Shown here: one piece after another, positions 1 to 64,000 of the stretch
How positions within the stretch are numbered: position 1 is the first letter of the stretch
Layout: each line of letters opens with the position of its first letter
Virus record (IMG/VR): IMGVR_UViG_3300002143_000172
Coordinates: 1-64,000 of that record
DNA from: a virus
Length of the DNA: 64,000 nt
Reading direction: 5' to 3' (one strand)
The notes under the pieces: generated by a model
Seen by the model: the letters and a program-made list of their open reading frames with translations, nothing else
What the model was told of the DNA's origin: nothing
Database searches by the model: none
Position numbers and translations under genes: made by a program

Positions 1-231
1 TCATTCTTCAATTCCCAATGTAGTTGGATTGTGATCTAATATATTGCCTTTGTCATCTGAATAGAAAGTAGCATCCTCATCTGTTATTGTGATACACAAA
101 TCACTATGACGCAAGTCATAATCAGTATAATCAAAATTGGCTTTATATACTCTAAACCGATACCGACCATCAAAGCACCGAATCAATAATCCTTCTACGC
201 CATTAGCTGATTGTTTAAGTTGTTTGTTCAT
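1..231 (-). CDS. hypothetical phage protein
   Basis: 76 aa ORF overlapping the upstream gene stop (ATGA). Confidence 0.7.
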   Translation of the reverse strand: MNKQLKQSANGVEGLLIRCFDGRYRFRVYKANFDYTDYDLRHSDLCITITDEDATFYSDDKGNILDHNPTTLGIEE

Positions 232-1430
232 TTCATTACTTTTAAGATAATGAGGTCTTCGTTAAACCGCCCATTCATTACAGTTTCAGTTGCCTTGATC
301 TTACCAAACCAAGCTTCAATACGCTTCTGTGTATTCTGCTCTTTGAACTCTTTGAGCTGTTCTGGAGGCTTACGCAAAGTCTTTTGGAAACTCTTGTCAG
401 TAAAGTTAGTAAGGCTTGTACCTTTTACCCCCAACCCTTCGGAACTCTTGGCAATGTACATACCCATCTTTCTATTCTTAGTATTGTAGATTACCACATA
501 CTGTGAACCGATGATTGTTGCCGGAGGTACTGACACGATTCCAAGTTTATCGTCTACTTGACGGAACTTCAACTTCTTGACCAATTCCTCTGCCGGCTTA
601 ACTTTCTTAGCACGGGGCTTCTTCATAATCTTTGCTTCAGCAATAATTTGGTCGCAAGCAGATTGGATGCTTTGATGGAAGTCAATCAATTTTTTAACAT
701 TCTTACGACTAACATTCTTGTAGCCTTCGCGCAACTGTTCATCGGCATTACCACTCGCAAGCTCAAGAAGCTCGTTAAGATTTGACTCAAAGAAATTCTT
801 AATTTGTCGAGCGTGAACACCTTTGGCATTCTTTCCACGCAACAGATTAATCATCTTAAATGCTTTTGGATCAAATTCTTCAGGATCGGTAATCCAGCTA
901 TCGATAGCATAGTCCAGTTCTTCAGTCATCTGACCAGCTTGTTCACGGATACGATCTTGGATGCTAATTTCCGGAACCTTGACAGTAACGACAATTTCCT
1001 CTGGTACTTCTTTAATGTCATTAGCGCCGTCTTTAACGATACGCTTAATTTCAGCCTTAAGCCATTCTGCACTATTTTTACCGTTGTTAAATCCAGGATG
1101 AACAGCGGGCATACCTCTAAGCAAACATGCGGCAATAGCGCCGGCGGTTCCACTACACCGAGTGTCTTTAGTGTCTTTGAATGCTTGGATTTGGTCTCTG
1201 CTATATTCGTTCGCCGCCATCCAATTGATAATAAGGGGCTTCAAATCCTTAGCAGATTTTTCCAAACGGTAATAACCCATAGCACCGTGAAAGAACCTAG
1301 TAAATTGATCACTGGTCCATGTTTCGGTACCCTCCCATTTTGGGCTGTTATCTCTTTTAGCGGTTGTGCGATGCGCCTGCACCTGCTGGCTTGTCACTCG
1401 AACTTTGCGAACTGCGGATTTGGTTGCCAT
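228..1430 (-). CDS. hypothetical jumbo-phage protein (Lys-rich)
   Basis: 400 aa ORF, AGGAG SD, consensus promoter upstream. Confidence 0.85.
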   Translation of the reverse strand: MATKSAVRKVRVTSQQVQAHRTTAKRDNSPKWEGTETWTSDQFTRFFHGAMGYYRLEKSAKDLKPLIINWMAANEYSRDQIQAFKDTKDTRCSGTAGAIAACLLRGMPAVHPGFNNGKNSAEWLKAEIKRIVKDGANDIKEVPEEIVVTVKVPEISIQDRIREQAGQMTEELDYAIDSWITDPEEFDPKAFKMINLLRGKNAKGVHARQIKNFFESNLNELLELASGNADEQLREGYKNVSRKNVKKLIDFHQSIQSACDQIIAEAKIMKKPRAKKVKPAEELVKKLKFRQVDDKLGIVSVPPATIIGSQYVVIYNTKNRKMGMYIAKSSEGLGVKGTSLTNFTDKSFQKTLRKPPEQLKEFKEQNTQKRIEAWFGKIKATETVMNGRFNEDLIILKVMK

Positions 1431-1461
1431 TTACTGCTCCTTTAAGTTTCAATATAGATAT

Positions 1462-1490
1462 ATTATAGCACCGTTTTACCACTTTGTCAA
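1462..1490 (-). promoter_or_regulatory. sigma70-type promoter
   Basis: TTGACA-17 nt-TATAAT; shares TTGACAAAGTGGTAAAA with the promoter at 31655-31683. Confidence 0.85.
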
Positions 1491-1795
1491 GGGTGTCGCA
1501 GATCAATTTTACCAGAATTTGTTAAAAAGTCAGAGTATCTGAGAAAGAAAAGGGTCTTCTTTTTGGCATCAAAAAAATCCAAAGCAATTGAATCCTCACA
1601 ATAGCTTCCACCTATATCTTGACTCCATTTTTGCTGTCGTCTTACGGTAAATCCTAAAACGGATTTCGTCTTTTCTCGAATTAGCAAAACGGATGATGGG
1701 TAATCTTTAGCAATCTGTGTATATATTTTGTTCCATTGTTCGAGAGTCAGGGCCACGCTTTTGATACGGTCAGTAGTTTCTATGTCATTCATCAT
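1487..1795 (-). CDS. hypothetical protein
   Basis: 102 aa ORF in co-oriented gene string. Confidence 0.7.
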   Translation of the reverse strand: MMNDIETTDRIKSVALTLEQWNKIYTQIAKDYPSSVLLIREKTKSVLGFTVRRQQKWSQDIGGSYCEDSIALDFFDAKKKTLFFLRYSDFLTNSGKIDLRHP

Positions 1796-2339
1796 CGTCC
1801 CAAGGCACAGTAACCCATCCCAATTTTTTTAGATCTTCTCGGATTTCGTCAGTTACTACCCCCTCCGGGACATAGTCTCGTCCATCAGGGTCTGGCGTAG
1901 GCTCGTATCCATCCAATCCAAAACCATTTTCCTTGTTTCCAATTCCGCTACAGTACCAGTCAATGTAGTCACCTTTTTCTTGCATGTCAGCAACAATGCC
2001 GCCCGCCGAGCGCCAACTGGCACTCCAGCGTTGATCTTTTAGAATAGGGATTACATCCAATTTGATGAACTGCATATTGCACATGGCCGCATATAAGTTT
2101 TGGGCATAGTTATCCGACCCCTTGACTTTGTCGCATATCCATGCGGTGCCACGGAGATCATACTCCATATTGTCTTTTTGCCATTCTGGATCGTTAATCT
2201 TGTTAGCTTCGTCAATTTTGATCTGTTCCCACATGTCAATATATGCTTGGTTAGGTTCTTCACCCTTTTCTTCTGCTCGCTTGATTGCGCCTTCTTTTTG
2301 GAAGGTGTGTCGTTCAGGACTACTGTTTACTTTGGTCAT
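1785..2339 (-). CDS. hypothetical phage protein
   Basis: 184 aa ORF with YAQNLYAAMCN/WSASWRSAGG/DWYCSG motifs. Confidence 0.8.
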   Translation of the reverse strand: MTKVNSSPERHTFQKEGAIKRAEEKGEEPNQAYIDMWEQIKIDEANKINDPEWQKDNMEYDLRGTAWICDKVKGSDNYAQNLYAAMCNMQFIKLDVIPILKDQRWSASWRSAGGIVADMQEKGDYIDWYCSGIGNKENGFGLDGYEPTPDPDGRDYVPEGVVTDEIREDLKKLGWVTVPWDDDE

Positions 2340-2364
2340 TTGGTTTAGTGGGCCTATTATTACA

Positions 2365-2435
2365 AAAAAGACAATGCCTATCGGCGCAAGTATCCTCTAA
2401 CCATCTGTTACAGGACTCGCAGTAATAGGCATCGT
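2365..2435 (-). terminator. long irregular hairpin plus U-tract
   Basis: ACGAUGCCUAU...AUAGGCAUUGU closing stem followed by CUUUUUU. Confidence 0.5.
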
Positions 2436-2467
2436 GCTCTGCTGAGTATTGTTTAGTTTCTTCGCAA

Positions 2468-3307
2468 TTATGTCCAGAGTCCATGTCGTACCTTAATAAG
2501 CCGAATCATCATGGCCTCATCTTCTTTTTCATAAGCCGCTTCGATCTTTTGAAGTAGCTTGTGTGCCTTGTCGCTCATCTTTTTCATTTCAGGAGTTTTG
2601 TCTCCACCAAAACTTAGACGACCGCCGTTGGCAATTCGGCTTGCCTCGCAGTATTCAGTCCAACCACTTGCATCATAAGCATCTGGACGATTGCGATAGG
2701 TAGTAGTCCACCAAGTATACAAGTCCAGGATCTCCTGAGCTTTGACTGCTTGTTGGGTGAGCTCGCCTAGACCTTTAAAGTCCTTGCCTACTTCTTCTTC
2801 TTTCCAACGAAGCTGTCGTTGCCATTCCAAATTGGCAAGTCCGGCTTCGGGACTGCGCCATGTGCGCCAGCGGAACCATCCTGTGGCATACCAAGGTGAC
2901 TCGAATTGTTTACGGGCTTCTTCATCCCAGACAATATGCCACCAGGCTAACTCCACCTCAACAAAATCAACCAGCTCATTGAATAGGCAAGGCAAAAAGC
3001 GGTCCCCCACATCCTGCCAGTTGCCAGGTTTAATATCGCGGGCATGAGCGGTAAGACTATGAGTCCGACTAACCCAACGGTTGTTAATGTAGTACTTGAT
3101 ATCATATATTTTCCTTACAGGCCATGTGACAAAATCTTGGATGTGTCCCAGTGCTTCTTCCGCCAACCAGTAACGAAAGTTGTGTTTCATTTGGGCCGCA
3201 GTTGTCCAGTCATCCCATTCTTCACTTGTGCCCGCACTGAGTTTCTTAGTTCCGCGAAGCCAATCTGCGAACGGAGTGCAACTCCAGTAGTTTGTATGTT
3301 GTGCCAT
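2468..3307 (-). CDS. hypothetical Trp-rich phage protein
   Basis: ORF; start moved to MAQHTN after GAGGA SD. Confidence 0.8.
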   Translation of the reverse strand: MAQHTNYWSCTPFADWLRGTKKLSAGTSEEWDDWTTAAQMKHNFRYWLAEEALGHIQDFVTWPVRKIYDIKYYINNRWVSRTHSLTAHARDIKPGNWQDVGDRFLPCLFNELVDFVEVELAWWHIVWDEEARKQFESPWYATGWFRWRTWRSPEAGLANLEWQRQLRWKEEEVGKDFKGLGELTQQAVKAQEILDLYTWWTTTYRNRPDAYDASGWTEYCEASRIANGGRLSFGGDKTPEMKKMSDKAHKLLQKIEAAYEKEDEAMMIRLIKVRHGLWT

Positions 3308-3308
3308 T

Positions 3309-3548
3309 TTATCCTCTTGAACTTGTTTGTGTTCGGCTAATAGTTGGACCGTTGCTAACAAAGTCTAGTCCAGCCATTCTGCCTTCGTATAGATATCCAT
3401 TCCATTTCATCGGAAGTTTAACGCTTTTATTAATAATAACAGTAAGACGATCTTTCTCTTCAAAATCGTGAACTACGGCTTCGATAGACTTTTTTGTTTG
3501 ATCCTGCCGAACTTCACAAGTACTGCTGTATCTAATTATTTCGCCCAT
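3309..3548 (-). CDS. hypothetical protein
   Basis: 79 aa ORF in gene string. Confidence 0.7.
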   Translation of the reverse strand: MGEIIRYSSTCEVRQDQTKKSIEAVVHDFEEKDRLTVIINKSVKLPMKWNGYLYEGRMAGLDFVSNGPTISRTQTSSRG

Positions 3549-3559
3549 CGCTGTTTTCC

Positions 3560-3760
3560 TTATGCCATTTTATCTACATTCTGACCAGCTCGATTCATAT
3601 ATCGATTCATTTCAATTCGTTTTTCTTCTTCGTGCTTATGTTGTGCCGCTATTCGATTTTCTTCAACCCGTCGGTCTTCCATCCTATCGCACTCTTTTCT
3701 AATTTCTGCCTGTCTATACAACTCGGCATTCTGTCGGGTAACTCTGGAAATTTCTGACAT
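3560..3760 (-). CDS. hypothetical protein
   Basis: short charged ORF, likely start MSEIS. Confidence 0.6.
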   Translation of the reverse strand: MSEISRVTRQNAELYRQAEIRKECDRMEDRRVEENRIAAQHKHEEEKRIEMNRYMNRAGQNVDKMA

Positions 3761-3764
3761 AATA

Positions 3765-4475
3765 TCAGTCCTTCTTGCCGCCAAACAACTGTAGTAGGTT
3801 AACGAATATGTTAATAAAATCCATATACAAACTTAATGCACCTCGAACTTCGGCAGCATCACTAGTTTCAATACTTAGGTCTTCACGAATCTTTTGTGTA
3901 TCATAAGCGGTTAGTCCGAGAAAAATGATAATAGCCAATGCTGAGATCACCATCTGCCCCACACTACTTCCTACGAATATGTTGATTATACTAGCAATCA
4001 CGATTGCGATCAACCCCACAAGCATAAACTTACCAAGACTGTCTAGATTTTTCTTTGTGAAGTATCCGTAGAAACTTAGCACACCAAACAACACAGCCGC
4101 TCCCATAAAGGCATTAACAATACTGCCCATTTGATAAACTGCAAAGATCATGGAAAAACTTAGACCCATTAGGGCCGCAAAACCATGTAGGCATAATTGG
4201 GCAATTGGTTTGCTTGGATTACTTCCCAATACCATGCTAACACCAAACACTGCTACTAGCGGTGCAAAAATAACTACCCACTTCATTGCACCCGTAAAAA
4301 AGAATTTTAGTAATTCTGGACTCGTACCAACAAAATAACTAACAATCATTGATACAAGGACGGCTAGTCCCATGTGGCCATAGACACGCCCCATGGCACT
4401 ATTAATTTCTTCTGCTGAACGATAATTTAAACGATAATTTAAAATACCGCCATCTGTATAATTTGCACCAAACAT
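3765..4475 (-). CDS. Bax inhibitor-1/YccA family membrane protein
   Basis: about 7 hydrophobic segments; LTAYDTQKI and ALSLYMDFINIF motifs. Confidence 0.9.
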   Translation of the reverse strand: MFGANYTDGGILNYRLNYRSAEEINSAMGRVYGHMGLAVLVSMIVSYFVGTSPELLKFFFTGAMKWVVIFAPLVAVFGVSMVLGSNPSKPIAQLCLHGFAALMGLSFSMIFAVYQMGSIVNAFMGAAVLFGVLSFYGYFTKKNLDSLGKFMLVGLIAIVIASIINIFVGSSVGQMVISALAIIIFLGLTAYDTQKIREDLSIETSDAAEVRGALSLYMDFINIFVNLLQLFGGKKD

Positions 4476-4476
4476 T

Positions 4477-4845
4477 TTATTCTCCTTTGATAAATGGTTT
4501 AAGATTGGGAGGTACCCAGCCCACGGGTTTCAAAACTTTCCCATCTTCACGCTTACGCACCTTGCCTGTGTCATGATCGACCTTGGCAAAGTTAGTACTC
4601 ATAACTTCTTTCCAAGCACCTTCGGCATCAAACCCTGCGCTATGAATAGCACCAATGGTAACAACCAATATGTCAATAAGTGCATCAAGTTGTTCAACTC
4701 GGTCATTGTTTTGTTCCGCAACAGTTAACTCTCCAACTTCCTCATGTATAAGGCTAATATACATATTATATTGTTTTTCGTTAAACTTGTCAACCTCTTG
4801 GTCACATGCCCGCATAAACTTTTCTTGATCTCTAAATGGATTCAC
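4477..4845 (-). CDS. MazG-like NTP pyrophosphohydrolase
   Basis: LIHEEVGEL, DALIDILVV, EVMSTNFAK, REDGKVLKP motifs. Confidence 0.85.
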   Translation of the reverse strand: MNPFRDQEKFMRACDQEVDKFNEKQYNMYISLIHEEVGELTVAEQNNDRVEQLDALIDILVVTIGAIHSAGFDAEGAWKEVMSTNFAKVDHDTGKVRKREDGKVLKPVGWVPPNLKPFIKGE

Positions 4846-4868
4846 TTTACTATTCCTTAGTTAATGTA

Positions 4869-5183
4869 TTATTTAATATCTGGTTTACCAAAACGCAGAT
4901 AAAACTCTGAAAGTTTCTTCTTTTCCATCTCAACGATGATTGCATACCGCCATCCCATATGATAGTGGCTTAGCTCTCGACGCCATTCCGGACTTTCTGG
5001 TATAGCATTTGCCATTGCAAATTTTCCAGCGTCAGATTGTTGCCATTCATATATGGGTGCCGCAACCATTAAGTCCGGATCCTCAACATCGCCCATATTG
5101 ATCGTATGGACTACGACTTTGTGAATCTCTTTAACAATTCGTTCACCGTCTTCATCAGATACTTGCCATCTTACTGTTCCCAT
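4869..5183 (-). CDS. hypothetical protein
   Basis: ORF with GDVEDPDL motif. Confidence 0.7.
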   Translation of the reverse strand: MGTVRWQVSDEDGERIVKEIHKVVVHTINMGDVEDPDLMVAAPIYEWQQSDAGKFAMANAIPESPEWRRELSHYHMGWRYAIIVEMEKKKLSEFYLRFGKPDIK

Positions 5184-5512
5184 GATAAATGAAACACCGT
5201 CAAAAATTTTTCAGCATCCCGTTTTTTTCGAAACTGCCAGGTGTCGTAACTGGTTCTCCGAACATTGGGCCAATTTTCTAATTGGGCAATAGCCCATTCA
5301 ATATGAGTAGCTAAATTATTATCTGCCATTGAAGTATCGATTAAGTTTCTATCTGTGCCGTGCAGTTCTTCTTCTATTCGAACATTCCAGAAATTGCCTT
5401 TCTTATAACAACTTAAAAACAATTCTGGACCTTCTTCGCATAATTTTTTATGTTTTAAATAATCTGGCATTAGCCCTACTAGCATCTCTTGCCACTGGGG
5501 CAATGTGATCAT
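5171..5512 (-). CDS. hypothetical protein
   Basis: 113 aa ORF. Confidence 0.7.
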   Translation of the reverse strand: MITLPQWQEMLVGLMPDYLKHKKLCEEGPELFLSCYKKGNFWNVRIEEELHGTDRNLIDTSMADNNLATHIEWAIAQLENWPNVRRTSYDTWQFRKKRDAEKFLTVFHLSWEQ

Positions 5513-6003
5513 GCTTTAGGCTTTTTCTTAAAGTATCTTCGCTTTGGCGGATGGTCTTTTAAATTCAACGGGGGCATTGTGGAACTTTGCTTGGCTCGTT
5601 CCATTGCGGCATGAATTTCATCGGGACTTGGGTCGTAGTCATCCGAAGTTGATCCCATGCCGTCGTGCCCATCTCCAGTATATTCTTCATCTGGATCATG
5701 TAATGCACCATCTTCCATGACTATACCAACTCGAGACAAAAACTTTTTAGCAGTGACTGGGTCTTGTACAGCTTCTCTAAACGACCCAACCGGTCCTCGT
5801 TGGTCTTGGCTAATATTATGCCAAGTACGAACTTCTAACAGATCTTCAATTTCAGTTGGAACAGCAACAATATAGAAGACTCCGTCATATCCGGTCATTT
5901 GGAATGAATGGACTACTTTTCCTTGCGTAGCTTTATTGCTTAAGGAATTGATACCATAGATCCAAACGATATCTCCTATGTTGTAATGTTTTTTAACTTT
6001 CAT
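5509..6003 (-). CDS. hypothetical protein
   Basis: 164 aa ORF, ATGA overlaps. Confidence 0.75.
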   Translation of the reverse strand: MKVKKHYNIGDIVWIYGINSLSNKATQGKVVHSFQMTGYDGVFYIVAVPTEIEDLLEVRTWHNISQDQRGPVGSFREAVQDPVTAKKFLSRVGIVMEDGALHDPDEEYTGDGHDGMGSTSDDYDPSPDEIHAAMERAKQSSTMPPLNLKDHPPKRRYFKKKPKA

Positions 6004-6164
6004 GATGTGGTGCTAACTTGTCCTTTTGAGTCCAGCAAATCTTTGATGAATTTGATTGCCTTACGATCAGTATCGTAAACATACTCTTGGTCTTCATCTT
6101 CGTGTCGTAATGTTACTATGACACCGTTACATACTTTTCGAATTTCTATGCTTTCAAATAACAT
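6000..6164 (-). CDS. small hypothetical protein (54 aa, not in ORF track)
   Basis: MLFESIEIRKVCNGVIVTL...STTS*, AAGGAA SD, ATGA overlap with next gene. Confidence 0.7.
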   Translation of the reverse strand: MLFESIEIRKVCNGVIVTLRHEDEDQEYVYDTDRKAIKFIKDLLDSKGQVSTTS

Positions 6165-6176
6165 AGGGTTCCTTTC

Positions 6177-6899
6177 TTATTTAGGAACTGATAGATTGTA
6201 GTTAAAGTGGAAAATTCCAATGTGTGCTACTTCTCTACTCAGCTCTTGATCGCACCAGATTTCAAATCCTGCCTTCTGTGCTTGTTGACAAAAATAGATA
6301 TCCTCACCAATTTCAAGATTTAGCGAAGGAATAAATTCCTGTAGATAATGCGGATGCGGTATTTTTTCATATACTGCTCGCTTAACTAACACTACACCAT
6401 GTGGCAGAACATCTATCAACTCCATTGCAGGACTATTATCGGTCGTTTGAAATTCACTAAACTTCCCACTGGTTCCTACCATCCCTGTAAAATTGGGATT
6501 TGGGAAACGGCGTCTACGATAGTTTGCACCTACAATATCTTTGTTGCGGCTTAACAATCTTAGTGGAGTGTCGATAGGGAATTTCATATCGCTATCAATC
6601 CACCAAATATAATCAAAATCGCTCTTTAAGAAAATGTCAACTAGGTTTCTTCGAGCAATAGTGATCACACTACCAATGTTAAACGCACAATTAATTTTAA
6701 TACCATTTGCAACTAAGTTAGCGGCTGACATGGCCAAGTGCTGTGCAAATTCAGCATTAACCATTTCCATTGACGGAACAGCAATCATAATGCTGGGACG
6801 ATTTCCTTGTGCTGGCGCCATAGTCGGTTGGGCCGCTGGTGCCGGCGGCCGTTGTGCCATTTGCTGGCGGTTCGGAATATTGAGTTTGGGTTTTTTCAT
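6177..6899 (-). CDS. GT-A fold glycosyltransferase-like protein
   Basis: ARRNLV, WWIDSDM (DxD), GEDIYFC motifs. Confidence 0.8.
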   Translation of the reverse strand: MKKPKLNIPNRQQMAQRPPAPAAQPTMAPAQGNRPSIMIAVPSMEMVNAEFAQHLAMSAANLVANGIKINCAFNIGSVITIARRNLVDIFLKSDFDYIWWIDSDMKFPIDTPLRLLSRNKDIVGANYRRRRFPNPNFTGMVGTSGKFSEFQTTDNSPAMELIDVLPHGVVLVKRAVYEKIPHPHYLQEFIPSLNLEIGEDIYFCQQAQKAGFEIWCDQELSREVAHIGIFHFNYNLSVPK

Positions 6900-7060
6900 T
6901 TTTTACCTTAAGTTAATTATAACAGAACACTTTTAAAAAAGCAACCTTAAATTTTGCCATTATCGTGGAGCAAATTCTTGTTGCAATTTAATATTATCAA
7001 AGAATTCTTTCTTTGTACTTTGGTCAGTATTAAACGCACCCTTAAGTACAGTAGTCTGTG

Positions 7061-7360
7061 TCATTCTTCAACTCCTTCAACTCCGAAATGTTGTTTAATC
7101 TTCTCAATCGCTGTTTCAGTAGTCCAAAGTATATGATTCAACCCACCCCTATCGGTTCTATCACCAAATACTTCATTTGCTTTTCCAATGTAGGCAATCT
7201 CGTTTATACATTCTGCCACAATCAACTCGGCGAACTTTTCCAGTCCATCAAGTGGTTCTATAACTGTGCCTTCTTTGCTGACAGCAACCATAAACTTGGG
7301 TTCATCGCGAAGTCTGCTGATGCCCGCTTCTAATCTCAGTTCATTTAATTTTGATTTCAT
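7061..7360 (-). CDS. hypothetical phage protein
   Basis: EKFAELIVAEC...IKQHFGVE motif. Confidence 0.7.
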   Translation of the reverse strand: MKSKLNELRLEAGISRLRDEPKFMVAVSKEGTVIEPLDGLEKFAELIVAECINEIAYIGKANEVFGDRTDRGGLNHILWTTETAIEKIKQHFGVEGVEE

Positions 7361-7418
7361 TTGTCACAACATCCATTTTGATAATGTTTATATTATACAA
7401 CAAGTATTTAGGTTTGGA

Positions 7419-8153
7419 TTAGTTTCCATTCCTTGATTGTAATTGAATATTATCAAAAAACTCTTTCTTTGTTCCAGGGTCTGATAAGAAAGCACCTTTT
7501 AACACAGTTGTTTGTGTTAAACTGTTATGAGCCATTACGCCTCGATTCTCTACACACCCGTGTGTCATTTCGATATAAACGCCGACATTTTCCGAATCTG
7601 TGGCCTTACTTATTTCTCTAGCAATATCATTACAAAGTTCCTCTTGAAGAGTACCACGGCGAGCACACCACTGAGCAATACGAGTATACTTGCTAAGACC
7701 AATAAGTTTGTTGGCAGCGATGATACCAATATAAGCAACACCACTAACAGGCTGGTGATGATGACTACACATGCTACGAAGCTCACTACGCACAACCAAC
7801 ATACCTTCGTATCTATCTTTGCCATCATTTGGGAAAGATGTTGCATCTGGTGCAGTAACATATCGTCCCTCCATTACTTCGTTAAAATACATTTTGGCCA
7901 ATCGCTTGGCTGTACCTCTTGAGTTAGGATCCGTTTCGCGATCAATAAGCAATGTATCTAATACTTTTTCAAATGCTTCTGTGGCTTCTTTTATTAGGAT
8001 ATCTTTATGTTCTTCAGTTACATATTCGCTAATGTTATCGCCGGCCCAAAAGCGTTTGCCTTCGCGCTTCATTTTAAAGCGGATAACATCTGCTAGGTTA
8101 CATTCTTCATATCCCTTGTCGTCTATGTTATTATATGTTACTGGTTCGCTCAT
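7419..8153 (-). CDS. folE: GTP cyclohydrolase I
   Basis: SMCSHHHQP, GLSKYTR, LQEEL, HGCVENRG motifs. Confidence 0.95.
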   Translation of the reverse strand: MSEPVTYNNIDDKGYEECNLADVIRFKMKREGKRFWAGDNISEYVTEEHKDILIKEATEAFEKVLDTLLIDRETDPNSRGTAKRLAKMYFNEVMEGRYVTAPDATSFPNDGKDRYEGMLVVRSELRSMCSHHHQPVSGVAYIGIIAANKLIGLSKYTRIAQWCARRGTLQEELCNDIAREISKATDSENVGVYIEMTHGCVENRGVMAHNSLTQTTVLKGAFLSDPGTKKEFFDNIQLQSRNGN

Positions 8154-8210
8154 TTTTATTTTTCTCCGATGTTAAGGCAGAGGATTGCCGTTTGTATTAA
8201 TAATACAGAG

Positions 8211-9080
8211 TTATTTAGGTTCTGTCAACCTTAGTAGTGTATTTTTCTTAACGGCTGCGTCTAAAATATTAAGAGCCACATTGTGCTGTTCGGCAAATTT
8301 TAACATTGCACTTGTGTCTTTTGGAAAACATGCCCCGCCAAACCCAAAGTTACCATCTGGTCCCGGTACTTGTAAGTGACTCGATCCAATGCGATGATCC
8401 ATTCTGATCATTCCGGCAATATTATCATAGTTTAGATTCATTGCCTGAGCAAGTTGATACACCTCGTTCATAAAGACAACCTTAGTGCTCATAAACGAAT
8501 TAATTGCATATTTGGCAAGGCTTGCTTCGCCTATGGTACAATGAACTACATTTTCGCCTAGAGATTGTTGCCCAATTCGGATAAGTCTTTCAGCTTCTCG
8601 TTGATAAACGCCCACCCGTCCGCCAATCATAGCAAACCTACCATTGGCATAATCTGCCTTGGCATTGGCCGCAGTTAGGAATTCCGGAGCATGAACTAGG
8701 TTAGGATACAGTATGTTTAATTGTTCATAGGCATCTGGAGGTGCTGTACACTTACTAATAACCACACCTTGGTAGTACAGTTTTGCTAGATTAGCAAGTA
8801 CATCTTCTAAAATACTTGTATCACAGGTACCGTCTGCATCTTGAGGACTAGGTACACAAACAAACACACCATCACAATCTAACAAATCTTTATATGTATT
8901 ATTGTATCCTTTAGCGGGATCTATCGCTGTTATTCCGCCAAATCCGTGATCCATGGCGGCGGCGATTGCACTACCCACAAATCCCATTCCTACAATTCCA
9001 ACTCTTGTCATCATTTTTTGATTCTTAAAAACTATTTTAGCACCACCTATGGTGCCTGGCATTGACATATTTAAGGTCAT
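8211..9080 (-). CDS. UDP-glucose/GDP-mannose dehydrogenase family
   Basis: GMGFVG, CVPSP, PEFL, GFGGACFPKD motifs; start uncertain. Confidence 0.9.
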   Translation of the reverse strand: MTLNMSMPGTIGGAKIVFKNQKMMTRVGIVGMGFVGSAIAAAMDHGFGGITAIDPAKGYNNTYKDLLDCDGVFVCVPSPQDADGTCDTSILEDVLANLAKLYYQGVVISKCTAPPDAYEQLNILYPNLVHAPEFLTAANAKADYANGRFAMIGGRVGVYQREAERLIRIGQQSLGENVVHCTIGEASLAKYAINSFMSTKVVFMNEVYQLAQAMNLNYDNIAGMIRMDHRIGSSHLQVPGPDGNFGFGGACFPKDTSAMLKFAEQHNVALNILDAAVKKNTLLRLTEPK

Positions 9081-9304
9081 TTAGTGAGACCCATAAAAAT
9101 AAGTTCCCTCTCGTGGACATGAGCAACAGGTTTGAGCCAGCTGTGACGCATACATTCTAGAATAAGATCTTTATAATTTTCCGGGCATCGTTGACTGATT
9201 TCAATTCCTGCTCGATGGGCTTGGACTAATCCGTCATGAATTATAAAATTAGAATCGCCCGGCCTAATGGTGTGTATTTGAGTGCAATGTGTTGTGATAT
9301 TCAT
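9077..9304 (-). CDS. hypothetical protein
   Basis: 75 aa ORF with promoter-like sequence upstream. Confidence 0.65.
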   Translation of the reverse strand: MNITTHCTQIHTIRPGDSNFIIHDGLVQAHRAGIEISQRCPENYKDLILECMRHSWLKPVAHVHERELIFMGLTK

Positions 9305-9335
9305 ACTATAAGTATAGCATGAATTTTGGATTAGG

Positions 9336-10070
9336 TCAACGGTTTATCCAATCCTTATTGAAGTATGGTTTTCCAACTTCAGCTTTGGGCAAATATCGTA
9401 TGATCTTTTTTTGGAGTTTACGGATAACAGGATGTTTGTGTTCGTAGTCAAATGTTTTTAAATACATTCGCCACCCATTAAATCGTCTCTGTAATCCTTT
9501 TTGATCCTGGCCTAGATACTTTATAACTGCTCGCTGGTCGTTTTTAAATTTGTCCATAAGTTCACATGCAATATTAAAACCATATGCATCTATTTCGTCA
9601 GTATTGCCCAGATAAGTTTGCTCGTTTCGTTTTTTTCTAAGTTCTGCTTTACTTTCATATGCAGGTATTTCTTTAAATTTGCGCCTGCGGTATTGTCTCA
9701 TGTGGATTATTTCATGTAGTATGGTGTCAGCAATTAGATAACAAACACGATGGTATCTCCTCGGACTCATTGTTATTTTATCTTCAAACGGATTAAAAAG
9801 AAAAACAACTTCGATGCATCGTTGTTTGTCCCTATCAAGATCGCTGTAGTACGATCCACCTACATAGCAATATCCAAACTCAACCTCCGAGTCTTTTCCT
9901 TTTGTAATTTTTACAGGAAAATAAGTTCTAACAATTTTAGAAAGAGTTGAATGAAACTTAGAGATTAAAATTGACTGGTTGCATAATTCAAAGCGATGTA
10001 ACCAAAGTGTTTGGGCAATAGTTTCCCGATCCAAAATTGACCAGTTGAAATTAACTTTCCGAGAAGCCAC
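9336..10070 (-). CDS. HEXXH zinc metallopeptidase-like protein
   Basis: ILHEIIHMRQ and downstream EIDAY. Confidence 0.7.
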   Translation of the reverse strand: MASRKVNFNWSILDRETIAQTLWLHRFELCNQSILISKFHSTLSKIVRTYFPVKITKGKDSEVEFGYCYVGGSYYSDLDRDKQRCIEVVFLFNPFEDKITMSPRRYHRVCYLIADTILHEIIHMRQYRRRKFKEIPAYESKAELRKKRNEQTYLGNTDEIDAYGFNIACELMDKFKNDQRAVIKYLGQDQKGLQRRFNGWRMYLKTFDYEHKHPVIRKLQKKIIRYLPKAEVGKPYFNKDWINR

Positions 10071-10127
10071 GGTTTTCCTCCTGAACTATCCATAGTATTT
10101 ATTTTATAATTAAATACATGGTTAATG

Positions 10128-11585
10128 TCAATAAACTTTTACTCCATTTATCTGTTCCCATCGAACAGCATCTTCTAAGCTATTTACTAAAGGCTCGCCT
10201 TTTACATTCAAACTAGTATTCATTAGCATCGGGCAACCGGTTTTTTCATACCAAAGTTCAAGTATTGCCCTGAAGTTTTCATTATCTGCGCGGTTAACTG
10301 TCTGTACTCTGCTGGTATTATCAACATGGCAAATACCCGGAAAATCATCGGGCAACCGGCATCGTGCTACGAACTGCATGTAAGGACTAGATTTTACGGG
10401 CATGTCGAAATATGTATCCGCATGTTCTTCTAAGATAGCAGGGGCGAACGGTCTAAATTCTTCACGCTTTTTAAGTTGGTTCATTCGAAGTTTGGCATCT
10501 TTTCCTCTAGGATCGCATAGTAAACTACGATTGCCCAATGCCCTAGGACCAAACTCTGCTCGACCGTTTGCAACTGCTACTACCTTGCCCTTGAGTAGAT
10601 CATTGACGATATTCTCTATGTCTAATGGTCTATCTATATTAGTTCCTAAGAACGGGCCTTTCCAGTATAGTGGTCTTTTCTCCACTGCGGCCACTGCTCC
10701 TATAGCACTACCTGCATCTCCGGGATTGGGCATGACCCACATGTTTTCAAATCCTGCCTTCTTTGCGATAATGCTATTGGCTACACAGTTTAACGCACAC
10801 CCACCCATGAATATTAAATTTTTGCTAGGTAGATTTTGTTTAATCCATTGTGCGGTTTTTAAAAGATATTCTTCCATAACAGCCTGCACACTTGCGGCAA
10901 TATCAAATTTGCTAGCCCCGCTCATGTTGTTCCACCATAGACATCCTTGATGCAGATTATGTCTTAGTTTAAAGTCAGGACCTTCAAACTTTTTAAAGAA
11001 TTGTCTTTTAAAATACTCAGATAACACCGGTTTTCCAAATGCCGCCATGCCCATTAAAATATATTCTTCTTCATTGGGTTTTAGTCCAAGGTACTGCGTC
11101 ATTGCGGTATAGAACAGCCCAATGCTATTTGGATAATTTTTTGACCAAACTTTTTCTAATCCAGCATAGCTTGTTGCTTTCCAGATTGAAACTGTATTCC
11201 ATTCGCCGATAGCATCTACTACTAGTATGCTAGCATCTGAAAAGTTGCTGGTATAAAACCCTGCGGCAGCATGACTATGATGATGCTGTACATGTTCTAC
11301 AGGTAAATGTCCCAACCCCACCCTGGCTAGTTCTTCTTTTGGATCACACCACCACGGTCGTTGACCGCTATAAAGTTTTCTAAGAGATTTAGTAAGGGGG
11401 TTTTCAAACCATACGATAGATTTAGGAGATCCGTACTCGTACATCTCCTTAACCATCTCTAGATTTAGTCTATTGTCGTTTTTAACACGAGAATATCTTT
11501 CTGCGTGTGCGGCCCAGACAATTTCTTCCCCGTCAATTAATGCTAGGCTAGAGTCATGATTCTGCCCATTAATGCCAAGTATCAT
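10128..11585 (-). CDS. carbamoyltransferase (NodU/CmcH family)
   Basis: HDSS, HHHSHAA, DAIGE, EFGPRALGNRS, FRPFAP, NTSLN motifs. Confidence 0.95.
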   Translation of the reverse strand: MILGINGQNHDSSLALIDGEEIVWAAHAERYSRVKNDNRLNLEMVKEMYEYGSPKSIVWFENPLTKSLRKLYSGQRPWWCDPKEELARVGLGHLPVEHVQHHHSHAAAGFYTSNFSDASILVVDAIGEWNTVSIWKATSYAGLEKVWSKNYPNSIGLFYTAMTQYLGLKPNEEEYILMGMAAFGKPVLSEYFKRQFFKKFEGPDFKLRHNLHQGCLWWNNMSGASKFDIAASVQAVMEEYLLKTAQWIKQNLPSKNLIFMGGCALNCVANSIIAKKAGFENMWVMPNPGDAGSAIGAVAAVEKRPLYWKGPFLGTNIDRPLDIENIVNDLLKGKVVAVANGRAEFGPRALGNRSLLCDPRGKDAKLRMNQLKKREEFRPFAPAILEEHADTYFDMPVKSSPYMQFVARCRLPDDFPGICHVDNTSRVQTVNRADNENFRAILELWYEKTGCPMLMNTSLNVKGEPLVNSLEDAVRWEQINGVKVY

Positions 11586-11588
11586 AAT

Positions 11589-11696
11589 TTAGTAGATAAA
11601 TGGATCACGCTTGCGAAGCTCTGCTAGGCGCTTTTCCAATAACCTTTTTTGTTTTCTTCTATGGAACCAATTTTTTATAAGAGTAAAGATGTTCAT
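11589..11696 (-). CDS. 35 aa basic peptide upstream of carbamoyltransferase
   Basis: MNIFTLIKNWF...RKRDPFIY*, TAAATA 5 nt before ATG. Confidence 0.65.
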   Translation of the reverse strand: MNIFTLIKNWFHRRKQKRLLEKRLAELRKRDPFIY

Positions 11697-11739
11697 GCGT
11701 ATATTTATTATGTATGTAGTTAACTAATAAATATTCAAT

Positions 11740-12471
11740 ATGCTAAACTTTGAAGAAATTTTAAAAAATGGTATTACCATAAGTAGTTCTGGAACTAGCG
11801 GAGCTCCAAAGACTTTCTTTCAATCCCCTGCTAAACTCATATCATCAAACCAGGTAGCAATAGAAGCGCAACATATAGTTTCAACTAGTAGAATTTATAC
11901 TTGTTGTAAAACTACCCATGCAGGCGGATTGTTAGCACAAACTCTCCCCGGGTACTCTGTTGGTGCTCAAGTTGACATTGTCCAATTTAATGCTTATCGA
12001 TTTATTGACGAGATAGTAGGGTATACCCATACGCACATAACGCCTCTACACGCAAAAGCCATAATGCTAACCAAGAATTTTAAAAACTTAGATCTTTCTA
12101 ACATATGGGTAACTTGTGGTGCTGATCCAGTTACTTGGGACATTATCGAAGCGTTTGTTGAACGCGGCGCTACTTTTATGACTAATTGGGGTATGAGTGA
12201 AGTGGGTCCGATAGCAATTAACACTACATTTAGATCATTGACAGATGTTAAAGTATATAAGAATGACGCACCTAAAAATTCTACATTATTAGGTAGTACT
12301 GCTTGGTGCCGTTATAAGATCGTTGACCGTGAATTGTATGTAAAAGGTCCTATATCAATTTTTGATGATTGGTACAATACCGGAGATCAAGTTGTAATGC
12401 ATCAAGGTTCGTTATATTATTTAGGCAGGTCAAATACTGAAATAGATTTATGGAATCCAAAAAAAGGTTAA
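11740..12471 (+). CDS. compact AMP-binding (ANL superfamily) enzyme
   Basis: SSGTSGAPK, WGMSE, WYNTGD, YLGR motifs. Confidence 0.85.
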   Translation: MLNFEEILKNGITISSSGTSGAPKTFFQSPAKLISSNQVAIEAQHIVSTSRIYTCCKTTHAGGLLAQTLPGYSVGAQVDIVQFNAYRFIDEIVGYTHTHITPLHAKAIMLTKNFKNLDLSNIWVTCGADPVTWDIIEAFVERGATFMTNWGMSEVGPIAINTTFRSLTDVKVYKNDAPKNSTLLGSTAWCRYKIVDRELYVKGPISIFDDWYNTGDQVVMHQGSLYYLGRSNTEIDLWNPKKG

Positions 12472-13031
12472 CAACGGTTCCTTTCTCAGAGGACCATATA
12501 GATGATCTAGCAGTATTCTGCCGGGCTTGCGATCTGCATGGCTATAAAAATAATAATAGTTTTGACACTATGAGATTAACATGGTGTTTAGAAAACGGGG
12601 GACAATTTTTTCTAACCTATTGCGATGGAATTGTAATAAGTGTAAGTGGATGCCACCCGTTGCCCGAAGTCGGTCCCGATGTATACAGGATTTTATTTAG
12701 GGGAGCAACTCTTAGAAATTATCAAAATCTTTTGGGAATATTAAGTAAAACCCATATGACTTCTATTCCATTTTACGAGCATATTCCGTTAGCACTAGAC
12801 TGGGCTAAAGACAGGGCATCAACTTTTGTAATCACTACTAATTGGTCCAATCCCGATGGTATTGAGTCAATGAGTCGTAGTCATAGCGTTTTAGGACTAC
12901 TTGCACGACAAGGCATTGTTGATTGCTTAATTGAAAAAGTAAATTTATTTCACACAGATCAAACTGTTTGGAAATTAAATGTAGAAAAATACTTTGATGC
13001 TAGAGAAAAATTTAAACAACGAAATGGTTGA
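12450..13031 (+). CDS. putative GNAT-like protein
   Basis: 193 aa ORF; fold guess from VSGCHP/RILFRGAT pattern. Confidence 0.5.
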   Translation: MESKKRLTTVPFSEDHIDDLAVFCRACDLHGYKNNNSFDTMRLTWCLENGGQFFLTYCDGIVISVSGCHPLPEVGPDVYRILFRGATLRNYQNLLGILSKTHMTSIPFYEHIPLALDWAKDRASTFVITTNWSNPDGIESMSRSHSVLGLLARQGIVDCLIEKVNLFHTDQTVWKLNVEKYFDAREKFKQRNG

Positions 13032-13752
13032 TAATAAAAACTATCTTTTTATTTTAGCAAATCCGGGATCTGGAGGACACAGGTTAGGTCGAGGAATTAG
13101 TTCACTTGATTCAGTGTATTGGTATAGTTGCAGCCGCAATGGTATTTCTCCTACCGATGTATACTCTTCTAACAATGTTATTGGAAAAACAATCAGTCAC
13201 TACCATTATGACAGGATTGTAGGAACACAAATGGTTCCCCTAGTAGGAGAACGGATAGAGCAATGGTGGAACACAGATGATCTGGATTTCTTTTATAAAG
13301 AAGTATGGACTTCTCAAATGATTAAATTTTCTAAAGTGCTAGAAACCCAATACTTACATTGGATATTACACGATAATCCTATGCACCTGTTGACTCGATT
13401 TTCAAATGCTAAGGTTATTTCTCTTATCGATACAGACATGCCTGCGATTGTTGATCGACACATGGAAACTACTGCAAAGTTTCCAGCGTATTATAGGATG
13501 GTTAATTTGCGGCCAACTTACTTAACTCAATATTCCCAAGATGTTGAAACTTTAGAACAATTGCGTCCTGGTGCAACTTTACAAGATCTGTGGGAATATC
13601 AAAACCCAAATGGAAATTACAAACAATTTGTTAAGAATAAATTAGAAGAAGATAATAATGAACGCTTAAAAGTAGATCATCCCAGGCATTTAAAAGTTAC
13701 CTGGGATGATCTAAATTTAAAAACTATTGAAGATTTTTTACAAACTGCCTAA
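13024..13752 (+). CDS. P-loop/sulfotransferase-like protein
   Basis: ANPGSGGHRLGR near N-terminus. Confidence 0.55.
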   Translation: MVDNKNYLFILANPGSGGHRLGRGISSLDSVYWYSCSRNGISPTDVYSSNNVIGKTISHYHYDRIVGTQMVPLVGERIEQWWNTDDLDFFYKEVWTSQMIKFSKVLETQYLHWILHDNPMHLLTRFSNAKVISLIDTDMPAIVDRHMETTAKFPAYYRMVNLRPTYLTQYSQDVETLEQLRPGATLQDLWEYQNPNGNYKQFVKNKLEEDNNERLKVDHPRHLKVTWDDLNLKTIEDFLQTA

Positions 13753-14283
13753 TATCGATATCATCTGCATTGAGGTAGTGCTAGTAGTGTTAACTGTAAG
13801 ATCGGAATTAAAAATATGGAGTGCAGTAACATAATTCCACGATGCTGTTACCGCATTATTAATAAAAAAATTGTCCATATCAGTTAGTTGGAGTTCTACA
13901 GTAGTTGCTAAAGTTGCCGTGGTCAAATTCCTTAATTTTCCTCTAGAGAATTCTTTTTGTGCTTCTGGTGTACCTGCTTTTACAAATATAAAAGTTGCGG
14001 TATCTTTATACTGGTTGTAAATACTCTGAATATTTTCTATGATTTGCCATCCGTCAAAGACCAATGCTTCGGCAGATTCTTGTAAAGACATCGTGTTTGA
14101 TATCTCAAACAATGTAGCATTAGCTGGAGTTGTACCATATTCTGCTATTGCAGGATCTTTTCCTAAACTTTGAACAAATATGGTTCCAGGTGTATACTTC
14201 GTTCGTAGTAAGTCAACTAGATCTCCGGCCATTGATCTGTGACCAGAACCAATATAGCCTACGAAAAAATAAATTTTTGCCAT
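13738..14283 (-). CDS. hypothetical protein with degenerate P-loop
   Basis: GYIGSGHRS. Confidence 0.6.
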   Translation of the reverse strand: MAKIYFFVGYIGSGHRSMAGDLVDLLRTKYTPGTIFVQSLGKDPAIAEYGTTPANATLFEISNTMSLQESAEALVFDGWQIIENIQSIYNQYKDTATFIFVKAGTPEAQKEFSRGKLRNLTTATLATTVELQLTDMDNFFINNAVTASWNYVTALHIFNSDLTVNTTSTTSMQMISILGSL

Positions 14284-14448
14284 TTGAAATATCCCATAAG
14301 ATGTTTATTAATGTTATTTAGCAGTTATTTAAAAAGATTTAACTAAATAGGTTGACAAAAAAATTTGTGATTTATCTAAATTTTTTTAACTCTTGAAGAA
14401 ATTTGTTAAATAAAGAGTAAATTTTACATCTACATTAGGAAAAAACAC

Positions 14449-15186
14449 ATGACTACACAAAAATTAGACTTAATGGAAGAAGCGACGGCATTGAGCAACT
14501 ATCATTTTGATAAAAATAAAATTGACCCTAGATTTGACGGAGCACAGGTTTTAGGCAGATTTGAGGGAGACTGGGCAGACGAAGTTACGCAAATGATTGA
14601 AATTTCAAAATCTCGATCATTTGGAACTAGGAATTTACTCGAAGGCCAAGTAAATGTTGATCTAGATAATCCAACCGGTGAAAAAGTTGATTATAAAGAA
14701 ATGATTGAAGGATTTCGTCCTTACGAAAAAGAGTTCTTTGATAAAACTGATTTAGATTATTACGGGTATCCGATCATTAATAAAACTAATGAAATTGGAC
14801 CAAAAGTAACAGCCTTGTTTAATGCATTTAAATTTGCGGCTCCTACCACATACACTGTTCATATTCAAAAGGTAGGACAAATTTTTCCATACCATATTGA
14901 CTTTTTTCATCGCCGCCGATGGAAAGATGCACCGCAAGACAAAGTTATCCGCATTCAAGTTATGTTAAATGACTGGACTCCTGGGCAAGTTTTAGGATAC
15001 GGCAATGATGTTTACACACAATGGAAAGCTGGCGAATTTCATACTTTTGATCATGCTAGTGTACCTCACTGGACTGCTAACGCCGCATACGAACCGCGTG
15101 TATCTTTGCTAATAACCGGTGTTAAAACACTAGAAACTGAAGAATTTCTTTACCAAGCACGAACACAAAAAACTGTAAAAGCATAA
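14449..15186 (+). CDS. 2OG-Fe(II) oxygenase-like protein
   Basis: HID...HWTAN...R facial-triad pattern. Confidence 0.75.
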   Translation: MTTQKLDLMEEATALSNYHFDKNKIDPRFDGAQVLGRFEGDWADEVTQMIEISKSRSFGTRNLLEGQVNVDLDNPTGEKVDYKEMIEGFRPYEKEFFDKTDLDYYGYPIINKTNEIGPKVTALFNAFKFAAPTTYTVHIQKVGQIFPYHIDFFHRRRWKDAPQDKVIRIQVMLNDWTPGQVLGYGNDVYTQWKAGEFHTFDHASVPHWTANAAYEPRVSLLITGVKTLETEEFLYQARTQKTVKA

Positions 15187-15196
15187 AAGGAAATAA

Positions 15197-16654
15197 ATGG
15201 ATTTGCTAACACATTATTTGCCATTTGTACTTGCAGGAACATTATACGGTTTTATTTTTGGAATTATTCCAGTAGCAGGTGCTACCACTGCCCTCTTAAC
15301 TCTATTTGGGTTTATAGAATATTTTAAAGGTGAACCTTACGGACTTGTTGCCTTTTGTGTAGCGGTGTCGGTATCGGCTAGTGTAGGAGATTTGTTTGCT
15401 AGTGTAGTACTGAATATTCCCGGCGGCGGCGGCAGCACTGCTACAATGCTTGACGGATATCCTATGGCTAGGCGTGGAGAATCTGCTAGAGCAATGAGTG
15501 CCGCCGTATTTAGTGCTACTCTGCAGGGGCTATTTTGGGGTGTACTTGCTATTATGCTTTTACCCTACTATAAAGGATTAGTATTAGCATTTGGAATTCC
15601 GGAGATGCTAGCATTCTTAATCTTAGCCTTTGCCTGCGTAACAATGATCAGTAGCGATTATTGGGTTAGGGGTATCATTGGACTAGCATTAGGTATTTTT
15701 GTAGGTCTGATTGGGACTGATCCAGTTAGCGGAGATCAACGATTTACACTTGGCTGGCTATACCTAGCAGATGGAATACAAGCCGCTCCGCTGATGGCAG
15801 GTGTAATGGCCATACCAGAAATTTTAGAAGCATTCAGATCAAAATCGGTATATCTAGAAAGCGCAAAAAATAACTGGGAACAAATTAAACAAGGCGCTCG
15901 AGATGTTTGGGATTCAAAGAAAGATAGTTTTCAGGGTGGAGTCATTGGGGCCATTGTTGGAGCATTGCCTGCCCTAGGCGGTAGCATTAGCGAATGGCTA
16001 TCATATGGACAAGCTGTAGCATCTAATAAAAATCCATCCCCACCGTTTGGTGAGGGCAATGTCAAAGGTATCATTGCACCCGAAGGTGCTAATTTGGCAC
16101 ACAAGGCCACCGCATTTGTACCGACGGTATTATTTGGTGTTCCGGGTGCTCCATTTGAAGTAATTATTATTTCGTTACTAGCCGTCGTAGGATTAGACAT
16201 GGGCAGTAGTAGACTACTAGCCGACACTACTTTTTATTCGGTATTATCGTTTGGGTATATGACTAGTTTAGTAGTCACATTCTTTATTGCGATTGCTTTT
16301 ATTAGATATGCAACATTAATCACTCGTGTTCCATTCATCTATTGGGGGACACCAACTGTGATGTTATTGGTATGGGCATGTGTACAATACACAGGGCTTT
16401 GGGAAGATTATGCCGTCCTAATAGTTTGTATTGCTGTTGGATTTAGTTTAAAATATTTAAAAATAAGTAGGATTAGTTTCATTATTGGTTTTGCCTTGGC
16501 AGATAAAATAGCATTAGTTGGGTTGCAGTTTTTAACATTGTTCAGTATTTCTGATTTGCTAACTCGCCCTATCAGTTTATCACTACTGCTGATTACAGTG
16601 GGGATAATTATTAGAGGATTGTTTTTTACACAATCAAAAATCAAATACATTTAA
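15197..16654 (+). CDS. tctA: tripartite tricarboxylate transporter permease
   Basis: NIPG, DGYPMARRGE, PFGEGNVKGIIAPEGAN, FGVPG motifs. Confidence 0.9.
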   Translation: MDLLTHYLPFVLAGTLYGFIFGIIPVAGATTALLTLFGFIEYFKGEPYGLVAFCVAVSVSASVGDLFASVVLNIPGGGGSTATMLDGYPMARRGESARAMSAAVFSATLQGLFWGVLAIMLLPYYKGLVLAFGIPEMLAFLILAFACVTMISSDYWVRGIIGLALGIFVGLIGTDPVSGDQRFTLGWLYLADGIQAAPLMAGVMAIPEILEAFRSKSVYLESAKNNWEQIKQGARDVWDSKKDSFQGGVIGAIVGALPALGGSISEWLSYGQAVASNKNPSPPFGEGNVKGIIAPEGANLAHKATAFVPTVLFGVPGAPFEVIIISLLAVVGLDMGSSRLLADTTFYSVLSFGYMTSLVVTFFIAIAFIRYATLITRVPFIYWGTPTVMLLVWACVQYTGLWEDYAVLIVCIAVGFSLKYLKISRISFIIGFALADKIALVGLQFLTLFSISDLLTRPISLSLLLITVGIIIRGLFFTQSKIKYI

Positions 16655-16664
16655 AGGATATAAA

Positions 16665-17720
16665 ATGAAAAAAGTGTTAATGGGTATTGTATTTTTAATG
16701 ATGTCAGTAATGTCCCATGCTGAGATGAAAATTGTTGTCCCGGGCAACGGTGGATGGTGGGCGGTAGTTATCCCTGAATTATCAAAGGCGTTAGGTGAAC
16801 CAATTACTCCCGTAGTTATTGAAGGTGCTAAAGCTATCCCTGCTGGAAATAAATTCCATGAAAAATTCCGTTTTGATAACAACACAATGTGGTTTTCACA
16901 AGGCGGGCAAGCAGAGGCGTTTCTAATTGATAGTGCTACTACATACAATTATAAAGATTATGAGCCAATTATAGCACATAACAACACAATCTTAGTTGCT
17001 GTTCAAAAAGGAATTGATCCTTATAAGCTAGACAAGTTTAAGTTTGGATATTCAAACGGATCTAACCCGGATGTTATGTCAATGTTAATGCTGACTTGTG
17101 GAGAACTTCCTAACATGAACGCATACTTAGAATGTTACAAAAAGAAGTTTATCTATGTTAAGGGTATTAGCCAAGCTGAAATTTATCTATCATTCACCCG
17201 CGGCGAATTAAATTCTATGCGTGGACATCCGTCAGAGTGGACTAAAAACTTTGCAGACAAAGATATTGGGTTTGTTTGGTATTCGGGCGGCATCACAAAT
17301 CACAAAACCGGTTCTATTGAACCAGATACTAATTTTCCGGTAGGCAAACAAAGTTTTGAGCAAGTGTACAAAGCCAAATATGGTAAATTACCAAAGGGTG
17401 AATTCTACGATGCCTATGTGCTAGTTAAGAGCTACCGAGATGTATTACAAAAAGTTATTTGGGTCAATAAAGGTAACCCAAATAAGGATCGGTTAATTGC
17501 TGCCGCAAAGAAAATGATTGCTGATTCAGAAAGCCAAAAAGTTATTGAAGAGCGTGTTGGCAAGTATCCTTGGTTAATTGGAGATGAAGTTATTCAGGCT
17601 AAATCTCAGCTTGACAAAAAGTTAACTAAGAAGAATCTAGAAAATCTTGTGTGGTGGACTAAAAACGCTTATGAAATGACCGCTGTTATGAAACCAGAGA
17701 TTGTTAGTATCGCCAAGTAA
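16665..17720 (+). CDS. TctC-like periplasmic substrate-binding protein
   Basis: signal peptide, IVVPG motif, adjacent to tctA. Confidence 0.7.
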   Translation: MKKVLMGIVFLMMSVMSHAEMKIVVPGNGGWWAVVIPELSKALGEPITPVVIEGAKAIPAGNKFHEKFRFDNNTMWFSQGGQAEAFLIDSATTYNYKDYEPIIAHNNTILVAVQKGIDPYKLDKFKFGYSNGSNPDVMSMLMLTCGELPNMNAYLECYKKKFIYVKGISQAEIYLSFTRGELNSMRGHPSEWTKNFADKDIGFVWYSGGITNHKTGSIEPDTNFPVGKQSFEQVYKAKYGKLPKGEFYDAYVLVKSYRDVLQKVIWVNKGNPNKDRLIAAAKKMIADSESQKVIEERVGKYPWLIGDEVIQAKSQLDKKLTKKNLENLVWWTKNAYEMTAVMKPEIVSIAK

Positions 17721-17727
17721 TATAACG

Positions 17728-17753
17728 CAGATAGAGGCAACTCTATCTGCTTT
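17728..17753 (+). terminator. intrinsic terminator-like hairpin
   Basis: GCAGATAGAG-GCAA-CTCTATCTGC-TTT. Confidence 0.7.
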
Positions 17754-17784
17754 AACGCCATAAAAAATTATAACGAGGCAATAT

Positions 17785-18453
17785 TTGAAAAAATTATTAA
17801 TACTAGCAGGCCCCCAAGGTTCAGGAAATCATATTTTTTCTAGAATCTTTAGTATTCATCCCGATGTGCATGGATGGAAAGATCTCAAAGATAAGTATTG
17901 GTTAAAGCATCACGATGAACCATTTAATGAATCGTTTCTTTATCCTAATTTGTTAACTGAAGATCAGTTTGACGGATTTCAACATATATGCACTGGAATC
18001 AGTTATCCTTCAAATTTCGACAGTATCAAATATCAACCTAAAATTTTAGAATTTGCAGCCAAAGCAGATAGTTGGGGGATTGATGTTACTATTGCAATTA
18101 TATGTAGAGATGAACAGATCGTTAGAGAACAACAGATGAGATTGCGTAAAAATGAAACAATTGATGAGTTTAAACTTTATGTAACTAGTGTTTTATTACC
18201 TAGCAAATTTCCTGTACATTTCTTAAGTTTAGAAACATTTTTCTGTTACAAGCAAGAGTACTTGCAGTATCTTTCAAAAGTATTAGATTTTCCTATCGAT
18301 TATACCAATCCTGATATTTTAAAATTTATTACAGAAAGCCCTAATAAAAAATATATCACCCCTATAACAGAACATTGGTTAGATAAAGAGAATTCTGTAG
18401 GCATATTATTAACAGATTTAATACACACCGGGGGTAAAAAACATAATGGGTAA
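17785..18453 (+). CDS. P-loop/sulfotransferase-like protein
   Basis: GPQGSGNH; paralogue of 20026-20718. Confidence 0.65.
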   Translation: MKKLLILAGPQGSGNHIFSRIFSIHPDVHGWKDLKDKYWLKHHDEPFNESFLYPNLLTEDQFDGFQHICTGISYPSNFDSIKYQPKILEFAAKADSWGIDVTIAIICRDEQIVREQQMRLRKNETIDEFKLYVTSVLLPSKFPVHFLSLETFFCYKQEYLQYLSKVLDFPIDYTNPDILKFITESPNKKYITPITEHWLDKENSVGILLTDLIHTGGKKHNG

Positions 18454-18988
18454 TAGGATTATTTTTATAGTGGTTCCATTATCCCCCAAATGGGGTTGGA
18501 TGGCTAACCATATTGACTCTGTAATTGATATCGGTTCAACATCACGCCTTGAATTTAAATTTGGGTCAATGGGAAGAATTGAATCAGCAAAACGCAGAAT
18601 ATTACCAATAGATAGAATTAGAGAAACTATAAAAGAACATCGAGAATTATTTAAAGATGAAATTAAGATATATTATGGATGGGAACTAGTTGAGTGCATA
18701 CATGATCTTATTTTAGAATTTCCCAACGCAGAATTTTTGATAGGACTTTGTCCCTTTGATTCTCAAAAAATTATAGACGCCGCGACTTATCGTAAAGCAC
18801 ATAGTATAAAATCTCCCGAGCGTCGCCGCCGCGGAGATTTTGTAGATTTATTTTATAAAAAGGCAGAATTACAGTATAAGATATTGACTGAATTTTTAAA
18901 AAATCAAAAACTTGAAAATTTTAATATCCCAGATGCCCCTTCTAATTACAAATTTTATTATATTAATAACCCTAAGGCACCAAAATGA
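18446..18988 (+). CDS. hypothetical protein
   Basis: shares YYGWE...EFP motif with 19530-20024. Confidence 0.7.
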   Translation: MGNRIIFIVVPLSPKWGWMANHIDSVIDIGSTSRLEFKFGSMGRIESAKRRILPIDRIRETIKEHRELFKDEIKIYYGWELVECIHDLILEFPNAEFLIGLCPFDSQKIIDAATYRKAHSIKSPERRRRGDFVDLFYKKAELQYKILTEFLKNQKLENFNIPDAPSNYKFYYINNPKAPK

Positions 18989-19533
18989 CCAACGAAGAAT
19001 ATCTTAAAGAATATTTTACAAATAATTCCGACCCTACAAAAAATGGGTATTGGAGGCCAACGCATCTAGATGGAGAGTTTAATGATTACGATGTTATAGC
19101 CTCTGAAATTACAGCCGACTTAGTTGTGCTCGATGTTGGGTGTGGATACCATCCATTTAAAGGAAAAATAAAAAATTTAACAGGGATAGACAAATATAAT
19201 TCCGCCGCCGATGTTGTGGTTGATTTACTAGATTTTCAGCAAGACCCAAATTTTTATGATGTTGTAATTGCGTTAGGGTCTACTAATTTACATTCCTTTG
19301 ATCTAATTGAAAAACAGATAGATAGATTAGTATATTGGTGTAAGCCCGGCGGAAGAATATACATGAGGGTCAATCCAGTATTAGAAAATATTATCTCTCC
19401 TAAGATGGCGGTGTATCCTTGGACACTTAACGATATCGTGTATTTTACCAATAAACATAATTTAAAAATTATCAAACCAGTAACATTAAGTGATAATTTA
19501 CGATTAACATTCACCTGGGTTAAGGAAGGATGA
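18985..19533 (+). CDS. class I SAM-dependent methyltransferase
   Basis: VLDVGCG, KPGG. Confidence 0.85.
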   Translation: MTNEEYLKEYFTNNSDPTKNGYWRPTHLDGEFNDYDVIASEITADLVVLDVGCGYHPFKGKIKNLTGIDKYNSAADVVVDLLDFQQDPNFYDVVIALGSTNLHSFDLIEKQIDRLVYWCKPGGRIYMRVNPVLENIISPKMAVYPWTLNDIVYFTNKHNLKIIKPVTLSDNLRLTFTWVKEG

Positions 19534-20024
19534 AACTAGTATTTGTATGCACACCATTAGGATTTAACAGATTGGGTATCCTGAACAAAATAGAAAAATA
19601 TTTTCCCGTAAGTAATGATGATAACAGAATTTATTTTAATTTTGGACAGTACAGTGACTTACCTAAGAGAGAGGATCCGTTTTTAAAAGTATCATCGGCA
19701 ATAACACAGAATTTAATTGAATTTCCAGACTCTACATTTTTTTATTACGGGTGGGAGGTAACGGAAAGTTTAGACAACTTAATTGAGGAATTTCCAGACG
19801 CAATATTTACCGGAGTCATAACTGATGACAGTAATGTGGATCAACTTACGCAACCAAGGATATTCTCCGGTCGAAGAATGTTACCTTTTTCGGAAATTAA
19901 TCATTCTATCGTTGTAGAATATTATAGTAGACAATATAATAAGTTATATAATTTTTATAAAAACGCGAACAAAGATAATATCATATTTGAAAATAATGGA
20001 ACTAATTTTTTTTATATAAGATAA
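19530..20024 (+). CDS. hypothetical protein
   Basis: paralogue of 18446-18988. Confidence 0.7.
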   Translation: MKLVFVCTPLGFNRLGILNKIEKYFPVSNDDNRIYFNFGQYSDLPKREDPFLKVSSAITQNLIEFPDSTFFYYGWEVTESLDNLIEEFPDAIFTGVITDDSNVDQLTQPRIFSGRRMLPFSEINHSIVVEYYSRQYNKLYNFYKNANKDNIIFENNGTNFFYIR

Positions 20025-20025
20025 C

Positions 20026-20718
20026 ATGAAAAGAAGATTATTAATTTTAACTGGCCCCCAAGGATCGGGCAATCATATGTGGAGCAAAGTGTTCAGTCAA
20101 TCTCCCAAAGTACAAGGCTGGAAACAACTAACTCAAGAGTATTGGGTCGGTCACGGCCTTGAGCCATTTGCAGAAGTTTGGGAAAATCCATCATTGTTTA
20201 AAGACCTCAAATGGCCCCATGATTTTTATTTTACTAGTATAAGTTGCCCGTATGTTCCGTTTAATGGACCATTGATGACCGACGAGAACACTAAGATTCC
20301 TAAATACCAAGAATTTATCGAAACTGCTGAAGAAGCAGGGTTTGATGTTACAGTAGCAGTAATAAGCAGAGATGTAAATATTTTGAGTCATCAACAAACG
20401 AGAGTTAGGCAGCAAGTCACATGGCCTATCTTTATAGAAAATTTTGACAATGCTCTTTCAAAATATAATCCTGTTTTTGTAAGTACTGAGTCTTTGTTTT
20501 TATACAAAAGTCGATACATTTCTCAATTAGAAAGATTATTAGGTTGGCCAATTGAAATTTCTGATCAAAAATTAAATGAGATTCTTGAAACTAATACTAA
20601 CGAAAAGTATTTCAAATATGTCGAGTCATATTGGTTAGATAAACATATGGCCGATGTAGGGATAACACATGACATTCAAAAACCTAAAAATCCTAATTTA
20701 TATAGGGCAACGGAATAA
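20026..20718 (+). CDS. P-loop/sulfotransferase-like protein
   Basis: GPQGSGNH. Confidence 0.65.
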   Translation: MKRRLLILTGPQGSGNHMWSKVFSQSPKVQGWKQLTQEYWVGHGLEPFAEVWENPSLFKDLKWPHDFYFTSISCPYVPFNGPLMTDENTKIPKYQEFIETAEEAGFDVTVAVISRDVNILSHQQTRVRQQVTWPIFIENFDNALSKYNPVFVSTESLFLYKSRYISQLERLLGWPIEISDQKLNEILETNTNEKYFKYVESYWLDKHMADVGITHDIQKPKNPNLYRATE

Positions 20719-21677
20719 TGTCTTATACAGAAAAATTAATCGATGCAATGTCTCAACTTCCTATTGACGACGATCAAATAACGCTCAGGTCTTCTCTGGC
20801 ACAACATGACACCGATACCTCAGCTCAAGGACTAGTTAAAAAATTAGATGATAATAATATTGAAAAAATCGCGATTTTTTCAAGAAGGGGACAACAACCT
20901 AATAAGGTCAATTCTGTTAAAATGTTAAGAGATATGATTCCTGAAAGGATTATACTTGGTACCTCAAAAAGGTTTGATCAGAGGAAAGATTTAACTCCTG
21001 AATATTTTCAAAATTTACTGCATGAAATAGATAATGATGGTTGTGAATTTTTAGGAGAGTTAATGCTTAGCCATGCAGATAAACATGACGGCGAAGAAAA
21101 TGAAAGTTACGAACGACATGTTTGTGCATCGTCGGCCAATGTATGCAGATTGCTTGACGAGATTTCTAAAAATCCTCTACCAGTCATGTTTCATTGGGAA
21201 GTCTATCATTGGAATAGAGATATTGAACATATAACTTATATGCTTGGGTCATATCCTAACATACCATTTGTGTGGCCGCATTCCGGGTTCGGATCACCTG
21301 AGCAGGTAGATTATATCTTATCAAGGTTTTCAAATGTGTATGCTCTGTTGTCTAAAAGAGAAATGATACGAGTAGGTGATCTTTGGGTAAGTCATACAGG
21401 TGATGACCTGGGAGGTTACAATATTGTTAATCAAGAATTTTTAAATCGAGTTGATTGCGGAATGGTTGATAGACAGGGAATAATTAAATCAGATTGGGTA
21501 CAATTACTAGAAAGATACCCAGATAGGTTTATGTGGGGTACAGATGCACATAAGCCACTAAGATGGAAATCTTATGATAGGATTGTTAGGGTTTGGAGAG
21601 ATATTTTATCTCAACTTGACTTTGACTTAGCACAAAAGATTTCCTATTACAATGCAAAGAGATTATATAAAATATGA
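20718..21677 (+). CDS. amidohydrolase family protein
   Basis: GEL, FHWE, WPHSG, PDRFMWGTD, NAKRLY motifs. Confidence 0.8.
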   Translation: MSYTEKLIDAMSQLPIDDDQITLRSSLAQHDTDTSAQGLVKKLDDNNIEKIAIFSRRGQQPNKVNSVKMLRDMIPERIILGTSKRFDQRKDLTPEYFQNLLHEIDNDGCEFLGELMLSHADKHDGEENESYERHVCASSANVCRLLDEISKNPLPVMFHWEVYHWNRDIEHITYMLGSYPNIPFVWPHSGFGSPEQVDYILSRFSNVYALLSKREMIRVGDLWVSHTGDDLGGYNIVNQEFLNRVDCGMVDRQGIIKSDWVQLLERYPDRFMWGTDAHKPLRWKSYDRIVRVWRDILSQLDFDLAQKISYYNAKRLYKI

Positions 21678-22405
21678 CTGAAAAAATAAAAAGAATTTTT
21701 ATTACTGGGGGACCGGGATCTATGTGGTCCGGAGCCGATCGACTCATTCGTTCAGGATTTGCTGGACAAGTAGACAATTCGGACATAAATCATTCTAGGA
21801 ATTGGATTGGACATAGAGGTGTATACTTCAATCCAGGAAACGAACCCGGATATGATTGGATATTAAATTTTGACAAATATGATCGAGAGGAGATTATTCG
21901 TATGTTAGATGGGACACAATCATTTCGTAAATCGACAGACGACAATGAAGACGGGGTGATTAGAACATATAAGAGTCATAATTTTTGTTACTTTTTTGAT
22001 CATATAGAAAAACTATTTCCAGAAGCGGATATTGTGGCAATGACCCAGATACCCTACAAGGCGCTTTATTGGTGGACAGTTTGTGGCGGACATGACCATG
22101 TACACGACCCGTATGATTATTACGATCGAGATTTAGAAAAAATTTGGAATGAAATTAATACGCAAACATCACTAGTTGATGCATGGATAGAAAAACACAA
22201 TCTAAAAAAAGAATATTTAAATTTAGATTTTTTTAGAAACCATTTTGGAGAGCCGTCAGAATTTATGTTAAAAGAATATGAAGATAGGACCCGGTCTCCT
22301 GATGGATTAGATCATCGATGCGGCGCCGGGTCTTTATGTAAAAATTTATCAAATACAGCAATGGTAGTGATAAAGTATGGAACCCCTAGGCAGTTTGAAA
22401 AATGA
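21674..22405 (+). CDS. P-loop/sulfotransferase-like protein
   Basis: TGGPGSMWSG, YFNPG, KSH; paralogue of 23743-24444. Confidence 0.6.
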   Translation: MTEKIKRIFITGGPGSMWSGADRLIRSGFAGQVDNSDINHSRNWIGHRGVYFNPGNEPGYDWILNFDKYDREEIIRMLDGTQSFRKSTDDNEDGVIRTYKSHNFCYFFDHIEKLFPEADIVAMTQIPYKALYWWTVCGGHDHVHDPYDYYDRDLEKIWNEINTQTSLVDAWIEKHNLKKEYLNLDFFRNHFGEPSEFMLKEYEDRTRSPDGLDHRCGAGSLCKNLSNTAMVVIKYGTPRQFEK

Positions 22406-22420
22406 GGATGAATTAAAATT

Positions 22421-23008
22421 ATGCGATTAAACTTTTTTTTAGGTGTCCAACATTCACACCACTTGATTAGAGGGGTATTAAAGGACGACGAGAGGGTAAC
22501 ATCACCGGTGCTGCCTATATATAGGTTAGATGCCTATAACGATCAATCATTATATGATGCTATAAAAAGAATTGGATTCTCAAAACCACTGCTAGAACTG
22601 ATGTTTAACGACCTTACAAAGGAAGAAGGCAATATTGGGTGGATGCAATGGGAAAGAAAAATATTTGATGATCTTCTAAATGCATCTCCTACAGGAACTA
22701 GATTTTGGTTTTTTAAACACAAAAAAATTCAAGAATTAACTAGTAATCATTATGAGTTTGCGTCCAAGTACAAAGACGATGTATCTATAATTAGATCACT
22801 GAATTTTAGAAAATTTCCATTAACTAGAGATACATTGCATGATTTGTTTAACGAAAGGATTGAATATTTTTCTTTATTAGCCAACGGGGTAGGAGCTAGT
22901 AAGTGGGTAGATTTTAACCTAAAAGATTATTTTGAAGATGGAGTAGATAATCCTGTTTTTAATGTAGAAGTGGCATTATATACAAAACCGTTGGTAAACA
23001 ACAAATGA
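22421..23008 (+). CDS. hypothetical protein
   Basis: 195 aa ORF in operon. Confidence 0.65.
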   Translation: MRLNFFLGVQHSHHLIRGVLKDDERVTSPVLPIYRLDAYNDQSLYDAIKRIGFSKPLLELMFNDLTKEEGNIGWMQWERKIFDDLLNASPTGTRFWFFKHKKIQELTSNHYEFASKYKDDVSIIRSLNFRKFPLTRDTLHDLFNERIEYFSLLANGVGASKWVDFNLKDYFEDGVDNPVFNVEVALYTKPLVNNK

Positions 23009-23742
23009 ACTTAAGAATATATAATTTAATAAACAGAAAGGTAAAGGATGCATTTTCTTTGCCGAGATATGAGACTGCTATTCTAACATTATCTCCATTG
23101 ACTATCTTTTTAGAACTACCATGGACTCCGGTTCGATTAGAGAAATTTAAAGAATCGATTGAAGCAGAACTGCAACTTGATAACATTAACTATGAGGGTA
23201 ATATACAAGAGCTTGTTAGTCGACTAAATGACCGGTATATGCATAGATTTTTTGGTGAAATATGGAAACCACGAACTGGATCGTACCAATACAGTGGATG
23301 GGGTTTAGTGGAGGAAATTAATAAAGCAGACCCTAAGGCTGTGTTAGACTTTGGTTGCGGCTACAATCCATTCAAAGGTCGTATCAAGAATCTAGTGGGT
23401 ATTGATCCGTATAACAACTGTGCTGACTATATGGTTGACATTCTAGAGTTTAAGGGTGAGCCCGAAAGTTTTGATCACATTATTGTCTTTGGTAGTTTAA
23501 ACTTTAACAGTAGAGAAGAGATTGAGGAAAGATTTTCTCGTCTAGTTGAAGTGCTTATGCCAGGCGGAAAAATGTACTTTAGGGCTAACCCTGGCATATT
23601 ATGGCCAACTGGTCCATATGTGGATATTTTTCCTTGGAGTTTTGAAGTTGCGTACGAACTAGGAAAGAAACATAATCTAGAACTAGAGACCTTTAAAAAA
23701 GATAACAACGATAGATTATATTTTGTATATGCTAAGTCTTAA
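23005..23742 (+). CDS. class I SAM-dependent methyltransferase
   Basis: VLDFGCGYNPFKG; paralogue of 18985-19533. Confidence 0.85.
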   Translation: MNLRIYNLINRKVKDAFSLPRYETAILTLSPLTIFLELPWTPVRLEKFKESIEAELQLDNINYEGNIQELVSRLNDRYMHRFFGEIWKPRTGSYQYSGWGLVEEINKADPKAVLDFGCGYNPFKGRIKNLVGIDPYNNCADYMVDILEFKGEPESFDHIIVFGSLNFNSREEIEERFSRLVEVLMPGGKMYFRANPGILWPTGPYVDIFPWSFEVAYELGKKHNLELETFKKDNNDRLYFVYAKS

Positions 23743-24444
23743 TTAACTTAGCTTATCTTGATTATATATTGCTATAGTAACATCGTCCATGGTGTTGGTA
23801 TGTGTTAGATGTTTTTCTACCCATGCGCGATGTGTTAAATCTATAATCTCGTCAGTTGTCCAACTAAAGTGTTCTTTTAGAAATTGTGCGTCAAATTTAT
23901 GTTCGACTAAATTATGCTTGTTACAAAAATCTTTCATTAATTGATTGTGTTCAGCTATCATAGCTCTCATTGTATTATCGTCTTTATAGTAAGGGCGATA
24001 ATTAGGATATGATATATTCCACCCATCTGCACCAACCCAACCCCGTTCGCATCTATCATTTGGCCTAAACACCATTATGATAGGATTATTTGTCCATTGT
24101 TCTGCAATAAAATCCAATTGATGCGATAAGAAATGACTCTTTACTAACAGCTTACCGACAGCAGGTTCGTGCCATTCTTTTAAAATTTGTGTTTCAATAT
24201 CAACTGGGTCTAATGTACTCAGTTGATCCCAGTCTTCTCCTATGCCGTGACCGGGTCCAAAATATGCCCCAGTGTGCATAATTCCTCTAGTTAACTCAGT
24301 AGCCCCGGTGTGCTTATATTCTCGCTCGGGAGACCGGTCGGTTGTATTAAAATTTAATGATTGAATAGCCTGCAGAACATTTGCAGTACCTGACCACTTT
24401 GATCCCGGAGCCCCAGTAAACCATACTAATCTATTGTTTCTCAT
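23743..24444 (-). CDS. P-loop/sulfotransferase-like protein
   Basis: TGAPGSKWSG, YFGPG, KSH. Confidence 0.6.
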   Translation of the reverse strand: MRNNRLVWFTGAPGSKWSGTANVLQAIQSLNFNTTDRSPEREYKHTGATELTRGIMHTGAYFGPGHGIGEDWDQLSTLDPVDIETQILKEWHEPAVGKLLVKSHFLSHQLDFIAEQWTNNPIIMVFRPNDRCERGWVGADGWNISYPNYRPYYKDDNTMRAMIAEHNQLMKDFCNKHNLVEHKFDAQFLKEHFSWTTDEIIDLTHRAWVEKHLTHTNTMDDVTIAIYNQDKLS

Positions 24445-24941
24445 TTTGATACCTCTACAAGTAAATGGTATCGATCACTCTCTCCTGTATTTACAGAAGT
24501 GTGAAGTTTAGTAGTATTAGTCCACCAAATTTTTCCTCGTTCAAGATATCTTGATTCATTCTCGATAATCATCAAACTAGCCGGAGTTGTGACTATTGGT
24601 ACATGCACTCTTGGCGTTAGATCCTTATGTAGAGAAAAGCAGGTACGGGCCCCCAGTCTCATAATTCGTATTCTTCCAATGTCGCAATCAGTAAACAAAT
24701 CTAAGAATTTTAACATCCATCCAGATTTTAATGTATCGTCTCTCCATATATTCCATTCAGTTAACCTAACCCCACTTCTAGTTTTGCCTTCACCGTAATC
24801 TATACCGTCCCAAGTTTTTCTTCCTGTTAATCCGTATTGGGTTATATTTTCCGTACGCATTTTTGACATTAATGGAATGAAATAGTTAACCATTTCTGCT
24901 TGGTTTTCAACATTAGATATTACCCTAAAATTCTCACTCAT
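24441..24941 (-). CDS. Asp/Asn beta-hydroxylase-like 2OG-Fe(II) oxygenase
   Basis: HKD, RVHVPI, HTSVN...RYHL. Confidence 0.8.
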   Translation of the reverse strand: MSENFRVISNVENQAEMVNYFIPLMSKMRTENITQYGLTGRKTWDGIDYGEGKTRSGVRLTEWNIWRDDTLKSGWMLKFLDLFTDCDIGRIRIMRLGARTCFSLHKDLTPRVHVPIVTTPASLMIIENESRYLERGKIWWTNTTKLHTSVNTGESDRYHLLVEVSK

Positions 24942-25528
24942 TTCTTTTCTCCAATTAGCATAAATCTATTGTAGTAATCGAGGTTGATCGTCTCCGAGAT
25001 CGTTATTAATAACGGATATTTTTCTTTCATCTCTTCTAGAGAGTTACATGTGTTAGGGTGATCGACTGCTGGATAATCTGTACTATGTAATACTACTATT
25101 GATCCTTTTGAAATATTTAAAAACCAGGTGTTGTCTAAAATATGTTCGCAACTCGGGTTGATAATTAAATCGTATCTCGATATGTCTATATCGTTAACAT
25201 CTAGACTAACACGAGAAAACGATGGGTTACCTCTGTTTAAGTGTGTGGAAAATTTTTCAAGTCTACCATCGGAGTCGACCTCGGTAATATTTTTAAAACC
25301 TAACTTATATAAACACAATGAAGTAAATCCAAACCATCCCCCAACAACCAATACTGTGCTATTTCTATCTTCGCAATGTTTATCTATCGCATTTATTAAA
25401 GATTGCTTGCCCGTGATCTGTTTCCTTCGAAATGCATCTCGTATTTCTTTCAATGATGTTGATTCAAATACTGATTGATCATACAAAGCATTCATTACTT
25501 CTGGTATAAGGTCACATACATTAAGCAT
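24938..25528 (-). CDS. SAM-dependent methyltransferase-like protein
   Basis: VVGGWFG, INPSCEH. Confidence 0.7.
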   Translation of the reverse strand: MLNVCDLIPEVMNALYDQSVFESTSLKEIRDAFRRKQITGKQSLINAIDKHCEDRNSTVLVVGGWFGFTSLCLYKLGFKNITEVDSDGRLEKFSTHLNRGNPSFSRVSLDVNDIDISRYDLIINPSCEHILDNTWFLNISKGSIVVLHSTDYPAVDHPNTCNSLEEMKEKYPLLITISETINLDYYNRFMLIGEKK

Positions 25529-26210
25529 CGTATTTTTCTTTAAAGTAATTTTTTAACCAATCGTAGTCGTTAATAACCAGTGGATCTATATTGTTATTTA
25601 CATACTTAGTTGCATCGAGATAACCATTGTAGCACCACAATGCGTTATTAGACCCATTATCTAAATCCTTGCATGATTTCCAATGGTTTATATATCGATC
25701 AATATTCGTAGCCCGTGGGCGATCCTTAAATATTGTAATTAATTTAACACAGTGTCTAAAAGCAGTTTTCCACGCATCGTACGGCGACGAATTATATTTG
25801 GTAATAGAAAATGGGGGAGCAGGACAGTAATATGTACTCTTTGGTTTTACCGCATTTAAACAAAAATCTCCCTTGCTCATATCACTATTAACTAACGATC
25901 CCTTCCTCCAAAGTTTAACTCCGCCGAGATTAGTAGGTTCGTTTGATATCGGGTCGTCTGCTGTAAACATTATTAAGTCAAGCCATGGAACGATATGTCC
26001 GGGATGTTTTAGCGGTTCTTTTAAGTAATTATCGCCATCTACGGTCCAGAACCAAGTGAATTTTGCCAGATTATCACAGATAACATGCACAATATCAATA
26101 CCTTTTATCCCGTGTAATCTTATTGCCGTGGGATGTAAACTTAAAACTCTTTGCCAGTTTTCTTCTTGGTCTGTTTCGTTGTAACTAATAAAGAAAACAT
26201 CAAACTTCAT
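25521..26210 (-). CDS. glycosyltransferase-like protein
   Basis: DVFFISYNE, FWTVDGD, AWKTAFR. Confidence 0.65.
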   Translation of the reverse strand: MKFDVFFISYNETDQEENWQRVLSLHPTAIRLHGIKGIDIVHVICDNLAKFTWFWTVDGDNYLKEPLKHPGHIVPWLDLIMFTADDPISNEPTNLGGVKLWRKGSLVNSDMSKGDFCLNAVKPKSTYYCPAPPFSITKYNSSPYDAWKTAFRHCVKLITIFKDRPRATNIDRYINHWKSCKDLDNGSNNALWCYNGYLDATKYVNNNIDPLVINDYDWLKNYFKEKYDA

Positions 26211-26724
26211 TTTTAAAAAATTCCCTTGCTTCTTCAAAAGTAATACCTTTGGTGATGCTCCAACTCATAATGATCCTTCTTGCTGGACCATTTATAACAG
26301 AGTGAGGAACACTATTTTTAATTAATGTAGGGCGTGTTAGAGTAAATTCAAAAACTTTATCATTGTTATCACAGTTAACCCAGTTCAATTTTCTTTTATC
26401 GTCATATTCTAAATCTACGGTGTTTGGTAAATTATAGAAAGTGGTCGTTGATTGCTGGGTGCCCTTTAATGGTATGTTCAACGCACAGCTTCTTTCTGAA
26501 TCAATATGACACCCGAGAATCTTGTTGGGCTCAAGATCGTAGAAATTCCAAATTGGACTAAGGATTTGGAATTTGCTTTGTATGGAAGTTAGGTATTGGT
26601 CATTAGTAACTAATCTTTGGTGTTTTAAAAGTGATAGATCTTGTTTGTAGTTGTTTATTAAATTCAAAAGGTATTCAACATCAAAATCGATCGATAATTC
26701 GCAAATATATTCATTGTTAATCAT
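26200..26724 (-). CDS. 2OG-Fe(II) oxygenase-like protein
   Basis: HID, ALNIP, PHSV...R. Confidence 0.7.
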   Translation of the reverse strand: MINNEYICELSIDFDVEYLLNLINNYKQDLSLLKHQRLVTNDQYLTSIQSKFQILSPIWNFYDLEPNKILGCHIDSERSCALNIPLKGTQQSTTTFYNLPNTVDLEYDDKRKLNWVNCDNNDKVFEFTLTRPTLIKNSVPHSVINGPARRIIMSWSITKGITFEEAREFFKNEV

Positions 26725-26808
26725 ATATGAAAATATTTATTCGTGCTACTATAACTAATAAATATTCTTTATGCTACGAGACACAATGAAAAATAGATTT
26801 ACTGCCAA

Positions 26809-27555
26809 ATGGTGGAAATCAACTATGATAAGGTCAATATGAATCAGGGAACAAATAAAGTTGTGCCATTAGGAAAAAGTGGTCGACCTCCAAAGTTTGA
26901 GGTTAGTAAAGTAACACTTGAAACCGTTGCGAATGAGTTGGCATTATTAAATCTTGGAGATTTTGAACCATTAAACATTAGGATTGACACTAATCGATTC
27001 ATGTCGGAGATAGCTCAATTTAATGATGCATGGGTTGATTATCTTCCAAGGACTGATAGACCTAACAATAGACAGGGGTTGGTTCTATCAAATCTCCCGG
27101 GAAAAACGCATCAAGATAATCCTAGCTTACCGCAGGCTAGCATGGAAGCCGGATACCGGCTTAGTGAAAATAGCTTTAATCAACGAACTGAAGTATATGA
27201 TGCTTGTACAAGCCTGCACACATTATTAGATGAATTTCAACCACTCGGCCGAACATTCTTAGTTAAGTCAAATATTGGGGGATACTTTGTACCCCATAGA
27301 GATCATCCTACCATGCCTCGAGAAAGTTTTAGAATTGCAGTGTTCTTAAATAATTGTGCGCCATTGCAGTATGATTGGTTAATTGACACAGATAGAAAAT
27401 TACCTATTGAGCTAGGTCGAGCTTACTATATTAATACTAGAAAAACGCATCGGACCATAAGTTGGGTTAACGATAGCATACATTTAATCATTAACATACC
27501 ATTCACTTCGGCAAATGTTGCAAAAGTGATAGCTCATTTACAACACCCGCATTAA
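26809..27555 (+). CDS. Asp/Asn beta-hydroxylase-like oxygenase
   Basis: FVPHRD, INTRKTH. Confidence 0.75.
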   Translation: MVEINYDKVNMNQGTNKVVPLGKSGRPPKFEVSKVTLETVANELALLNLGDFEPLNIRIDTNRFMSEIAQFNDAWVDYLPRTDRPNNRQGLVLSNLPGKTHQDNPSLPQASMEAGYRLSENSFNQRTEVYDACTSLHTLLDEFQPLGRTFLVKSNIGGYFVPHRDHPTMPRESFRIAVFLNNCAPLQYDWLIDTDRKLPIELGRAYYINTRKTHRTISWVNDSIHLIINIPFTSANVAKVIAHLQHPH

Positions 27556-28256
27556 AGATGTGTGAATATACTCATTCCAAATTTTGATTTAATTCCTTGT
27601 CTTTCAAAATCACTGGCACAATGTAGTCGAGCACTATCAAAGAAAAGTGCGTCAGTTGGTTTCCATCGTAATGCAGAATTAAATGATAATCCTTCTAACC
27701 ATCTAATTTTCAGATGCGTTAGATATTTTTCCATAGTATCCTTATCAATACCCGTGTTGTTCTTATTCAATACTTGCGAATATTCGTAAACTTGTTTATT
27801 GTAATAGGTTGGAATATCACTTGATTTGTTAAAGAATTTAGCACCACCTTCTAGGTACAATTGATCAAAAAAACATAAACTAGGATATCCTGTATCCTTT
27901 CCGATGTATGCTAGTTCTAATGGTAGCGTGATTCCCCTATATACAATTGGGTAATTTATATTATCGTCGTTGTGTATGATATGGGGGCGTTCAACATAAA
28001 AAAAGAAAGCACTGTATATTTCGCAAGGTCCTATAACTTGTTTTATTTTATCAAAAATTGTAACTAAAAGTGGACTAGTTTTAAATTCATCCTTTAGTTC
28101 TATACTGGTTATCGGACCAGTATTTTTACGAATCGTTTTATAGGAATTTGAAAGATCAATAAGACCTGTGACTTCTTCTATAGAAAGGAATCCTTCTTTT
28201 GAAAACGGATCTATTAAATTTTCAATTATTGTTTGTCGATTGAGATCCGTTCTCAT
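27552..28256 (-). CDS. 2OG-Fe(II) oxygenase-like protein
   Basis: HND, FDSARLHCAS. Confidence 0.7.
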   Translation of the reverse strand: MRTDLNRQTIIENLIDPFSKEGFLSIEEVTGLIDLSNSYKTIRKNTGPITSIELKDEFKTSPLLVTIFDKIKQVIGPCEIYSAFFFYVERPHIIHNDDNINYPIVYRGITLPLELAYIGKDTGYPSLCFFDQLYLEGGAKFFNKSSDIPTYYNKQVYEYSQVLNKNNTGIDKDTMEKYLTHLKIRWLEGLSFNSALRWKPTDALFFDSARLHCASDFERQGIKSKFGMSIFTHL

Positions 28257-28708
28257 ACTTGGGTAACCTCTACTCCGGATTTAGTTAAGAATTTGATTCC
28301 CGAATCATCTCTATAGTTTTCACTATAGAAAACACGACTAATGCCTGACTGATAAATGAGCTTGGCACAGTCGAGACAGGGCATGTGAGTAACAAATAGG
28401 TCAGCCCCAGCACCACTGTTGTTAGACTTCGCCAGCTTCGCAATAGCATTTGACTCCGCATGAAGCACCTCTGGTTTGGTTTTTAAATATTTTTCTTCCC
28501 TCATGGGCATACCATATCCGGCACTCACATGTTCTACAAGTTCATCTTCGCAGTTGTTATCCCAGCCTGCGGGCATGCCGTTATACCCGTAACTGATAAC
28601 ACTGTCATCCTTTACAACGACTGCGCCGACCTGTAGCCTACGGGCGTGACTCAATTGGGCTGTTCTTTTTGCCCAGTCCATGTACAACTTTACAAACTTT
28701 TCTTTCAT
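28253..28708 (-). CDS. dCMP deaminase
   Basis: HAESNA, PCLDC. Confidence 0.9.
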   Translation of the reverse strand: MKEKFVKLYMDWAKRTAQLSHARRLQVGAVVVKDDSVISYGYNGMPAGWDNNCEDELVEHVSAGYGMPMREEKYLKTKPEVLHAESNAIAKLAKSNNSGAGADLFVTHMPCLDCAKLIYQSGISRVFYSENYRDDSGIKFLTKSGVEVTQV

Positions 28709-28724
28709 AATTGCCTTATAAATT

Positions 28725-28799
28725 TGGCCGGCCTTGCAGGAGTCGAACCCGCGACTTTTGTTTCGAAGACAAAGATGATATCCATTTCACCAAAGACCG
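28725..28799 (-). tRNA. tRNA-Arg(UCG)
   Basis: cloverleaf, loop CU-UCG-AA, encoded CCA. Confidence 0.9.
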
Positions 28800-28833
28800 A
28801 TAATTGATTATACACTAATAACATATTTAAGTC

Positions 28834-28862
28834 AAAAAAATAGGACTCCGAAGAGTCCTATT
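28834..28862 (-). terminator. intrinsic terminator
   Basis: AUAGGACUC-UUCG-GAGUCCUAU plus U-tract. Confidence 0.9.
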
Positions 28863-28863
28863 A

Positions 28864-29096
28864 ACAGGATGATCGTGCCAATTTGTTTAGTATTCTGGTC
28901 TGGCCAATTATAGCACCCAGACCCTATCAACATTCATGTTGACTATTACATGTTTTTCTGTATGTAAATCATACCCGGTGCTTTGCCGGTCTATCAGTTA
29001 TATTAGCGTCTATTGCTAGAAAGTGTTGCCACTTGCCTTACGGGCCGCCGTCTACTGCATTAAGCGTTAGGTTTAAATTGCTGTATTCATCCAAAA
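28864..29096 (-). ncRNA. CAGCAA-family structured RNA copy 1 (about 230 nt)
   Basis: GGAUGA/UCAUCC closing stem, CAGCAA, three consecutive GNRA hairpins plus further helices. Confidence 0.75.
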
Positions 29097-29099
29097 ATA

Positions 29100-29258
29100 A
29101 CAGGCTAGTTGTCTACTTTTGTTTTTTATCGAGGCAAATATCGAAAACCCTCTATCTAATCCTACTTCATTGCTAACCTTCAAAGCCAATTAAGGCTCCA
29201 GTTAGTAACATAAGATTAGCATTCCATGTAATTATGGATTGCTGAACCTAGCCTAAAA
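29100..29258 (-). ncRNA. CAGCAA-family structured RNA copy 2
   Basis: AGGCUAG/CUAGCCU stem, GUUCAGCAA, internal helices. Confidence 0.75.
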
Positions 29259-29264
29259 AACTAT

Positions 29265-30656
29265 TTATAAAACACTGTAGCGTTCGGTGTCTACAGTTGC
29301 CATCATGATACCATATGGAGTCATGTCAGTGCCCGATAGGACACCCTTCATAACTGCTGGACTGAACCCAGACACCAGAGCAGTTCCCTTCTTATCAAAC
29401 TTAACAGGGACATTGTCCTTAGAGTTTAAGTTCCAGAAAACTACATTTGGTACTTCGTATCCTGCTTCCTTGTACTTACGCTTGATCATCTGCATAGCAG
29501 AGTCGTCGTGCTTGACGCAAGCGTCAAATTGCATGTCGGACAAGATCAGCAAAGTCTTTGGCATGTCACTTGCGTTCACACCGCCCTTGACTGCAATGCG
29601 TAGAATTTCTTCAAACGCCGCATGTAGGTTAGTGTTCATGCCCCAATCGCTAGAGTTCATTTGTGCCATCTTTTCAGATAGCGAACCCTTAACGACCTGT
29701 GCCTTTGGCTTAGCACTGAAAGTCAAGAATGTATCCTTGAATACACCTGTGTTCTTATCAGCACAGTACAGACCTAACGACAAGGCAACATCGATGCACA
29801 TCAAGTTAGCGTTTCCGCCAACTGCACAGCTCATCGAACCGCTAACATCAACCAACGGCATAACGCTAGCATCACCAATGTAGTTTGGTAGTGATGCCCA
29901 TTGAGCATCTGCTACCACGCTATCGCCACCATGACGCAAGGTCTTGATGACATCGTATGGGTAAACAGCCGAAGCATTTACCTTGTCTGTACCCGCAGTC
30001 AACCGAGCCTTGTAGGCTTCGTATGACGCCTTGGCATTACGACCAAAAGCCTTGTTGTAACGAGCAGAAGCCAATGAAGGCAACTTGCCAAACTCGATGC
30101 CATCCCAGTCTTGGGCACACATCTTTGTTTCTACAACATTGGTAAGAGCCACTAGACTCTTACGGTACTGCTTTGGAGTCATCCCGTAAAACTTACGGAT
30201 CTCCACTGCGATCGGCCCTTGACGAGGTATCCACTTGGCACAAAGACCGTTGCGTTCACGCAAAGCATCACCGATTAAAGTATATGCCATGTGCTTGAAC
30301 TTTTCGGTCTTGAATACCAACAGATCATCCCATCGACCAAATTCACTTACGAAAGGCAACACTGATTCCAGAATCTCTGGGTGAAGCATTTCTAGGTGAA
30401 CAAGGAGATCACGAAACAACTGGCGCTCACCAGCACCGCCACGAACATCGCGTGTCCATAAAGCAATTTTCATTGCGATATTGCTATCTTCCTGGAAAGC
30501 CTTTTCGAAGTCTGCGGTTACAGACTTACCACGGCTTGCACCAATCTTGTAGAATAGATCTACAAGGGCATTGCCCGAATGAGCCTTTGCCTTCATACCG
30601 TTTTCGGTACGAGCTACCTCTGGGGTAGACTTAACTGCTTCTGCGAATGTAGTCAT
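29265..30656 (-). CDS. DUF2828 / TROVE-like protein with C-terminal vWA domain
   Basis: RDVRGGAGER, GRWDDL, AKWIPR, DVSGSM (MIDAS), SDMQFD, FWNL, VSGFSP. Confidence 0.85.
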   Translation of the reverse strand: MTTFAEAVKSTPEVARTENGMKAKAHSGNALVDLFYKIGASRGKSVTADFEKAFQEDSNIAMKIALWTRDVRGGAGERQLFRDLLVHLEMLHPEILESVLPFVSEFGRWDDLLVFKTEKFKHMAYTLIGDALRERNGLCAKWIPRQGPIAVEIRKFYGMTPKQYRKSLVALTNVVETKMCAQDWDGIEFGKLPSLASARYNKAFGRNAKASYEAYKARLTAGTDKVNASAVYPYDVIKTLRHGGDSVVADAQWASLPNYIGDASVMPLVDVSGSMSCAVGGNANLMCIDVALSLGLYCADKNTGVFKDTFLTFSAKPKAQVVKGSLSEKMAQMNSSDWGMNTNLHAAFEEILRIAVKGGVNASDMPKTLLILSDMQFDACVKHDDSAMQMIKRKYKEAGYEVPNVVFWNLNSKDNVPVKFDKKGTALVSGFSPAVMKGVLSGTDMTPYGIMMATVDTERYSVL

Positions 30657-30679
30657 CTCGTTCTCCTTTCGTTAAAATG

Positions 30680-30740
30680 ACAGGTTGCTTATTTTTCAAT
30701 TACAAGTTGAATTTTAAAATTTGCTGAACGCAACCTAAAA
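30680..30740 (-). ncRNA. CAGCAA-family RNA copy 3 with anticodon-arm mimic (UGU)
   Basis: AGGUUGC/GCAACCU stem; UUCAA-CUUGUAA-UUGAA. Confidence 0.75.
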
Positions 30741-30765
30741 ACTTATTTTCTTAACTTAAACATTT

Positions 30766-30794
30766 ATTATAGACGAAATAGACATCGTTGTCAA
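30766..30794 (-). promoter_or_regulatory. sigma70-type promoter for copy 3, DUF2828, copy 2, copy 1
   Basis: TTGACA-17 nt-TATAAT. Confidence 0.85.
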
Positions 30795-30812
30795 CATCTA
30801 TTTCATCTATTT

Positions 30813-31424
30813 TTACATCGTAGGACCGTTACCGCTTCTAAAACCTACACTACCACCTTCTTCTTCGATGCGTTTGATAACATCCTCAAACAAGATAGGA
30901 GCAAAGTCTGGAAGTTGTTCCACGCAAACGCAGTGGTATCTTACATCAATCTCATCGCTGTACAAGATCTCTCCTGTCCTTGCGTCAACCCCCCTGGCCT
31001 TACGCACACGATTTGCGTGAGTATGACCGTGGATGTTAACCCCAAAGCGACCAAGACTATCTGAGTGCAACGGAATGTGACTCAAAATCATCCCATTCAT
31101 AACATGATAGGCCCTAAGCTCTCTAAAGTATTGACGGTATTCGTCATCTCTGAAGATGTCGTGGTTACCGCGGATCAATACCTTATCACCATTTAACCTA
31201 GCCAATGTTGATATAGCCTTTCGGTTAATAACAACATCGCCCAAATGGTAAATTTTATCAGTGGGCTTAACTCTTTCGTTCCAAGCCTTGATCATGGCTT
31301 CGTCCATATCCTCTGGACTATCCCACGGTCTCAATTTGGTAACACCATCTTTACGAGTGAATTTACACACGCCCAGGTGTCCAAAATGAGTATCGCTGAC
31401 TAAAAATACACTAGGCATATTCAA
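30813..31424 (-). CDS. calcineurin-like metallophosphoesterase
   Basis: SDTHFGH, HLGD, GNHD, HGHTH. Confidence 0.9.
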   Translation of the reverse strand: MNMPSVFLVSDTHFGHLGVCKFTRKDGVTKLRPWDSPEDMDEAMIKAWNERVKPTDKIYHLGDVVINRKAISTLARLNGDKVLIRGNHDIFRDDEYRQYFRELRAYHVMNGMILSHIPLHSDSLGRFGVNIHGHTHANRVRKARGVDARTGEILYSDEIDVRYHCVCVEQLPDFAPILFEDVIKRIEEEGGSVGFRSGNGPTM

Positions 31425-31648
31425 CTCCTTTCTTTTTTAACGCGGCCAATGCGGCTCGCTTTGTTCCAATCGTAAGCAACGCCATCTGGGCACTTGCCGT
31501 CCTTGATACTGTCAACTCCAAATATACCTACCATTTCAAAGTCTGCACCTTTAATGGTCACAAACTCGTTCATTGACTTAGCAACATTCATTGCCTCGGC
31601 AAGTGTAAGAACTTTGAAGATTTCTTCTTTTCCTATTACTTTATACAT
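31421..31648 (-). CDS. hypothetical protein
   Basis: 75 aa ORF after promoter. Confidence 0.7.
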   Translation of the reverse strand: MYKVIGKEEIFKVLTLAEAMNVAKSMNEFVTIKGADFEMVGIFGVDSIKDGKCPDGVAYDWNKASRIGRVKKERS

Positions 31649-31654
31649 GCCTTA

Positions 31655-31683
31655 ATTATAACATGATTTTACCACTTTGTCAA
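31655..31683 (-). promoter_or_regulatory. sigma70-type promoter
   Basis: TTGACA-17 nt-TATAAT. Confidence 0.85.
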
Positions 31684-32240
31684 TCATTATCTTCTAACTT
31701 TCTACGCTCGCGCCTTGCTTGGGCAAGCATAAAAACCTTTTCATTATCATTGGTCCAATCTACTGCGTGTTTGGGTACAATTAACCCAGAATCCAATGTC
31801 ACACCATTAATGGTGTGAGGCTCATTCTCATCATAAGTCCACCCTAGGTGCTTCATCATACGATGCTTGACACATAGGTTAGGACTGCGGAACACTTCTG
31901 TGTCATCAAAGCCCATCATAACGCCAACCTCGCATACTGCTCCACTACGGCACACACCTGCATGACAATGAACAACGACATTCATACGATTGTCTAATGC
32001 ATGTTGTAGCAAACGGACAAGCTCTGCGGCCTGTTCATTACTACATCGCATTGCTTCTTCCAAACACTCATCGTGTTCTTCAATATCTAAAAATTGGAAT
32101 TGATGGACTTCTTTGAATTGGTGCTTGGGAGTTGGAAAATCTCCGGGCGGATCACAAATTTGGATCAGCATGGAGTTAGGACCACAATCGTGGTGCCGAC
32201 CTTGCTTAATATCAGATAACGCTACATTTTCAATCCACAT
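31680..32240 (-). CDS. Cys-based (PTP/DSP-like) phosphatase
   Basis: HCHAGVCRS (CX5R); start MWIEN after AGGAG. Confidence 0.85.
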   Translation of the reverse strand: MWIENVALSDIKQGRHHDCGPNSMLIQICDPPGDFPTPKHQFKEVHQFQFLDIEEHDECLEEAMRCSNEQAAELVRLLQHALDNRMNVVVHCHAGVCRSGAVCEVGVMMGFDDTEVFRSPNLCVKHRMMKHLGWTYDENEPHTINGVTLDSGLIVPKHAVDWTNDNEKVFMLAQARRERRKLEDND

Positions 32241-32700
32241 ACCAAATCTCCTTAAATCCTTCTTCTTCAGTGGGCTCTTCCCAACTGGCAATCATACTGG
32301 CAACAACATGTTCCGGAACGATCTTTCCAGACTCCCATCGACTGGATAGTCGACGAACAAGTTCTTTATGTTCAGGTGTACGAAACACCACAGCAATATG
32401 TTCATAGTCTGGCAACATACGAAACTTCTTAGCCCGACTAGCAATCGTAGTGCTGGTTTGATCCCAAATAATATCATTGCCCATTTCTCGAATGGCTACA
32501 ACATTTGCGGCCATTAAATTAACTGCCTTGGGCATGTATTCTGTAAAAATTTCCGAATAGGTTTTCTTCAAGCGAGCGGCTTCTAATTCAACCCAATAGT
32601 CAGTCGATACGATATGACATCTCTTGGCCCATTCTTGATTGGCGATCCAGGTACTTTTGCCCGAACCAGGCACTCCGACCATCTGATAACATCTTAGCAT
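32230..32700 (-). CDS. AAA_33 / polynucleotide-kinase-like P-loop kinase
   Basis: GVPGSGKST, VSTD, WDQT. Confidence 0.85.
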   Translation of the reverse strand: MLRCYQMVGVPGSGKSTWIANQEWAKRCHIVSTDYWVELEAARLKKTYSEIFTEYMPKAVNLMAANVVAIREMGNDIIWDQTSTTIASRAKKFRMLPDYEHIAVVFRTPEHKELVRRLSSRWESGKIVPEHVVASMIASWEEPTEEEGFKEIWYVD

Positions 32701-32721
32701 ATAATACTTTCTAAAATAGGT

Positions 32722-32796
32722 TGGTCCCGCTAGGAGGAATCGAACCTCCATCTTAACCTTAGGAGTGTTTTATTCTATCCATTGAACTATAGCGAG
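32722..32796 (-). tRNA. tRNA-Arg(CCU), weak anticodon stem
   Basis: cloverleaf, loop CU-CCU-AA, CCA. Confidence 0.75.
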
Positions 32797-32809
32797 GGGT
32801 TAATAACAC

Positions 32810-32838
32810 ATTATAGCATGATAAATGATTTGTGTCAA
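32810..32838 (-). promoter_or_regulatory. sigma70-type promoter
   Basis: TTGACA-17 nt-TATAAT. Confidence 0.8.
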
Positions 32839-32845
32839 ATGAAAA

Positions 32846-32907
32846 ACAGGATCCGCTTTTTTCAAAGTTGAAGTTTGATTTTTTAATTTGCTGAAAGGAT
32901 CCTAAAA
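32846..32907 (-). ncRNA. CAGCAA-family RNA copy 4 with anticodon-arm mimic (UCA)
   Basis: AGGAUCC/GGAUCCU stem; UCAAA-CUUCAAC-UUUGA. Confidence 0.75.
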
Positions 32908-32908
32908 C

Positions 32909-32985
32909 TGGTTGCAGTGGCAGGATTCGAACCTGCGATTCCCGGCTTATGAGACCGGACGGATAGACCACTTCCATACACTGCG
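32909..32985 (-). tRNA. tRNA-fMet(CAU)
   Basis: CAU anticodon, C1:A72 mismatch. Confidence 0.85.
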
Positions 32986-32990
32986 ATAAT

Positions 32991-33020
32991 TGGTGGAGGA
33001 GACAGGGATCGAACCGATAT
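32991..33020 (-). pseudogene. 3' remnant of a tRNA-Ala
   Basis: CGGUUCGAUCCCUGUCUCCUCCACCA without 5' half. Confidence 0.7.
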
Positions 33021-33023
33021 CTC

Positions 33024-33536
33024 CTAAATGGTGGAGGTTAAGGGGATCGAACCCTTAACTCTGCCTTGCAAAGGCAGCGTGTTCCCATTAGCACTAAACC
33101 CCCATTTGTATTCAACTGCTTGCTCTATTAAAGGAGCAACTTCGTCTTTCCATTTGCTATGTACCATTTCGTGATGATTTGGACATAATGGTATTAAGTT
33201 CTGCGGATCGTTATTATCGTGATTCTCATCTATATGATGTATTGCTACAATCTTATCAAATCCGCAAATAACACATTCGTGTTTCCAATGCTGTAAAGCA
33301 ATAGTCTTATAATGCGTAGCATTATCATTCCACCACTCTTGTCTATTGTTAGCACAACTACGACTACAGAACTTTGCTCGTTCATATGTCTTAGTTTTTA
33401 TGCGTCCTTCAAATATAAACTCTGTACCACAGCGTTCACATTCTTTAGTATGTTTTGCAACAGGACCAAATCGTTTATCGTTCTTTTCCTGTTGTAGGAG
33501 TTTGTATTGTTCAGTGTTATATTTTCCGTTGTTCAT
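33024..33536 (-). CDS. HNH homing endonuclease; C-terminus runs through tRNA-Ala
   Basis: KFCSRSCAN, CVICG, HHID, NLIPLCPNHH. Confidence 0.9.
   Translation of the reverse strand: MNNGKYNTEQYKLLQQEKNDKRFGPVAKHTKECERCGTEFIFEGRIKTKTYERAKFCSRSCANNRQEWWNDNATHYKTIALQHWKHECVICGFDKIVAIHHIDENHDNNDPQNLIPLCPNHHEMVHSKWKDEVAPLIEQAVEYKWGFSANGNTLPLQGRVKGSIPLTSTI
33029..33103 (-). tRNA. tRNA-Ala(UGC)
   Basis: cloverleaf, G3:U70, CCA. Confidence 0.9.
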
Positions 33537-33567
33537 ACTTTATTTATCATAAAGTGCGAAATACGAA

Positions 33568-33596
33568 CGCTGTTCTATCAACTGAGCTACACCCCC
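33568..33596 (-). pseudogene. 5' remnant of a tRNA-Ala
   Basis: GGGGGUGUAGCUCAGUUGAUAGAACAGCG then HNH promoter. Confidence 0.7.
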
Positions 33597-33637
33597 ATTT
33601 ATTCTTTTCTGCTAACAATCCTACAAGGGAACAAACT

Positions 33638-33714
33638 TGGTCGGAGTACAAGGATTCGAACCTTGGACCTCCTGGTCCCAAACCAGGCGCACTACCAGGC
33701 TGTGCTACACTCCG
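33638..33714 (-). tRNA. tRNA-Pro(UGG)
   Basis: canonical cloverleaf. Confidence 0.95.
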
Positions 33715-33721
33715 AATATTC

Positions 33722-33796
33722 TGGTGGGTGATGAGAGGATCGAACTCCCGACAAACTGCGTGTAAGGCAGCGACTCTACCGCTGAGCTAATCACCC
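33722..33796 (-). tRNA. tRNA-Val(UAC)
   Basis: canonical cloverleaf. Confidence 0.95.
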
Positions 33797-33801
33797 AAAT
33801 A

Positions 33802-33875
33802 TGGAGCGGGATGGGAGAATCGAACTCCCAACTTCAGTTTGGAAAACTGAGGTAATACCATTTTACGAATCCCGC
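33802..33875 (-). tRNA. tRNA-Gly(UCC)
   Basis: canonical cloverleaf, U73. Confidence 0.95.
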
Positions 33876-34016
33876 ACTCTCTAATCAAATACATCCATGC
33901 CGTTTTCCTAGAGGGTGGCCGTTCCCAATACCTAGACTACATCTAAGTTAAATGTGTTTTAAAAAAGTTTATCACAGATATTTAGTTTATCAATTTAGTG
34001 GTATATAAATATCTTG

Positions 34017-34697
34017 ATGAATATCGATCACAATCCTTATCAATGCTACGCCAATCAAGAATTGAAATGGCTCCCAATGGATACGGAAAATTTGTATAAA
34101 CGAAATCTCAAAGTTAACTATTTTCTTCTTGAAAAATTTAATTGGCTAAATTCAAATTTTACTTATAAATTTAACAGCCAAGGATTTCGTTGCGATGAGT
34201 TTACTAACAGTCCTTCTATTGTTTTTTTAGGATGTAGTATAACAGTAGGCATTGGAATACCTGTAGAAACAACCTGGGCAAGTTTAGTATCTAATCAATT
34301 AAATCTTTCTTGTTATAACTTAGGTATAGGCGGCTCATCAAACAATACTGCATTTCGATTAGCACATATATGGTTAAAAAAAATTAAACCTAAAGTGGTT
34401 GTATTTTGTCAAACCTATCCAGAAAGATTAGAAGTGTTTAACGAAAATGGAATAATATCTAATATAGCATCGGATTGCGGTGAGTTTTATAATCACTGGT
34501 TGTCCAATGAAAACAACAGCGCATTAAACCAAATTAAAAACAGGTTAGCAATTCAACAGTTATGCAATTCTTTTGATATTAAATTTGTGCATACCAGTGT
34601 GCATAATTTTGAATTTATTGATCAAGCAAGAGACCTGGCACATCCAGGAATTACATCAAATCAAAAGTTTTCGAAGTTAGTGCTAGAACTGATATAG
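34017..34697 (+). CDS. SGNH-like hypothetical protein
   Basis: FNSQGFR, LGCSITVGIG, NLGIGGSSN, ARDLAHPG. Confidence 0.7.
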   Translation: MNIDHNPYQCYANQELKWLPMDTENLYKRNLKVNYFLLEKFNWLNSNFTYKFNSQGFRCDEFTNSPSIVFLGCSITVGIGIPVETTWASLVSNQLNLSCYNLGIGGSSNNTAFRLAHIWLKKIKPKVVVFCQTYPERLEVFNENGIISNIASDCGEFYNHWLSNENNSALNQIKNRLAIQQLCNSFDIKFVHTSVHNFEFIDQARDLAHPGITSNQKFSKLVLELI

Positions 34698-34705
34698 TTA
34701 TAAAA

Positions 34706-34910
34706 GTGTTACTGCCACTTCCACCACAGAAGCCCAATAACTGAGTAGTTACCCTGTCCATAACATTTATTCTTATGGGATGGCGTTAGACCACACCCTA
34801 GACAGTTCTCGGTATTCCCTAAAGAGGAACCGTAAGGTCAAGTTCTAGTGTACCCCCTGGTCTCTCGTTACAGGGACGCTCTTTTATTTACGGCAAAGAG
34901 TAAACCGGGT
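34706..34910 (-). ncRNA. unknown multi-helix RNA (about 205 nt)
   Basis: ORF-free interval with at least five predicted helices, directly 3' of tRNA-Thr. Confidence 0.55.
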
Positions 34911-34915
34911 TATTC

Positions 34916-34989
34916 TGGTGCCCCTTGACAGAATCGAACTGCCATCAACGGATTACAAAACCATTGTATTACCATTATACTAAAGGGGC
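34916..34989 (-). tRNA. tRNA-Thr(UGU)
   Basis: cloverleaf, CCA. Confidence 0.9.
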
Positions 34990-35017
34990 CTTAAGTTTTT
35001 TGTAACACTTCATTATT

Positions 35018-35257
35018 TCACTTATTTTTAGATCCTAATTTATATTCTAAATCTTTAGAAGCATCTAGTATTGTATCTTCGGTGCTCAATATATCTTGAT
35101 ACTCATTCTTACTTACACCTGTATTATCTTCTACCGGAGTATCTGGAATTAGTTTCTTCATATATGTTGGAACATGTTTCCCAAAGATACTTTCAAAATT
35201 ATTATCAAAAGTTTTCCCATCCACACTTTTTGGACGAGGCCTCGAACCTTTACTCAT
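35018..35257 (-). CDS. small phage protein
   Basis: MSKGSRPRP...FDNNFESIFGK. Confidence 0.7.
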   Translation of the reverse strand: MSKGSRPRPKSVDGKTFDNNFESIFGKHVPTYMKKLIPDTPVEDNTGVSKNEYQDILSTEDTILDASKDLEYKLGSKNK

Positions 35258-35481
35258 CTAATCTTCCTTAAATGATCTCTACCAATTTTACCTTCTTCAA
35301 TTTCTTTTAAGGCCAATACTGCGGCGGTACTTCCGTTGTTGTTTTCTACCAACGGCATTGCACCACGCTTCAATTCTCGAACACGGGTTGATGCAATTAA
35401 TACCAAGTCAAATCTACTGCCCCCAACATTCTTAACACATTTTTCAATGTCGTTCATTGTTCGTTCTAGTTTTTTTGTCAT
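35254..35481 (-). CDS. rpoZ: RNA polymerase omega subunit homologue
   Basis: SRFDLVLIASTRVREL and ALKEIEEGKI motifs. Confidence 0.85.
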   Translation of the reverse strand: MTKKLERTMNDIEKCVKNVGGSRFDLVLIASTRVRELKRGAMPLVENNNGSTAAVLALKEIEEGKIGRDHLRKIR

Positions 35482-35503
35482 AGTTGCCTTAGTTAAAAAA
35501 TTG

Positions 35504-35587
35504 TGGTGCCCCAGGCGAGACTCGAACTCGCAACCCTTTCGGGGACGGCTTCTAAGACCGCTGTGTAAACCATTCCACCACCGGGGC
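35504..35587 (-). tRNA. tRNA-Leu(UAG)
   Basis: class II cloverleaf. Confidence 0.95.
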
Positions 35588-35645
35588 ATAATAAAATACA
35601 TTGTAGCAGGATATTTATATCTTGTCAACCTGCTTAAAACAAAAT

Positions 35646-35722
35646 TGGTGGGCCAGATCGGATTCGAACCGATGATCAACGGCTTATGAGGCCGCTGCTT
35701 TAGGCCTCTAAGCTACTGGCCC
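35646..35722 (-). tRNA. tRNA-Ile2/Met(CAU)
   Basis: CAU anticodon, GGGCC acceptor typical of Ile2. Confidence 0.85.
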
Positions 35723-35745
35723 AATTTTAAATACTAAATATTGTT

Positions 35746-36321
35746 ATGAACTTTAACATCTCTGTAGATACACAGTATGGCATAATGCTTAGTGGCGGTA
35801 TTGATAGTGCTATATTGTTCTATCTGTTAATTAAAGAGGAACCAAAAATAAGACTCCAACCGTTTACTATTCCCAAAGTTGACGGCGCATACTTATATGC
35901 TGATCCGCTCATTGATTATTTTAATAATAAATTTAACTTAACAATTCCACACACGATTAAAGTAGGTGATCCGACTTTACATCACACAAAACAGGGTCAA
36001 AGTGGATATACTGATATTCGAAAGTTTTATAAAAATATACAGATCGTATTCTGTGCTCTTAACGCAGTTCCTTTAGAATTACAAGACGGTCGTCATCCTA
36101 TAAGGCTGATGCACGGACCTACTAACCTTAAATTGCCATTTGTTAATATGTTCAAGGATCAAATTCTTCAAATTATGTATGATGAAGGGCAAACTGATCT
36201 TATTGATCTCACCCATTCGTGTACAGAAAGAACTGTGGGACGATGTAATCATTGTTGGCAATGCGGTGAACGCAGTTGGGCATTTAATAAACTAAACAAA
36301 GTTGATACCGGAACAAAATAA
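35746..36321 (+). CDS. QueC-like PP-loop protein
   Basis: SGGIDS and SC...CNHCWQCGER. Confidence 0.75.
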   Translation: MNFNISVDTQYGIMLSGGIDSAILFYLLIKEEPKIRLQPFTIPKVDGAYLYADPLIDYFNNKFNLTIPHTIKVGDPTLHHTKQGQSGYTDIRKFYKNIQIVFCALNAVPLELQDGRHPIRLMHGPTNLKLPFVNMFKDQILQIMYDEGQTDLIDLTHSCTERTVGRCNHCWQCGERSWAFNKLNKVDTGTK

Positions 36322-36323
36322 CA

Positions 36324-36397
36324 TGGTGCCCGGAGCCGGACTCGAACTTGTGATAAAGGCTTATCAAGCCTCCGTTATACCGTTTAACTACAGAGCT
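36324..36397 (-). pseudogene. chimeric pseudo-tRNA (Ile(GAU) 5' part fused to Leu-type 3' end)
   Basis: T-stem ACAAG/CCGGC unpaired; 3' end nearly identical to adjacent tRNA-Leu(UAA). Confidence 0.7.
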
Positions 36398-36409
36398 GTC
36401 TTACTAACT

Positions 36410-36708
36410 TGGTGCTCCGAGCCGGAATCGAACCGGCACGCCATTACAGCGAGGGATTTTCTTACCACTATAGTTTTCACTACCTTTGCAGTTTGGTGGT
36501 CTGGACTATACCTTCATCATAGCATTACTGCCTTAGATGCTCGCCGTCTAGTCTCTACACGTTCAAAGTAATTTCTTACTAAGCTTCGCTCGGTATTAGC
36601 ATGTTAAAGCCTTCACCGAATTTGACGAGTTCTACTCCCGGCATTTCCACCGGGGCACTCAAATTTTACTCTCAAGTCCCTTGTGTCTACCTATTTCACC
36701 ATCAGAGC
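36410..36708 (-). tRNA. tRNA-Leu(UAA) split by group I intron
   Basis: exons 36674-36708 and 36410-36460 join to AGGGA-CU-UAA-AA-UCCCU. Confidence 0.92.
36461..36673 (-). mobile_element. group I intron (IC3-like, no ORF, 213 nt)
   Basis: P AAUUCGGUGAA, Q AAUACCGAGC, R GUAGAGACUAGACGG, S AAGGUAUAGUCC, terminal G, inserted after U34. Confidence 0.92.
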
Positions 36709-37293
36709 AATTAATCTTTTCATTCTTTCGTAGTTGCCGCCTTTTGCAGCTAGTCCTACTTCTAATAATGCTTGTCGTATGTTACTACATTTTGCATATG
36801 CTGTCAATAGCTCTTGGTCAGTTACTTTAACTTTCCCCGAGTTGATATTTCTACCTCTCCATGTTGGAGTTAATGCATGACAGTTACAACATAATAGTTT
36901 AAGATTTTCCCTTGTATTATGTTTGTTATCACCGTCGACATGCTCTAATTCTAACGGTATAGGACTGGACTGCCACTCGGTCAATCCACACCCTTCACAT
37001 TGGTAACCTCGCTCTTGTATAAGAGCCGATTTGTGATTACCAATACCATCGTACTCAAATTTTGTATTGGAATAATTACCTTTATTCCAATTCATTTTAG
37101 TTTTGGTGTCCGCTGGCAAATTTGCATACCTGATTTTTGCAGGCAAACGATTACCTAACTCGTATACTGCTTTAGTTCTTTCTGAGTTAATTGCTTTAAG
37201 TACACTGCATCCTGCGGGTCTGGCGCAACAGCAATTTTTACCATTTTTTAAAACAAACTTAGATGCAGTGTTGCATCCGTAATCACATAACAT
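36691..37293 (-). CDS. HNH homing endonuclease; stop codon inside tRNA-Leu 5' exon
   Basis: CEGCG, LELEHVDG, NLKLLCCNCHA. Confidence 0.9.
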   Translation of the reverse strand: MLCDYGCNTASKFVLKNGKNCCCARPAGCSVLKAINSERTKAVYELGNRLPAKIRYANLPADTKTKMNWNKGNYSNTKFEYDGIGNHKSALIQERGYQCEGCGLTEWQSSPIPLELEHVDGDNKHNTRENLKLLCCNCHALTPTWRGRNINSGKVKVTDQELLTAYAKCSNIRQALLEVGLAAKGGNYERMKRLIALMVK

Positions 37294-37370
37294 AACATAC
37301 TCCTGTTATGTGTATTTAGTAGGTAGGCACAGAATGCTTAACTTAAACTACCAATTACTCTATAAAAACT

Positions 37371-37438
37371 TGGTACACCGTGCGGAATGCGTACCCGCCG
37401 TGAAAGGGTGATGTCCTAGGCCTCTAGACGAACGGGAC
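37371..37438 (-). pseudogene. tRNA-Glu(UUC) pseudogene, T-arm deleted
   Basis: GUCCCGUUCGUCUAGAGGCCUAGGAC 5' half, no UUCGA loop. Confidence 0.75.
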
Positions 37439-37517
37439 AAAAATGTTACTTTTAATTTTTAAAGAGCGTGTTAATTTCTTAACTTATGCATTATTATAGC
37501 ATACTACTGCAGGTGTG

Positions 37518-38195
37518 TCAAGCAGTTTTAACGCTTTGGGAAGGTAATATAAAGTTTCCCGCCTGTGCTTTTTCGATAACTTGCGAAAAATTCATCGATA
37601 AACATTTCAACCTTAGGAACACCCGCTGTTTATCATTGTTCCTTACACCGTGTATGGTATGACCGTTAAACATGCTTGGGTGATCTAGACTGTAATTATA
37701 ACTATAAATTAGATCTCTTTTTGGTATTACTGGATAACTTGTTGCCCGCTGCCAAACAGACCCCGGTGGCATCCTGTAAAAATCAATTGGACTTGCATCA
37801 CTATCGGGTAAGATCGGGAACATGATCCCACAATACATATGAAAGTCTATGTGAGGTACAAAATTATAACCTGGACCATAGATTAAGATATCTACATCGG
37901 CTCCCTGCAACGGTTGGTCAAAGTTGAATTGTTCCACTAATTTTTTTATCGGATCAAAATCTTTTACATGTTTACCCAATGTAAAATAGGTATCGATCGA
38001 ATCAAATAGTCCAGCTGAATCTTCCTTAAACCGTTTATTGTGCGTCATGTTGTTTGATGCGTGTTTATTGGAAAACTTATTCATTAGTTTGCCAAAACTG
38101 ACTTGGTATTGTTTTACACTTTCATACCAATCTTTTAACTCTTCTCGATCGTATGTTATTTCGTCAAACACTACATGATGATCGAATACTTGCAT
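37518..38195 (-). CDS. 2OG-Fe(II) oxygenase-like protein
   Basis: PHID, HGVRN...R. Confidence 0.7.
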   Translation of the reverse strand: MQVFDHHVVFDEITYDREELKDWYESVKQYQVSFGKLMNKFSNKHASNNMTHNKRFKEDSAGLFDSIDTYFTLGKHVKDFDPIKKLVEQFNFDQPLQGADVDILIYGPGYNFVPHIDFHMYCGIMFPILPDSDASPIDFYRMPPGSVWQRATSYPVIPKRDLIYSYNYSLDHPSMFNGHTIHGVRNNDKQRVFLRLKCLSMNFSQVIEKAQAGNFILPSQSVKTA

Positions 38196-38217
38196 GGAAT
38201 TATTTAGTAACCTAACT

Positions 38218-38291
38218 TGGTGCTCAAGAATAGAATCGAACTATTGATTGCTCCTTACCATGGAGCCGTTATTCCATTTAACTACAAGAGC
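38218..38291 (-). tRNA. tRNA-Thr(GGU)
   Basis: cloverleaf with A32 and two U-U acceptor mismatches. Confidence 0.8.
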
Positions 38292-38298
38292 AAAAATA

Positions 38299-38390
38299 TG
38301 GTGGAGAGTGAGAGATTCGAACTCTCGGACCCACTTGCGTGGATCGACAGGTTAGCAACCTGCTGCCTTAGACCACTCGGCCAACTCTCC
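38299..38390 (-). tRNA. tRNA-Ser(GCU)
   Basis: class II cloverleaf, A73. Confidence 0.9.
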
Positions 38391-38400
38391 TAAATCTATT

Positions 38401-38497
38401 CGGTACGACCGGTAGGGTTCGAACCTACAAGGGCTATGTCTAAGACGGTGCCCCATCCTGCTCAACGCAGAGGTCTGCCAATTCCACTCACGGTCGC
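38401..38497 (-). ncRNA. tRNA-like RNA without a normal anticodon loop
   Basis: acceptor, D and T arms intact; 5-nt loop, very long variable arm, ends ACCG. Confidence 0.7.
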
Positions 38498-38541
38498 AAG
38501 TATATTATATACTTATCCGTGGTACTTGTCAACTAAAATAT

Positions 38542-38616
38542 TGGTCCGCCCACCAGGAATCGAACCTGGAATCACACTTTAGAAGAATGTTGTTATATCC
38601 ATTTAACTATGGGCAG
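38542..38616 (-). tRNA. tRNA-Arg(UCU)
   Basis: cloverleaf. Confidence 0.9.
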
Positions 38617-38711
38617 TGAGTCTCTAGTATAACATACTATTTTGTTTATGTCAATTCTGCTCATATAAATAGCTTTATGAATGTTATTTTTTGGAACGGC
38701 GGAATTAAAAT

Positions 38712-38785
38712 TGGCAGGGGCACTAGGGATCGAACCTAGACTAACAGAGTCAAAGTCTGTTGTGCTACCATTACACAATGCCCCA
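38712..38785 (-). tRNA. tRNA-Gln(UUG)
   Basis: cloverleaf. Confidence 0.9.
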
Positions 38786-38795
38786 ACAAAAAGGT

Positions 38796-38945
38796 TTTCA
38801 AGAGCCCAACTATCCTCCTGGGAGGACTCATTGGATTGTCTCGACAAGGCAAGTTTATACAACCGTCATCGCCGTCTGCGGTGTCATACAGCCAACCAAA
38901 ACTGTACTAGGCTTGCGGGACTCGAACCTTGCGTCTATCTTGAAA
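38796..38945 (-). ncRNA. unknown 150-nt structured RNA with T-loop
   Basis: UUUCAAGA/UCUUGAAA closing stem, GG-UUCGAGU-CC, several hairpins. Confidence 0.6.
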
Positions 38946-38947
38946 TT

Positions 38948-39022
38948 TGGTAGTAATGGAAAGAGTCGAACTTTCACAGCGCACCGTATGAAGGTGTTGC
39001 ACTACCATTATGCTACATTACC
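38948..39022 (-). tRNA. tRNA-Met(CAU)
   Basis: cloverleaf, paired 1:72. Confidence 0.85.
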
Positions 39023-39094
39023 ATATGTAAACACACTCAGAGGAGGCGTTCTCCGGCGCCGGAGTACCAAGCTGATCGTAAATGTGTTTGCATA

Positions 39095-39168
39095 TGGTAG
39101 GACCACCCGGACTCGAACCGGGATAGATCGGTTAAAAGCCGACTATTCTACCTTTGAATTATGATCCC
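39095..39168 (-). tRNA. tRNA-Lys(UUU)
   Basis: cloverleaf. Confidence 0.9.
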
Positions 39169-39172
39169 GTAT

Positions 39173-39247
39173 TGGTCCATGCTCTGAGAATCGAACTCAG
39201 TTCCTCCGGTTAAGAGCCGGTTACTTCGCCACTAAAGTTTAGCATGG
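39173..39247 (-). tRNA. tRNA-Lys(CUU)
   Basis: cloverleaf, atypical A8. Confidence 0.85.
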
Positions 39248-39328
39248 GTTGTGTATTAAATTGATTTAATGTGCCAACCCTAGACCAATACGGGATCTAG
39301 AGCGACACTATCGTTTACCTCGTTTCAT
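39242..39328 (-). promoter_or_regulatory. mini-ORF MKRGKR* (39308-39328) plus switch hairpin antisense to tRNA-Lys junction
   Basis: AAGGAG SD; 15-nt perfect inverted repeat 39283-39297 vs 39163-39177. Confidence 0.65.
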
Positions 39329-39329
39329 G

Positions 39330-39458
39330 TCAATCTCCTTTTTTGATATTACGATTTTGTGCTTGGCGTTCTGATTTCCAGAACACTCGTTTCCAATCTT
39401 TCAAATGCTTCCACCATTGTGGAGGCGCTGTCAAGTTACCCTTTTTGACATTTGCCAT
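39330..39458 (-). CDS. 42 aa basic Trp-rich peptide (not in ORF track)
   Basis: MANVKKGNLTAPPQWWKHLKDWKRVFWKSERQ...*, AAGGAA SD. Confidence 0.7.
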   Translation of the reverse strand: MANVKKGNLTAPPQWWKHLKDWKRVFWKSERQAQNRNIKKGD

Positions 39459-39485
39459 ACTGGTTCCTTTTTTAATTTAAAACTA

Positions 39486-40130
39486 TTATTTGCTGTGCAG
39501 TAAATTTACAAACTCTAACAATAGAGCATGATGTCTGCGATTATGCCAATGCTCCGGCATCCATGTATAACTGTCATACCAAAATTTTTCACTTTCTAAA
39601 TGACAGCCCATTAAACCTAAATTTCCCTGTATTATTGCCATAGGGTCTCCGTTGGCATAGGTAGCAACGGTAGTAAACTTTGTTTGATCTCCAATGAAAC
39701 AACATCCGTCATTGTAGAACATCTTGTCCGACTGTCCATTCCAGGTAACTGATATTGCTTTAGTATGTGGTCTATGAGTATCTGCGGTAGGTTGCTTGTA
39801 ATACTGTACAGCGTCTACATCCTCAAGCAGATCAAAGTAATAATGATTGGCCCAATATGCGCCCATACATATTCCTAGATACTTGCCCCCACTATTAACA
39901 AACTCTTTAATAAGATCGGCGTTATTTTTTAGCAGATAATCGTAGCTATCGGAATTTCCAAAACCACCGGGAAATGCAACTATATCAACATCATTGAAAA
40001 AATCTTCTTCTAGCTCGTGCTTGGTAAAGATTTTAAAATCATAATGGCTTTTAAGTGCTTGCATGATACCATTGCCCGACTGTACAGAACACATCGGTTG
40101 ATGTATGAACAGTGCAATCTTAGGTTTCAT
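39486..40130 (-). CDS. BPL_N / class I glutamine amidotransferase-like protein
   Basis: FPGG, GGKYLGICMGAY, HLE. Confidence 0.8.
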   Translation of the reverse strand: MKPKIALFIHQPMCSVQSGNGIMQALKSHYDFKIFTKHELEEDFFNDVDIVAFPGGFGNSDSYDYLLKNNADLIKEFVNSGGKYLGICMGAYWANHYYFDLLEDVDAVQYYKQPTADTHRPHTKAISVTWNGQSDKMFYNDGCCFIGDQTKFTTVATYANGDPMAIIQGNLGLMGCHLESEKFWYDSYTWMPEHWHNRRHHALLLEFVNLLHSK

Positions 40131-40143
40131 AACTTTATTTATA

Positions 40144-40219
40144 TGGCACCCCCGGAGAGAATCGAACTCCCATTCCTGCGTTCGTAGCACAGTGTATGAA
40201 TCCATTATACGACAGGGGT
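40144..40219 (-). tRNA. tRNA-Arg(ACG)
   Basis: cloverleaf. Confidence 0.9.
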
Positions 40220-40231
40220 ATAAATAATTTT

Positions 40232-41437
40232 ATGAAAAACTGGGAAAATGTTAAAAAACTGCACATAGAAATAAGTTCTCAATGTAACGCTGTATGTCCT
40301 ATGTGTACTCGGTATCCAACCGCTAGTTACTTTGAGCACCCGCATATACAGAAAGACTGGATGTGGACTGTAGACACAGTAAAACAACGACTACCTAAAG
40401 AAGATTTAATAGGTATAACTTCATACCTTATCAATGGCACCTTTGGAGATTTTATTATGAACTCCGAAGCAATAGAAATAATACAGTATCTAAATGAATG
40501 TTCACCCGATGCTAGTCTTTATATCAATACCAACGGTTCTGCTAGAAACGCAAGTTGGTGGAAAGAACTTGCAAAGATTCCTAATGTAGTAGTAAATTTT
40601 GCAATCGACGGATTAGAAGATACTCATTCACTTTACAGGAGAAACACTAGCTGGTCTAAGATTATTGACAATGCTAAAACATTTATAAATTCGGGCGGTC
40701 ATGCAGAATGGACAATGATTATATTTGAGCATAATAAGCATCAAGTTGATGCTTGCTTTAATCTCAGCACAACTATTGGATTTAAATCATTTACCAGCCG
40801 AAATAGCGACCGAATCAATACTGATGTTCTTGATAAAAATGGCCTTAGTAAATACGGAATAAAATCTGCCGATCCTACCATTACCAGTTATCGATCCTAC
40901 CATCAATTACAGTGGAAAGAAACTATATTAAAGAAAGGTCAGTTTTACGCAAAGCAAACATACCAAACCGGCGCATTGCCTAGTATAGACTCATGCTCGA
41001 GTATTTCGGAAAGTTCGGTATACATAGGATCAAATTGGTCCGTAATGCCGTGTTGTTTCTTAGGAAACATTACGATGGGTAGGCAGACTGATCATAGGTG
41101 GGCAAATTTCTTAGATGCACTCACTAACGCAGGATTTTCCTTAACCGACTTTGATGCAACAAGTACCAAAACAGTTCGTCAAGTATTTGAGCAAGGGTTT
41201 GACTGGGTATACAATCGCATATTAACCGACAATGCGTTAGTTGCTTGTTCAACAAATTGTCATCCTGTGGACAGTGCATTTCAGAGAAGTATGGCAAGTC
41301 GTCAACATGAAACCCTTAAAAATATGGTGCCGCCCCCAGGGATCGAACCTGGTTCCTCGGTGCTTCAAACCGGTGCTATGACCACATCAGCTAAAGCGGC
41401 ATTGGTACCAGCGGAGGGTATCGAACCCTCTCACTGA
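40232..41437 (+). CDS. radical SAM / SPASM protein
   Basis: CNAVCPMC, NTNGS, VMPCC; 3' end overlaps tRNA-Phe antisense. Confidence 0.9.
   Translation: MKNWENVKKLHIEISSQCNAVCPMCTRYPTASYFEHPHIQKDWMWTVDTVKQRLPKEDLIGITSYLINGTFGDFIMNSEAIEIIQYLNECSPDASLYINTNGSARNASWWKELAKIPNVVVNFAIDGLEDTHSLYRRNTSWSKIIDNAKTFINSGGHAEWTMIIFEHNKHQVDACFNLSTTIGFKSFTSRNSDRINTDVLDKNGLSKYGIKSADPTITSYRSYHQLQWKETILKKGQFYAKQTYQTGALPSIDSCSSISESSVYIGSNWSVMPCCFLGNITMGRQTDHRWANFLDALTNAGFSLTDFDATSTKTVRQVFEQGFDWVYNRILTDNALVACSTNCHPVDSAFQRSMASRQHETLKNMVPPPGIEPGSSVLQTGAMTTSAKAALVPAEGIEPSH
41325..41400 (-). tRNA. tRNA-Phe(GAA)
   Basis: cloverleaf. Confidence 0.9.
41403..41430 (-). pseudogene. 3' tRNA remnant (T-arm plus GGUACCA)
   Basis: GAGGG-UUCGAUA-CCCUC then CGCUGGUACCA. 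Confidence 0.65.
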
Positions 41438-41447
41438 TGTTATCTAT

Positions 41448-41524
41448 TGGTACCTCCGGCGGGAGTCGAACCCCCAACCACCTGCTTCTAAGGCAAGCCG
41501 CACTACCAATTAGCGTACGAAGGC
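41448..41524 (-). tRNA. tRNA with Leu(UAG) anticodon, short variable loop
   Basis: 77-nt class I cloverleaf. Confidence 0.85.
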
Positions 41525-41529
41525 ATATA

Positions 41530-41606
41530 TGGTACCCCGTGTCTGATTCGAACAGACATCCAACTCCTTTTGAGAGAATTCGCACTACCAATTAGCGTAA
41601 CGGGGC
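41530..41606 (-). tRNA. tRNA with Leu(CAA) anticodon, short variable loop
   Basis: 77-nt class I cloverleaf, same D-arm as neighbour. Confidence 0.85.
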
Positions 41607-41616
41607 ATAAAAACTT

Positions 41617-41692
41617 TGGGGTGCTCTATGAGGATCGAACTCATACTACCGGGGTCACAGACCAGTGTGCAGGCCACTACACTAAGAACACC
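41617..41692 (-). tRNA. tRNA-His(GUG)
   Basis: G-1:C73. Confidence 0.9.
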
Positions 41693-41698
41693 ATTGTT

Positions 41699-41775
41699 TG
41701 GAGCACAGGGTGGGACTCGAACCCACGACTTTACGGATTTGCAATCCGCTACATTGGCCGCTCTGTCACCTGTGC
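41699..41775 (-). tRNA. tRNA-Cys(GCA)
   Basis: cloverleaf, U73. Confidence 0.9.
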
Positions 41776-41782
41776 ATATAAT

Positions 41783-41856
41783 TGGAGCGGGTAGCGAGAA
41801 TCGAACTCGCGATTAAACTTCGGCAAAGTTTTAGGTTACCATTACATCATACCCGC
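41783..41856 (-). tRNA. tRNA-Gly(GCC)
   Basis: cloverleaf, U73. Confidence 0.9.
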
Positions 41857-41864
41857 ATTGTTTG

Positions 41865-42464
41865 TTAGCCAAATAATATTTTTTTGGCATCTTTAAAATA
41901 TGTATTACTTTGAATATTTTCCATTATTCTTAGAGTTAATACAACTCTAAGTGAGTTTGATCGACTATTGTCAAAATCATGAAAAATATCTGTGTTAAAC
42001 AATATACATTCATTTGATTTTGCGACCATACTTTTTATCGGTGTATGTTTTGTTTTATCGAAACCAGCACATTCTCTTGAAGTTTTTTTCTGCAAATTGT
42101 CTATTAGATACTCTTTTAAATCTTCATCACTATACCAATTAGTAACACACGCTTCGTCTAAAATTTGAACGGTATAGTTGATACTAAATCGATCAGACAT
42201 TCCGTCCTTGTGTGCCCTGTAATATCCACCGGGCTTTGTCATAAACAAACTAACACGATGTGGCCTTAATGGCATTTGCTTTGCCATTGGTAGTAATGAA
42301 AGAAGATGATTCGCTTGATCTTTTGGAAAAGGGTAATGAATAAAAGTCTCATTATCCTCGATTGAAGGCATATTCTTTTTACAATAGTCAACGATCTTAT
42401 CTAGCCCGTCGTGGGTAAATCTAATATAGTACGGACTGCAATCTTCGATTATTGTATAGGTCAT
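41865..42464 (-). CDS. 2OG-Fe(II) oxygenase-like protein
   Basis: AHKDG, FNTDIFHDFDN...R. Confidence 0.7.
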   Translation of the reverse strand: MTYTIIEDCSPYYIRFTHDGLDKIVDYCKKNMPSIEDNETFIHYPFPKDQANHLLSLLPMAKQMPLRPHRVSLFMTKPGGYYRAHKDGMSDRFSINYTVQILDEACVTNWYSDEDLKEYLIDNLQKKTSRECAGFDKTKHTPIKSMVAKSNECILFNTDIFHDFDNSRSNSLRVVLTLRIMENIQSNTYFKDAKKILFG

Positions 42465-42487
42465 ATAACTATTTACAATCTAAAATT

Positions 42488-42579
42488 TGGCGGAAGACGG
42501 AGGAGTCGAACCCCATCCCATTTCTGAGAACCCAGTTTTCAAGGCTGGTCGGCGCACCAACGCACCTGCATCATCTTCC
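42488..42579 (-). tRNA. tRNA-Ser(UGA), 8/4 fold
   Basis: 8-bp acceptor, 4-bp T-stem, G73, long V-arm. Confidence 0.8.
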
Positions 42580-42585
42580 ATAACT

Positions 42586-42659
42586 TGGTCCTCTCGTATG
42601 GAATCGAACCATCATCTACCGGTTATCAGCCGATTGCTCTACCATTGAGCTACAAGAGG
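42586..42659 (-). tRNA. tRNA-Ile(GAU)
   Basis: cloverleaf. Confidence 0.9.
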
Positions 42660-42666
42660 AAATAAA

Positions 42667-42730
42667 ACAGGATGCATTTTTGGCTTTTTTTCAAGAAAAG
42701 ATTTTTAAATTTGCTGGAAGCATCCTAAAA
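42667..42730 (-). ncRNA. CAGCAA-family RNA copy 5 with anticodon-arm mimic (UGA)
   Basis: AGGAUGC/GCAUCCU stem; CUUUU-CUUGAAA-AAAAG. Confidence 0.75.
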
Positions 42731-42732
42731 CT

Positions 42733-42807
42733 TGGCGGTCTGTGGGGGAATCGAACCCCCGTAAGTGGATAGACAATCCACAGTAATAACCTCTATACGA
42801 ACAGACC
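42733..42807 (-). tRNA. tRNA-Asp(GUC)
   Basis: cloverleaf, unusual U37. Confidence 0.9.
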
Positions 42808-42812
42808 TAAAC

Positions 42813-42887
42813 TGGTACTGCGTACGGGAATCGAACCCGTCTCTTTGGCTTGAAGGGCCAAGGACCTACCCAGAAGTCCAACGCAGT
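42813..42887 (-). tRNA. tRNA-Glu(UUC)
   Basis: cloverleaf, unusual C33. Confidence 0.8.
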
Positions 42888-42894
42888 GTAAAAT

Positions 42895-42970
42895 TGGTCT
42901 CGCATGAAGGACTCGAACCTTCGAAATCCTGGCCCCAAACCAGGTGGCATAGCCGCTAACCGAATGCGAG
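42895..42970 (-). tRNA. tRNA-Pro(UGG)
   Basis: cloverleaf. Confidence 0.9.
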
Positions 42971-42977
42971 ATAAACT

Positions 42978-43052
42978 TGGCGTACCGGGAGGGATTTGAA
43001 CCCCCACTAGCAGTTTTGGAGACTGTCGTGCTGCCGTTAACACTACCGATAC
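42978..43052 (-). tRNA. tRNA-Trp(CCA)
   Basis: cloverleaf. Confidence 0.9.
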
Positions 43053-43098
43053 ATAACTTGGTGGACTCAACAAGCTCATGCTTGCATTTGTCCTTAAT

Positions 43099-43173
43099 TG
43101 GTGGAGGCCGAGGGAATCGAACCCTTCTAGTCACGATGCTTGCAAGGCAACGCCGTAGCCCATTACTGCCCCC
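43099..43173 (-). tRNA. non-canonical tRNA-Ala(UGC), reduced D-arm
   Basis: G3:U70, A73, CU-UGC-AA loop, 8/4-like fold. Confidence 0.7.
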
Positions 43174-43178
43174 AATTG

Positions 43179-43721
43179 TTAGACGACAAGTAATTCTTGC
43201 CATCTTATAACTTTTGATTCATCATAAACATCACGCTTACCTTTTCTTGCGTTTTCGCTTGCCGGTAAGTACTGTAAATTGTCTTGATGATGTAGTCCTC
43301 CGTTTGCTAACGGAATCCTATGATCAACTTGATATCCTTCCGGAACAAATTGATAAATTTTTCTGATTAAATCTAAATCAGCATTGTCAGGTATAGCATT
43401 TCTTTTCCGTGCTCTGTAAGCATAGACATTTGCTTTATTACCTGCTCTTTTATGTTCTTCAGTCACTCTGCCTCTATGGTCCCAGTAAGCATTTCTAGCT
43501 TCTGAAATTTTAGCAGAATGTTCTTGTGTCCTAGGAGGAAGTTTTACACCCTTTCTGTTCGGCATTTTAGACTTACCAGAAACAATAGCTTTCTTAACAC
43601 CGTTAGCAATTTTTTCTTTAGTATCTGCTGTTCTAATTCTACTGTTAGCACATGCTCTTGAGCAAAATTTTCCAGATCCAAAAGATCCATTGTGTGTAGT
43701 GTTACATTTCAGACATTTCAT
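43179..43721 (-). CDS. HNH homing endonuclease
   Basis: KFCSRACAN, VDHRIPL, GGLHHQDNLQ, ENARK. Confidence 0.9.
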   Translation of the reverse strand: MKCLKCNTTHNGSFGSGKFCSRACANSRIRTADTKEKIANGVKKAIVSGKSKMPNRKGVKLPPRTQEHSAKISEARNAYWDHRGRVTEEHKRAGNKANVYAYRARKRNAIPDNADLDLIRKIYQFVPEGYQVDHRIPLANGGLHHQDNLQYLPASENARKGKRDVYDESKVIRWQELLVV

Positions 43722-43776
43722 ATTAGTTCTCCTAATTGTATTTATACAATCGTACTCAGCTAATACAAATTACATT

Positions 43777-43852
43777 TGGCTCCCCAGGTATGGATCGAAC
43801 ATACGACATCTTCGTTAACAGCGAAGCGCAACTACCTCTGTGCTACTGGGGA
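43777..43852 (-). tRNA. tRNA-Asn(GUU)
   Basis: cloverleaf. Confidence 0.9.
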
Positions 43853-43886
43853 ATAAATTAGTGAAGGATTTCACGGAATAGAAAAT

Positions 43887-43974
43887 TGGTGAAGAATGAT
43901 GGAATCGAACCACTTGCCGCCACCCCGCTTAACAATGGCCACCGGGTTACAGCCGGCGACGGGGAACATCCTCC
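43887..43974 (-). tRNA. D-armless tRNA-Tyr(GUA)
   Basis: 8-bp acceptor, GCCGG-CU-GUA-AC-CCGGU, long V-arm, 4-bp T-stem, ACCA. Confidence 0.7.
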
Positions 43975-44036
43975 AAAACACACTCTAGCAGTTTATCTTT
44001 CTGCCTCTTTGTACTATGTACTCGGAACGAATGTGT

Positions 44037-44111
44037 GTATTAAAACAAACTGACTAGCTACGCTCCGACACTAACTTCACAGGTTAGCCGTGTGCCAATT
44101 TGCTTTAATAC
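44037..44111 (-). ncRNA. hairpin RNA enclosing anticodon-arm mimic (GUG)
   Basis: 18-bp closing stem; CUAAC-CUGUGAA-GUUAG. Confidence 0.5.
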
Positions 44112-44237
44112 GAACTAATTTTTAGTCCCACAAGAGGGATTCCATCCTAGTCGCCGCCCGTTTAAGACTTGTTTTAAGTGCGTCTTCAGGACCTCGTTTC
44201 CTGGGCATTGCTGCTCTTACTTTCACACTTTGCGATT

Positions 44238-44390
44238 CTAACGACCTCCGCAGAGTATCTCTCGCTTTCTCATAGTTTCATAACTTTCTACAGCTCTTGT
44301 TAACTTGTTCTGAATAAGTTGTTTAACCTGTTCAGGAGTTAGCGTATGCTGTCGAAGCCAATCTACTTCTTTAATCTTTTTCTCTATCAT
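44238..44390 (-). CDS. 50 aa peptide (not in ORF track)
   Basis: MIEKKIKEVDWLRQHTLTPEQVK...CGGR*, AGGAGA SD. Confidence 0.6.
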   Translation of the reverse strand: MIEKKIKEVDWLRQHTLTPEQVKQLIQNKLTRAVESYETMRKREILCGGR

Positions 44391-44763
44391 TTCTCTCCTG
44401 CTCTACAAATTGTTCAAATCTTGTTGCTAGGTCATCATTTGCAGGATCTGTTGGTATGTTGTATGCGTGTATTCTGCGATGGCAGTTAGCACACACTACA
44501 ACACACTTTCTTAGTTCCCTTAAAACAGAACTTATACTTTTTGTTATTTGTCTAATAACCCCTACCTCTTTCTGGCTAGGATCACTATGATGGAAATCTA
44601 AACAAGCAGAGTCGGTCTCGCCGCATCTACTACATTTTAGTGTTCCTTTCCATTCCTGGAAAACATCAAGTAATTCTTTGTATCTGTTTTTTTGATACTC
44701 TAACAACCTTTCTTTGTTCTTTTCGTAAAACTCTTTTCTCTTCTGTTTGTGTTCTTGTTCCAT
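44371..44763 (-). CDS. HNH endonuclease
   Basis: CSRCG, LDFHH, KCVVVCANCHR. Confidence 0.85.
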   Translation of the reverse strand: MEQEHKQKRKEFYEKNKERLLEYQKNRYKELLDVFQEWKGTLKCSRCGETDSACLDFHHSDPSQKEVGVIRQITKSISSVLRELRKCVVVCANCHRRIHAYNIPTDPANDDLATRFEQFVEQERNDREKD

Positions 44764-44829
44764 AAAGTATCTCCTGATACTGTATTTATACAAAAACACA
44801 TTGTTTTTTGTAATATTTTTAAGGACTAC

Positions 44830-44866
44830 AAAAAACGAAACCCCAGGGTTTTTAATCCTGGGGTCC
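44830..44866 (-). terminator. attenuator terminator
   Basis: GACCCCAGG-loop-CCUGGGGUU followed by UCGUUUUUU. Confidence 0.85.
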
Positions 44867-44890
44867 TTGAAGTTGTTGTGTATTTTTGTG

Positions 44891-45022
44891 TTACACTACA
44901 CGCTCCCGGGACCCCTGGCAAATCTCTGGTGTACGATCATTACTTGATAGTAACCAAGAGGTGGGCATAAAGCCTGCCTGTTTGGCATCTAATCTATAAT
45001 AATGTATCGAACAGTTTTTCAT
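44891..45022 (-). CDS. putative attenuator leader peptide (43 aa, all 20 amino acids)
   Basis: MKNCSIHYYRLDAKQAGFMPTSWLLSSNDRTPEICQGSRERVV*; 3' end forms antiterminator. Confidence 0.75.
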   Translation of the reverse strand: MKNCSIHYYRLDAKQAGFMPTSWLLSSNDRTPEICQGSRERVV

Positions 45023-45080
45023 TTGCTTTCTCTTTATTTCCTAAAAATTTACAAACAGCATTATTGCTGCCTATGTGTTA

Positions 45081-45201
45081 ATTATACAGTTATTTAGCAT
45101 CGCTGTCAACCTCTTTTTATATTTTTGACAAAAAAGATTTTTAACAACTCTTCTTCCTAACCATGTGTCTATTGTATATTTATTTAGCATCGCTGTCAAC
45201 C
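45081..45201 (-). promoter_or_regulatory. tandem sigma70 promoters (direct repeat) heading the tRNA array
   Basis: TTGACA-17-TATAAT (45081-45109) and TTGACA-17-TACAAT (45171-45199), both with TAAATA in spacer. Confidence 0.9.
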
Positions 45202-45234
45202 CCTATATTTGTGGCAAAAATGCCACACTGCGAA

Positions 45235-45999
45235 TTATGCTAATTCATCTTTGATTGGCAAGGACACATGTCGTTGATGTCCGGTTGTGTTTACATAACC
45301 ATCTTGTTTATCGTTTGGACCAGCTAACATGAATGTGTGAAATCCATCCATGATGTAATGTCTGCAAAGATTTCTTTCAACCTGTGCTCCGTCTAATTTA
45401 TTAGCCCAGGGGGCAACATGATCTATGATTGCCTCATATCCTCCGTAGCGTAACCAGTCTTCCATCCTGTGTACACTGGGCTGGAATGTAAATCCGAGGC
45501 CCCATTCTCCATGCATACAGTTGTTAACATTCCAAAATGTAGTATCGTCTAGAGTAAACTGCCTGTGGTATGGAGGAAGTATCCTTGAATGATTTGTTAA
45601 GTTGTTGGGATCCTGGCTTGCAGGTTCCCAAGTAGGGTCGTACTCAGTAAGCCAAACATTTATACAGCAATCATCTGCTTCGAGTATCTTAATGCTAGGT
45701 TCAATAAAACTGTCACGAATAAAAACAAAGTCATCTTCACAATGGAAAACATAGGGAGTGCCGATCAATGGATAATATGTATCGATATTTTTCAATTGCC
45801 CCTGTCTACCTACGGTGTTGATTAAGTCTAATTTTGTAAATGGCAAAATCTCACGAACCCATTCTAGATCCATATCACTATCTTCAACAATGATTCCGTG
45901 TTCAATCGGATAGGTGTTATGTTTGACAAAAGTTTCCAAACACACCTTTAGTAGATCGTGCCGTTTACAGCTGGTTAAAAAGAAGGTTACATTACTCAT
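45235..45999 (-). CDS. GT2-like glycosyltransferase
   Basis: TSCKRHDLL, FHCEDDF. Confidence 0.8.
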   Translation of the reverse strand: MSNVTFFLTSCKRHDLLKVCLETFVKHNTYPIEHGIIVEDSDMDLEWVREILPFTKLDLINTVGRQGQLKNIDTYYPLIGTPYVFHCEDDFVFIRDSFIEPSIKILEADDCCINVWLTEYDPTWEPASQDPNNLTNHSRILPPYHRQFTLDDTTFWNVNNCMHGEWGLGFTFQPSVHRMEDWLRYGGYEAIIDHVAPWANKLDGAQVERNLCRHYIMDGFHTFMLAGPNDKQDGYVNTTGHQRHVSLPIKDELA

Positions 46000-46089
46000 G
46001 CGTCTATTTAAACACACTTCACTGGTCTTGTCAAATAATTTGACAACAAGTTAAGTATGTGCTTAAATATACGATTATGAGGACACCAC

Positions 46090-46815
46090 ATGAGTAGAAC
46101 TCCAGACATTATTAGACAGATCCATACAGTTGAAGAAACATCAATCCGATTATTCGGAGATTGGGAAAGTACAGAAGCAGACATCCTAAGTACATCCTGG
46201 TTAAATTCTTTGGCGCTTGATCATAAATTACCCGACGAAATTAAAACAATGGACGGCATGAGTGGTAAGAAGTACCGATACCTTATTAATAATCTAGTTG
46301 GACTATTGCCCGATGCCCGATATTTAGAAATTGGTAGTTGGGCAGGTAGTACGGCCTGTAGCGCCATGTGGGGTAATAAATGTAAAGTTACCTGTATTGA
46401 TAATTGGAGTGAGTTTGGCGGCCCAAAAGAAGCGTTTTTTGCCAATACTAAGTATTGCACAACTGATGACATTGATTTCAATTTTATTGAAAGTGATTTT
46501 AGAAAGGTTGACTACTCAAATATCGGAAAACACAATGTCTATATGTTTGACGGCCCCCACAGTGAACAAGATCAATACGACGGAATTGCGTTAGTCGAAG
46601 CCGCCCTCGATGATACATATATTTTAGTTGTAGACGACTACAACGGTAGTCATGTTCGTAAGGGAACACAAGACGCACTTGACAAGTGTGGGCATAAAAT
46701 CCTAGCAAAAATTGAAATCATCACCCACATGGTAGACGGAGAACACGCAATAGTTAGCCATCAGTTTAGTGATTGGCACAACGGGTATCTGTTTGCTGTT
46801 GTAAGCAAAAAGTAA
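46090..46815 (+). CDS. class I methyltransferase
   Basis: YLEIGSWAGS, FDGPH, VVDD. Confidence 0.85.
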   Translation: MSRTPDIIRQIHTVEETSIRLFGDWESTEADILSTSWLNSLALDHKLPDEIKTMDGMSGKKYRYLINNLVGLLPDARYLEIGSWAGSTACSAMWGNKCKVTCIDNWSEFGGPKEAFFANTKYCTTDDIDFNFIESDFRKVDYSNIGKHNVYMFDGPHSEQDQYDGIALVEAALDDTYILVVDDYNGSHVRKGTQDALDKCGHKILAKIEIITHMVDGEHAIVSHQFSDWHNGYLFAVVSKK

Positions 46816-48257
46816 TGAAAAGACATTTGTTAATTGTATTACGAACTTGTACCAGTGTTAACATGGTCAATGACACTGGGTCTGGCCGTTACATTAAAGT
46901 TCCAAAGGCACAATTAGTCAATGTGTGTGTTAGTAGTCTTGTTGACAGTATCAATCATGTACAAGGACACGATGTTGAGTTAGTAGTGTTAGATGATCAC
47001 AGCGATGACTCCTGCATAGCAGACATAAAAACAATATTATCTCACTGCAAATTTCCCACAACATTTATTCCTGTAGACGGCGGGACTGGAAACGGATATA
47101 CAATGGGGTTGGTCTATCAGGAAGTTGAGAAAAGGTGTAAAGATTTATGGTACCATGTAGAAGATGACTATCTACATGTACCTGAAGCAATACACGATAT
47201 GATTGATACTGTAGATACTTTTGAGCCAATGACTAATAAACTAGTTGCTATCAACCCCCATGATGACATCTGGCGATATAAGCAAGAAATATATCAAAGT
47301 TTTCTATTGTTGGGTCCTTATCGTCATTATCGAACCGTTCGACACACTACCTTTACCTGTTTAGCCAGTAGAGCGTTATTTGATAAGTATCGAAAATATT
47401 TTAATGACCTAGTTACTCTTACCACACAGAAAGAAGTCTGGGTTGAGAATAAGTCAATTAACTTGGTTTGGCAACAACCAGATGTGGCGTTGTTTAGTCC
47501 TATTCCCGGTTTGGGGTTTCATGTCATGGATGAGAGTGGGAAAGATCCTTTCTTTGATATCGGCGATCTTTGGGACAGTGTGCCTCAACTATGGAAAACT
47601 GAAGATCGCCCCAAACTTGCAATAGTTAGTTTATTCAATGACCGTCACCTTGATCTAGCAAGACATACCTGGAATAACAAATTAGAATATGCCAGGAAGC
47701 ACGGATATAGTGCTTACGCAAAAACTGATAATTTTAGTGCTGAACAGGTTCACTTTGATAAGTTTGTTCATATCTTAGATATCATGAATCAATTTCCATA
47801 TTTAGAATGGATCTGGTGGTTAGACAACGATGCTATGATCACAAATTATGACATTCGAGTTGAGGATCTATTGGATAATGCCTATCATGTTATTATGCCC
47901 ACAGACATCGCGGCATTAAACACAGGTAGCTTTATTGTGCGTAACAGTGTTCAAGGACGAGAATGGTTAGAGTTTCTACTGAGTAAAAAAGCAGAATATA
48001 AAAACGATAAGAAATGGTTTGAACAACAGGCCGTTATTGACTTCTATCCCAAGTTTCAAGAACTGTTTAAAATAATTCCACAACAATGGTTGAATTCCTA
48101 TGACTACAGAATGTATAATATAGAAGGAATTGACCTATTAGGACAAGACGGGCAATGGTATCCGGGCGACTTTGTTATACATTGGCCAGGATTACCGAAC
48201 GATACCCGTGTGAAGTTGGCACAGCAATACCAACCGTTAATACAGGATACAAGATGA
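46815..48257 (+). CDS. two-domain glycosyltransferase (GT2-like plus GT34-like)
   Basis: LDDHS, VEDDYLH; WWLDND, LNTGSF, EQQA, GDFVIHWPG. Confidence 0.8.
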   Translation: MKRHLLIVLRTCTSVNMVNDTGSGRYIKVPKAQLVNVCVSSLVDSINHVQGHDVELVVLDDHSDDSCIADIKTILSHCKFPTTFIPVDGGTGNGYTMGLVYQEVEKRCKDLWYHVEDDYLHVPEAIHDMIDTVDTFEPMTNKLVAINPHDDIWRYKQEIYQSFLLLGPYRHYRTVRHTTFTCLASRALFDKYRKYFNDLVTLTTQKEVWVENKSINLVWQQPDVALFSPIPGLGFHVMDESGKDPFFDIGDLWDSVPQLWKTEDRPKLAIVSLFNDRHLDLARHTWNNKLEYARKHGYSAYAKTDNFSAEQVHFDKFVHILDIMNQFPYLEWIWWLDNDAMITNYDIRVEDLLDNAYHVIMPTDIAALNTGSFIVRNSVQGREWLEFLLSKKAEYKNDKKWFEQQAVIDFYPKFQELFKIIPQQWLNSYDYRMYNIEGIDLLGQDGQWYPGDFVIHWPGLPNDTRVKLAQQYQPLIQDTR

Positions 48258-49093
48258 AAGTTTATGATTGTTTTACATTCTTCAACGAATTAGATGTTTT
48301 AGAAATTAGATTACAAGAGTTATGGGATGTAGTTGATGTTTTTGTTCTAGCAGAATCTAACCTAAGTCATAGTGGTAAGCCTAAGGAGTACATCTTTGAA
48401 AATAACAAAGAACGCTTCACTAAGTATGCTAGTAAAATCCGTAGAGTGCAGGTTGACGATATGCCCAATACTCCGGATAGCTGGGTTCGAGAAAAGTTCC
48501 AACGCTTTTGTTTAAACCGGGGACTAAGCGATGCTGCCGCAGAAGATATTATTATTACTAGTGACCTTGACGAGATTCCTCGGGCCGATGCAATAGCAAT
48601 GATCAAAGAAGATGAAAACGATTGGGATCGTTACATCCTTACTATTCCAATGTTTCAATATAAAATCAATTATATGAAAATTCATGAGATTGTTAAACAA
48701 CCCAACATCATGGTTACCCGGGCAAGGGTCTATACCAATCCACAACAAGAACGAGAATATACATTTCCGTGGGTTCCAAAACCCAATAGTCTAGTAATGA
48801 TCGATCACGGCGGCTGGCATTTTACCTACTTTGGTGATAATGAACATTCTATTACTAAAATACAAAACTTTGCACACACGGAAACAGATACCCCAGAAAT
48901 GATCGCTAAACATAACCTTGAATGGTTTGTAAAGAACAAGTGCGGGCATCACGGACCCACACATCCAGAACGGTTTGAGTATGTTATAGTTGATGAATAT
49001 TTTCCAGATTGTATTACACAAAATTTAGATAAATGGCAACATATGATTGTACCAGATGCGGCATTTCATGTAACTGACCTATATAGAGACTAA
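48254..49093 (+). CDS. GT17 family glycosyltransferase
   Basis: YDCFTFFNELD, SDLDEIP, GGWHFTY. Confidence 0.85.
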   Translation: MKVYDCFTFFNELDVLEIRLQELWDVVDVFVLAESNLSHSGKPKEYIFENNKERFTKYASKIRRVQVDDMPNTPDSWVREKFQRFCLNRGLSDAAAEDIIITSDLDEIPRADAIAMIKEDENDWDRYILTIPMFQYKINYMKIHEIVKQPNIMVTRARVYTNPQQEREYTFPWVPKPNSLVMIDHGGWHFTYFGDNEHSITKIQNFAHTETDTPEMIAKHNLEWFVKNKCGHHGPTHPERFEYVIVDEYFPDCITQNLDKWQHMIVPDAAFHVTDLYRD

Positions 49094-49809
49094 TGTTAAA
49101 CAATAATTTAATTAAAAAATGTTCCTGCGGCAACGATGTTGACTTTTCGGTGTTATTTGTTAACATGTTAGAAGTTGCCAGTTGCGACCAATGCGATGTT
49201 ATGCATCAATATTTAGAAGGTTGGACTGCTGAAAAATACATCAACTTCTATAAAACAGATTATCACACTGATTATCAAAAAAATAGAGGAACAATGACCT
49301 ATGAAGAACGATACGAGCACGATTGTAAAGTTTCAGATTTAAGACTAGATGCTTATAATCTTCCAGAAGGCTCTGTGGGCTTAGACATAGGAAGTAGTAA
49401 TAGCGCATTTGTTCATAGAGCAATATCTAGAAATCTTAGATTTCTAGGGCTTGAACCAGGTAACAACATTGGAGACGATAGTGTTACTATAAGAGGTACT
49501 CTAGAAACCGCATATTTTAATCCGGAGCATTTTGACTTTGTTACCATGCATGACAGTATTGAACATATGGTCAATGTGAATGGCGCACTGAATTCAGTGT
49601 GGGGTATTTTAAAATATGGTGGACAGGCTATTATTGATCTCCCAGATTATTTTAGTCCCCAGGGTCAGCATCATTGGAAACACATTGAGCATTTGTGGTT
49701 CTTTTCAGAAGAACAGTTTGCCAATGTGTTAACTAACAACGGGTTTGCGGTTACTAACATTACACGACCTATTCCCGGTAAGTTAGTATTTTATGCCAAG
49801 AAAGTATGA
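49093..49809 (+). CDS. class I methyltransferase
   Basis: LDIGSS, DSIEH. Confidence 0.8.
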   Translation: MLNNNLIKKCSCGNDVDFSVLFVNMLEVASCDQCDVMHQYLEGWTAEKYINFYKTDYHTDYQKNRGTMTYEERYEHDCKVSDLRLDAYNLPEGSVGLDIGSSNSAFVHRAISRNLRFLGLEPGNNIGDDSVTIRGTLETAYFNPEHFDFVTMHDSIEHMVNVNGALNSVWGILKYGGQAIIDLPDYFSPQGQHHWKHIEHLWFFSEEQFANVLTNNGFAVTNITRPIPGKLVFYAKKV

Positions 49810-50585
49810 AAACATTTAGCCATTCAGGAACTACCGGTGACACATTTAGTAGTTGTGTTGCAGTTAAGATATTAGGTGGTGGTGAGTTTTATCTTCGCCT
49901 ACATAATCTCGACAATGTATTACGAGAAAAATTAGGATGGGGCCCGGCTGGCGGCAGACATGCAGGTCGTATGACTGAACATGACTACGAGATTATGCGT
50001 GAGTTCATGTTGCATCAAAAATACATCACAGACTTTAAGCCATGGAATGGTGAGCGCATTGACCATGAATTAGAAAATGCTGCCTTACATTTAGAAACAC
50101 ATCGATTTCCTCGAAACTTCCCTAACCAACATGCCCTGGCGCAGGGGATAAATCTGGATCTACACTATCGCGAACTACAAGTTGAGCCATACATGGAATG
50201 CCGAGAAGTACGCAAGTTTCCCGGAAGGCCAATTGTTATCAGTCGAGCTCCACATTATCAAGATGGTAATAAACTAGATAGTCCTGTATGGCGTGACATG
50301 ATTGATCGTGGACTATGCGAGCAAGCTGTGTATGTTGGATTGGAAAATGAACACGCATGGTTCGAAGATTGTTTTAAGGTCAAGGTTCCACATTATCGTA
50401 CGCCCGACTTTATGGAATTGGCCCGAGTTATACAGGGTAGTGAGCTGTTTGTTTGTAGCATGACTGCCCCTTGTGCAGTAGCATTGGCATTAGGTAAAAC
50501 TATGTGGGTTGAAACACGCAAGAACGAATCATTCGAACGCTTAGAGATTAATTACCCCGGCAGGATGAATATTAGGTATTTCTAA
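49806..50585 (+). CDS. GT-B (GT9-like) hypothetical protein
   Basis: HSGTTGD, ELARVIQGSELFV. Confidence 0.55.
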   Translation: MKTFSHSGTTGDTFSSCVAVKILGGGEFYLRLHNLDNVLREKLGWGPAGGRHAGRMTEHDYEIMREFMLHQKYITDFKPWNGERIDHELENAALHLETHRFPRNFPNQHALAQGINLDLHYRELQVEPYMECREVRKFPGRPIVISRAPHYQDGNKLDSPVWRDMIDRGLCEQAVYVGLENEHAWFEDCFKVKVPHYRTPDFMELARVIQGSELFVCSMTAPCAVALALGKTMWVETRKNESFERLEINYPGRMNIRYF

Positions 50586-51313
50586 TGAAGGTTGCGATAA
50601 TAACAGCAGGTCAGCCAAGGTTTACTGATGACTTCGTTACAGTATTAAATCAGTTAAAAGGTTTTAGCACCGCTGATCTTTATATTAATCTATGGGACAG
50701 CGATTGGGTAGACGATGTTGCCCAAGGAGTTAACAAGATCAATAAAATTTTACCCAGTAATGTTATTCTTAAAAAACTACAAATAACAACACCACCTGAT
50801 CGGGCGCTACCTACTTCAAATCGAACTGGTAACTTGCAATGGTGGTATGATCGAAGGGTAGGTCAAATACATTGTTTAAAACTAGCATTTGATTTAATTG
50901 AATCACCGTACGACTTAATTGTAAGAGTTAGACCGGACGGATCTCTAGACAGTGATTTAGATATATCGTTGTTGGACTTCACTGCTAATGATATTATATT
51001 TTGTAATAGATTAGTTGGAGCAAATCAAACAGCTCCTAATGATCAATTCTTTGTAGGAACACACCAGGGTATGGAATTCTTGTGTAACCTGTATCTAGAC
51101 TTTGACAGGTATATGATCGAGGGTTGTCCCGACTGGGAAACTAACGAGCACGAATGGGCATTAGAGCATGTAATACGCTACTATTTTGAATCAAATAATA
51201 AGCCTATAATTCGGGGAAACTTTAATCACGATATTAACCGGGTTGGGAAATCTAAGTATACCACAGACAAACATATACACAATCCAATAGCACCTGACCC
51301 AACAGCAACATAG
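50585..51313 (+). CDS. glycan-related hypothetical protein
   Basis: GQPRF, YDLIVRVRPD; paralogue of 51768-52598. Confidence 0.6.
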   Translation: MKVAIITAGQPRFTDDFVTVLNQLKGFSTADLYINLWDSDWVDDVAQGVNKINKILPSNVILKKLQITTPPDRALPTSNRTGNLQWWYDRRVGQIHCLKLAFDLIESPYDLIVRVRPDGSLDSDLDISLLDFTANDIIFCNRLVGANQTAPNDQFFVGTHQGMEFLCNLYLDFDRYMIEGCPDWETNEHEWALEHVIRYYFESNNKPIIRGNFNHDINRVGKSKYTTDKHIHNPIAPDPTAT

Positions 51314-51322
51314 GATAGACAA

Positions 51323-51790
51323 ATGAAATTAATCGCACATCGAGGACTTATAGATGGTCCTAATGAAGTTTTAGAAAATCGACCCGAACATATCAGAAGA
51401 GCAATAAAGTTAGGCTATGACTGTGAGATTGATTTATGGGTCGCTGATTCAAAATTGTATCTAGGTCACGACACAGCCGATTATCCAATATCTGAAGGAT
51501 TCCTTAAACAAGGTGGTCTGTGGATACATTGTAAAAATGTCGAAGCAGTTGAATATTGCCTCGATGATATTAAATTAAATTATTTTTGGCATGACAAGGA
51601 TGATAGGACAATAACTAGCAAAGGCTATATTTGGACTTATCCAGAAAAAGCTCTAACCAAATGGTCTATAAGATTACTGCCAGAATGGCATGACCCAGAA
51701 TTTAAAACTATTTTAGAAACTACATGCTATGGAATTTGTAGCGACTATGTTGGCCGCATTAAAGATATTATTGCCAACGGCCAAAATTAG
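51323..51790 (+). CDS. GDPD/PLC-like phosphodiesterase domain protein
   Basis: IAHRG, EIDLW, LGHD, GICSD. Confidence 0.75.
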   Translation: MKLIAHRGLIDGPNEVLENRPEHIRRAIKLGYDCEIDLWVADSKLYLGHDTADYPISEGFLKQGGLWIHCKNVEAVEYCLDDIKLNYFWHDKDDRTITSKGYIWTYPEKALTKWSIRLLPEWHDPEFKTILETTCYGICSDYVGRIKDIIANGQN

Positions 51791-52598
51791 AAATATAAAT
51801 TTTATTGTGCCATCCCGGAACACTACCAGACGACCATTCTTCGCCTGTAGTTAGGTCTTTCCACATACCTAAATGCCTAAATTCTATTTTAAAGCCGCCG
51901 AAGTTGTGTTTGCATCCATTCCGTTCTAGATGTCTGCCTAACAAAGTTTCTGGATGAAATTTAACACCTGCTTTATTATGATCTAGGGCTTGATTATAAA
52001 GATCGCAGTATATTGTCATAGTTTCCGAAGTACCCATTCCAAATAGGTCGCAAATCCAAACACCGTCATGCCCGCATCCTTTATTATCAGGTGTGATAAC
52101 TGTGTTTGGATTATTATCTAGTTTAGTCTTTACATTGGCCGCATCTATTGTACTTGTAACAGCCACATCGGGCCTAGTTCTGATCACTATATCATAGATA
52201 AAATTGTTTTCTGTCTCATACTTTCTACGAGCTTCGTTTGCCATAAAAAGACTGTACATCATTTTCCATAGATTATCTTGTCTAGTTTCGACAGCAAAAT
52301 TAGATTCTATTGGAAAAGTTTTTACAGAACTCTGATCTGCTAATTCTAATGTTACAATAGTATGCCCAGCAGGAAGTAGTTCCTTAAATTTGTTAAGAGC
52401 CCATTCTTTATCTATATGTTGCCACGCTGGTGCAACTACTTGATGTCCCCCGTTGGCTAATAATTCAGCTGTGGGAAAGTTATCTTCCCACATGTATAGG
52501 AAATAATCAACTTGATCGAATCCTTTTAAATTTTCTAAGAATTGATCAAATTCGGAACAAAATCTAGGATCACCCTGAAGTAGTATAGCGGCTCGCAT
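51768..52598 (-). CDS. glycan-related hypothetical protein
   Basis: GDPRF, YDIVIRTRPD, HPETLL. Confidence 0.6.
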   Translation of the reverse strand: MRAAILLQGDPRFCSEFDQFLENLKGFDQVDYFLYMWEDNFPTAELLANGGHQVVAPAWQHIDKEWALNKFKELLPAGHTIVTLELADQSSVKTFPIESNFAVETRQDNLWKMMYSLFMANEARRKYETENNFIYDIVIRTRPDVAVTSTIDAANVKTKLDNNPNTVITPDNKGCGHDGVWICDLFGMGTSETMTIYCDLYNQALDHNKAGVKFHPETLLGRHLERNGCKHNFGGFKIEFRHLGMWKDLTTGEEWSSGSVPGWHNKIYISNFGRWQ

Positions 52599-52673
52599 TT
52601 GATATTTATCTGATTAAACACGCAGAGAAATATCTTAATGTGAGTTGTAAATAATATATATGGAGTGACACGT

Positions 52674-52952
52674 ATGGGCGATTTCTTTAAATTAGTAGCA
52701 GAACTAGGGTTTCCTATAGCAGGTGCGTGTGCTGCCGGCTATTTTGTTTTCCTTACATTGAAATTCATTCTTGCAGGTGTTACTAGCAGTGTAAATGGTA
52801 TGGGTGGTATTATTAAAGGGCTAGACAGCCGAGTTGATACTATGACCAATCAACTACAGCGTATTGATGTTAAAGTTAGCCATGCATTGGGATTACAACC
52901 AGATTATGATCGTATTTCTCGTGCAGAACAGTCAGATCAAAGAAAGGATTAA
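52674..52952 (+). CDS. small membrane protein (YvrJ-like)
   Basis: LGFPI plus TM helix and coiled coil. Confidence 0.6.
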   Translation: MGDFFKLVAELGFPIAGACAAGYFVFLTLKFILAGVTSSVNGMGGIIKGLDSRVDTMTNQLQRIDVKVSHALGLQPDYDRISRAEQSDQRKD

Positions 52953-52953
52953 T

Positions 52954-53067
52954 ATGTTATCTAAAGAACAAATTCAATTAATACATGCAGTCGGGATCAA
53001 TGTAGATCAAAAATTACAGCCCGAGTTGTACCAGTACCTATGTAATATATTAGAAGGAACTGCGTAA
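52954..53067 (+). CDS. small hypothetical protein
   Basis: 37 aa ORF with AAGGA SD between the two GFPI genes. Confidence 0.45.
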   Translation: MLSKEQIQLIHAVGINVDQKLQPELYQYLCNILEGTA

Positions 53068-53068
53068 G

Positions 53069-53428
53069 ATGGAAGGCATAGTAGATTTAGTTAATAAGTA
53101 TGGATTTCCTATTGTCGCCGCAGGCGGTATGGGATATTTTATTTACTATGTGTGGACATGGGTAACTACTGAAATTAAACCTGTTATTGGACAAGCCAAT
53201 GGTACCCTTATCGCTCTGATTGATCGTATTCGTATGTTAGACAATGATCTTATACGATTAAATCAAAAAGTAGAAACAGTTATGGAACTACGCGGTAAAA
53301 CTATTGAGCAAGAGCGCATTGAAGCTGATAAAGATATTAATGCTAAACGCAAGAAGATTGTAGAAGAAGAACCAATTGGCAAGCGTAGAGCAACCCCCAA
53401 AGAAATCAAAGAAGCGTCGGGCGATTAA
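53069..53428 (+). CDS. small membrane protein (YvrJ-like)
   Basis: YGFPI plus TM helix, LIDRIRMLDNDLIRL. Confidence 0.6.
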   Translation: MEGIVDLVNKYGFPIVAAGGMGYFIYYVWTWVTTEIKPVIGQANGTLIALIDRIRMLDNDLIRLNQKVETVMELRGKTIEQERIEADKDINAKRKKIVEEEPIGKRRATPKEIKEASGD

Positions 53429-55480
53429 TTACTTGCTCGTTGCCCTAAAAATTCCGTCCCAATCAGCAGTAAGATTGGCATGACGCATTTCGTTAATTCG
53501 TTCAACCCATAAATCATAGTAGTGGTCCATGTAACCATTGAATTGACCACGCAGTTGGCTAACCGCTAATAAAGCAACATCCCAATTTTGTGTCCTGTAT
53601 GCATAAAGCATAGTATTATGTTGTTCTCTTGCTCGCTCCCACATATCCATATTAAATTCTGGATTATAGAATACTGTGTAAATGGTAACGCCGTCCTTCT
53701 TACCTTTAACAGCGATACAGTCTAGTTCTATAGTAAAGTATTCTCCATCAAGTCTTTCTGCTGTTGTAGGTCCGAGGACAATTAACACACCGTAATTTTT
53801 ACTCTGTCCTTCTAGGCGTGATGAAAGATTAACGGCATCTCCGAGACAGGTGTAATCAAATCTCTGTTCTCCTCCCATATTACCAACTACAACAACACCA
53901 GTATTACAACCAATACCAAGCCCAAAAGGAGGAACCCCTTCTTTACCAATTTCTTCATTAAATATCTTAACTGCATCTAACATCTCCAGTGCGGCTTTAA
54001 CACTATCTTTTGCATGTTTATGGTTGTCTAATGGTGCATTCCAAAAGCTCATAGTAGCATCGCCGATATACTTGTCTAGCGTTCCTTCATTTTCAAGAAT
54101 AACTTTTGTTACTACAGTCATATAACGATTCATGATTTTAGTAAGGCCTTGCACATCGGCGCCATAGTGCTCGCTGATACTAGTAAATCCACGGACATCA
54201 CTAAATTGAATTGTTAAGTCTTGACTATCGCCACCTAGTCTTAGTAAACTAGGATCCTTAACAAGTTTAGCAACCAAGTCCGGACTCAAATAACTACCGA
54301 ATTGTTTTTTAATCTGTTGCTTTTGTAAGAACTCACTGACGAACTTGACCATGTAGGCATGCAGAGCGACCAAAACTATGCCAACGGCAAAAGCAGTACT
54401 GTCGAATAGGTAAAGGTAATGGCTGTAAGCAAACATGCTACCGTAGATAACACCGCCAACCACAACAACCGTTGCCACAATACCTACATAAGTCCACCTC
54501 ATTAAAAATATTAAAAGAATACCTGCAAACAACATAGAATAAGTTTCTAACTCATCTGCATATCCGGGTCGCTGTATGCTAGTTCCGGAAATCATTGTTC
54601 CCAACAAACTAGCCTGTAGATCCTGGGGCCATATTTCTCCACGGCTAGTAGCAACGGGTTGTACTAGCCCGGCGGCGCTTAATCCTACGATAACAATCTC
54701 ACCGTTAAAATCTTTGGGCAATTTTGCCAGGCTGTGTTGTTTAGGTTGTTGGCTCCAATCGATCCATATTCGACTTAGTGAATCTACTGTGATTTTGCTT
54801 AACTTAGGAACACGGAGTGCTTCGACTCCCTCTTCACCTATTTTAACCTGTATCTTAGTGTCTCCCACTGCAATACGCAATGCATCTAATGACATAGCAG
54901 GATGTATAGTATCTTCGCTCATAATCAGCAAAGGCATACGGCGAACTACACCGTCAATTTCTGGAAAGGTATTTACGATTCCCTTGCCCGCGGCTTTTTC
55001 TTGTAGCATAGGAAGGTTAGCAATGATACCGGGATACTCAACCATTGTGCCGCCGGGTGCGTTCCCAATAACCTGCACTGCTGTTCCAAAGGTTTTATTT
55101 TTACCTTTGACGCTGGCAACTTCGGGTAATACTACAGGATATTTTTCTAGTACTTGGGCCAGTTGATTATCTTGACCAAACCTGTCTTTCTCAGGCATGA
55201 GGATATTAAGGACAACGAGTCCAGCATTTCTATCATACAGGTCTTTAATAATATTAGCATAGGTGCCCCTTGGAAAAGGAAATTGACCATACTTGTCTAA
55301 CGCATCTTCGTCAATATTAACCGTATGTACAGCGATATCTTTAACAGGCTGGCTAGTTACCAATTGATCAAAATAGCGTAGTCTTACAGATTCTATAAAA
55401 CTAGGATCTGTCCATCTTAAACATACCATTATGGCTAAGGTGATTAGTGCTGTCCACGGATTCAGTAATAGTTTTTTCAT
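53429..55480 (-). CDS. CHASE2-domain class III adenylate/guanylate cyclase
   Basis: DGVVRR, TM segments, FSDVRGFT, DKYIGD, GDAVNLSSRLE, VKGK. Confidence 0.92.
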   Translation of the reverse strand: MKKLLLNPWTALITLAIMVCLRWTDPSFIESVRLRYFDQLVTSQPVKDIAVHTVNIDEDALDKYGQFPFPRGTYANIIKDLYDRNAGLVVLNILMPEKDRFGQDNQLAQVLEKYPVVLPEVASVKGKNKTFGTAVQVIGNAPGGTMVEYPGIIANLPMLQEKAAGKGIVNTFPEIDGVVRRMPLLIMSEDTIHPAMSLDALRIAVGDTKIQVKIGEEGVEALRVPKLSKITVDSLSRIWIDWSQQPKQHSLAKLPKDFNGEIVIVGLSAAGLVQPVATSRGEIWPQDLQASLLGTMISGTSIQRPGYADELETYSMLFAGILLIFLMRWTYVGIVATVVVVGGVIYGSMFAYSHYLYLFDSTAFAVGIVLVALHAYMVKFVSEFLQKQQIKKQFGSYLSPDLVAKLVKDPSLLRLGGDSQDLTIQFSDVRGFTSISEHYGADVQGLTKIMNRYMTVVTKVILENEGTLDKYIGDATMSFWNAPLDNHKHAKDSVKAALEMLDAVKIFNEEIGKEGVPPFGLGIGCNTGVVVVGNMGGEQRFDYTCLGDAVNLSSRLEGQSKNYGVLIVLGPTTAERLDGEYFTIELDCIAVKGKKDGVTIYTVFYNPEFNMDMWERAREQHNTMLYAYRTQNWDVALLAVSQLRGQFNGYMDHYYDLWVERINEMRHANLTADWDGIFRATSK

Positions 55481-55532
55481 AGTCAAATATTTAGTCAAGA
55501 TAATAGGGCCGAAGCCCTATCGATTGTTAATG

Positions 55533-56522
55533 TTACTTAACCTGTTGTGCCCAATCTTTGCGGATCTGCGTTTTAACATGTTCGGGTAAAGGAACATAGT
55601 CTAGCTCAATTGCCGATTTGTTACCTTTAGTAAATGCCCAGTCAAAGAACTTAACTACTTCTTTAGTGTTAGCATTGCCTTCTTTAAATATCAGAATAAA
55701 TGTAGCCGCTGTTATTGGCCAGCCACCTTTGTTGTTTAAGTTAACAGCCATACCTGGTGTTTTCCAATCTGCTGACTTTGCGGCTTCGGCAAAAGTTGTA
55801 TCATCTGGTTCTACTGGTTTGCCTTTCTTATCTAGCATACGAACATAGTTCATCTTAGCCTGTTTAACATACGCATACTCTACATAACCGATCGTACCCT
55901 GTAATTGCTGTGTAAATGCCGCAACCCCTGCATTGCCTTTGCCAGCTGTGGTCTGTTGTGATTTCCAACTAACTGCCTTACCGGCGCCTATTTCATTTTT
56001 AAATTCTGTGCTAACCTGTGATAGATAGTCTGTAAAAACCGCTGTTGTTCCGCTACCATCTGCACGAACAACACGAATTATTGATTGGTCAGGAAGCGAA
56101 AGTTTTGGATTCAGCTTCTTGATCGCAGGATCGTTCCAATTGTTAATCTTACCCTGGAAAATATCTGCTAGTGTTTTTCCATCTAGAACTAATTGCCCAA
56201 TTTCAATACCTTTGATATTAATAACAGGAACCACTCCGCCGATCGCGGTAGGGAATTGATTATAGCCTTTGACTTTTATTTCTTCTGCGGTCATTGGATC
56301 GTCTGTTGCACCAAAATCGAGAGTTTTAGCCTCCATTTGTTTAATGCCGCCGGCTGAACCAATTGCTTGGTAATTTATTTTAATGCCGGTTTCTCTGTGG
56401 TATTCACCTGCCCATTTACTATAGATAGGTGCGGCAAATGTTGACCCGCCGCCGTTGATTACTGTCTGTGCCTGTGTGGACATTGCCACCATTGATAATA
56501 GAATAGCAAATAATTTTTTCAC
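55533..56522 (-). CDS. pstS: phosphate ABC transporter substrate-binding protein
   Basis: GGGSTF, DFGATD, RADGSGTT, IGYVE, WPI. Confidence 0.95.
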   Translation of the reverse strand: MKKLFAILLSMVAMSTQAQTVINGGGSTFAAPIYSKWAGEYHRETGIKINYQAIGSAGGIKQMEAKTLDFGATDDPMTAEEIKVKGYNQFPTAIGGVVPVINIKGIEIGQLVLDGKTLADIFQGKINNWNDPAIKKLNPKLSLPDQSIIRVVRADGSGTTAVFTDYLSQVSTEFKNEIGAGKAVSWKSQQTTAGKGNAGVAAFTQQLQGTIGYVEYAYVKQAKMNYVRMLDKKGKPVEPDDTTFAEAAKSADWKTPGMAVNLNNKGGWPITAATFILIFKEGNANTKEVVKFFDWAFTKGNKSAIELDYVPLPEHVKTQIRKDWAQQVK

Positions 56523-56574
56523 TGTAAATCTCCTTTAGTTAGTGAATATGTGTGCGATCGCACATTACTATTTA

Positions 56575-56603
56575 AACACAAAGAGATTACAATATTATTA
56601 CAA
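56575..56603 (-). promoter_or_regulatory. pho-box-like direct repeats
   Basis: TTGTAAT-N4-TTGTAAT-N4-TTGTGTT with 11-bp period upstream of pstS. Confidence 0.7.
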
Positions 56604-56610
56604 TAATCAA

Positions 56611-56642
56611 GAAAAAAGCCCATACCGGGCTTTTTCTTTTTT
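56611..56642. terminator. bidirectional terminator
   Basis: A-tract-GCCC-loop-GGGC-T-tract. Confidence 0.7.
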
Positions 56643-56653
56643 GCTATATGTAA

Positions 56654-57805
56654 TTACTGTTGACCTTGCGTCACGCTAACTGAACATCCGCTCAATGTGG
56701 CACATTGTTGAGTGATATTGATATTTTGTGCTGAAGAACCTTGTTGTACTACTCCGACAGTACTGGCACCACCAACATTGGTTAGATTGATAGTGGCTTT
56801 ATGACTACCTGCATCCCTTTGATTTACAGTGACACTATGGCCGTTGCCACTTAGTGCAAGGTCAAGGTAACTGCCGTTTCCTTGTTGACTGATATCAAAC
56901 ACATTGCTGTTACCATTTACTACTCCAAAGAATATCTTTTCGCCGTTGCCACTTTGTTTTAATGACCCTTGATTACTGTTGCCTACGATATCAATTAACG
57001 CAAAGTGTCCAGAAGAACTAGCACCGTCATTACTTTGTTTAGCGACTACGGTATTGGTATTTCCCGAGACATTCAATCCTAGATAGTGACCGCCGCTTTC
57101 GCTACCATCCTGTAGCCCTGTACTAGGACTCCGTGCTTGCCATACACTGATCGTATTAGAGTCCCCGGCTATGCTAAATTCAATTTGATTTTTCCCGCCC
57201 CCATCACCTTGTTTGATATTAATATTATTACTGCTACCGTTAAGAACAGCATAGTTGGCTCCCAACCCGCTTATCCGATTATAAAAACCTGTTTGCTCTA
57301 TTGTTGTACTGTTATTAGCACTACCTGTCTTAACATCTAAGTTAATTGAATTATTATTGAATAAGTTACCTACATTGGTTTTTGCACTATTGACCACTAT
57401 TGTCTGTGGATTAGTGATATTACTATCATATGATACAGAGCCACCGCCCACTATTACTGGCGGTGGAGGTGGACTGGCAAAACTATAATATCTTCCTGAG
57501 TCCGGCCAAGCTACATTGCCACTACTATCCCTTGTATAAAGTAATAAGGTATCACTGTCGGGTTGTGTGGCATGGTCAATTACATAGCTAGTGCCAGCAC
57601 ATTCTGCGCTAGTACAAGTTGCTGTCCATCCGGATAGATTGTTAAGTCCTTGGGCTACTAATGAATCAAACTCATTGGGATTATTTCCGCGATAGACAAA
57701 TATATAATCACTACCCTGTCCGCTAACATTCATAGCAGGGCCAACCGAAACAGCGCGGACATTGCTAGATATCAGTAAGAGTAGGATTAGTAAAAACTTT
57801 TTCAT
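56654..57805 (-). CDS. curlin-repeat secreted protein
   Basis: signal peptide; repeated QxGxxN units. Confidence 0.75.
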   Translation of the reverse strand: MKKFLLILLLLISSNVRAVSVGPAMNVSGQGSDYIFVYRGNNPNEFDSLVAQGLNNLSGWTATCTSAECAGTSYVIDHATQPDSDTLLLYTRDSSGNVAWPDSGRYYSFASPPPPPVIVGGGSVSYDSNITNPQTIVVNSAKTNVGNLFNNNSINLDVKTGSANNSTTIEQTGFYNRISGLGANYAVLNGSSNNINIKQGDGGGKNQIEFSIAGDSNTISVWQARSPSTGLQDGSESGGHYLGLNVSGNTNTVVAKQSNDGASSSGHFALIDIVGNSNQGSLKQSGNGEKIFFGVVNGNSNVFDISQQGNGSYLDLALSGNGHSVTVNQRDAGSHKATINLTNVGGASTVGVVQQGSSAQNINITQQCATLSGCSVSVTQGQQ

Positions 57806-58932
57806 CTGTAGCTCTGATTAATAACAATCGTTCCGTATGATTTACTGCTTTGGCTGTTAAAGTTGTAAGCATCAGTCTGTCGATCTTGCGTCACTATAAC
57901 CAATGCTTGTGAGTCCATGGATAGTTTTATGTCTACGAAATTACCGGCATTCTGTGTCGTGCTGGTATAACCCCATCCTATTTGCAGAGTCTGGCTGGCA
58001 TCTTTCCAGACTTTATATACATGGTCATTTCCAGTCGATAGATCAGTCACTGCTATATCTAATGATTTAGTATCGATCATCGCCTTGTTTCGATCTCCAT
58101 CTTCTTGTTCTTGCCTTGCCCGCCCCTGTCTTTGTTTATCTTGCTGATCTTTTGAAGCCTGTTGTTCTTCTTTACCGTGATCTTTATCGTCTTTATCATC
58201 TTTGCCGTCTTTATTGCCCTGTCGATCCTTAGTCTTATCCACGGCTGCTCTTGCTGCCGCTACGATGTTCTTACCACCTTCTGTTTTAGGTTGATTTAAT
58301 AATAAGTTTGTACCTATGGCCGTACCTGTTAAACTAACAACTATTGGAGGACTAGGTGCCGCGCCCAGTGTTTCGACCATAGTAGCTTGGAAAGGTTTAT
58401 CCATGGTAACTGTGCCATTACCACTATTAACATCGATCCTACCACTACTACATTTTCCACCCATTGGATCGCAGCCTGCATTTGGCATCAATATGACCAT
58501 AGATGATCCTATTTCATTCACTGCCATAACAAAGTCTGTGCCTCGTACAGCAATGCTAGCCGTAGGTGTTTTAATGTTTACTGACTTGGGATCGTTGTGT
58601 GCTATCTTGCCAGATGCATATCTGACTGTGCCTGCGGCTGCTTTGAGTCCTAACTTACCTGCACCGCTTTTAGGATCGTATACAAAATCGTCTATAACTA
58701 GTGCGCTATGCTCTGTAACTTTAACACTGGTATCATCTTTAAAAATAATAGTAAGACTACCATTTTTAGTTTCTATTTTATCATTCATCTCTATCTCTGC
58801 GCCTTTAGCTACAGAGATAGTTTCCTTACCTCGTTTGATTTGTGCTGATCCTGAAAGTTCAGTCACAGATCCTATACCTGCGTAACATTCTCCCGCAAGA
58901 AATAGTCCCAAGAGAAAGAGAGCAAGTCTCAT
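57802..58932 (-). CDS. FecR-domain protein
   Basis: IKTPTASIAVRGTDF. Confidence 0.85.
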   Translation of the reverse strand: MRLALFLLGLFLAGECYAGIGSVTELSGSAQIKRGKETISVAKGAEIEMNDKIETKNGSLTIIFKDDTSVKVTEHSALVIDDFVYDPKSGAGKLGLKAAAGTVRYASGKIAHNDPKSVNIKTPTASIAVRGTDFVMAVNEIGSSMVILMPNAGCDPMGGKCSSGRIDVNSGNGTVTMDKPFQATMVETLGAAPSPPIVVSLTGTAIGTNLLLNQPKTEGGKNIVAAARAAVDKTKDRQGNKDGKDDKDDKDHGKEEQQASKDQQDKQRQGRARQEQEDGDRNKAMIDTKSLDIAVTDLSTGNDHVYKVWKDASQTLQIGWGYTSTTQNAGNFVDIKLSMDSQALVIVTQDRQTDAYNFNSQSSKSYGTIVINQSYR

Positions 58933-58941
58933 TTTGCTCCT

Positions 58942-59751
58942 TTAGTTCTTTTGCAGTATATTAAATGTACCGCTAGTTGTTCCCGAAGTCTTGATGTTAA
59001 GGTAATTGTTAACACTTCCACTTTGCTCAATGTTCATTGTAGAACCAGTAGTTGATGCCATATCTAAAGCAATATGACTACCGCCGACCGCTGTGCTCTT
59101 TTGAGAAATATTAAATGTGTTACTATCACCAGTTAGACTAATAACCTGACTATGGTCATTACCAAGTTGATCAATAACAAAAGTGTTGGTATTGCCAGTT
59201 ACATCAATATGGCTAAACAAGTTGTCACCTGTACCCCTGTACTGAATGGAGTTCGTGTTGCCGGTAACTCTCCAGTTTATATCTGCTGCCTTACATCCTG
59301 TAAGTGCGGTGCTTCCATCACTAGCTGTTCCGTATCCGCAAGCGGCATCGACAATGTTGCTATCACCTAGTTGACGAATGGTAACTGTAGCACCTTGACT
59401 AGAACCAGATGTTGCATTAGTAACTTCTAAGTTAAGTGTATTGTTGTCACCACTCTGTATAGTGATAATACTTTGATCGATACCCCTCAAACGAACTGCT
59501 CGGCTGGCATCACCTGCGGTGTTACCCGACCCTTCTTGTGTCATATTGACATTGGGATTGGCACCACTTTGATCTAAATAGATCTTGTTGGTTGTTCCAC
59601 TTAATGCCGCTGTGGCTGCTGAAGTGGCTGTTCCGGGAGCATTCATCGATGGAATGGTCGGAGATGTCGGTGCAGTTACCGTAGTCTGTGCCATACTAAC
59701 CATAGGTAGTAAGCAGGTTGCTATTAGTAATGCTATTAGTGTTTTTTTCAT
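58942..59751 (-). CDS. curlin-repeat (CsgA/B-like) protein
   Basis: signal peptide; QxGxxN repeats. Confidence 0.75.
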   Translation of the reverse strand: MKKTLIALLIATCLLPMVSMAQTTVTAPTSPTIPSMNAPGTATSAATAALSGTTNKIYLDQSGANPNVNMTQEGSGNTAGDASRAVRLRGIDQSIITIQSGDNNTLNLEVTNATSGSSQGATVTIRQLGDSNIVDAACGYGTASDGSTALTGCKAADINWRVTGNTNSIQYRGTGDNLFSHIDVTGNTNTFVIDQLGNDHSQVISLTGDSNTFNISQKSTAVGGSHIALDMASTTGSTMNIEQSGSVNNYLNIKTSGTTSGTFNILQKN

Positions 59752-59803
59752 AATTTTGGTCCTTTAAGGTTGGTGTTAGTGTAAATTACCTTCCTATGTT
59801 ATT

Positions 59804-60658
59804 TTACTTAATTGGGTCCTTTTCAAACTTTAATCCTAAGTCCGATTTAGTTTCCGTAGGAACCTCCTTGTACTTCCACAGTCCTTGTTGCTCACCCTTC
59901 TTTAACATCTCGGTTATCCCAGTTTCAATAGCTGAACGCAGAGCATAGTTACCGGGTTCGTTAAATGTTTGGCTTGAATCAAATTCAAATGCTTCTGTTG
60001 CTTTGTTAAAAAATTTCAACGCAGTTATACCATCACTGGTGCTGAGTAGGTTCTTTTCTATCGTAACCGTGGTTAATATCTCTCCGCTGGTTACACTGAC
60101 TAATCGTAAACTAATCACAACAAGATCTTGTGTGTATTGCGTAAATGGGCCTATGCCTAAAAATCTGGCACCGGTTCCCCCTGTCAGAGTATTTGAATTA
60201 TAGTCAATTATACCACCTTCAATAATAACACCAGCTAGGGTTAATGGGGGCAACATCTTTGCCTTGTCGCCATCATAAATCTCGCGTGTCTGCTTGATCA
60301 TCTGTCTTTCTTTTAACAGGTTATCTAGCCCCACACGCTCAACAACGGTAAACCATTTTCCATTACTTGCTTCCTTCAAACTCTTGATCATGTATGCTTC
60401 AGCGCCTTGTGTAACTGCGGTGCTGAACAAACTCAATGTAGAGCTAGGTTTTCTCTGTCCTGTTAAATCTTTAAATCCATAAACTGCTACTGTGATAGGA
60501 GGACCTGCTGGTTCTGGAATATCTTTAAAGCCTTTGTTGATCATTCCAGAAACAGTGGCTTCGCCTTCGATACCAATATCACTCAACGGTCGTATAGTTG
60601 AACAACCTACAAGTGCTGTTAGTGCCAGCGTTAAAAGTGTATTTTTAAATAAGTTCAT
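59804..60658 (-). CDS. csgG: curli secretion channel lipoprotein
   Basis: lipobox LVGC, FKDLTGQRK, STAVTQG, VVERVGLDNLLKERQ. Confidence 0.92.
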   Translation of the reverse strand: MNLFKNTLLTLALTALVGCSTIRPLSDIGIEGEATVSGMINKGFKDIPEPAGPPITVAVYGFKDLTGQRKPSSTLSLFSTAVTQGAEAYMIKSLKEASNGKWFTVVERVGLDNLLKERQMIKQTREIYDGDKAKMLPPLTLAGVIIEGGIIDYNSNTLTGGTGARFLGIGPFTQYTQDLVVISLRLVSVTSGEILTTVTIEKNLLSTSDGITALKFFNKATEAFEFDSSQTFNEPGNYALRSAIETGITEMLKKGEQQGLWKYKEVPTETKSDLGLKFEKDPIK

Positions 60659-60667
60659 TGATACCCT

Positions 60668-61144
60668 TTAAAATCCAAAACTAGCAATTGGTACTATAAC
60701 CGTTGTTACGGTTCCCTTAGAATCAACGACAGTTAATGTAACTTTATCAATAGTCTTTGTCCAAGTTACTGTGTTGCCGTCTAGCAAGAAATTACCTGTA
60801 GTTGGGTTAGTACATCCGGGTATTGTTCCACCATCTGCTGCCGCACAGTTATTTTTAAATAGGTTGTTACTTAATTGAGTTGATAACTGTGCGTAAACTT
60901 GGCTTTGGAACAAGCTCATAAATCTATTCAAAGGGGTATTTAAAAGTTCAGATTCTGCTTTTGCGATGTCTGATTTCTTTTGGGCGTCAATTGTGTCTCT
61001 GCGTGACTTTTCAATGCTGTCAATAGTCAACACATGACTGCTGTACCCTGCGCCACTAAAGGCGGGGTTCTTAAATTGTTGAACTAATTCGGCCGATGCG
61101 GTTCCGCTTAGTAACAAGCATAACGATACTAAGTGTAATCTCAT
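60668..61144 (-). CDS. csgF: curli assembly protein
   Basis: ELVQQFKNPAFSG after signal peptide, adjacent to csgG. Confidence 0.85.
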   Translation of the reverse strand: MRLHLVSLCLLLSGTASAELVQQFKNPAFSGAGYSSHVLTIDSIEKSRRDTIDAQKKSDIAKAESELLNTPLNRFMSLFQSQVYAQLSTQLSNNLFKNNCAAADGGTIPGCTNPTTGNFLLDGNTVTWTKTIDKVTLTVVDSKGTVTTVIVPIASFGF

Positions 61145-61190
61145 GAATAACTCCTTTTACCAAGTATTTAGTAATTTTTAAGGAAAATTA

Positions 61191-61562
61191 TTAGAGTATT
61201 AAGAGGTACCAGGCGATTGCTATGTAGGATATTTGGTGAGCCATTTGGTCTAGACCAAATTGATTCCAAAATAGTGGTTTGGTATTATCTTTACAGCCGT
61301 ATCTAACCTTGGTGTAGTCAACTAGATAATGGTATATGCCCTCTATGGCTACTATTGCTAGGAGAGTTAGGGGTGCTATTGGATGTATGAACGAAAACAA
61401 CAGTAGCACAACTAAAGACGATAGCATATGGTCTCTAGTATGTGTCATTCCAATCGGATCTAACCATACACCCTTTTTAATGGTCTGCATGTAAGTTTGA
61501 ATCTTAAAGTCAGCAAACCAGTGCTTGACTTGTAGAAGGAATAGGAGTAATAGGATTTCCAT
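61191..61562 (-). CDS. DUF3307 family membrane protein
   Basis: KHWFADF, HYLVDYTK, GLDQMAH. Confidence 0.8.
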   Translation of the reverse strand: MEILLLLFLLQVKHWFADFKIQTYMQTIKKGVWLDPIGMTHTRDHMLSSLVVLLLFSFIHPIAPLTLLAIVAIEGIYHYLVDYTKVRYGCKDNTKPLFWNQFGLDQMAHQISYIAIAWYLLIL

Positions 61563-61616
61563 CGTTAAGTATTTATATATCTACTTAACTTATGTATATA
61601 CTTATTTGAGCAAAAA

Positions 61617-62888
61617 TTACACAGTAGGCTGGTCTTGGGCTGTTTTTACAATACTTGTTTGTGGATATGCATATTGCCCGTCGTTGGCAATAGGATATGC
61701 TGTGCCTACGTGTAGACGCAAACCGCCAGCATTTAGGCTTGCATTATCCACAAAGAAGGTGAAAGTTGCAGGATTTATGGTAAGATCTATGTATAAAATA
61801 CCAGAATCTGTTTTATGTGCCATGTAGTTGTTTAGTACACCTACACCATATAATTGCTTTGCTTTACCAGAATTACCGCTTGTGATCGCTGTAACGACTG
61901 CTCCTGCATATTCCGGAACCTTAATAAAGATTTGATCTAGTACTTCGGTTAACTTTGCTTTGTATACAGCCTGCATGTCTGGAGTAAGTTTACCGTACAA
62001 TGTAATTAACCCATCAAGGTTAATACCTGATTTGGTTATCAGTCCTTTGGGAATCTTAGGTACTGCCGATGCTTTTGATTTAGCTTCAACTGTTGGAACT
62101 GGTTGTTCTGGTACCTCTGGCTGCGGAGCTATTACCGGCTGTGGAGCCACCGGTGTAGTTGGTTGTGTAGGAGCACTAGTAGGTTCTGCAGGCTGATCGT
62201 CTGCATAAGGTTTGAATGTTTTTATAAAATCGTTAACAGCATTTTGATAACCAGTACCTGGTTTAACTTGTCGATCAGTGAACCGTCCAGCACCGCCATC
62301 TGTTGTCTTAACTTCAACTGTGCCAAAATTTACAATCTCAATGTCACCTTTGTTTCCAGATGGGTTTTTAATGCGAGGACTTAACACTTTAAGCATAAAT
62401 TCGCCCTTGCCTTTACCTATGCTAGCAACTTGTAGCAAGTCGTCTGTTAATTCTTTAATAGCAGGATTATTGGAATAACCTCTTACAATTTGGTCAATTG
62501 TATGTGTGCCTTTTAGTAATAGGTCCACATTGATAAGACCCCCATCTTTCCACTGCGTTAACATGGATTTTTTATATTCCACCGGAGCATCAAGGCTAAC
62601 GATATATTTGGCCAGTAGTTCTTTGGCCGCCACAACATCTGCATCGGACCAAGAACCTAAATCAGTTAGTGCAGATTTTCTACGGCCGCCTAATTTAACA
62701 GTTGATAGAACATCATTAATTTCGTCTAATGCATGTTGTGTTTGTTCATCTGGTTCGAGTTCTTTAATCTTATGGACAATTGCCAGTTTAAGACTATACA
62801 ATGGATCCGATGTAGGGTCTCCAGGAGTAACCTGTGCAGGCGCCTGGTTTTTTGCTTCAATTAGTTTAAAGAATTCTTTTGCTCTCAT
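61617..62888 (-). CDS. hypothetical protein with PD-(D/E)XK-like motif and Pro-rich linker
   Basis: GKGEF...GDIE...VEVK. Confidence 0.6.
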   Translation of the reverse strand: MRAKEFFKLIEAKNQAPAQVTPGDPTSDPLYSLKLAIVHKIKELEPDEQTQHALDEINDVLSTVKLGGRRKSALTDLGSWSDADVVAAKELLAKYIVSLDAPVEYKKSMLTQWKDGGLINVDLLLKGTHTIDQIVRGYSNNPAIKELTDDLLQVASIGKGKGEFMLKVLSPRIKNPSGNKGDIEIVNFGTVEVKTTDGGAGRFTDRQVKPGTGYQNAVNDFIKTFKPYADDQPAEPTSAPTQPTTPVAPQPVIAPQPEVPEQPVPTVEAKSKASAVPKIPKGLITKSGINLDGLITLYGKLTPDMQAVYKAKLTEVLDQIFIKVPEYAGAVVTAITSGNSGKAKQLYGVGVLNNYMAHKTDSGILYIDLTINPATFTFFVDNASLNAGGLRLHVGTAYPIANDGQYAYPQTSIVKTAQDQPTV

Positions 62889-62897
62889 AATGAATAT

Positions 62898-63572
62898 TTA
62901 GCCAATTTCCGGGAACAACATTTCTTGTACATAGGCCTTAGCTTCTTCTTCGGTAAACCCTAGATGCTGTAAACTAGCAGGGGTTCGGGGATTTTGCTTT
63001 TGATAGTAGCAATAGCGATTATGTGACATATGATAGTCATTTGGCCATTCTTGCGTGTCACCCACGGTATCTAGGTAGTATTTTAGGGTAGTTAGCCCTA
63101 CATCAATAAACTCGTCTAATTCTTCAGAGTTTACAGCGCCAATGGCTACCATGTGATTACTAAAGATATATCTGGCCCATTCCGGTAGATCTCTGGGCTT
63201 ATTCCAGTCAATTCCAGCTACTTTATTGGCAAACCAACGGCACATTGGGTGGTTTTGATCCCCGGATGCACTGTAGTCGTGGAAAGCACCGCTTACCTTA
63301 GTGGGCCCGCATACAATGTCGAATCCGTAAATTGGACTAGAATCGTTAGTATGGGGGAATATGGTAACATGGAGAAGATAGAGCTTTTTAGATTCTCTCG
63401 CATCGATAGTACTTATATGCGCCCTACGATACCGTGAACTAGTGAATACGATATCATTAGAATTAATTTTACTATTTGGACGAACTTCTACAACTTCGCC
63501 ACTTTCTCTTAACTGCTTTTCTATTTTACCTGCACAGGCAATTACTTTGTCAAACAACGAGCTCATTATCAT
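62898..63572 (-). CDS. ferredoxin-dependent bilin reductase (PcyA/PcyX-like)
   Basis: YRRAHI, PIYGFD, GAFHD, RDLPEWA, YQKQNPRT. Confidence 0.85.
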   Translation of the reverse strand: MIMSSLFDKVIACAGKIEKQLRESGEVVEVRPNSKINSNDIVFTSSRYRRAHISTIDARESKKLYLLHVTIFPHTNDSSPIYGFDIVCGPTKVSGAFHDYSASGDQNHPMCRWFANKVAGIDWNKPRDLPEWARYIFSNHMVAIGAVNSEELDEFIDVGLTTLKYYLDTVGDTQEWPNDYHMSHNRYCYYQKQNPRTPASLQHLGFTEEEAKAYVQEMLFPEIG

Positions 63573-64000
63573 ATTCCTTCATCATGCGTATTGCCCAATC
63601 GAAGGCTATGTTAGCTTCATCTCCCATGCTGTCGTTTAACTTAGCACGGATGTTGGTCATCAAAGTTTTTGTATCTTCAAATTCTAAAGCACGGTGACTG
63701 CCTGGAACAATTTTCTTAATCATCTGTCCACCAAACATATCACCCATGTGCCATGTGTATAGATGCGCCATTACCTTATTGGGGTCTTTACTAATACTCA
63801 ATAGATAATTATGATAATCTTGTACCACGGGTCTATAATCTGGACGAGTTTGATCTTTGGACATTTCGCAGTAGTCTTGATAGATGTAGTATGTTCTACG
63901 AAGATCTGGAAGATCATTTAGAAGTCCACAGGCACCGGCAGCGCCTTCTATCGTTCCATAGAACAATGTTTTTTGATATGTCCAATCTACCCACAAACTA
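63550..64000 (-). CDS. heme oxygenase (5'-truncated by window)
   Basis: AHLYTWHMGDMFGGQMIKK, EANIAF. Confidence 0.9.
   Translation of the reverse strand, partial: SLWVDWTYQKTLFYGTIEGAAGACGLLNDLPDLRRTYYIYQDYCEMSKDQTRPDYRPVVQDYHNYLLSISKDPNKVMAHLYTWHMGDMFGGQMIKKIVPGSHRALEFEDTKTLMTNIRAKLNDSMGDEANIAFDWAIRMMKEYDNELVV

What the first reader, a model, noticed from the sequence alone, without database searches (positions are those of the whole stretch)
28725..45201. Integrated translation-rescue locus: sensor, complete tRNA set, end-healing enzymes and Ro-like RNP
Seen: one co-oriented 16.5-kb region holds the attenuator, about 34 tRNAs for all 20 amino acids, many structured RNAs and RpoZ. At its 3' end are a PNK-like kinase, CX5R phosphatase, metallophosphoesterase and TROVE-like protein. 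Established: kinase plus phosphoesterase activities heal broken tRNA ends (T4 Pnk paradigm), and phage tRNAs can counter tRNA-targeting defence. Inference: an inducible counter-defence system. No RNA ligase is visible in this window, and internal promoters mean the leader need not control all genes.
Basis: partly seen in the sequence, partly recalled or inferred. Interest (0 to 1): 0.8.

Follow-up and report, generated by a model that had tools for sequence, protein, structure and literature searches.

The report
Jumbo-phage tRNA island with repair genes
A large uncultivated phage keeps, side by side, a ribosome-speed sensor, a near-complete tRNA set, RNA end-healing enzymes and a Ro60-type RNA-protein particle; the parts are real and travel together in related phages, but they are separate transcription units, not one inducible operon.

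Summary
All named parts lie on the minus strand of 28.7-45.2 kb.

- **tRNAs:** 33 genes for 19 amino acids, plus tRNA-like RNAs. I found no canonical tRNA-Tyr.
- **Leader:** a 43-codon ORF feeds a terminator/antiterminator switch.
- **Other genes:** a genuine RpoZ, a Pnkp-like kinase, an HCX5R phosphatase, a metallophosphoesterase, and a DUF2828 protein whose model is a Ro60 ring with a vWA domain.
- **Small RNAs:** five covarying "CAGCAA" stem RNAs, three of them bracketing the Ro-like gene.
- **Ligase:** an Rnl5 RNA ligase lies about 120 kb away, and sits inside the enzyme cluster in two relatives.

New evidence on the leader: it is conserved in more than 100 phage contigs, always just before a co-oriented tRNA array. 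70 of 85 distinct peptides contain all 20 amino acids, against 2-3% expected by chance.

Linkage of enzymes, Ro-like gene and tRNAs recurs across diverged relatives. The Ro-like gene also sits beside tRNA arrays in FelixO1-like, KVP40 and Listeria phages.

Single-operon control is not supported. The enzymes and the Ro-like gene each have their own consensus sigma-70 promoter. Enzyme substrates are inferred, not shown.

The general concept is published (Iyer 2021). This scan has already found leader attenuators before tRNA arrays on other phage DNA. Verdict: a new variant of known kinds; interest 0.7.

The parts
45081..45199 (-). Two tandem sigma-70 promoters (45199-45171, 11 of 12 matches; 45109-45081, 12 of 12) that drive the leader
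   Evidence: a relative (L039) has three tandem copies
44891..45022 (-). Leader ORF of 43 codons plus stop. It contains all 20 amino acids and uses 35 different codons.
44909..44915 (-). GGGGUCC inside the leader ORF, 15 nt before the stop. It is the 5' arm of the antiterminator and pairs with GGACCCC at 44866-44860.
   Evidence: paired in 80 of 80 distinct homologous leaders when the terminator 3' arm is left out; the motif is conserved in two different reading frames
44829..44866 (-). Intrinsic terminator (CCCCAGG - loop - CCUGGGG followed by a U run)
43888..43975 (-). Non-canonical tRNA-like RNA with a GUA loop, an acceptor stem, a T arm and CCA. It is not a canonical tRNA-Tyr.
   Evidence: conserved with compensatory changes
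32722..43852 (-). Main tRNA array. Holds 30 ARAGORN tRNAs, tRNA-Leu(UAA) with a group I intron (36410-36708) and tRNA-Ser(UGA) (42492-42579). Interspersed are HNH endonuclease genes, accessory ORFs and three plus-strand genes.
42663..42731 (-). Short CAGCAA RNA lying exactly between tRNA-Asp and tRNA-Ile
35254..35481 (-). RNA polymerase omega subunit (RpoZ) homologue, 75 aa
   Evidence: conserved inside the arrays of 24 relatives
32842..32908 (-). Short CAGCAA RNA directly after tRNA-Met
32810..32838 (-). Perfect sigma-70 promoter for the unit tRNA-Arg(CCU) - kinase - DSP
32230..32700 (-). P-loop kinase of the AAA_33 / polynucleotide-kinase clade (156 aa)
   Evidence: (PDB 4xrp Pnkp1, 1.2e-6)
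31680..32240 (-). Cysteine phosphatase with an HCX5R(S) motif (DSP/PTP fold). Its ATG overlaps the kinase stop codon.
   Evidence: Tc-R-P 6e-7, DSPc, PTP-SAK 9.5e-5
31655..31683 (-). Perfect sigma-70 promoter for p75 - MPP
31421..31648 (-). p75, a conserved 75-aa protein of unknown fold. Its stop codon overlaps the MPP start.
30813..31424 (-). Calcineurin-like metallophosphoesterase with all five metal-binding motifs present
   Evidence: phrog_547, 1.9e-48; nearest NCBIfam: ligase-associated PdeM, below its cut-off
30766..30794 (-). Perfect sigma-70 promoter for the CAGCAA RNA plus the Ro-like gene
30676..30741 (-). Short CAGCAA RNA in the 5' leader of the Ro-like gene. It ends 19 nt before the ATG.
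   Evidence: same position in all relatives
29265..30656 (-). Ro60-fold protein (DUF2828 + DUF7788): a HEAT-repeat ring plus a vWA domain with a DxSxS MIDAS motif
   Evidence: (phrog_850, 8e-151)
28867..29253 (-). Two long CAGCAA RNAs (29253-29103 and 29092-28867) directly after the Ro-like stop codon
28839..28862 (-). Strong intrinsic terminator that closes the Ro-like unit
28725..28799 (-). tRNA-Arg(UCG), behind its own promoter (28835-28807)

Best explanation
This is the translation-support island of an uncultivated jumbo phage. The contig is 159 kb and estimated 44% complete. The island is a conserved neighbourhood of at least seven minus-strand transcription units, not one operon.

**(1) Leader switch.**
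- Two consensus promoters transcribe a 43-codon leader ORF that contains every amino acid.
- The last eight or so codons and the stop codon lie in the 5' half of a three-tier antiterminator hairpin. Its base is GGGGUCC paired with GGACCCC.
- A ribosome that runs to the stop codon melts this hairpin, so the terminator forms.
- A ribosome stalled earlier, for lack of any charged tRNA, leaves the hairpin intact, and RNA polymerase reads on into the first tRNA block.
- The architecture and its conservation are shown. The response to stalling is inferred.

**(2) tRNA supply.**
- The array supplies 33 tRNAs for 19 amino acids.
- It also holds tRNA-like RNAs and a phage RpoZ.
- HNH homing endonuclease genes lie between the tRNA genes.

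**(3) End-healing enzymes.**
- Three further units, each with a perfect sigma-70 promoter, sit at the 3' end of the island.
- One unit encodes a Pnkp-like kinase translationally coupled to a cysteine phosphatase. Another encodes p75 coupled to a metallophosphoesterase.
- Together with the Rnl5 ligase encoded elsewhere, these most likely heal and seal cleaved RNA ends. The kinase would phosphorylate 5'-OH ends and the phosphoesterases would remove 2',3'-cyclic or 3'-phosphate.
- This step is inferred.

**(4) Ro-Y particle.**
- The third unit encodes a Ro60-fold protein flanked by 'CAGCAA' RNAs that resemble the bacterial Y RNA YrlA.
- These most likely form a Ro-Y ribonucleoprotein that handles damaged or misfolded tRNA-like RNAs.
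- The fold and the RNA partnership are supported. Binding is inferred.

Together the island would keep translation running when host tRNAs are scarce or are being cut.
For: **Leader.**
- The terminator pattern finds more than 119 viral contigs. Of these, 111 carry a homologous small ORF ending 22-28 nt before the terminator.
- 70 of 85 distinct peptides contain all 20 amino acids. Random expectation is 2-3%. A column-shuffle null gives 13.1 +/- 3.2, with a maximum of 24 in 2000 shuffles.
- Cys is present in 84 of 85 peptides at a mean of 1.26 copies, spread over 17 alignment columns. This points to selection for presence rather than position.
- In 55 of 56 loci with at least 3 kb downstream, a same-strand tRNA array starts 186-1172 nt after the terminator.
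- The antiterminator forms in 80 of 80 distinct leaders.
- GGGGUCC is conserved in two different reading frames.
- The window's leader uses 35 distinct codons in 43, against 27.6 +/- 2.5 in phage genes (P = 0.002).

**Linkage.**
- All close relatives with enough flank keep kinase, DSP, p75, MPP and the Ro-like gene next to tRNAs, with the gene order shuffled. L012 and L013 carry Rnl5 inside the cluster.
- Diverged leader-bearing contigs also have these genes inside their arrays: L071, L078, L084, L092, L109, L124 and L134, with Ro-like identity of 52-59% where that gene is present.
- The 51-56% clade has the Ro-like gene embedded in arrays of 30 or more tRNAs.
- In FelixO1-like phage TP1, KVP40, Ci1 and Listeria phage LP-048 the homologue sits at or in the tRNA array. 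In LP-048 it sits with RtcB, an RNA ligase and a phosphohydrolase.

**Proteins.**
- The kinase's only PDB and NCBIfam similarities are to Pnkp-type kinases.
- The ligase matches NgrRnl at 7e-87 and scores above the TIGR02306 cut-off.
- The Ro-like model has pLDDT 93.6. Its top 13 PDB matches are all Ro60/TROVE entries (prob 1.0, TM up to 0.66), and the MIDAS residues are invariant.

**RNAs.**
- The 8-bp closing stem is 100% paired in 20 sequences, with 3 compensatory pairs.
- Copies lie just upstream and just downstream of the Ro-like gene in most loci of both clades.
- The same stem plus CAGCAAU motif flanks the homologues in LP-048 and LeBron, and the CAGCAAU motif alone lies upstream in KVP40. 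One LeBron copy matches Rfam YrlA at 39.8 bits.

**Precedent.**
- Salmonella rsr-yrlBA-rtcBA operon (PMC7790460).
- Thermus phage phiLo Ro60 with its Y-like RNAs (PMC12135203).
- Jumbo-phage tRNAs together with RNA repair genes and ROT/TROVE proteins (PMC7824862).
- Phage tRNAs that counter tRNA-targeting defence (PMC10264068, PMC11555353).
Against: - No substrate of the kinase, DSP or MPP is shown. The kinase scores far below the curated Pnkp cut-offs.
- The MPP family is generic in phages and is annotated as Ser/Thr phosphatase in T5-like phages. The DSP matches only generic PTP/DSP models.
- Characterised Rnl5 enzymes seal nicks in duplexes, not breaks in anticodon loops. Their physiological role is unknown (PMC4408790, PMC5397189).
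- The ligase is about 120 kb from the cluster in this genome.
- The 51-56% clade keeps the Ro-like gene in tRNA arrays without the enzyme cluster. One complete genome of that clade has no PF09414 ligase.
- LeBron's homologue has no tRNA within 6 kb.
- Much of the synteny comes from one lineage, so the loci are not independent.
- No canonical tRNA-Tyr was found.
- Strong constitutive-looking promoters in front of the enzymes argue against induction by damage.
Confidence: 0.55

Rival explanations
1. The genes are neighbours but are not one functional system. tRNA regions of large phages are early-expressed hot spots that collect accessory genes and homing endonucleases. On this view the kinase, DSP and MPP act on proteins or nucleotides, for example host protein dephosphorylation or nucleotide metabolism next to the dCMP deaminase. 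Only the tRNAs and their leader would concern translation.
For: - Every unit has its own consensus promoter.
- The region also holds unrelated genes: a radical SAM enzyme, a QueC-like protein, a GATase-like protein, several unassigned ORFs and four or five HNH genes.
- A dCMP deaminase lies directly beside the island.
- MPP homologues in T5-like phages are annotated as Ser/Thr phosphatases.
- The DSP matches only generic models.
- The 51-56% clade lacks the enzyme cluster.
Against: - The cluster stays together beside tRNAs while its internal order changes.
- An RNA ligase is inserted into it in L012 and L013.
- The same genes recur inside the arrays of diverged leader-bearing contigs.
- Listeria phages independently combine the Ro-like gene with RtcB and an RNA ligase next to their tRNAs.
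- The kinase's only database similarities are to polynucleotide kinases.
Confidence: 0.2
2. The function is housekeeping for the phage's own RNAs rather than counter-defence. The Ro-Y particle and the end-modifying enzymes would mature, check or degrade the phage's long tRNA precursors, intron-containing tRNA and tRNA-like RNAs. They might do so by recruiting host PNPase, as Ro60 does in Deinococcus and as shown in vitro for phage phiLo. The leader would simply match tRNA output to translational demand.
For: - The Ro-like gene is linked to tRNA arrays in many phage families whether or not healing enzymes are present.
- CAGCAA RNAs lie exactly between tRNAs, so tRNA-processing enzymes would release them.
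- Ro60 is known for quality control of misfolded small RNAs and for tethering PNPase (PMC4201824, PMC12135203).
- Strong constitutive-looking promoters fit a housekeeping role.
Against: - A 5'-kinase, two phosphoesterases and a ligase are not needed for ordinary bacterial tRNA maturation.
- The nearest cellular analogue of Ro plus Y RNAs plus end-modifying enzymes is a repair operon induced by broken tRNAs (PMC7790460).
- Phage tRNAs are experimentally tied to escape from tRNA-cleaving defences (PMC10264068, PMC11555353).
Confidence: 0.2
3. One reading: the whole 16.5 kb is one inducible counter-defence operon controlled by the leader.
For: All named parts are on one strand, downstream of the leader. 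No strong terminator was found between the leader terminator and about 38.6 kb.
Against: - Five further perfect promoters and three 11-of-12 promoters lie inside the region, including one in front of each enzyme unit and one in front of the Ro-like gene.
- Three genes on the opposite strand interrupt it.
- In relatives the enzyme cluster can lie upstream of the leader (L092).
- In the 51-56% clade, the four arrays whose start was examined (L022, L023, L033, L034) have no leader before their first tRNA.
Confidence: 0.05

Closest known systems
Leader-peptide transcription attenuators of amino-acid operons (trpL, hisL, the multivalent ilvGMEDA leader)
   Same: A short translated ORF. An antiterminator whose 5' arm lies inside the ORF. 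A mutually exclusive intrinsic terminator. Read-through is expected when the ribosome stalls.
   Different: The genes controlled are tRNA genes, not biosynthetic genes. The leader does not repeat one or a few regulatory codons. Instead it samples all 20 amino acids with unusually many different codons. I found no published description. This scan has reported codon-matched leaders before tRNA arrays in other phages.
Ro60-Y RNA particles of bacteria and phages (Deinococcus Rsr/Yrn1, Salmonella Rsr/YrlA, mycobacteriophage YrlA, Thermus phage phiLo Ro60/Yrl1-2)
   Same: A ring of HEAT repeats plus a vWA/MIDAS domain (fold match). Small RNAs encoded next to the gene, each with a 5'/3' closing stem and a conserved motif at the start of the internal loop. 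tRNA-like modules are present in the copies of relatives.
   Different: The protein belongs to Pfam DUF2828/DUF7788, not the TROVE family, and shares 10-18% identity with solved Ro60s. The RNA motif is CAGCAA(U), not GNCGAA. The window's own copies give no Rfam YrlA hit. The gene sits at or in phage tRNA arrays.
Salmonella rsr-yrlBA-rtcBA RNA repair operon (PMC7790460)
   Same: Ro60, Y RNAs and RNA-end-modifying enzymes are encoded together, with a link to broken tRNAs.
   Different: There is no RtcB, RtcA or RtcR here (RtcB is absent from the contig). The chemistry is the 5'-P/3'-OH route instead: kinase, phosphoesterases and an ATP-dependent Rnl5. No damage-sensing regulator is present. The sensor here is a translated leader in front of the tRNAs.
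T4 Pnkp with Rnl1, and bacterial Pnkp-Hen1 healing-and-sealing systems
   Same: A P-loop kinase of the Pnkp clade, a phosphoesterase (calcineurin-like, as in bacterial Pnkp) and an ATP-dependent RNA ligase in one genome.
   Different: The activities are on separate small proteins. There is an extra cysteine phosphatase and a p75 partner. The ligase is Rnl5, a duplex-nick sealer. Hen1 was not looked for. All activities are untested.
Jumbo-phage 'tRNA provisioning plus RNA repair' repertoire (Iyer et al. 2021, PMC7824862)
   Same: The same overall idea: tRNAs, RNA ligases, polynucleotide kinases, phosphoesterases (rarely calcineurin-like) and a ROT/TROVE protein in some large phages.
   Different: That survey lists gene content per genome. 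Here the parts are physically clustered. In addition, a conserved leader switch and a defined partner RNA family are identified.

Membership tests
Leader-peptide transcription attenuator | Short ORF with a ribosome-binding site, ending just upstream of an intrinsic terminator | tested here: met
   A 43-codon ORF at 45022-44891. The terminator begins 24 nt after the stop codon. The same layout holds in 111 homologous loci.
Leader-peptide transcription attenuator | Antiterminator that excludes the terminator and is melted by a ribosome finishing the ORF | tested here: met
   GGGGUCC (in the ORF) pairs with GGACCCC in 80 of 80 distinct leaders when the terminator 3' arm is absent. The hairpin contains the stop codon. 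This rests on structure prediction only.
Leader-peptide transcription attenuator | Leader codons chosen to report the supply that is being sensed | tested here: met
   All 20 amino acids are present in 70 of 85 distinct peptides, against 2-3% by chance and 13.1 of 85 under column shuffling. Codon diversity is raised (P = 0.002).
Leader-peptide transcription attenuator | Controls amino-acid biosynthesis or aminoacyl-tRNA synthetase genes | tested here: not met
   tRNA genes lie downstream in 55 of 56 loci. So it works like this family but on a different kind of target.
Leader-peptide transcription attenuator | Read-through rises when the cognate charged tRNA is scarce | not testable with these tools
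   Needs reporter or transcript assays.
Ro60 / TROVE protein | HEAT-repeat ring closed by a vWA domain with a MIDAS site | tested here: met
   Model pLDDT 93.6. The top 13 Foldseek PDB matches are all Ro60/TROVE entries (E 4.5e-9 to 1e-5, TM 0.46-0.66). D270, S272 and S274 are invariant in 101 sequences.
Ro60 / TROVE protein | Sequence membership of the Pfam TROVE family | tested here: not met
   Pfam gives only DUF7788 (5e-50) and DUF2828 (8e-25). There is no PDB sequence match at E<=1.
Ro60 / TROVE protein | Partner Y RNA encoded next to the gene, with a closing stem and a conserved internal-loop motif | tested here: met
   One RNA lies upstream and two downstream in the window. The same placement recurs in most loci of both clades. 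The stem is 100% paired with 3 compensatory pairs. The same stem and motif flank the homologues in LP-048 and LeBron, and the motif alone lies upstream in KVP40.
Ro60 / TROVE protein | At least one partner RNA carries a tRNA-like module (as in YrlA) | tested here: inconclusive
   No YrlA hit in the window. Copies in the 51-56% clade carry T-arm or whole tRNA-like modules. A LeBron copy matches Rfam YrlA at 39.8 bits, below the gathering score of 69.
Ro60 / TROVE protein | Binds Y RNA and misfolded RNAs; tethers PNPase | not testable with these tools
   Needs binding assays.
Pnkp-type RNA end-healing enzymes | P-loop polynucleotide 5'-kinase | tested here: inconclusive
   AAA_33 at 1.4e-18. A GxxGxGKS P-loop followed by an Asp (STD). 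PDB Pnkp1 at 1.2e-6. phrog_505 polynucleotide kinase at 1.7e-9. NCBIfam Pnkp models score only 17.7 and 14.5 bits, against cut-offs of 750 and 503.
Pnkp-type RNA end-healing enzymes | 2',3'-cyclic phosphodiesterase / 3'-phosphatase module | tested here: inconclusive
   The MPP has all five metallophosphoesterase motifs, and an HCX5R phosphatase is also present. Substrate is unknown. The nearest named models are PdeM (ligase-associated, below cut-off) and aq_1665.
Pnkp-type RNA end-healing enzymes | Kinase and phosphatase fused in one polypeptide | tested here: not met
   They are separate genes. Kinase and DSP overlap by start and stop codons, as do p75 and MPP.
Pnkp-type RNA end-healing enzymes | Partner RNA ligase in the same genome | tested here: met
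   Rnl5 at contig 150979-152010. It lies inside the cluster in L012 and L013.
Rnl5 RNA ligase (DraRnl/NgrRnl) | N-terminal OB module plus nucleotidyltransferase domain; curated equivalog model | tested here: met
   PF21189 at 3e-31 plus PF09414 at 8e-29. TIGR02306 scores 211 bits against a cut-off of 151. PDB 5cot at 7e-87 over the full length.
RNA polymerase omega subunit (RpoZ) | Curated equivalog model | tested here: met
   TIGR00690 scores 38.6 bits against a cut-off of 23.6. Pfam Rpb6 at 9.5e-12.
rsr-yrlBA-rtcBA repair operon | RtcB ligase (with RtcA and RtcR) encoded alongside Ro and the Y RNAs | tested here: not met
   No RtcB (PF01139) in the 159-kb contig, which is only about 44% of the genome. 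RtcA and RtcR were not searched.

The most novel reading that the evidence does not exclude
The island would be a closed-loop, phage-encoded system that keeps translation going. It would answer any tRNA-depleting defence in general, not one specific nuclease.

- An all-amino-acid leader measures ribosome speed and opens transcription of a near-complete tRNA set.
- A phage omega subunit retunes the host RNA polymerase, for example its response to ppGpp, so that these promoters stay active.
- A DUF2828-type Ro particle with its own Y-RNA family captures broken or misfolded tRNAs.
- The kinase, the two phosphoesterases and Rnl5 repair those tRNAs. The phage tmRNA frees stalled ribosomes.

As a corollary, DUF2828 proteins with CAGCAA RNAs would be a phage-wide Ro-Y system tied to tRNA arrays, from Listeria and Mycobacterium phages to KVP40.
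Probability: 0.22. Interest if true: 0.85.

Novelty: new variant of a known kind. Interest (0 to 1): 0.7.

Why it matters
Why phages carry tRNA genes has been argued for decades. The two main answers are codon supply and escape from tRNA-cutting defences.

A conserved switch that reads ribosome speed over all 20 amino acids, placed right before the tRNA genes, turns that question into a simple reporter experiment.

The island also gives a testable role and a partner RNA family to DUF2828. This is one of the commonest "RNA-binding protein" annotations in phage genomes: 711 cultured phage records and more than 6000 clusters at 50% identity.

Finally, it suggests that Ro-type particles and RNA end repair are regular companions of phage tRNA arrays. 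If that holds, it would affect how phage resistance to tRNA-targeting defences (PrrC, retrons, Septu, Schlafen-like nucleases) is understood, and how therapeutic phages are chosen.

Tried and rejected
- **Nearest cultured phage:** megablast of the whole region against cultured phages found only single tRNA matches. No close cultured relative exists.
- **Other ligases:** Rnl1 (PF09511) gave nothing, but the control genomes gave nothing either, so that search is uninformative. RtcB is absent from the contig.
- **Rfam:** no known family explains the CAGCAA RNAs. The only hits were weak matches to 'Dicty_Class_I_RNA' (27-28 bits), which I treat as chance. There is no YrlA hit in the window, even in a 500-nt search.
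- **Sequence search of solved structures:** nothing for the Ro-like protein or the DSP.
- **p75:** the model is of moderate quality (pLDDT 69.5) and gave no significant structural match. The best named hit was the phage antitoxin Dmd (E = 1.7, prob 0.13), which I do not accept.
- **Kinase homologues:** about 6500 near-identical 'predicted kinase' entries, with no informative names or fusions in the length range searched.
- **'Tyr' candidate:** I considered it a true tRNA-Tyr and rejected that. It has no D arm, and relatives that carry it also keep a canonical tRNA-Tyr.
- **Leader in the 51-56% clade:** not found. In the four arrays whose start was examined (L022, L023, L033, L034), the first tRNA directly follows a protein gene.
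- **Codon match to the phage tRNAs:** the fraction of leader codons readable by the phage tRNAs (0.88) does not differ from that of phage genes (0.87), so no codon-matching signal is seen with this nearly complete set.
- **An error corrected:** my first RpoZ query was out of frame. I corrected it.
- **Literature:** searches found no paper on leader attenuators before phage tRNA arrays, and none on DUF2828 in phages.

Full report
**What the window is.** The window is the first 64 kb of a 159-kb IMG/VR virus contig that CheckV rates 44% complete, so it comes from a jumbo phage of roughly 360 kb. No cultured phage is close: megablast finds only single tRNAs.

**The observation: tRNAs.**
- ARAGORN finds 31 tRNAs, all on the minus strand between 28725 and 43852.
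- Allowing introns adds tRNA-Leu(UAA) with a 213-nt group I intron at 36410-36708. Rfam independently calls the intron at 36480-36683.
- A permissive Rfam search adds an irregular tRNA-Ser(UGA) at 42492-42579. It also gives two tRNA-like hits, at 43890-43975 and 36327-36396 (sequences).
- The 43888-43975 RNA has a 7-bp acceptor stem, a canonical T loop, a CCA end and a hairpin whose loop reads CUGUAAC. It has no D arm.
- That RNA is conserved with compensatory changes in 13 relatives. ARAGORN never calls it, and the seven tRNA-rich loci (20 or more tRNAs) that carry it also have a canonical tRNA-Tyr.
- The count is therefore 33 tRNAs for 19 amino acids plus tRNA-like RNAs. The claim of all 20 amino acids is not met in the part of the genome that we hold.

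**The observation: proteins, all on the minus strand.**
- *Kinase, 32230-32700.* AAA_33 at 1.4e-18. Its one PDB sequence match is the kinase domain of Pnkp1 (4xrp, 1.2e-6). Its only NCBIfam hits are Pnkp models, far below their cut-offs.
- *Cysteine phosphatase, 31680-32240.* Carries an HCX5R(S) motif. Its ATG overlaps the kinase stop codon.
- *p75, 31421-31648.* Its stop codon overlaps the start of the metallophosphoesterase.
- *Metallophosphoesterase, 30813-31424.* Has all five metal-binding motifs. It matches phrog_547. Its nearest named model is the ligase-associated PdeM, below that model's cut-off.
- *DUF2828/DUF7788 protein, 29265-30656.* Matches phrog_850, 'RNA-binding protein', at 8e-151.
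- *RpoZ, 35254-35481.* Passes the curated omega-subunit model.
- Three genes on the plus strand interrupt the region, so it is not strictly co-oriented.

**Transcription layout.**
- Six perfect TTGACA-17-TATAAT promoters lie in 28-46 kb, all on the minus strand. The whole contig has 20, against 0.125 expected from shuffles.
- Perfect promoters precede the leader (45109), tRNA-Arg(CCU)-kinase-DSP (32838), p75-MPP (31683) and the Ro-like gene (30794).
- A strong terminator at 28862-28839 closes the Ro-like unit.
- The enzymes therefore do not depend on the leader.

**The leader is real and widespread.**
- After the two promoters comes a 43-codon ORF (45022-44891) and then a strong terminator (44866-44829).
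- Searching viral contigs with the terminator pattern gave at least 119 loci. Of these, 111 have a homologous ORF of 30-52 codons that ends 22-28 nt before the terminator.
- Of 85 distinct peptides, 70 contain all 20 amino acids. Random peptides of the same lengths do so in 2-3% of cases, even when drawn from the family's own composition.
- Shuffling residues within alignment columns keeps the conserved positions but gives only 13.1 +/- 3.2 peptides with all 20, and never more than 24 in 2000 trials.
- Cys is present in 84 of 85 peptides at a mean of 1.26 copies, and is supplied by 17 different columns. This is the signature of selection for presence rather than position.
- Some of the 15 exceptions come from my automatic choice of start codon or reading frame (visible in the alignment).
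- The window's ORF uses 35 different codons in 43, against 27.6 +/- 2.5 in phage genes.
- In 55 of 56 loci with at least 3 kb downstream, a same-strand tRNA array starts 186-1172 nt after the terminator. No tRNA on the opposite strand follows the terminator in any locus.

**How the leader probably works.**
- GGGGUCC lies in the ORF, usually 15 nt before the stop. It is the complement of GGACCCC, which overlaps the 5' arm of the terminator.
- GGGGUCC is conserved in two different reading frames. The neighbouring DRTPE codons show almost no synonymous change. Both facts point to constraint at the RNA level.
- If the terminator's 3' arm is left out, all 80 distinct leaders fold into a three-tier hairpin. 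Its base is this pairing, and its upper part holds the stop codon.
- A ribosome that reaches the stop must open the 5' half of the hairpin, which frees the terminator arm.
- A ribosome held up anywhere in roughly the first 30 codons leaves the antiterminator in place.
- This is the logic of trp-type attenuation, applied to tRNA genes and made sensitive to every amino acid.
- The architecture and its conservation are shown. The response itself is inferred.
- I found no paper describing this. This scan has reported codon-matched leaders before tRNA arrays in other phages. The present case is the all-amino-acid version, in front of a near-complete array.

**The Ro-like protein.**
- With an alignment of 101 diverse homologues the model has pLDDT 93.6.
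- Its best 13 PDB matches are all Ro60/TROVE entries: two entries for the Ro60 of Thermus phage phiLo, Xenopus and human Ro60, and Deinococcus Rsr. Probability is 1.0 and TM-score reaches 0.66. Isolated vWA domains follow lower in the list.
- The DxSxS MIDAS motif is invariant.
- By sequence the protein is not in the TROVE family.
- It is therefore a Ro60-fold protein of the DUF2828 family. That family is very large: 6330 clusters at 50% identity and 711 cultured phage records.

**Its partner RNAs.**
- Five RNAs in the window share a closing stem (U-AGG-NNNN ... NNNN-CCU-G) and the motif CAGCAA at the start of the internal loop.
- Three are short: 30741-30676, 32908-32842 and 42731-42663.
- Two are long: 29253-29103 and 29092-28867.
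- One short copy ends 19 nt before the Ro-like ATG. The two long ones follow the Ro-like stop codon.
- The other two short copies lie next to tRNAs. The copy at 42.7 kb sits exactly between two tRNAs, so tRNA-processing enzymes would release it.
- In 20 sequences the 8-bp stem is 100% paired and three pairs change on both sides. Stems slid by 1-3 columns pair in only 18-49% of cells.
- A copy directly upstream of the gene recurs in nearly all relatives, and a copy directly downstream in most that have the flank, including the clade at 51-56% protein identity. There the copies carry a T-arm-like or a whole tRNA-like module.
- The same stem plus (A)CAGCAAU motif flanks the homologous gene in two distant cultured phages. 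There are three copies upstream in Listeria phage LP-048 and three motif occurrences downstream in mycobacteriophage LeBron. In KVP40 only the ACAGCAAU motif lies upstream.
- One LeBron copy matches Rfam YrlA at 39.8 bits, through its tRNA-like module.
- This fits published work. Bacterial and phage Ro60 genes have adjacent Y RNAs with a 5'/3' stem, a conserved loop motif (GNCGAA) and a tRNA-like domain (PMC4201824). The phiLo Ro60 binds two such RNAs encoded upstream of its gene (PMC12135203).
- The 'Ro-like RNP' reading is thus supported by fold and by comparative genomics. Binding is untested.

**Linkage.**
- A search with the Ro-like protein gave 35 viral loci.
- In the close group (86-98% identity), every locus with enough flank has the kinase and MPP beside the Ro-like gene, and nearly all also DSP, often with p75. 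Wherever enough flank was fetched these lie next to tRNAs. The gene order varies.
- In L012 and L013 the Rnl5 ligase lies inside the cluster.
- Among the leader-bearing loci, which were found independently, L071, L078, L084, L092, L109, L124 and L134 also carry these genes within or beside the array. Ro-like identity there is 52-59%.
- In the 51-56% clade the Ro-like gene is embedded in arrays of 30 or more tRNAs but without the enzymes. One complete genome of that clade has no PF09414 ligase, and its AAA_33 kinase lies far away.
- Cultured phages give the following picture.

| Phage | Position of the DUF2828 homologue |
|---|---|
| FelixO1-like TP1 | 166 nt upstream of a 26-tRNA array |
| KVP40 | 3.4 kb downstream of the array |
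| Ci1 | between tRNA blocks |
| Listeria LP-048 | after the array, followed within 5 kb by a phosphohydrolase, RtcB and an RNA ligase |
| LeBron | no tRNA within 6 kb |

**The ligase.**
- PF09414 finds one gene in the contig, at 150979-152010.
- It has the N-terminal OB module, passes the DraRnl equivalog model, and matches NgrRnl at 7e-87.
- Characterised Rnl5 enzymes seal 3'-OH/5'-PO4 nicks in duplexes whose 3'-OH strand is RNA. Their physiological role is unknown (PMC4408790, PMC5397189).
- This fits 5'-P/3'-OH chemistry downstream of a kinase and phosphatases. It is not the anticodon-loop specialist Rnl1.

**Other conserved members of the island.**
- RpoZ recurs inside the arrays of 24 relatives at 36-62% identity.
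- A permuted tmRNA lies at contig 83521-83942.

**Weighing the readings.**
- *Best reading (0.55):* a conserved island that supports translation. The sensor plus tRNA supply is well supported. The healing-and-sealing set and the Ro-Y particle are supported by family, fold and linkage, but not by biochemistry.
- *Rival 1 (0.2):* co-location without a shared function.
- *Rival 2 (0.2):* housekeeping for the phage's own tRNA precursors rather than counter-defence.
- *Rival 3 (0.05):* the strict single-operon, inducible version. The promoter map, the plus-strand genes and relatives in which the cluster lies upstream of the leader all argue against it.

**Known or new.**
- The general idea, that large phages provision tRNAs and carry RNA repair enzymes and sometimes a ROT/TROVE protein, is published (PMC7824862).
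- Phage tRNAs are experimentally linked to escape from tRNA-targeting defences (PMC10264068, PMC11555353).
- Four things are new here. The parts are physically clustered. An all-amino-acid leader switch is conserved in more than 100 contigs. DUF2828 is assigned to the Ro60 fold with its own Y-like RNA family across distant phage groups. The DUF2828 gene recurs beside tRNA arrays.
- I class this as a new variant of known kinds.

Noticed in passing
window 36410-36708 (-), with the HNH gene at 36691-37293 (-): tRNA-Leu(UAA) is interrupted by a 213-nt group I intron, the arrangement classically known from cyanobacteria and plastids. An HNH endonuclease gene lies directly upstream.
   Followed up: partly
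window 43888-43975 (-): A conserved tRNA-like RNA with an acceptor stem, T arm, CCA end and a GUA 'anticodon' hairpin, but no D arm. A covarying CCCCG/CGGGG helix encloses the hairpin. Relatives that carry it also have a normal tRNA-Tyr. Since several defences cut tRNA-Tyr (PMC11555353, PMC13096335), it could be a resistant variant or a decoy. This is pure speculation.
   Followed up: partly
window 44371-44763, 43179-43721, 36691-37293 and 33104-33536 (all -); remnant at 33596-33555: Four HNH endonuclease genes sit between tRNA genes. The one after the leader is absent from the relative L039. A 5' half-tRNA remnant lies just upstream of the HNH gene at 33.5 kb. These look like homing-endonuclease insertions in the array.
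   Followed up: partly
window 37438-37371 (-), 38497-38401 (-), 38940-38900 (-): Further tRNA-like pieces that no tool called. One is a tRNA-Glu-like sequence with a defective T arm. Another is a roughly 97-nt RNA behind a perfect promoter, with an acceptor stem and a canonical T arm. The third is an isolated T-arm-like element.
   Followed up: no
window 35254-35481 (-): A phage-encoded RNA polymerase omega subunit is conserved inside the tRNA arrays of 24 related contigs (36-62% identity). Omega forms part of a ppGpp site on bacterial RNA polymerase, so a phage copy might alter stringent control of tRNA promoters. Untested.
   Followed up: partly
contig 83521-83942 (-), outside the window: ARAGORN calls a permuted (two-piece) tmRNA with the tag ANDAFFGEVRLAA.
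   Followed up: no
window 39328-39260 (-): A ribosome-binding site and a six-codon mini-ORF (MKRGKR), followed by a long hairpin without a U run, lie directly upstream of the two tRNA-Lys genes.
   Followed up: no
window 44238-44390 (-) and 44237-43976 (-): A 50-codon ORF lies right after the leader terminator, followed by about 260 nt of non-coding sequence. Both are partly conserved in L039 (shared stretch TAGAATCGCAA...GGAAACGAGGUCCU) and match no Rfam family.
   Followed up: no
L022:16712, L033:15458, L034:15331, L035:10310: ARAGORN calls tRNAs with a CUA anticodon (labelled 'Pyl') in the arrays of the 51-56% clade. They could be amber-suppressor tRNAs.
   Followed up: no
L034:11443-11543 (similar copies at L025:11460-11558 and L023:11459-11565): The CAGCAA RNA just downstream of the Ro-like gene in this clade encloses a complete tRNA-like domain. 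It has a D arm, a T arm and an anticodon-like loop reading UCUUAAU.
   Followed up: partly
L161:4469-5020 (Listeria phage LP-048): A ROOL RNA match (90 bits, gathering score 99.1) lies between the tRNA array and the DUF2828 gene.
   Followed up: no
window 45074-45051 (-): The 5' hairpin of the leader transcript contains GGCAGCAAU, the same motif as the Y-like RNAs. Other relatives have different hairpins at this position, so this may be chance.
   Followed up: no

What the first reader, a model, noticed from the sequence alone, without database searches (positions are those of the whole stretch)
30695..42700. Short CAGCAA RNAs each display a tRNA anticodon-arm mimic with a different anticodon
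Seen: the three roughly 60-nt copies each contain one 5-bp stem with a 7-nt loop obeying anticodon-loop rules (C32, U33, A37). They are CU-UGU-AA (30700-30706, Thr), CU-UCA-AC (32867-32873, complementary to the UGA stop) and CU-UGA-AA (42689-42695, Ser), flanked by A/U-rich linkers. The stems differ in sequence. Inference: decoy substrates or sensors for anticodon nucleases or modification enzymes, or A-site probes delivered by the TROVE-like protein. Copy 3 lies in the 5' UTR of that gene and could make its expression cleavage-responsive.
Basis: partly seen in the sequence, partly recalled or inferred. Interest (0 to 1): 0.85.

Follow-up and report, generated by a model that had tools for sequence, protein, structure and literature searches.

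The report
Phage small RNAs displaying anticodon arms
Three ~58-base RNAs in this large phage's tRNA array join a conserved "handle", probably held by a Ro60-shaped phage protein, to a small hairpin copied from a tRNA anticodon arm, each with a different triplet; this looks like an undescribed relative of the Ro60/Y-RNA particle whose job is still unknown.

Summary
On the minus strand, at exactly the stated loop coordinates, three 56-59-nt elements each carry a 5-bp stem and a 7-nt loop reading C-U-NNN-A-(A/C). The triplets are UGU, UCA and UGA.

They are the short members of a five-copy family in this 159-kb virus record. All five share a covarying 7-8-bp closing stem, a single-stranded CAGCAA and a 3' CCUGU (the "handle"). 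The family clusters around a DUF2828/DUF7788 gene whose predicted fold matches Ro60/TROVE and nothing else.

Across 167 distinct short relatives from uncultured phages, 65 have the anticodon-loop hairpin, against about 1 in shuffles. Stems are exactly 5 bp in 64 of 65 and they covary. Copies within one phage almost always carry different triplets. Longer relatives place the same hairpin inside a cloverleaf with a T arm, or inside a permuted whole-tRNA mimic resembling YrlA. So the hairpin derives from a tRNA anticodon arm.

About 60% of short relatives carry other cargo, and the window hairpins are thermodynamically marginal. The decoy, sensor and ribosomal A-site functions remain untested.

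I read these as Y-RNA-like partners of a Ro60-like protein: a new variant of a known kind. This scan has already found the same protein/handle system on other DNA. I found no paper or Rfam family describing it.

The parts
42668..42726 (-). Short handle RNA A (59 nt). It fills the gap between tRNA-Asp (42733-42807) and tRNA-Ile (42586-42659). Anticodon-arm-like hairpin at 42684-42700, loop CUUGAAA at 42689-42695 (triplet UGA).
32847..32903 (-). Short handle RNA B (57 nt). It starts 5 nt after the CCA end of tRNA-Met (32909-32985). Hairpin at 32862-32878, loop CUUCAAC at 32867-32873 (triplet UCA). It is followed at once by a 12/12 promoter.
30681..30736 (-). Short handle RNA C (56 nt), in the leader of the Ro60-like gene and ending 24 nt before its ATG. 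Hairpin at 30695-30711, loop CUUGUAA at 30700-30706 (triplet UGU).
30766..30794 (-). Sigma-70-type promoter (TTGACA-17-TATAAT, 12/12) in front of RNA C and the Ro60-like gene.
29265..30656 (-). Ro60-like protein gene (463 aa; Pfam DUF2828 + DUF7788). Helical ring plus vWA domain with an invariant MIDAS motif (D270, S272, S274, T342, D374).
29101..29254 (-). Long handle RNA 4 (154 nt) directly after the gene's stop codon. Same AGG-stem / CAGCAA / CCUGU handle, with a complex cargo.
28865..29093 (-). Long handle RNA 5 (about 229 nt), with a variant handle (UGG...CCUGU).
28839..28862 (-). Intrinsic terminator closing the unit: promoter, RNA C, Ro60-like gene, RNA 4, RNA 5.
32810..32838 (-). 12/12 promoter immediately downstream of RNA B. 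It starts the tRNA-Arg(CCU), kinase and phosphatase unit.
30813..32751 (-). Neighbouring genes: AAA_33 P-loop kinase (32230-32751, weak match to the Pnkp kinase domain), dual-specificity-type phosphatase (31680-32291), a 75-aa ORF, and a calcineurin-like metallophosphoesterase (30813-31424). This is an RNA-end-healing-like set.

Best explanation
The three elements are small RNAs built on one plan. The constant part is a handle: a 7-8-bp closing stem with invariant AGG/CCU at its base, then two variable nucleotides, a single-stranded CAGCAA, an A-rich return strand and a 3' CCUGU. The variable part is a cargo.

In these three copies the cargo is a minimal tRNA anticodon arm: a 5-bp stem and a 7-nt loop C-U-NNN-A-A/C. 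Each copy has a different triplet.

Two copies are transcribed inside the tRNA polycistron, so their ends would be set by tRNA processing (inferred). The third is made from its own consensus promoter as the leader of the gene for a Ro60-fold protein (DUF2828/DUF7788).

I infer that this protein binds the handle, as Ro60 binds the conserved stem of Y RNAs. The RNA-protein particle would then present tRNA parts to proteins that recognise anticodon loops. Candidates are host anticodon nucleases (acting as a decoy or trap) or tRNA repair and modification enzymes (acting as an adaptor). The leader copy may also let the protein regulate its own mRNA.

Shown here: the anatomy, the covariation, the tRNA-arm origin of the hairpin, the gene linkage and the protein fold. 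Inferred: binding, processing and any function.
For: Handle: on 107 distinct sequences, 98.2% of stem cells pair. Six of eight pairs show changes on both sides (132 cells against 28.5 in shuffles), and slid controls pair at 49% or less. The two inner pairs were unconstrained by my search pattern yet are fully paired, with four pair types.

Family in the window: five copies in the 159-kb record, all at 28.8-42.7 kb on the minus strand (shuffles 0.28).

Linkage: the element lies about 25 nt upstream of the DUF2828 gene in all close IMG/VR relatives, and beside the gene in relatives of 51-56% identity. Of 120 loci fetched by RNA pattern alone, 40 hold the gene, 39 of them on the same strand and mostly within 320 nt. 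Five of five large records that lacked the gene in the fetched piece have it elsewhere.

Protein: AF2 model with pLDDT 89 and pTM 0.87. All 13 Foldseek PDB hits with E<1e-3 are Ro60/TROVE structures (Xenopus, human, Deinococcus Rsr, Thermus phage phiLo), TM 0.5-0.65 over the full length. The MIDAS residues are invariant.

Anticodon arm: 65 of 167 short members fit (shuffles 1.15). In 64 of 65 the stems are exactly 5 bp. There are at least 17 distinct covarying stems. Position 34 is never A. The loops equal real phage tRNA loops. The triplet differs among copies of one phage in 21 of 23 loci.

Intermediates: the 87-99-nt forms fold as closing stem + hairpin + the same CUUGUAA arm + a T arm with a UUCGAAU loop. 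The 100-135-nt forms are a permuted tRNA mimic that matches the tRNA-like part of Rfam YrlA at 33-39 bits.

Transcription unit: promoter at 30794-30766 and terminator at 28862-28839.
Against: The three hairpins are very weak: 0 to -0.8 kcal/mol, with pair probability of 2-8%. The minimum-energy folds prefer other pairings.

About 60% of short relatives carry other cargo, with loops of 3-20 nt.

Many counted sequences are related, so the shuffle statistics overstate independence.

The triplets are biased to U/A-rich words, as the A/U-rich context would favour.

The kinase and phosphatase neighbours accompany the gene in only 31-38 of 80 loci.

A stoichiometric decoy is a poor answer to a catalytic nuclease unless it binds tightly.
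Confidence: 0.7

Rival explanations
1. These are decaying tRNA gene remnants. The elements are leftovers of tRNA genes in a fast-changing array. The anticodon-loop pattern is inherited debris, and the RNAs have no function of their own.
For: They sit among 31 tRNA genes interspersed with HNH endonuclease ORFs and a group I intron. Their closing stem is 7 bp, like an acceptor stem. Longer relatives look like partial tRNAs.
Against: Debris would not keep a non-tRNA motif (CAGCAA, CCUGU) invariant with a covarying stem across phages whose partner protein is only 25-55% identical. It would not stay next to one gene family. It would not maintain 5-bp pairing by compensatory change.
Confidence: 0.05
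2. These are cis-acting signals rather than trans-acting RNAs. They would act as punctuation for processing or termination in the tRNA polycistron, and as an autoregulatory operator in the leader of the Ro60-like mRNA. The inner hairpin would be incidental.
For: Copies A and B abut tRNA ends. CCUGU is followed by U-rich tracts. Copy B ends right at the next promoter. Copy C lies between a promoter and the ribosome-binding site.
Against: The terminator scan called none at the copies. Long-cargo members and tandem arrays (L075; Lumos) do not fit punctuation. The enrichment and triplet diversity of the hairpin would be unexplained. Autoregulation at copy C is compatible with the main explanation rather than a replacement for it.
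Confidence: 0.12
3. The RNAs act through loop-loop base pairing. The exposed 7-nt loops would pair with complementary anticodon loops or with each other, with the Ro60-like protein as a chaperone, rather than mimicking substrates for proteins.
For: The loops of copies A and B contain UUGAA and UUCAA, which are complementary over 5 nt. It is established knowledge that complementary anticodons form unusually stable complexes.
Against: This is a single coincidence in A/U-rich loops. The commonest triplets, UUU and UGU, have no complementary natural anticodon. No conserved pairing partners were found.
Confidence: 0.05
4. The hairpin is a statistical by-product of A/U-rich linkers. Only the handle is functional, and the middle is a spacer.
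For: The predicted stability is weak, the minimum-energy folds differ, and cargo is heterogeneous across relatives.
Against: Composition-preserving controls give 1.15 against 65 observed, and 9.3 against 58 observed. Stems are exactly 5 bp. Position 34 lacks A in an A-rich context. The same arm sits in the cloverleaf forms.
Confidence: 0.08

Closest known systems
Bacterial and phage Y RNAs (YrlA/YrlB, Yrn1) with Rsr/Ro60 (Chen et al. 2014, PMC4201824; Rfam RF02553)
   Same: Small RNAs are encoded beside, and on the same strand as, a Ro60-fold protein. The design is modular: a terminal stem presumed to bind the protein, plus a module that mimics tRNA. The long relatives match the T-arm / closed acceptor / D-arm part of the YrlA model. 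Ro60 loci also lie with RNA-repair genes (rsr-yrlBA-rtcBA).
   Different: The protein belongs to Pfam DUF2828/DUF7788, not TROVE, and has no sequence-level hit to solved Ro60 structures. The handle motif is CAGCAA / CCUGU, not GNCGAA. No member reaches the YrlA gathering score (33-39 bits against 69). The three RNAs here carry only an anticodon arm, the part that YrlA lacks, with a different triplet in each copy.
Class I RNAs of dictyostelid social amoebae (Kjellin et al. 2021, PMC7919456; Rfam RF01414)
   Same: About 60 nt long, with a short covarying stem joining the 5' and 3' ends. An (A)G begins the stem. A conserved motif with a CAGCAA core lies next to the 5' strand, followed by an A/U-rich variable middle and a 3' CUGU. 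RF01414 hits the three copies end to end, and its only hits in 16 kb and 56 kb of phage DNA were handle elements.
   Different: Scores are 24-28 bits, below the gathering score of 41.5. There is no DUSE promoter. The host is a phage, not an amoeba. The known Class I partner is an RRM protein (Rnp1A). I could not test whether dictyostelids encode a DUF2828 protein.
tRNA anticodon stem-loops, and armless mitochondrial tRNAs
   Same: A 7-bp terminal stem, a 5-bp inner stem and a 7-nt loop with C32, U33 and A37. The loop words are identical to real anticodon loops of the same phage.
   Different: There is no D or T arm and no NCCA end. Neither ARAGORN nor the Rfam tRNA model detects them. A 16-18-nt CAGCAA linker stands where the D arm would be.
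Phage answers to anticodon nucleases: spare or resistant phage tRNAs and T4 Pnkp/Rnl1 repair (reviewed in Iyer et al. 2021, PMC7824862)
   Same: The context matches: a large phage with a near-complete tRNA set, kinase and phosphatase genes next door, and a TROVE-type protein noted in some jumbo phages as an RNA-repair platform with a tRNA-like partner.
   Different: No anticodon-arm-only RNA has been described in that role. The link to nucleases is an inference.

Membership tests
Y RNA / YrlA (RF02553) | Encoded close to, and on the same strand as, a Ro60 (TROVE) gene | tested here: met
   All five copies are on the gene's strand, and three lie within its transcription unit. 39 of 40 loci have the same strand. 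However, the gene is Ro60-like by fold only.
Y RNA / YrlA (RF02553) | Terminal stem carrying the Ro60-binding motif (GNCGAA in bacteria, GGUCCGA in animals) | tested here: not met
   The handle has CAGCAA and CCUGU instead. The YrlA stem positions are deleted in the model alignments.
Y RNA / YrlA (RF02553) | tRNA-like domain with T arm, D arm and closed acceptor stem | tested here: not met
   Absent from the three short copies. Present in the 100-135-nt relatives.
Y RNA / YrlA (RF02553) | Score at or above Rfam's gathering threshold (69 bits) | tested here: not met
   No hit on the window's copies. Relatives score 33.2 and 39.3 bits.
Y RNA / YrlA (RF02553) | Physically bound by the Ro60 protein | not testable with these tools
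   Needs immunoprecipitation or gel-shift assays.
Dictyostelid Class I RNA (RF01414) | About 60 nt with a short covarying stem joining the 5' and 3' ends | tested here: met
   56-59 nt, with strong stem covariation.
Dictyostelid Class I RNA (RF01414) | 11-nt motif (CCUUACAGCAA) next to the 5' stem strand, and a 3' CUGU | tested here: inconclusive
   CAGCAA and CUGU are invariant. Some relatives have UUACAGCAA. The first residues of the motif differ.
Dictyostelid Class I RNA (RF01414) | Rfam gathering score of 41.5 bits | tested here: not met
   24.4-28.1 bits.
Dictyostelid Class I RNA (RF01414) | DUSE promoter about 60 nt upstream; found in dictyostelid genomes | tested here: not met
   Bacterial-type promoter or tRNA co-transcription, in a phage record.
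tRNA (RF00005) | Cloverleaf with D and T arms and an acceptor end | tested here: not met
   No ARAGORN or Rfam tRNA hit on the three copies.
tRNA anticodon arm (mimicry, not membership) | 5-bp stem and 7-nt loop with Y32, U33 and R37 | tested here: met
   Met by all three copies and by 65 of 167 short relatives.
Ro60 / TROVE protein | Helical-repeat ring plus a vWA domain with a MIDAS site | tested here: met
   The best Foldseek hits are all Ro60/TROVE chains, TM 0.5-0.65. DxSxS, T and D are invariant in 56 sequences.
Ro60 / TROVE protein | Sequence match to Pfam TROVE or to solved Ro60 chains | tested here: not met
   Pfam gives only DUF2828 + DUF7788. phmmer against PDB sequences finds nothing at E<=1.

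The most novel reading that the evidence does not exclude
Each phage carries a small library of anticodon arms, with one triplet per RNA, mounted on a common handle. A Ro60-like ring uses them to trap or sense host enzymes that attack particular tRNA anticodon loops. The same handle system extends to giant viruses of eukaryotes and is the long-sought relative of the orphan Class I RNAs of social amoebae, which would then be partners of a Ro60-like (DUF2828-type) protein.
Probability: 0.15. Interest if true: 0.92.

Novelty: new variant of a known kind. Interest (0 to 1): 0.77.

Why it matters
Ro60/Y-RNA particles are known from animals and some bacteria. What their tRNA-like parts do is still unclear.

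Here a second, much larger Ro60-shaped protein family comes with its own RNA partners. The family appears in 711 cultured phage records and in at least one giant-virus contig. In the phage databases it is mostly annotated as hypothetical. Its RNA partners are built from interchangeable tRNA parts, including bare anticodon arms with different triplets.

This gives a direct handle on an open question: why Ro60 systems mimic tRNA. Anticodon-specific partners can be looked for in tractable phage-host pairs (Mycobacterium phage Lumos, Citrobacter phage Ci1, Felix O1-type phages).

If the arms engage host anticodon nucleases, this would be a new kind of RNA-based counter-defence.

The resemblance to dictyostelid Class I RNAs, so far reported as unique to those amoebae, offers a testable lead to their function.

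Tried and rejected
- Megablast of the region against cultured phages found no match.
- Rfam at gathering thresholds found only tRNAs and a group I intron, so the family is not in Rfam 15.
I revised this after the larger sample showed a strong anticodon-loop subclass.
- Counting anticodon-like loops in the 100-135-nt class was confounded by T loops (UUCGAAU fits the pattern), so I do not use that number.
- Membership in YrlA and in Class I RNA was rejected on gathering scores.
- The taxonomic range of the protein, and in particular whether dictyostelids encode it, could not be settled. The atlas feature search returned only viral clusters. Papers mentioning DUF2828 are plant or tardigrade studies. 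Avesson et al. 2011, on Class I-binding proteins, is not in the library.
- The supplementary phage list of Chen et al. 2014 is not held. I therefore cannot say whether their 22 phages include DUF2828-type genes.
- No complex prediction was run, because the tool does not take RNA.

Full report
**What is there**

The window is the first 64 kb of a 159-kb IMG/VR virus record, estimated 44% complete. Between 28.7 and 43.9 kb the minus strand carries 31 tRNA genes, HNH endonuclease ORFs and a group I intron.

The three reported elements lie on that strand at 42668-42726, 32847-32903 and 30681-30736. Read as RNA, each has these parts in order:
- a U-rich lead and AGG plus four variable bases;
- two bases, CAGCAA and an A/U-rich linker;
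- a 5-bp stem with a 7-nt loop;
- an A-rich linker, the complement of the four variable bases, and CCUGU.

Two more RNAs with the same ends but long middles lie at 29101-29254 and 28865-29093. A regex for the handle finds these five and one unlikely extra hit in the whole record, against 0.28 per shuffled genome.

**Context in the window**

Copy A fills the 73 nt between tRNA-Asp and tRNA-Ile. Copy B begins 5 nt after the encoded CCA of tRNA-Met and ends at a 12/12 consensus promoter.

Copy C follows another 12/12 promoter (30794-30766) and ends 24 nt before the ATG of a 463-aa ORF. After that ORF come the two long RNAs and an intrinsic terminator (28862-28839). The unit therefore reads: promoter, RNA C, protein gene, RNA 4, RNA 5, terminator.

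Upstream lie a P-loop kinase (AAA_33, weak match to the Pnkp kinase domain), a dual-specificity-type phosphatase and a metallophosphoesterase.

**The protein**

Pfam assigns DUF2828 + DUF7788. No solved structure matches by sequence. An AlphaFold2 model built on 56 diverse homologues is confident (pLDDT 89, pTM 0.87).

All 13 of its Foldseek matches with E<1e-3 are Ro60/TROVE proteins: Xenopus and human Ro60, Deinococcus Rsr, and Thermus phage phiLo Ro60. They cover the whole length at TM 0.5-0.65. Lower-ranked matches are isolated vWA domains. The MIDAS residues DxSxS, T and D are invariant.

The family is very large. There are 6330 cluster representatives at E<=0.001 and 711 cultured phage records. 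In those records it is mostly "hypothetical protein", but it is "Ro-like RNA binding protein" in mycobacteriophages.

**The RNA family and its link to the gene**

I built a covariance model from the three copies with only the closing stem specified. It finds an element about 25 nt upstream of the gene in every close IMG/VR relative, and one to three copies next to the gene in relatives of 51-56% identity.

Of these loci:
- 40 contain a DUF2828-type ORF;
- 39 of the 40 have it on the same strand, usually within 320 nt;
- five of five large records without the gene in the fetched piece have it elsewhere.

On 107 distinct sequences the closing stem is 98.2% paired. Six of eight pairs change on both sides, far above both the shuffled and the slid controls. 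The two innermost pairs, which my pattern left free, show four pair types and no mismatches.

Cultured phages carry the same arrangement:
- Mycobacterium phage Lumos has three handle RNAs directly after its Ro-like gene.
- Felix O1-type phage VpaE1 has four among the tRNAs that follow the gene.
- Citrobacter phage Ci1 has them between tRNAs.

**Is the inner hairpin an anticodon-arm mimic?**

I expected not, because the positional orthologues of copy C in close relatives have loops of 7-10 nt. The larger sample changed that view.

*Enrichment.* Among 167 distinct short elements (45-70 nt), the best hairpin has a 7-nt loop in 67 (shuffles: 10.7). Sixty-five contain a stem of at least 5 bp closing a YU-NNN-R-N loop (shuffles: mean 1.15, maximum 4), and 64 of those stems are exactly 5 bp.

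*Pairing.* Conditioning only on the loop word CUNNNA(A/C), 58 of 105 occurrences have five flanking pairs. Swapping the 3' flanks among elements gives 9.3. There are 17 distinct stems, with all four Watson-Crick pair types at the second and third pairs counted from the loop.

*Loop content.* Loop positions 32, 33 and 37 were fixed by the search word, and position 38 is almost always A. Position 34 is U, G or C but never A. Position 36 is U or A. Identical stems occur with different triplets. The loop words (for example CUUUUAA, CUUCUAA, CUGAUAA, CUGUUAA) are the same as the anticodon loops of the phage's own tRNAs. In 21 of 23 loci with two or more such elements, the triplets differ.

*Intermediates.* The most telling evidence comes from intermediate forms. 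The 87-99-nt members, including the one directly upstream of the gene in the distant group (L021 9905-9991), fold as closing stem + hairpin + an arm with the same CUUGUAA loop as copy C + a T arm with a UUCGAAU loop. The 100-135-nt members run arm, T arm, closed acceptor stem, D arm. They match the tRNA-like part of Rfam YrlA at 33-39 bits. The short RNAs therefore keep only the anticodon arm of a tRNA-like cargo.

*Limits.* About 60% of short relatives carry other cargo. For example, one group has a conserved 6-bp stem with a hypervariable 12-17-nt loop, and another has UUGG-containing loops. The sequences are phylogenetically related, so the controls overstate independence. The window's three hairpins are nearly all A-U, worth 0 to -0.8 kcal/mol, with predicted pairing probability of 2-8%. 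They would need the protein, magnesium or base modifications to be stably formed.

**Mechanism**

The best-supported reading is a Ro60/Y-RNA-like particle. The protein holds the constant handle and the RNA presents a tRNA part. Binding itself is inferred from linkage and from the analogy with Ro60.

What the anticodon arms engage is open. Three observations make an encounter with anticodon-loop-directed enzymes the most natural idea:
- the phage's full tRNA set;
- the neighbouring kinase and phosphatase genes (present near the gene in 31-38 of 80 loci);
- the published link between Ro60 loci and tRNA damage (PMC7790460; PMC7824862).

These enzymes could be host anticodon nucleases or repair and modification enzymes. 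I give this about 0.3. Autoregulation through copy C in the mRNA leader is plausible and compatible with the main reading.

**Comparison with known systems**

The closest known system is Rsr/Ro60 with YrlA-type Y RNAs (PMC4201824). It shares the logic and the tRNA mimicry. It differs in protein family by sequence, in handle motif, and in lacking an anticodon-arm-only cargo. No element reaches the YrlA gathering score.

The handle also matches all the conserved features of dictyostelid Class I RNAs (PMC7919456): length, terminal stem beginning AG, CAGCAA next to the 5' strand, and 3' CUGU. The Rfam Class I model hits only these elements in the phage DNA I searched, but at 24-28 bits against a gathering score of 41.5.

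A giant-virus contig provides a link to eukaryotes. It carries three NCLDV capsid genes, VLTF3 and a DUF2828 gene, next to a tandem array of handle RNAs. This shows that the system reaches viruses of eukaryotes. I could not test whether the amoebae encode the protein.

**Novelty**

I found no Rfam family and no paper describing these RNAs. Earlier agents of this scan reported the same protein/handle system on other genomes, so this is a repeat sighting within the scan. I class it as a new variant of a known kind. The anticodon-arm-only cargo with variable triplets is the new element examined here.

Noticed in passing
L075 12106-14014 (IMG/VR GVMAG-M-3300021962-60): A genuine giant-virus (NCLDV) contig: three NCLDV major capsid paralogues, VLTF3 and a photolyase. 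It encodes a 510-aa DUF2828/DUF7788 protein next to a tandem array of at least four 73-nt RNAs with the same AGG-stem / CAGCAA / CCUGU handle, on the opposite strand.
   Followed up: partly
window 32867-32873 and 42689-42695; 30695-30711: The loops of copies B and A contain UUCAA and UUGAA, which are complementary over 5 nt. The same two words form the two stem strands of copy C. This could be chance, shared descent or loop-loop pairing.
   Followed up: no
window 30703 compared with L001 2364-2426: In a relative whose protein is 98% identical, the 63-nt leader RNA differs from the window's at a single base, the middle of the triplet (UGU here, UUU there).
   Followed up: partly
window 42492-42579, 43890-43975, 36327-36396, 38404-38497 (minus strand): Sub-threshold tRNA or tRNA-Sec-like Rfam hits (35, 26, 27 and 22 bits) that ARAGORN did not call. 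They may be long-arm tRNAs (the record lacks tRNA-Tyr and tRNA-Ser(UGA)) or further tRNA-like RNAs.
   Followed up: no
window 28807-32838 (minus strand): Three perfect 12/12 and one 11/12 sigma-70 consensus promoters lie within 4.1 kb on one strand. They divide the tRNA / RNA / repair-gene region into short units.
   Followed up: partly
window 35746-36683: A group I intron (36480-36683, minus strand, 50.2 bits) lies near a plus-strand ORF that matches only the C-terminal part of QueC. A radical-SAM ORF (40196-41437) and a GATase-like ORF (39486-40205) lie nearby. Together these suggest a queuosine-type modification set inside the tRNA array.
   Followed up: no
family-wide (loci L001-L155): In the anticodon-arm subclass, position 34 is never A and position 36 is only U or A, always followed by A37. 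The displayed triplets therefore correspond to tRNAs that read ANN and UNN codons, the classes with hypermodified A37. This may be A/U bias or may be meaningful.
   Followed up: partly
L021, L022, L029, L033, L034 (for example L021 12600-12663): A subclass of short handle RNAs has a conserved 6-bp stem (CGCUAA/UUAGCG) closing a loop of 12-17 nt. The loop differs in almost every copy, which looks like a hypervariable display loop.
   Followed up: no
window 28253-28708 (minus strand): A dCMP/cytidine deaminase-family ORF follows tRNA-Arg(UCG) just downstream of the RNA/protein unit. It co-occurs near the Ro60-like gene in 12 of 80 loci.
   Followed up: no

Follow-up and report, generated by a model that had tools for sequence, protein, structure and literature searches.

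How does an HNH endonuclease gene come to lie between two separated pieces of a tRNA-Ala gene, with a second and intact tRNA-Ala forming the end of its own reading frame? This arrangement was found in the IMG/VR record IMGVR_UViG_3300002143_000172, of which positions 1 to 64,000 were analyzed (hereafter, the window). The window corresponds to the first 64 kb of a 159-kb viral contig (G000 when taken whole) with an estimated completeness of 44%. It contains 31 tRNA genes, every one of them on the minus strand and all between 28.7 and 43.9 kb. A megablast comparison with named phages retrieved matches of tRNA length only, and the phage collection has no close cultured relative; the group is large in metagenomes, where the gene of a neighbouring P-loop kinase has 456 matches in IMG/VR. 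The contigs and loci used for comparison, among them IMG/VR and ENA ones, are designated by L numbers (for instance, L027).

Along the minus strand, the tRNA-Pro gene is followed by a 41-nt spacer and then by a tRNA-Ala-like sequence that starts at 33596 and subsequently degenerates (Table 1). Between this 5' remnant and the corresponding 3' remnant there is a cassette of about 530 bp, made up of a hairpin at a start codon, an HNH ORF of 170 codons and an intact tRNA-Ala(UGC). The 3' remnant starts 3 bases past the CCA of this replacement tRNA and ends at 32991, and the tRNA-Met gene begins 5 bases further on.

Table 1 Features of the interrupted tRNA-Ala locus, in window coordinates. All features are on the minus strand
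Feature	Position	Strand	Basis or remark
tRNA-Pro(UGG), upstream flank	33638..33714	-	in a Gly-Val-Pro block conserved among relatives
5' remnant of the resident canonical tRNA-Ala(UGC)	33554..33596	-	comparison with the intact allele
Hairpin of the cassette, predicted regulatory	33525..33567	-	fold and consensus fold of 8 cassettes
HNH endonuclease ORF, 170 aa	33024..33536	-	sole long ORF here; conserved core at residues 1-144
Replacement tRNA-Ala(UGC)	33029..33103	-	ARAGORN; Rfam tRNA, 56.7 bits
3' remnant of the resident tRNA-Ala	32991..33025	-	comparison with the intact allele
tRNA-Met(CAU), downstream flank	32909..32985	-	Ala-Met adjacency also beside intact alleles in relatives

The nature of the two flanking pieces was studied by comparison with an intact tRNA-Ala(UGC) allele of 76 nt that matches both of them and is present in 42 IMG/VR contigs, as retrieved with a pattern made from the outer ends only. 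The first 18 nt of the 5' remnant (33596-33579) and the last 25 nt of the 3' remnant (33015-32991) are identical to this allele. Since these 43 matching bases are in the correct order and orientation, the remnants are the ends of a real allele and no chance look-alikes. Inward of 33579, the 5' remnant is either of the donor type or decayed, including a mutated relic of the anticodon loop, and the inner 10 nt of the 3' remnant are common to other cassettes and overlap the stop codon of the HNH ORF. Relative to the intact allele, the remnants of the window have changes in the D loop, the D stem and the T stem, and they retain no usable anticodon arm. A first-pass annotation, made from the sequence of the window alone, had already recognized two tRNA-Ala halves around the HNH gene, and the match of their ends to the intact allele upholds this; the limits it gave to them were nevertheless too narrow, as the remnants reach to about 33554 and about 33025. 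An exact search of IMG/VR with the 29-nt 5' half as first delimited had no match, because the inner part of this half is decayed.

The same annotation had expected that relatives devoid of the HNH would carry one intact tRNA-Ala in place of the fragments, and this is what they have: a single canonical tRNA-Ala whose ends match the split fragments. In no HNH-less relative were both fragments found. The 80 relatives retrieved through the neighbouring kinase gene have no HNH within 3 kb. There is likewise no HNH near the intact alleles of the 42 contigs, nor in the vicinity of the intact allele of L156 and L157, which matches the remnants of L015. The search through the kinase gene recovered no exact empty-site twin of the window. 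L027, the closest relative by this gene (98% identity), ends 39 nt upstream of its tRNA-Met and has a different tRNA order, so that it neither shows nor excludes the cassette.

The protein encoded between the remnants is predicted, from its sequence and its modelled fold, to be a member of the HNH (His-Me finger) endonuclease superfamily. It matches the phrog_2255 family 'HNH endonuclease' (E = 4e-17) and falls just under the cutoff of the Pfam families HNH_2 and HNH (19.1 and 18.0 bits, respectively). The residues that are invariant in 41 homologs are all present here (H100, H101, N109, N113, H122, H126 and C88/C91/C118); the invariant positions comprise the catalytic His pair, two Asn, the terminal His and two Cys4-type zinc sites. 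The AF2 model has a pLDDT of 92.8 and its best fold matches in Foldseek are the HNH domains of EcoKMcrA, CBASS Cap5 and IscB (probability ~1.0, E ~0.01), and a sequence search of the PDB returned only a weak match to the HNH of IscB. The N-terminal half, which consists of a zinc-ribbon-like hairpin and helices, has no named match in these searches and might be the DNA-recognition part. When clustered at 90% identity, the family comprises at least 222 groups of proteins, of which almost all are labelled as hypothetical. Its homologs share a conserved MNNGKY start and have their own start codon, which in the window is the ATG at 33536. The ORF ends with a TAG at 33026-33024, 3-5 nt beyond the CCA end of the tRNA, and residues 145-170, the last 26 codons, are read from the tRNA. 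The lengths of the family members cluster at about 147, 153-158 and 170-176 aa, in agreement with the positions of the stop codons within the tRNA.

Two observations concern the history of the nuclease gene itself. L012, L015 and L024 have a different and longer N-terminal region (191-193 aa in total, starting with MWKCKHCK), and their C-terminal HNH and tRNA are close to those of the window; this suggests that recombination within the gene may swap the presumed DNA-binding module. Moreover, BLAST aligns residues 131-138 of the window HNH (DEVAPLIE) with a stretch encoded by the tRNA-Ala of Vibrio phage nt-1 (GDVAQLGE), and window positions 33146-33120 are identical to positions 3391-3417 of L001 at about 17 of 27 nt, which is a weak signal. 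A tRNA 5' end that was translated at an earlier time might be the origin of the C-terminal helix in this HNH lineage.

The presence of an intact but divergent tRNA-Ala(UGC) as the end of the HNH gene, which had also been noticed at first sight, was recovered with both ARAGORN and Rfam over codons 145-170. This replacement tRNA has the G3:U70 pair and A73, together with a non-canonical D stem of 3 bp and a variable loop of 4 nt. Its shape is typical of the tRNAs linked to this nuclease: 15 of the 16 distinct ones lack the near-universal TAGCTCA start of the D arm, with diverse 3-bp D stems and 4-nt variable loops, and all of them retain G3:U70, A73 and the UGC anticodon loop.

The recurrence of the arrangement was evaluated in 24 IMG/VR loci (15 of them distinct) and 3 ENA loci with HNH homologs. 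In each locus with enough sequence, a tRNA-Ala(UGC) is found about 430-450 nt after the ATG, and the neighbouring tRNAs vary; in 17 distinct homologous loci, that of nt-1 among them, a tRNA-Ala(UGC) starts where the conserved HNH core ends. At least 11 loci (the window, L004, L008, L009, L011, L012, L013, L014, L015, L024 and L159) have remnants on both sides of the cassette, and L003 keeps short relics of its resident tRNA-Ala. The remnants are variably truncated among relatives, down to 10-11 nt in L003 and L014. These comparisons show the cassette to be a conserved unit set within different resident tRNA-Ala alleles of different phages. The acceptor strands of the remnants are complementary, with G3:U70, and differ between loci at 5:68, 6:67 and 7:66 (GGGGGTG/CTCCTCC in the window, GGGGATA/TATCTCC in L011, GGGCTCT/AGGGTCC in L015 and GGGGCCA/TGGCTCC in L159). 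Since the pieces are 550 nt apart, are unable to form a tRNA and need no covariation, this covariation must predate each split, which in turn implies several independent insertions.

Two loci are particularly informative about how the cassette enters its target. L159 is an ENA contig of 3,967 nt in which the HNH is 95% identical to that of the window, the cassette tRNA is identical and the inner junctions do not differ. Its outer remnants are those of another tRNA-Ala allele, and its neighbours are an Amidoligase_2 gene and an IscU-like ORF, not tRNAs; apparently, a lone tRNA-Ala gene outside any tRNA cluster was invaded. In the case of L015, the resident allele is found intact in L156 and L157, followed by the same downstream spacer and the same tRNA-Gly(GCC). 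Positions 1-26 and 49-76 are identical between them, and the inner parts of the L015 remnants are those of a different allele. Remnants are therefore hybrid, with outer parts that match the local alleles and inner parts that are shared by loci with the same cassette, as seen when the window is compared with L008, L159 and L015. This composition implies an entry via homologous recombination in which the split tRNA ends act as short homology arms; the combination of local outer and cassette-linked inner parts is the trace that double-strand-break repair with short conversion tracts leaves. In L012 and L015, the 5' remnant extends to nt 36 and the 3' remnant starts at nt 41, so that the original insertion point is in the anticodon loop. 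The lineages of the window type have since lost or scrambled more of the 5' remnant.

The idea of a homing cassette inserted in a resident tRNA-Ala, first put forward for the window alone, is thus strengthened by its recurrence within different alleles with hybrid remnants. It is quite probable, judging from these alignments, that the cassette homed into the anticodon-arm region of a resident canonical tRNA-Ala(UGC). Several traits of a free-standing homing gene (intronless homing, T4 Seg/Mob type) are present, namely the lack of an intron, an own start codon, a presence/absence polymorphism and the co-conversion of flanks. In a mixed infection, the nuclease would nick or cut canonical tRNA-Ala genes near the anticodon loop and the repair of the break would copy the cassette from the donor. 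The tRNA of the cassette, which is diverged in the D arm, the anticodon stem and the variable loop, would escape cutting and would restore the tRNA-Ala function that the insertion destroys.

If this is so, does the canonical gene coexist with the nuclease? The 159-kb contig has just two tRNA-Ala genes, each of variant shape and each directly behind an HNH gene. Using a pattern made of the canonical D arm and the Ala anticodon, an intact canonical tRNA-Ala was found in none of 11 HNH-bearing contigs, which include a complete genome of 236 kb, versus 6 of 10 large HNH-less relatives (Fisher's exact p = 0.004, for contigs that are related, incomplete and not independent). For that reason, the exclusion of canonical tRNA-Ala from HNH-bearing contigs is taken as suggestive. 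In Vibrio phage nt-1, the D arm of the HNH-linked tRNA-Ala is canonical, so a variant D arm is not needed for coexistence with every member of the family, and tRNA-Ala genes of the variant type also occur without any HNH (L092 and L151). On the whole, the sequences lean toward the immunity of the replacement tRNA to the HNH, which we consider somewhat probable.

A different origin of the layout has to be weighed here. The HNH could be a passenger, carried together with its tRNA-Ala by recombination of tRNA clusters at conserved tRNA sequence and cutting elsewhere or non-specifically, and the split of the resident gene would then be a by-product. The invariable association with tRNA-Ala(UGC) in 17 of 17 loci is hard to reconcile with such passive transport, as are the constant insertion point, always in the same arm of the same tRNA, the copy of L159, which is outside tRNA clusters and yet inside a tRNA-Ala, and the lack of the canonical allele in HNH-bearing contigs. 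This explanation therefore seems quite unlikely, even if tRNA clusters are heavily rearranged among close relatives such as the window and L027 and if members of a second HNH family, unrelated to this one, also lie next to various tRNAs.

It is still much less probable that the halves are those of a working split or intron-containing tRNA gene, to be joined once the cassette has been removed from the transcript. The insertion point of L012 and L015 is precisely in the anticodon loop, where bacterial tRNAs are known to host group I introns with homing endonucleases (PMC3984707). Yet, no intron model matched the insert at E values up to 10, the anticodon arm of the window is missing or mutated and its D arm is mismatched with regard to the intact allele, and the variable truncation of the remnants resembles the decay of pseudogenes. 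Furthermore, the ORF occupies almost the whole insert and so leaves no space for a ribozyme. A group I intron in the tRNA was rejected as a candidate, as there is no Intron_gpI match and the exons are incomplete. Finally, an assembly chimera or a one-off illegitimate rearrangement, which the metagenomic assembly and the partial completeness of the contig could bring to mind, has a negligible probability and is refuted by the recurrence of the same layout in many independent IMG/VR and ENA assemblies and by the HNH-tRNA overlap of the isolated and fully sequenced phage nt-1.

Homing of the cassette into the resident tRNA-Ala can be extended into a broader proposal. Since D-arm and T-arm sequences are nearly universal, the split tRNA ends would be portable as homology arms and would be what makes the cassette mobile. 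With 20-40 nt of these dead ends on each side, every tRNA-Ala(UGC) gene would be open to homing by the cassette, in unrelated phages as well and also where no tRNA cluster is present; the resulting odd tRNAs would perhaps be favoured by escaping host defences that target tRNAs, and homing nucleases would be a main engine behind the non-canonical tRNAs of large phages. We regard this extended scenario as possible but rather doubtful.

The beginning and the end of the nuclease gene offer some indications about its expression. The first-pass annotation had reported a hairpin adjoining the ATG; it is real, spans 33555-33537 and lies at the centre of a longer helix in which the start codon is paired (z = -1.9). 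In the core stem, 33555-33549 pair with 33543-33537 over 7 bp, ending 1 base before the ATG. Outside this core, further helices bring the AUG and codons 2-4 into pairing with two TTCG repeats located upstream. No Shine-Dalgarno sequence was found at the HNH start. A consensus leader fold is shared by 8 cassettes, where 2 of 12 pairs are compensatory; this little covariation is explained by the high conservation of the region. The hairpin contains a GATAAATA box, at 33548-33541, that is conserved in cassettes, and an ATAAATA box is found 4-6 nt before the ATG in cassettes of the window type, or farther upstream and then followed by GGAG in two other types. Within the window, neither TATAAATA (9 observed versus 8.7 expected) nor GATAAATA (2 observed versus 5.5 expected) is enriched. 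In the whole contig, 9 of the 12 occurrences of TATAAATA and 3 of the 4 of GATAAATA are within 40 nt upstream of an ORF start, a placement that is only suggestive of a putative T4-type late promoter. If the box were indeed a T4-like late promoter, the transcripts of the window type would be leaderless. Considered across G000, the NATAAATA boxes are not over-represented, and most of them are located 4-30 nt (several of them 4-10 nt) upstream of ORF starts, so this phage group may use them as a gene-start signal, with leaders that are very short or lacking.

Regarding the other end of the gene, the stop codon is placed at or after the tRNA +1 position in 17 of 17 distinct loci, with offsets of -2 to +1, +8, +12/13, +40 to +46 and +78 to +81 and in different frames. 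Given these varied offsets and frames, the tail encoded by the tRNA has no conserved peptide sequence; the constant trait is that no stop codon precedes the tRNA. Cleavage by RNase P at tRNA +1 would thus leave the HNH mRNA non-stop. The output of the nuclease would then be kept low in two ways: by an AUG enclosed in a hairpin and deprived of a ribosome-binding site, and by a stop codon in or beyond the tRNA that is cut off upon tRNA maturation. Such a downregulation, already proposed in the first-pass annotation, is plausible and has precedents in other phages; it is an evenly balanced question whether tRNA processing acts as a brake on the nuclease.

Several known systems share some of these characteristics. 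T4 SegB is encoded by a free-standing gene in the T4 tRNA cluster, cuts a tRNA gene of a nuclease-less relative and drives the preferential inheritance of itself and the adjacent tRNA genes; its reading frame terminates at the next tRNA (tRNA-Arg) and the processing of the transcript has been proposed to separate the stop and to damp expression (PMC2330249). The cassette resembles it in being a free-standing nuclease in a tRNA cluster, in having a tRNA gene as predicted target and in the stop at the next tRNA. Nevertheless, SegB is a GIY-YIG protein whose gene is placed between intact tRNA genes, without split remnants or a dedicated replacement copy. As an HNH and not a GIY-YIG protein, the nuclease of the cassette is outside the SegB family. 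The tRNA region of T5 contains HNH-type endonuclease ORFs in the tRNA cluster, for which the same damping by processing was proposed (2004 study, as cited in PMC2330249); neither the splitting of a target tRNA nor a replacement tRNA linked to the nuclease is mentioned where that study is cited.

The mORFs of fungal mitochondria are the other relevant precedent. According to PMC3630166, they are found in gene hybrids of Allomyces macrogynus (atp6) and Glomus (atp6, atp9, cox2 and nad3). As described there, the endonuclease gene likewise travels with a divergent foreign copy of the segment that it displaces, and the native segment likewise persists as a remnant that matches a nuclease-less relative. 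The mORFs differ in that they affect protein-coding targets, of which they replace the C-terminal part only and in frame, reside in organelles and involve other nuclease families. The layout of the cassette would be, by analogy, that of the mORFs applied to a whole RNA gene in phages. MobE from the Aeromonas phage Aeh1 is a free-standing HNH homing endonuclease that splits the essential gene nrdA. In that case, the nrdA pieces are functional and reassemble as a protein, whereas the tRNA pieces of the present locus are dead and a complete new gene copy is brought in. The closest named relative of the window nuclease is YP_008125512 from Vibrio phage nt-1 (Mylasvirus), with 58% identity over 138 aa. 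Its gene is similarly located within a tRNA cluster and the ORF extends 42 nt into a tRNA-Ala(UGC), but there are no remnants, and the record annotates it as an HNH endonuclease only and leaves the tRNA overlap unmentioned.

HNH genes in viral tRNA clusters have been suggested in a survey to spread tRNA genes, without a description of the present architecture (PMC6409571). In addition, the phi-pp2 paper reported a 465-nt insert and a TGC pseudo-tRNA in a tRNA cluster of the KVP40 type and left the two unconnected (PMC3468402). Our literature search found no description of a cassette made of a nuclease and a replacement tRNA within a tRNA gene.

Homing endonucleases usually spare their host because they are hidden in self-splicing introns or inteins or placed between genes. 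The element proposed here would instead break its target and compensate for the damage with a working copy that is presumably resistant to cutting. Engineered cut-and-replace gene drives follow the same logic, which here occurs naturally and on an RNA gene. From the loci compared, the cassette appears to be widespread: it is found in many unrelated aquatic phages, where its behaviour resembles that of a natural cut-and-replace drive directed at a tRNA gene. The hybrid remnants can be read as molecular fossils, which makes the invasions countable. Such elements may be a source of the duplicated, fragmentary and odd-shaped tRNAs of big phage genomes, of ORFs that apparently contain a tRNA and of the fast turnover of phage tRNA clusters. 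The central claim is readily testable, as the target site has 76 bp and the enzyme about 144 aa.

Some related loci may represent other outcomes of tRNA-cluster evolution. In L074 and L076, a cassette-type tRNA-Ala followed by a 10-nt relic of the resident 3' end is found about 290-390 nt after the start of the tRNA-Pro, with no HNH; the place of the latter is taken by a small unrelated Cys-rich ORF of 54 codons. Such loci seem to represent a later stage, after loss of the nuclease. L027, introduced above, has two tandem tRNA-Met genes (40-190) versus one in the window (32985-32909), and the 5-nt spacer ATTAT is identical in both after different upstream genes. The difference exemplifies a reshuffling of the cluster mediated by tRNA ends.

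A second analogous unit is present in the window at 43721-43059, also on the minus strand. It contains a different HNH-like ORF (43721-43179, 180 aa) that is preceded by a TATAAATA box embedded in a hairpin, has a GGAG ribosome-binding site and shares only the FCSRxCAN zinc-finger motif with the first HNH. The other tRNA-Ala(UGC) of the contig (43173-43099), which has a reduced D arm, starts 6 bases after this ORF. The stretch of about 40 nt located behind it has ...TCCACCA as its end and contains a second copy of 9 nt from the Ala anticodon region, and is possibly a decayed remnant. The relatives of the second HNH (L149-L155) abut a tRNA at their 3' end, which may be Ala, Asn or Met. Among them, L153 has a tRNA 5' half directly upstream of the ORF of this second family, in L152 a hairpin that contains a TATAAATA box, together with another ORF, truncates the tRNA-Thr, and L155 carries a tRNA-Asn-like gene in which a segment of the anticodon loop is duplicated.
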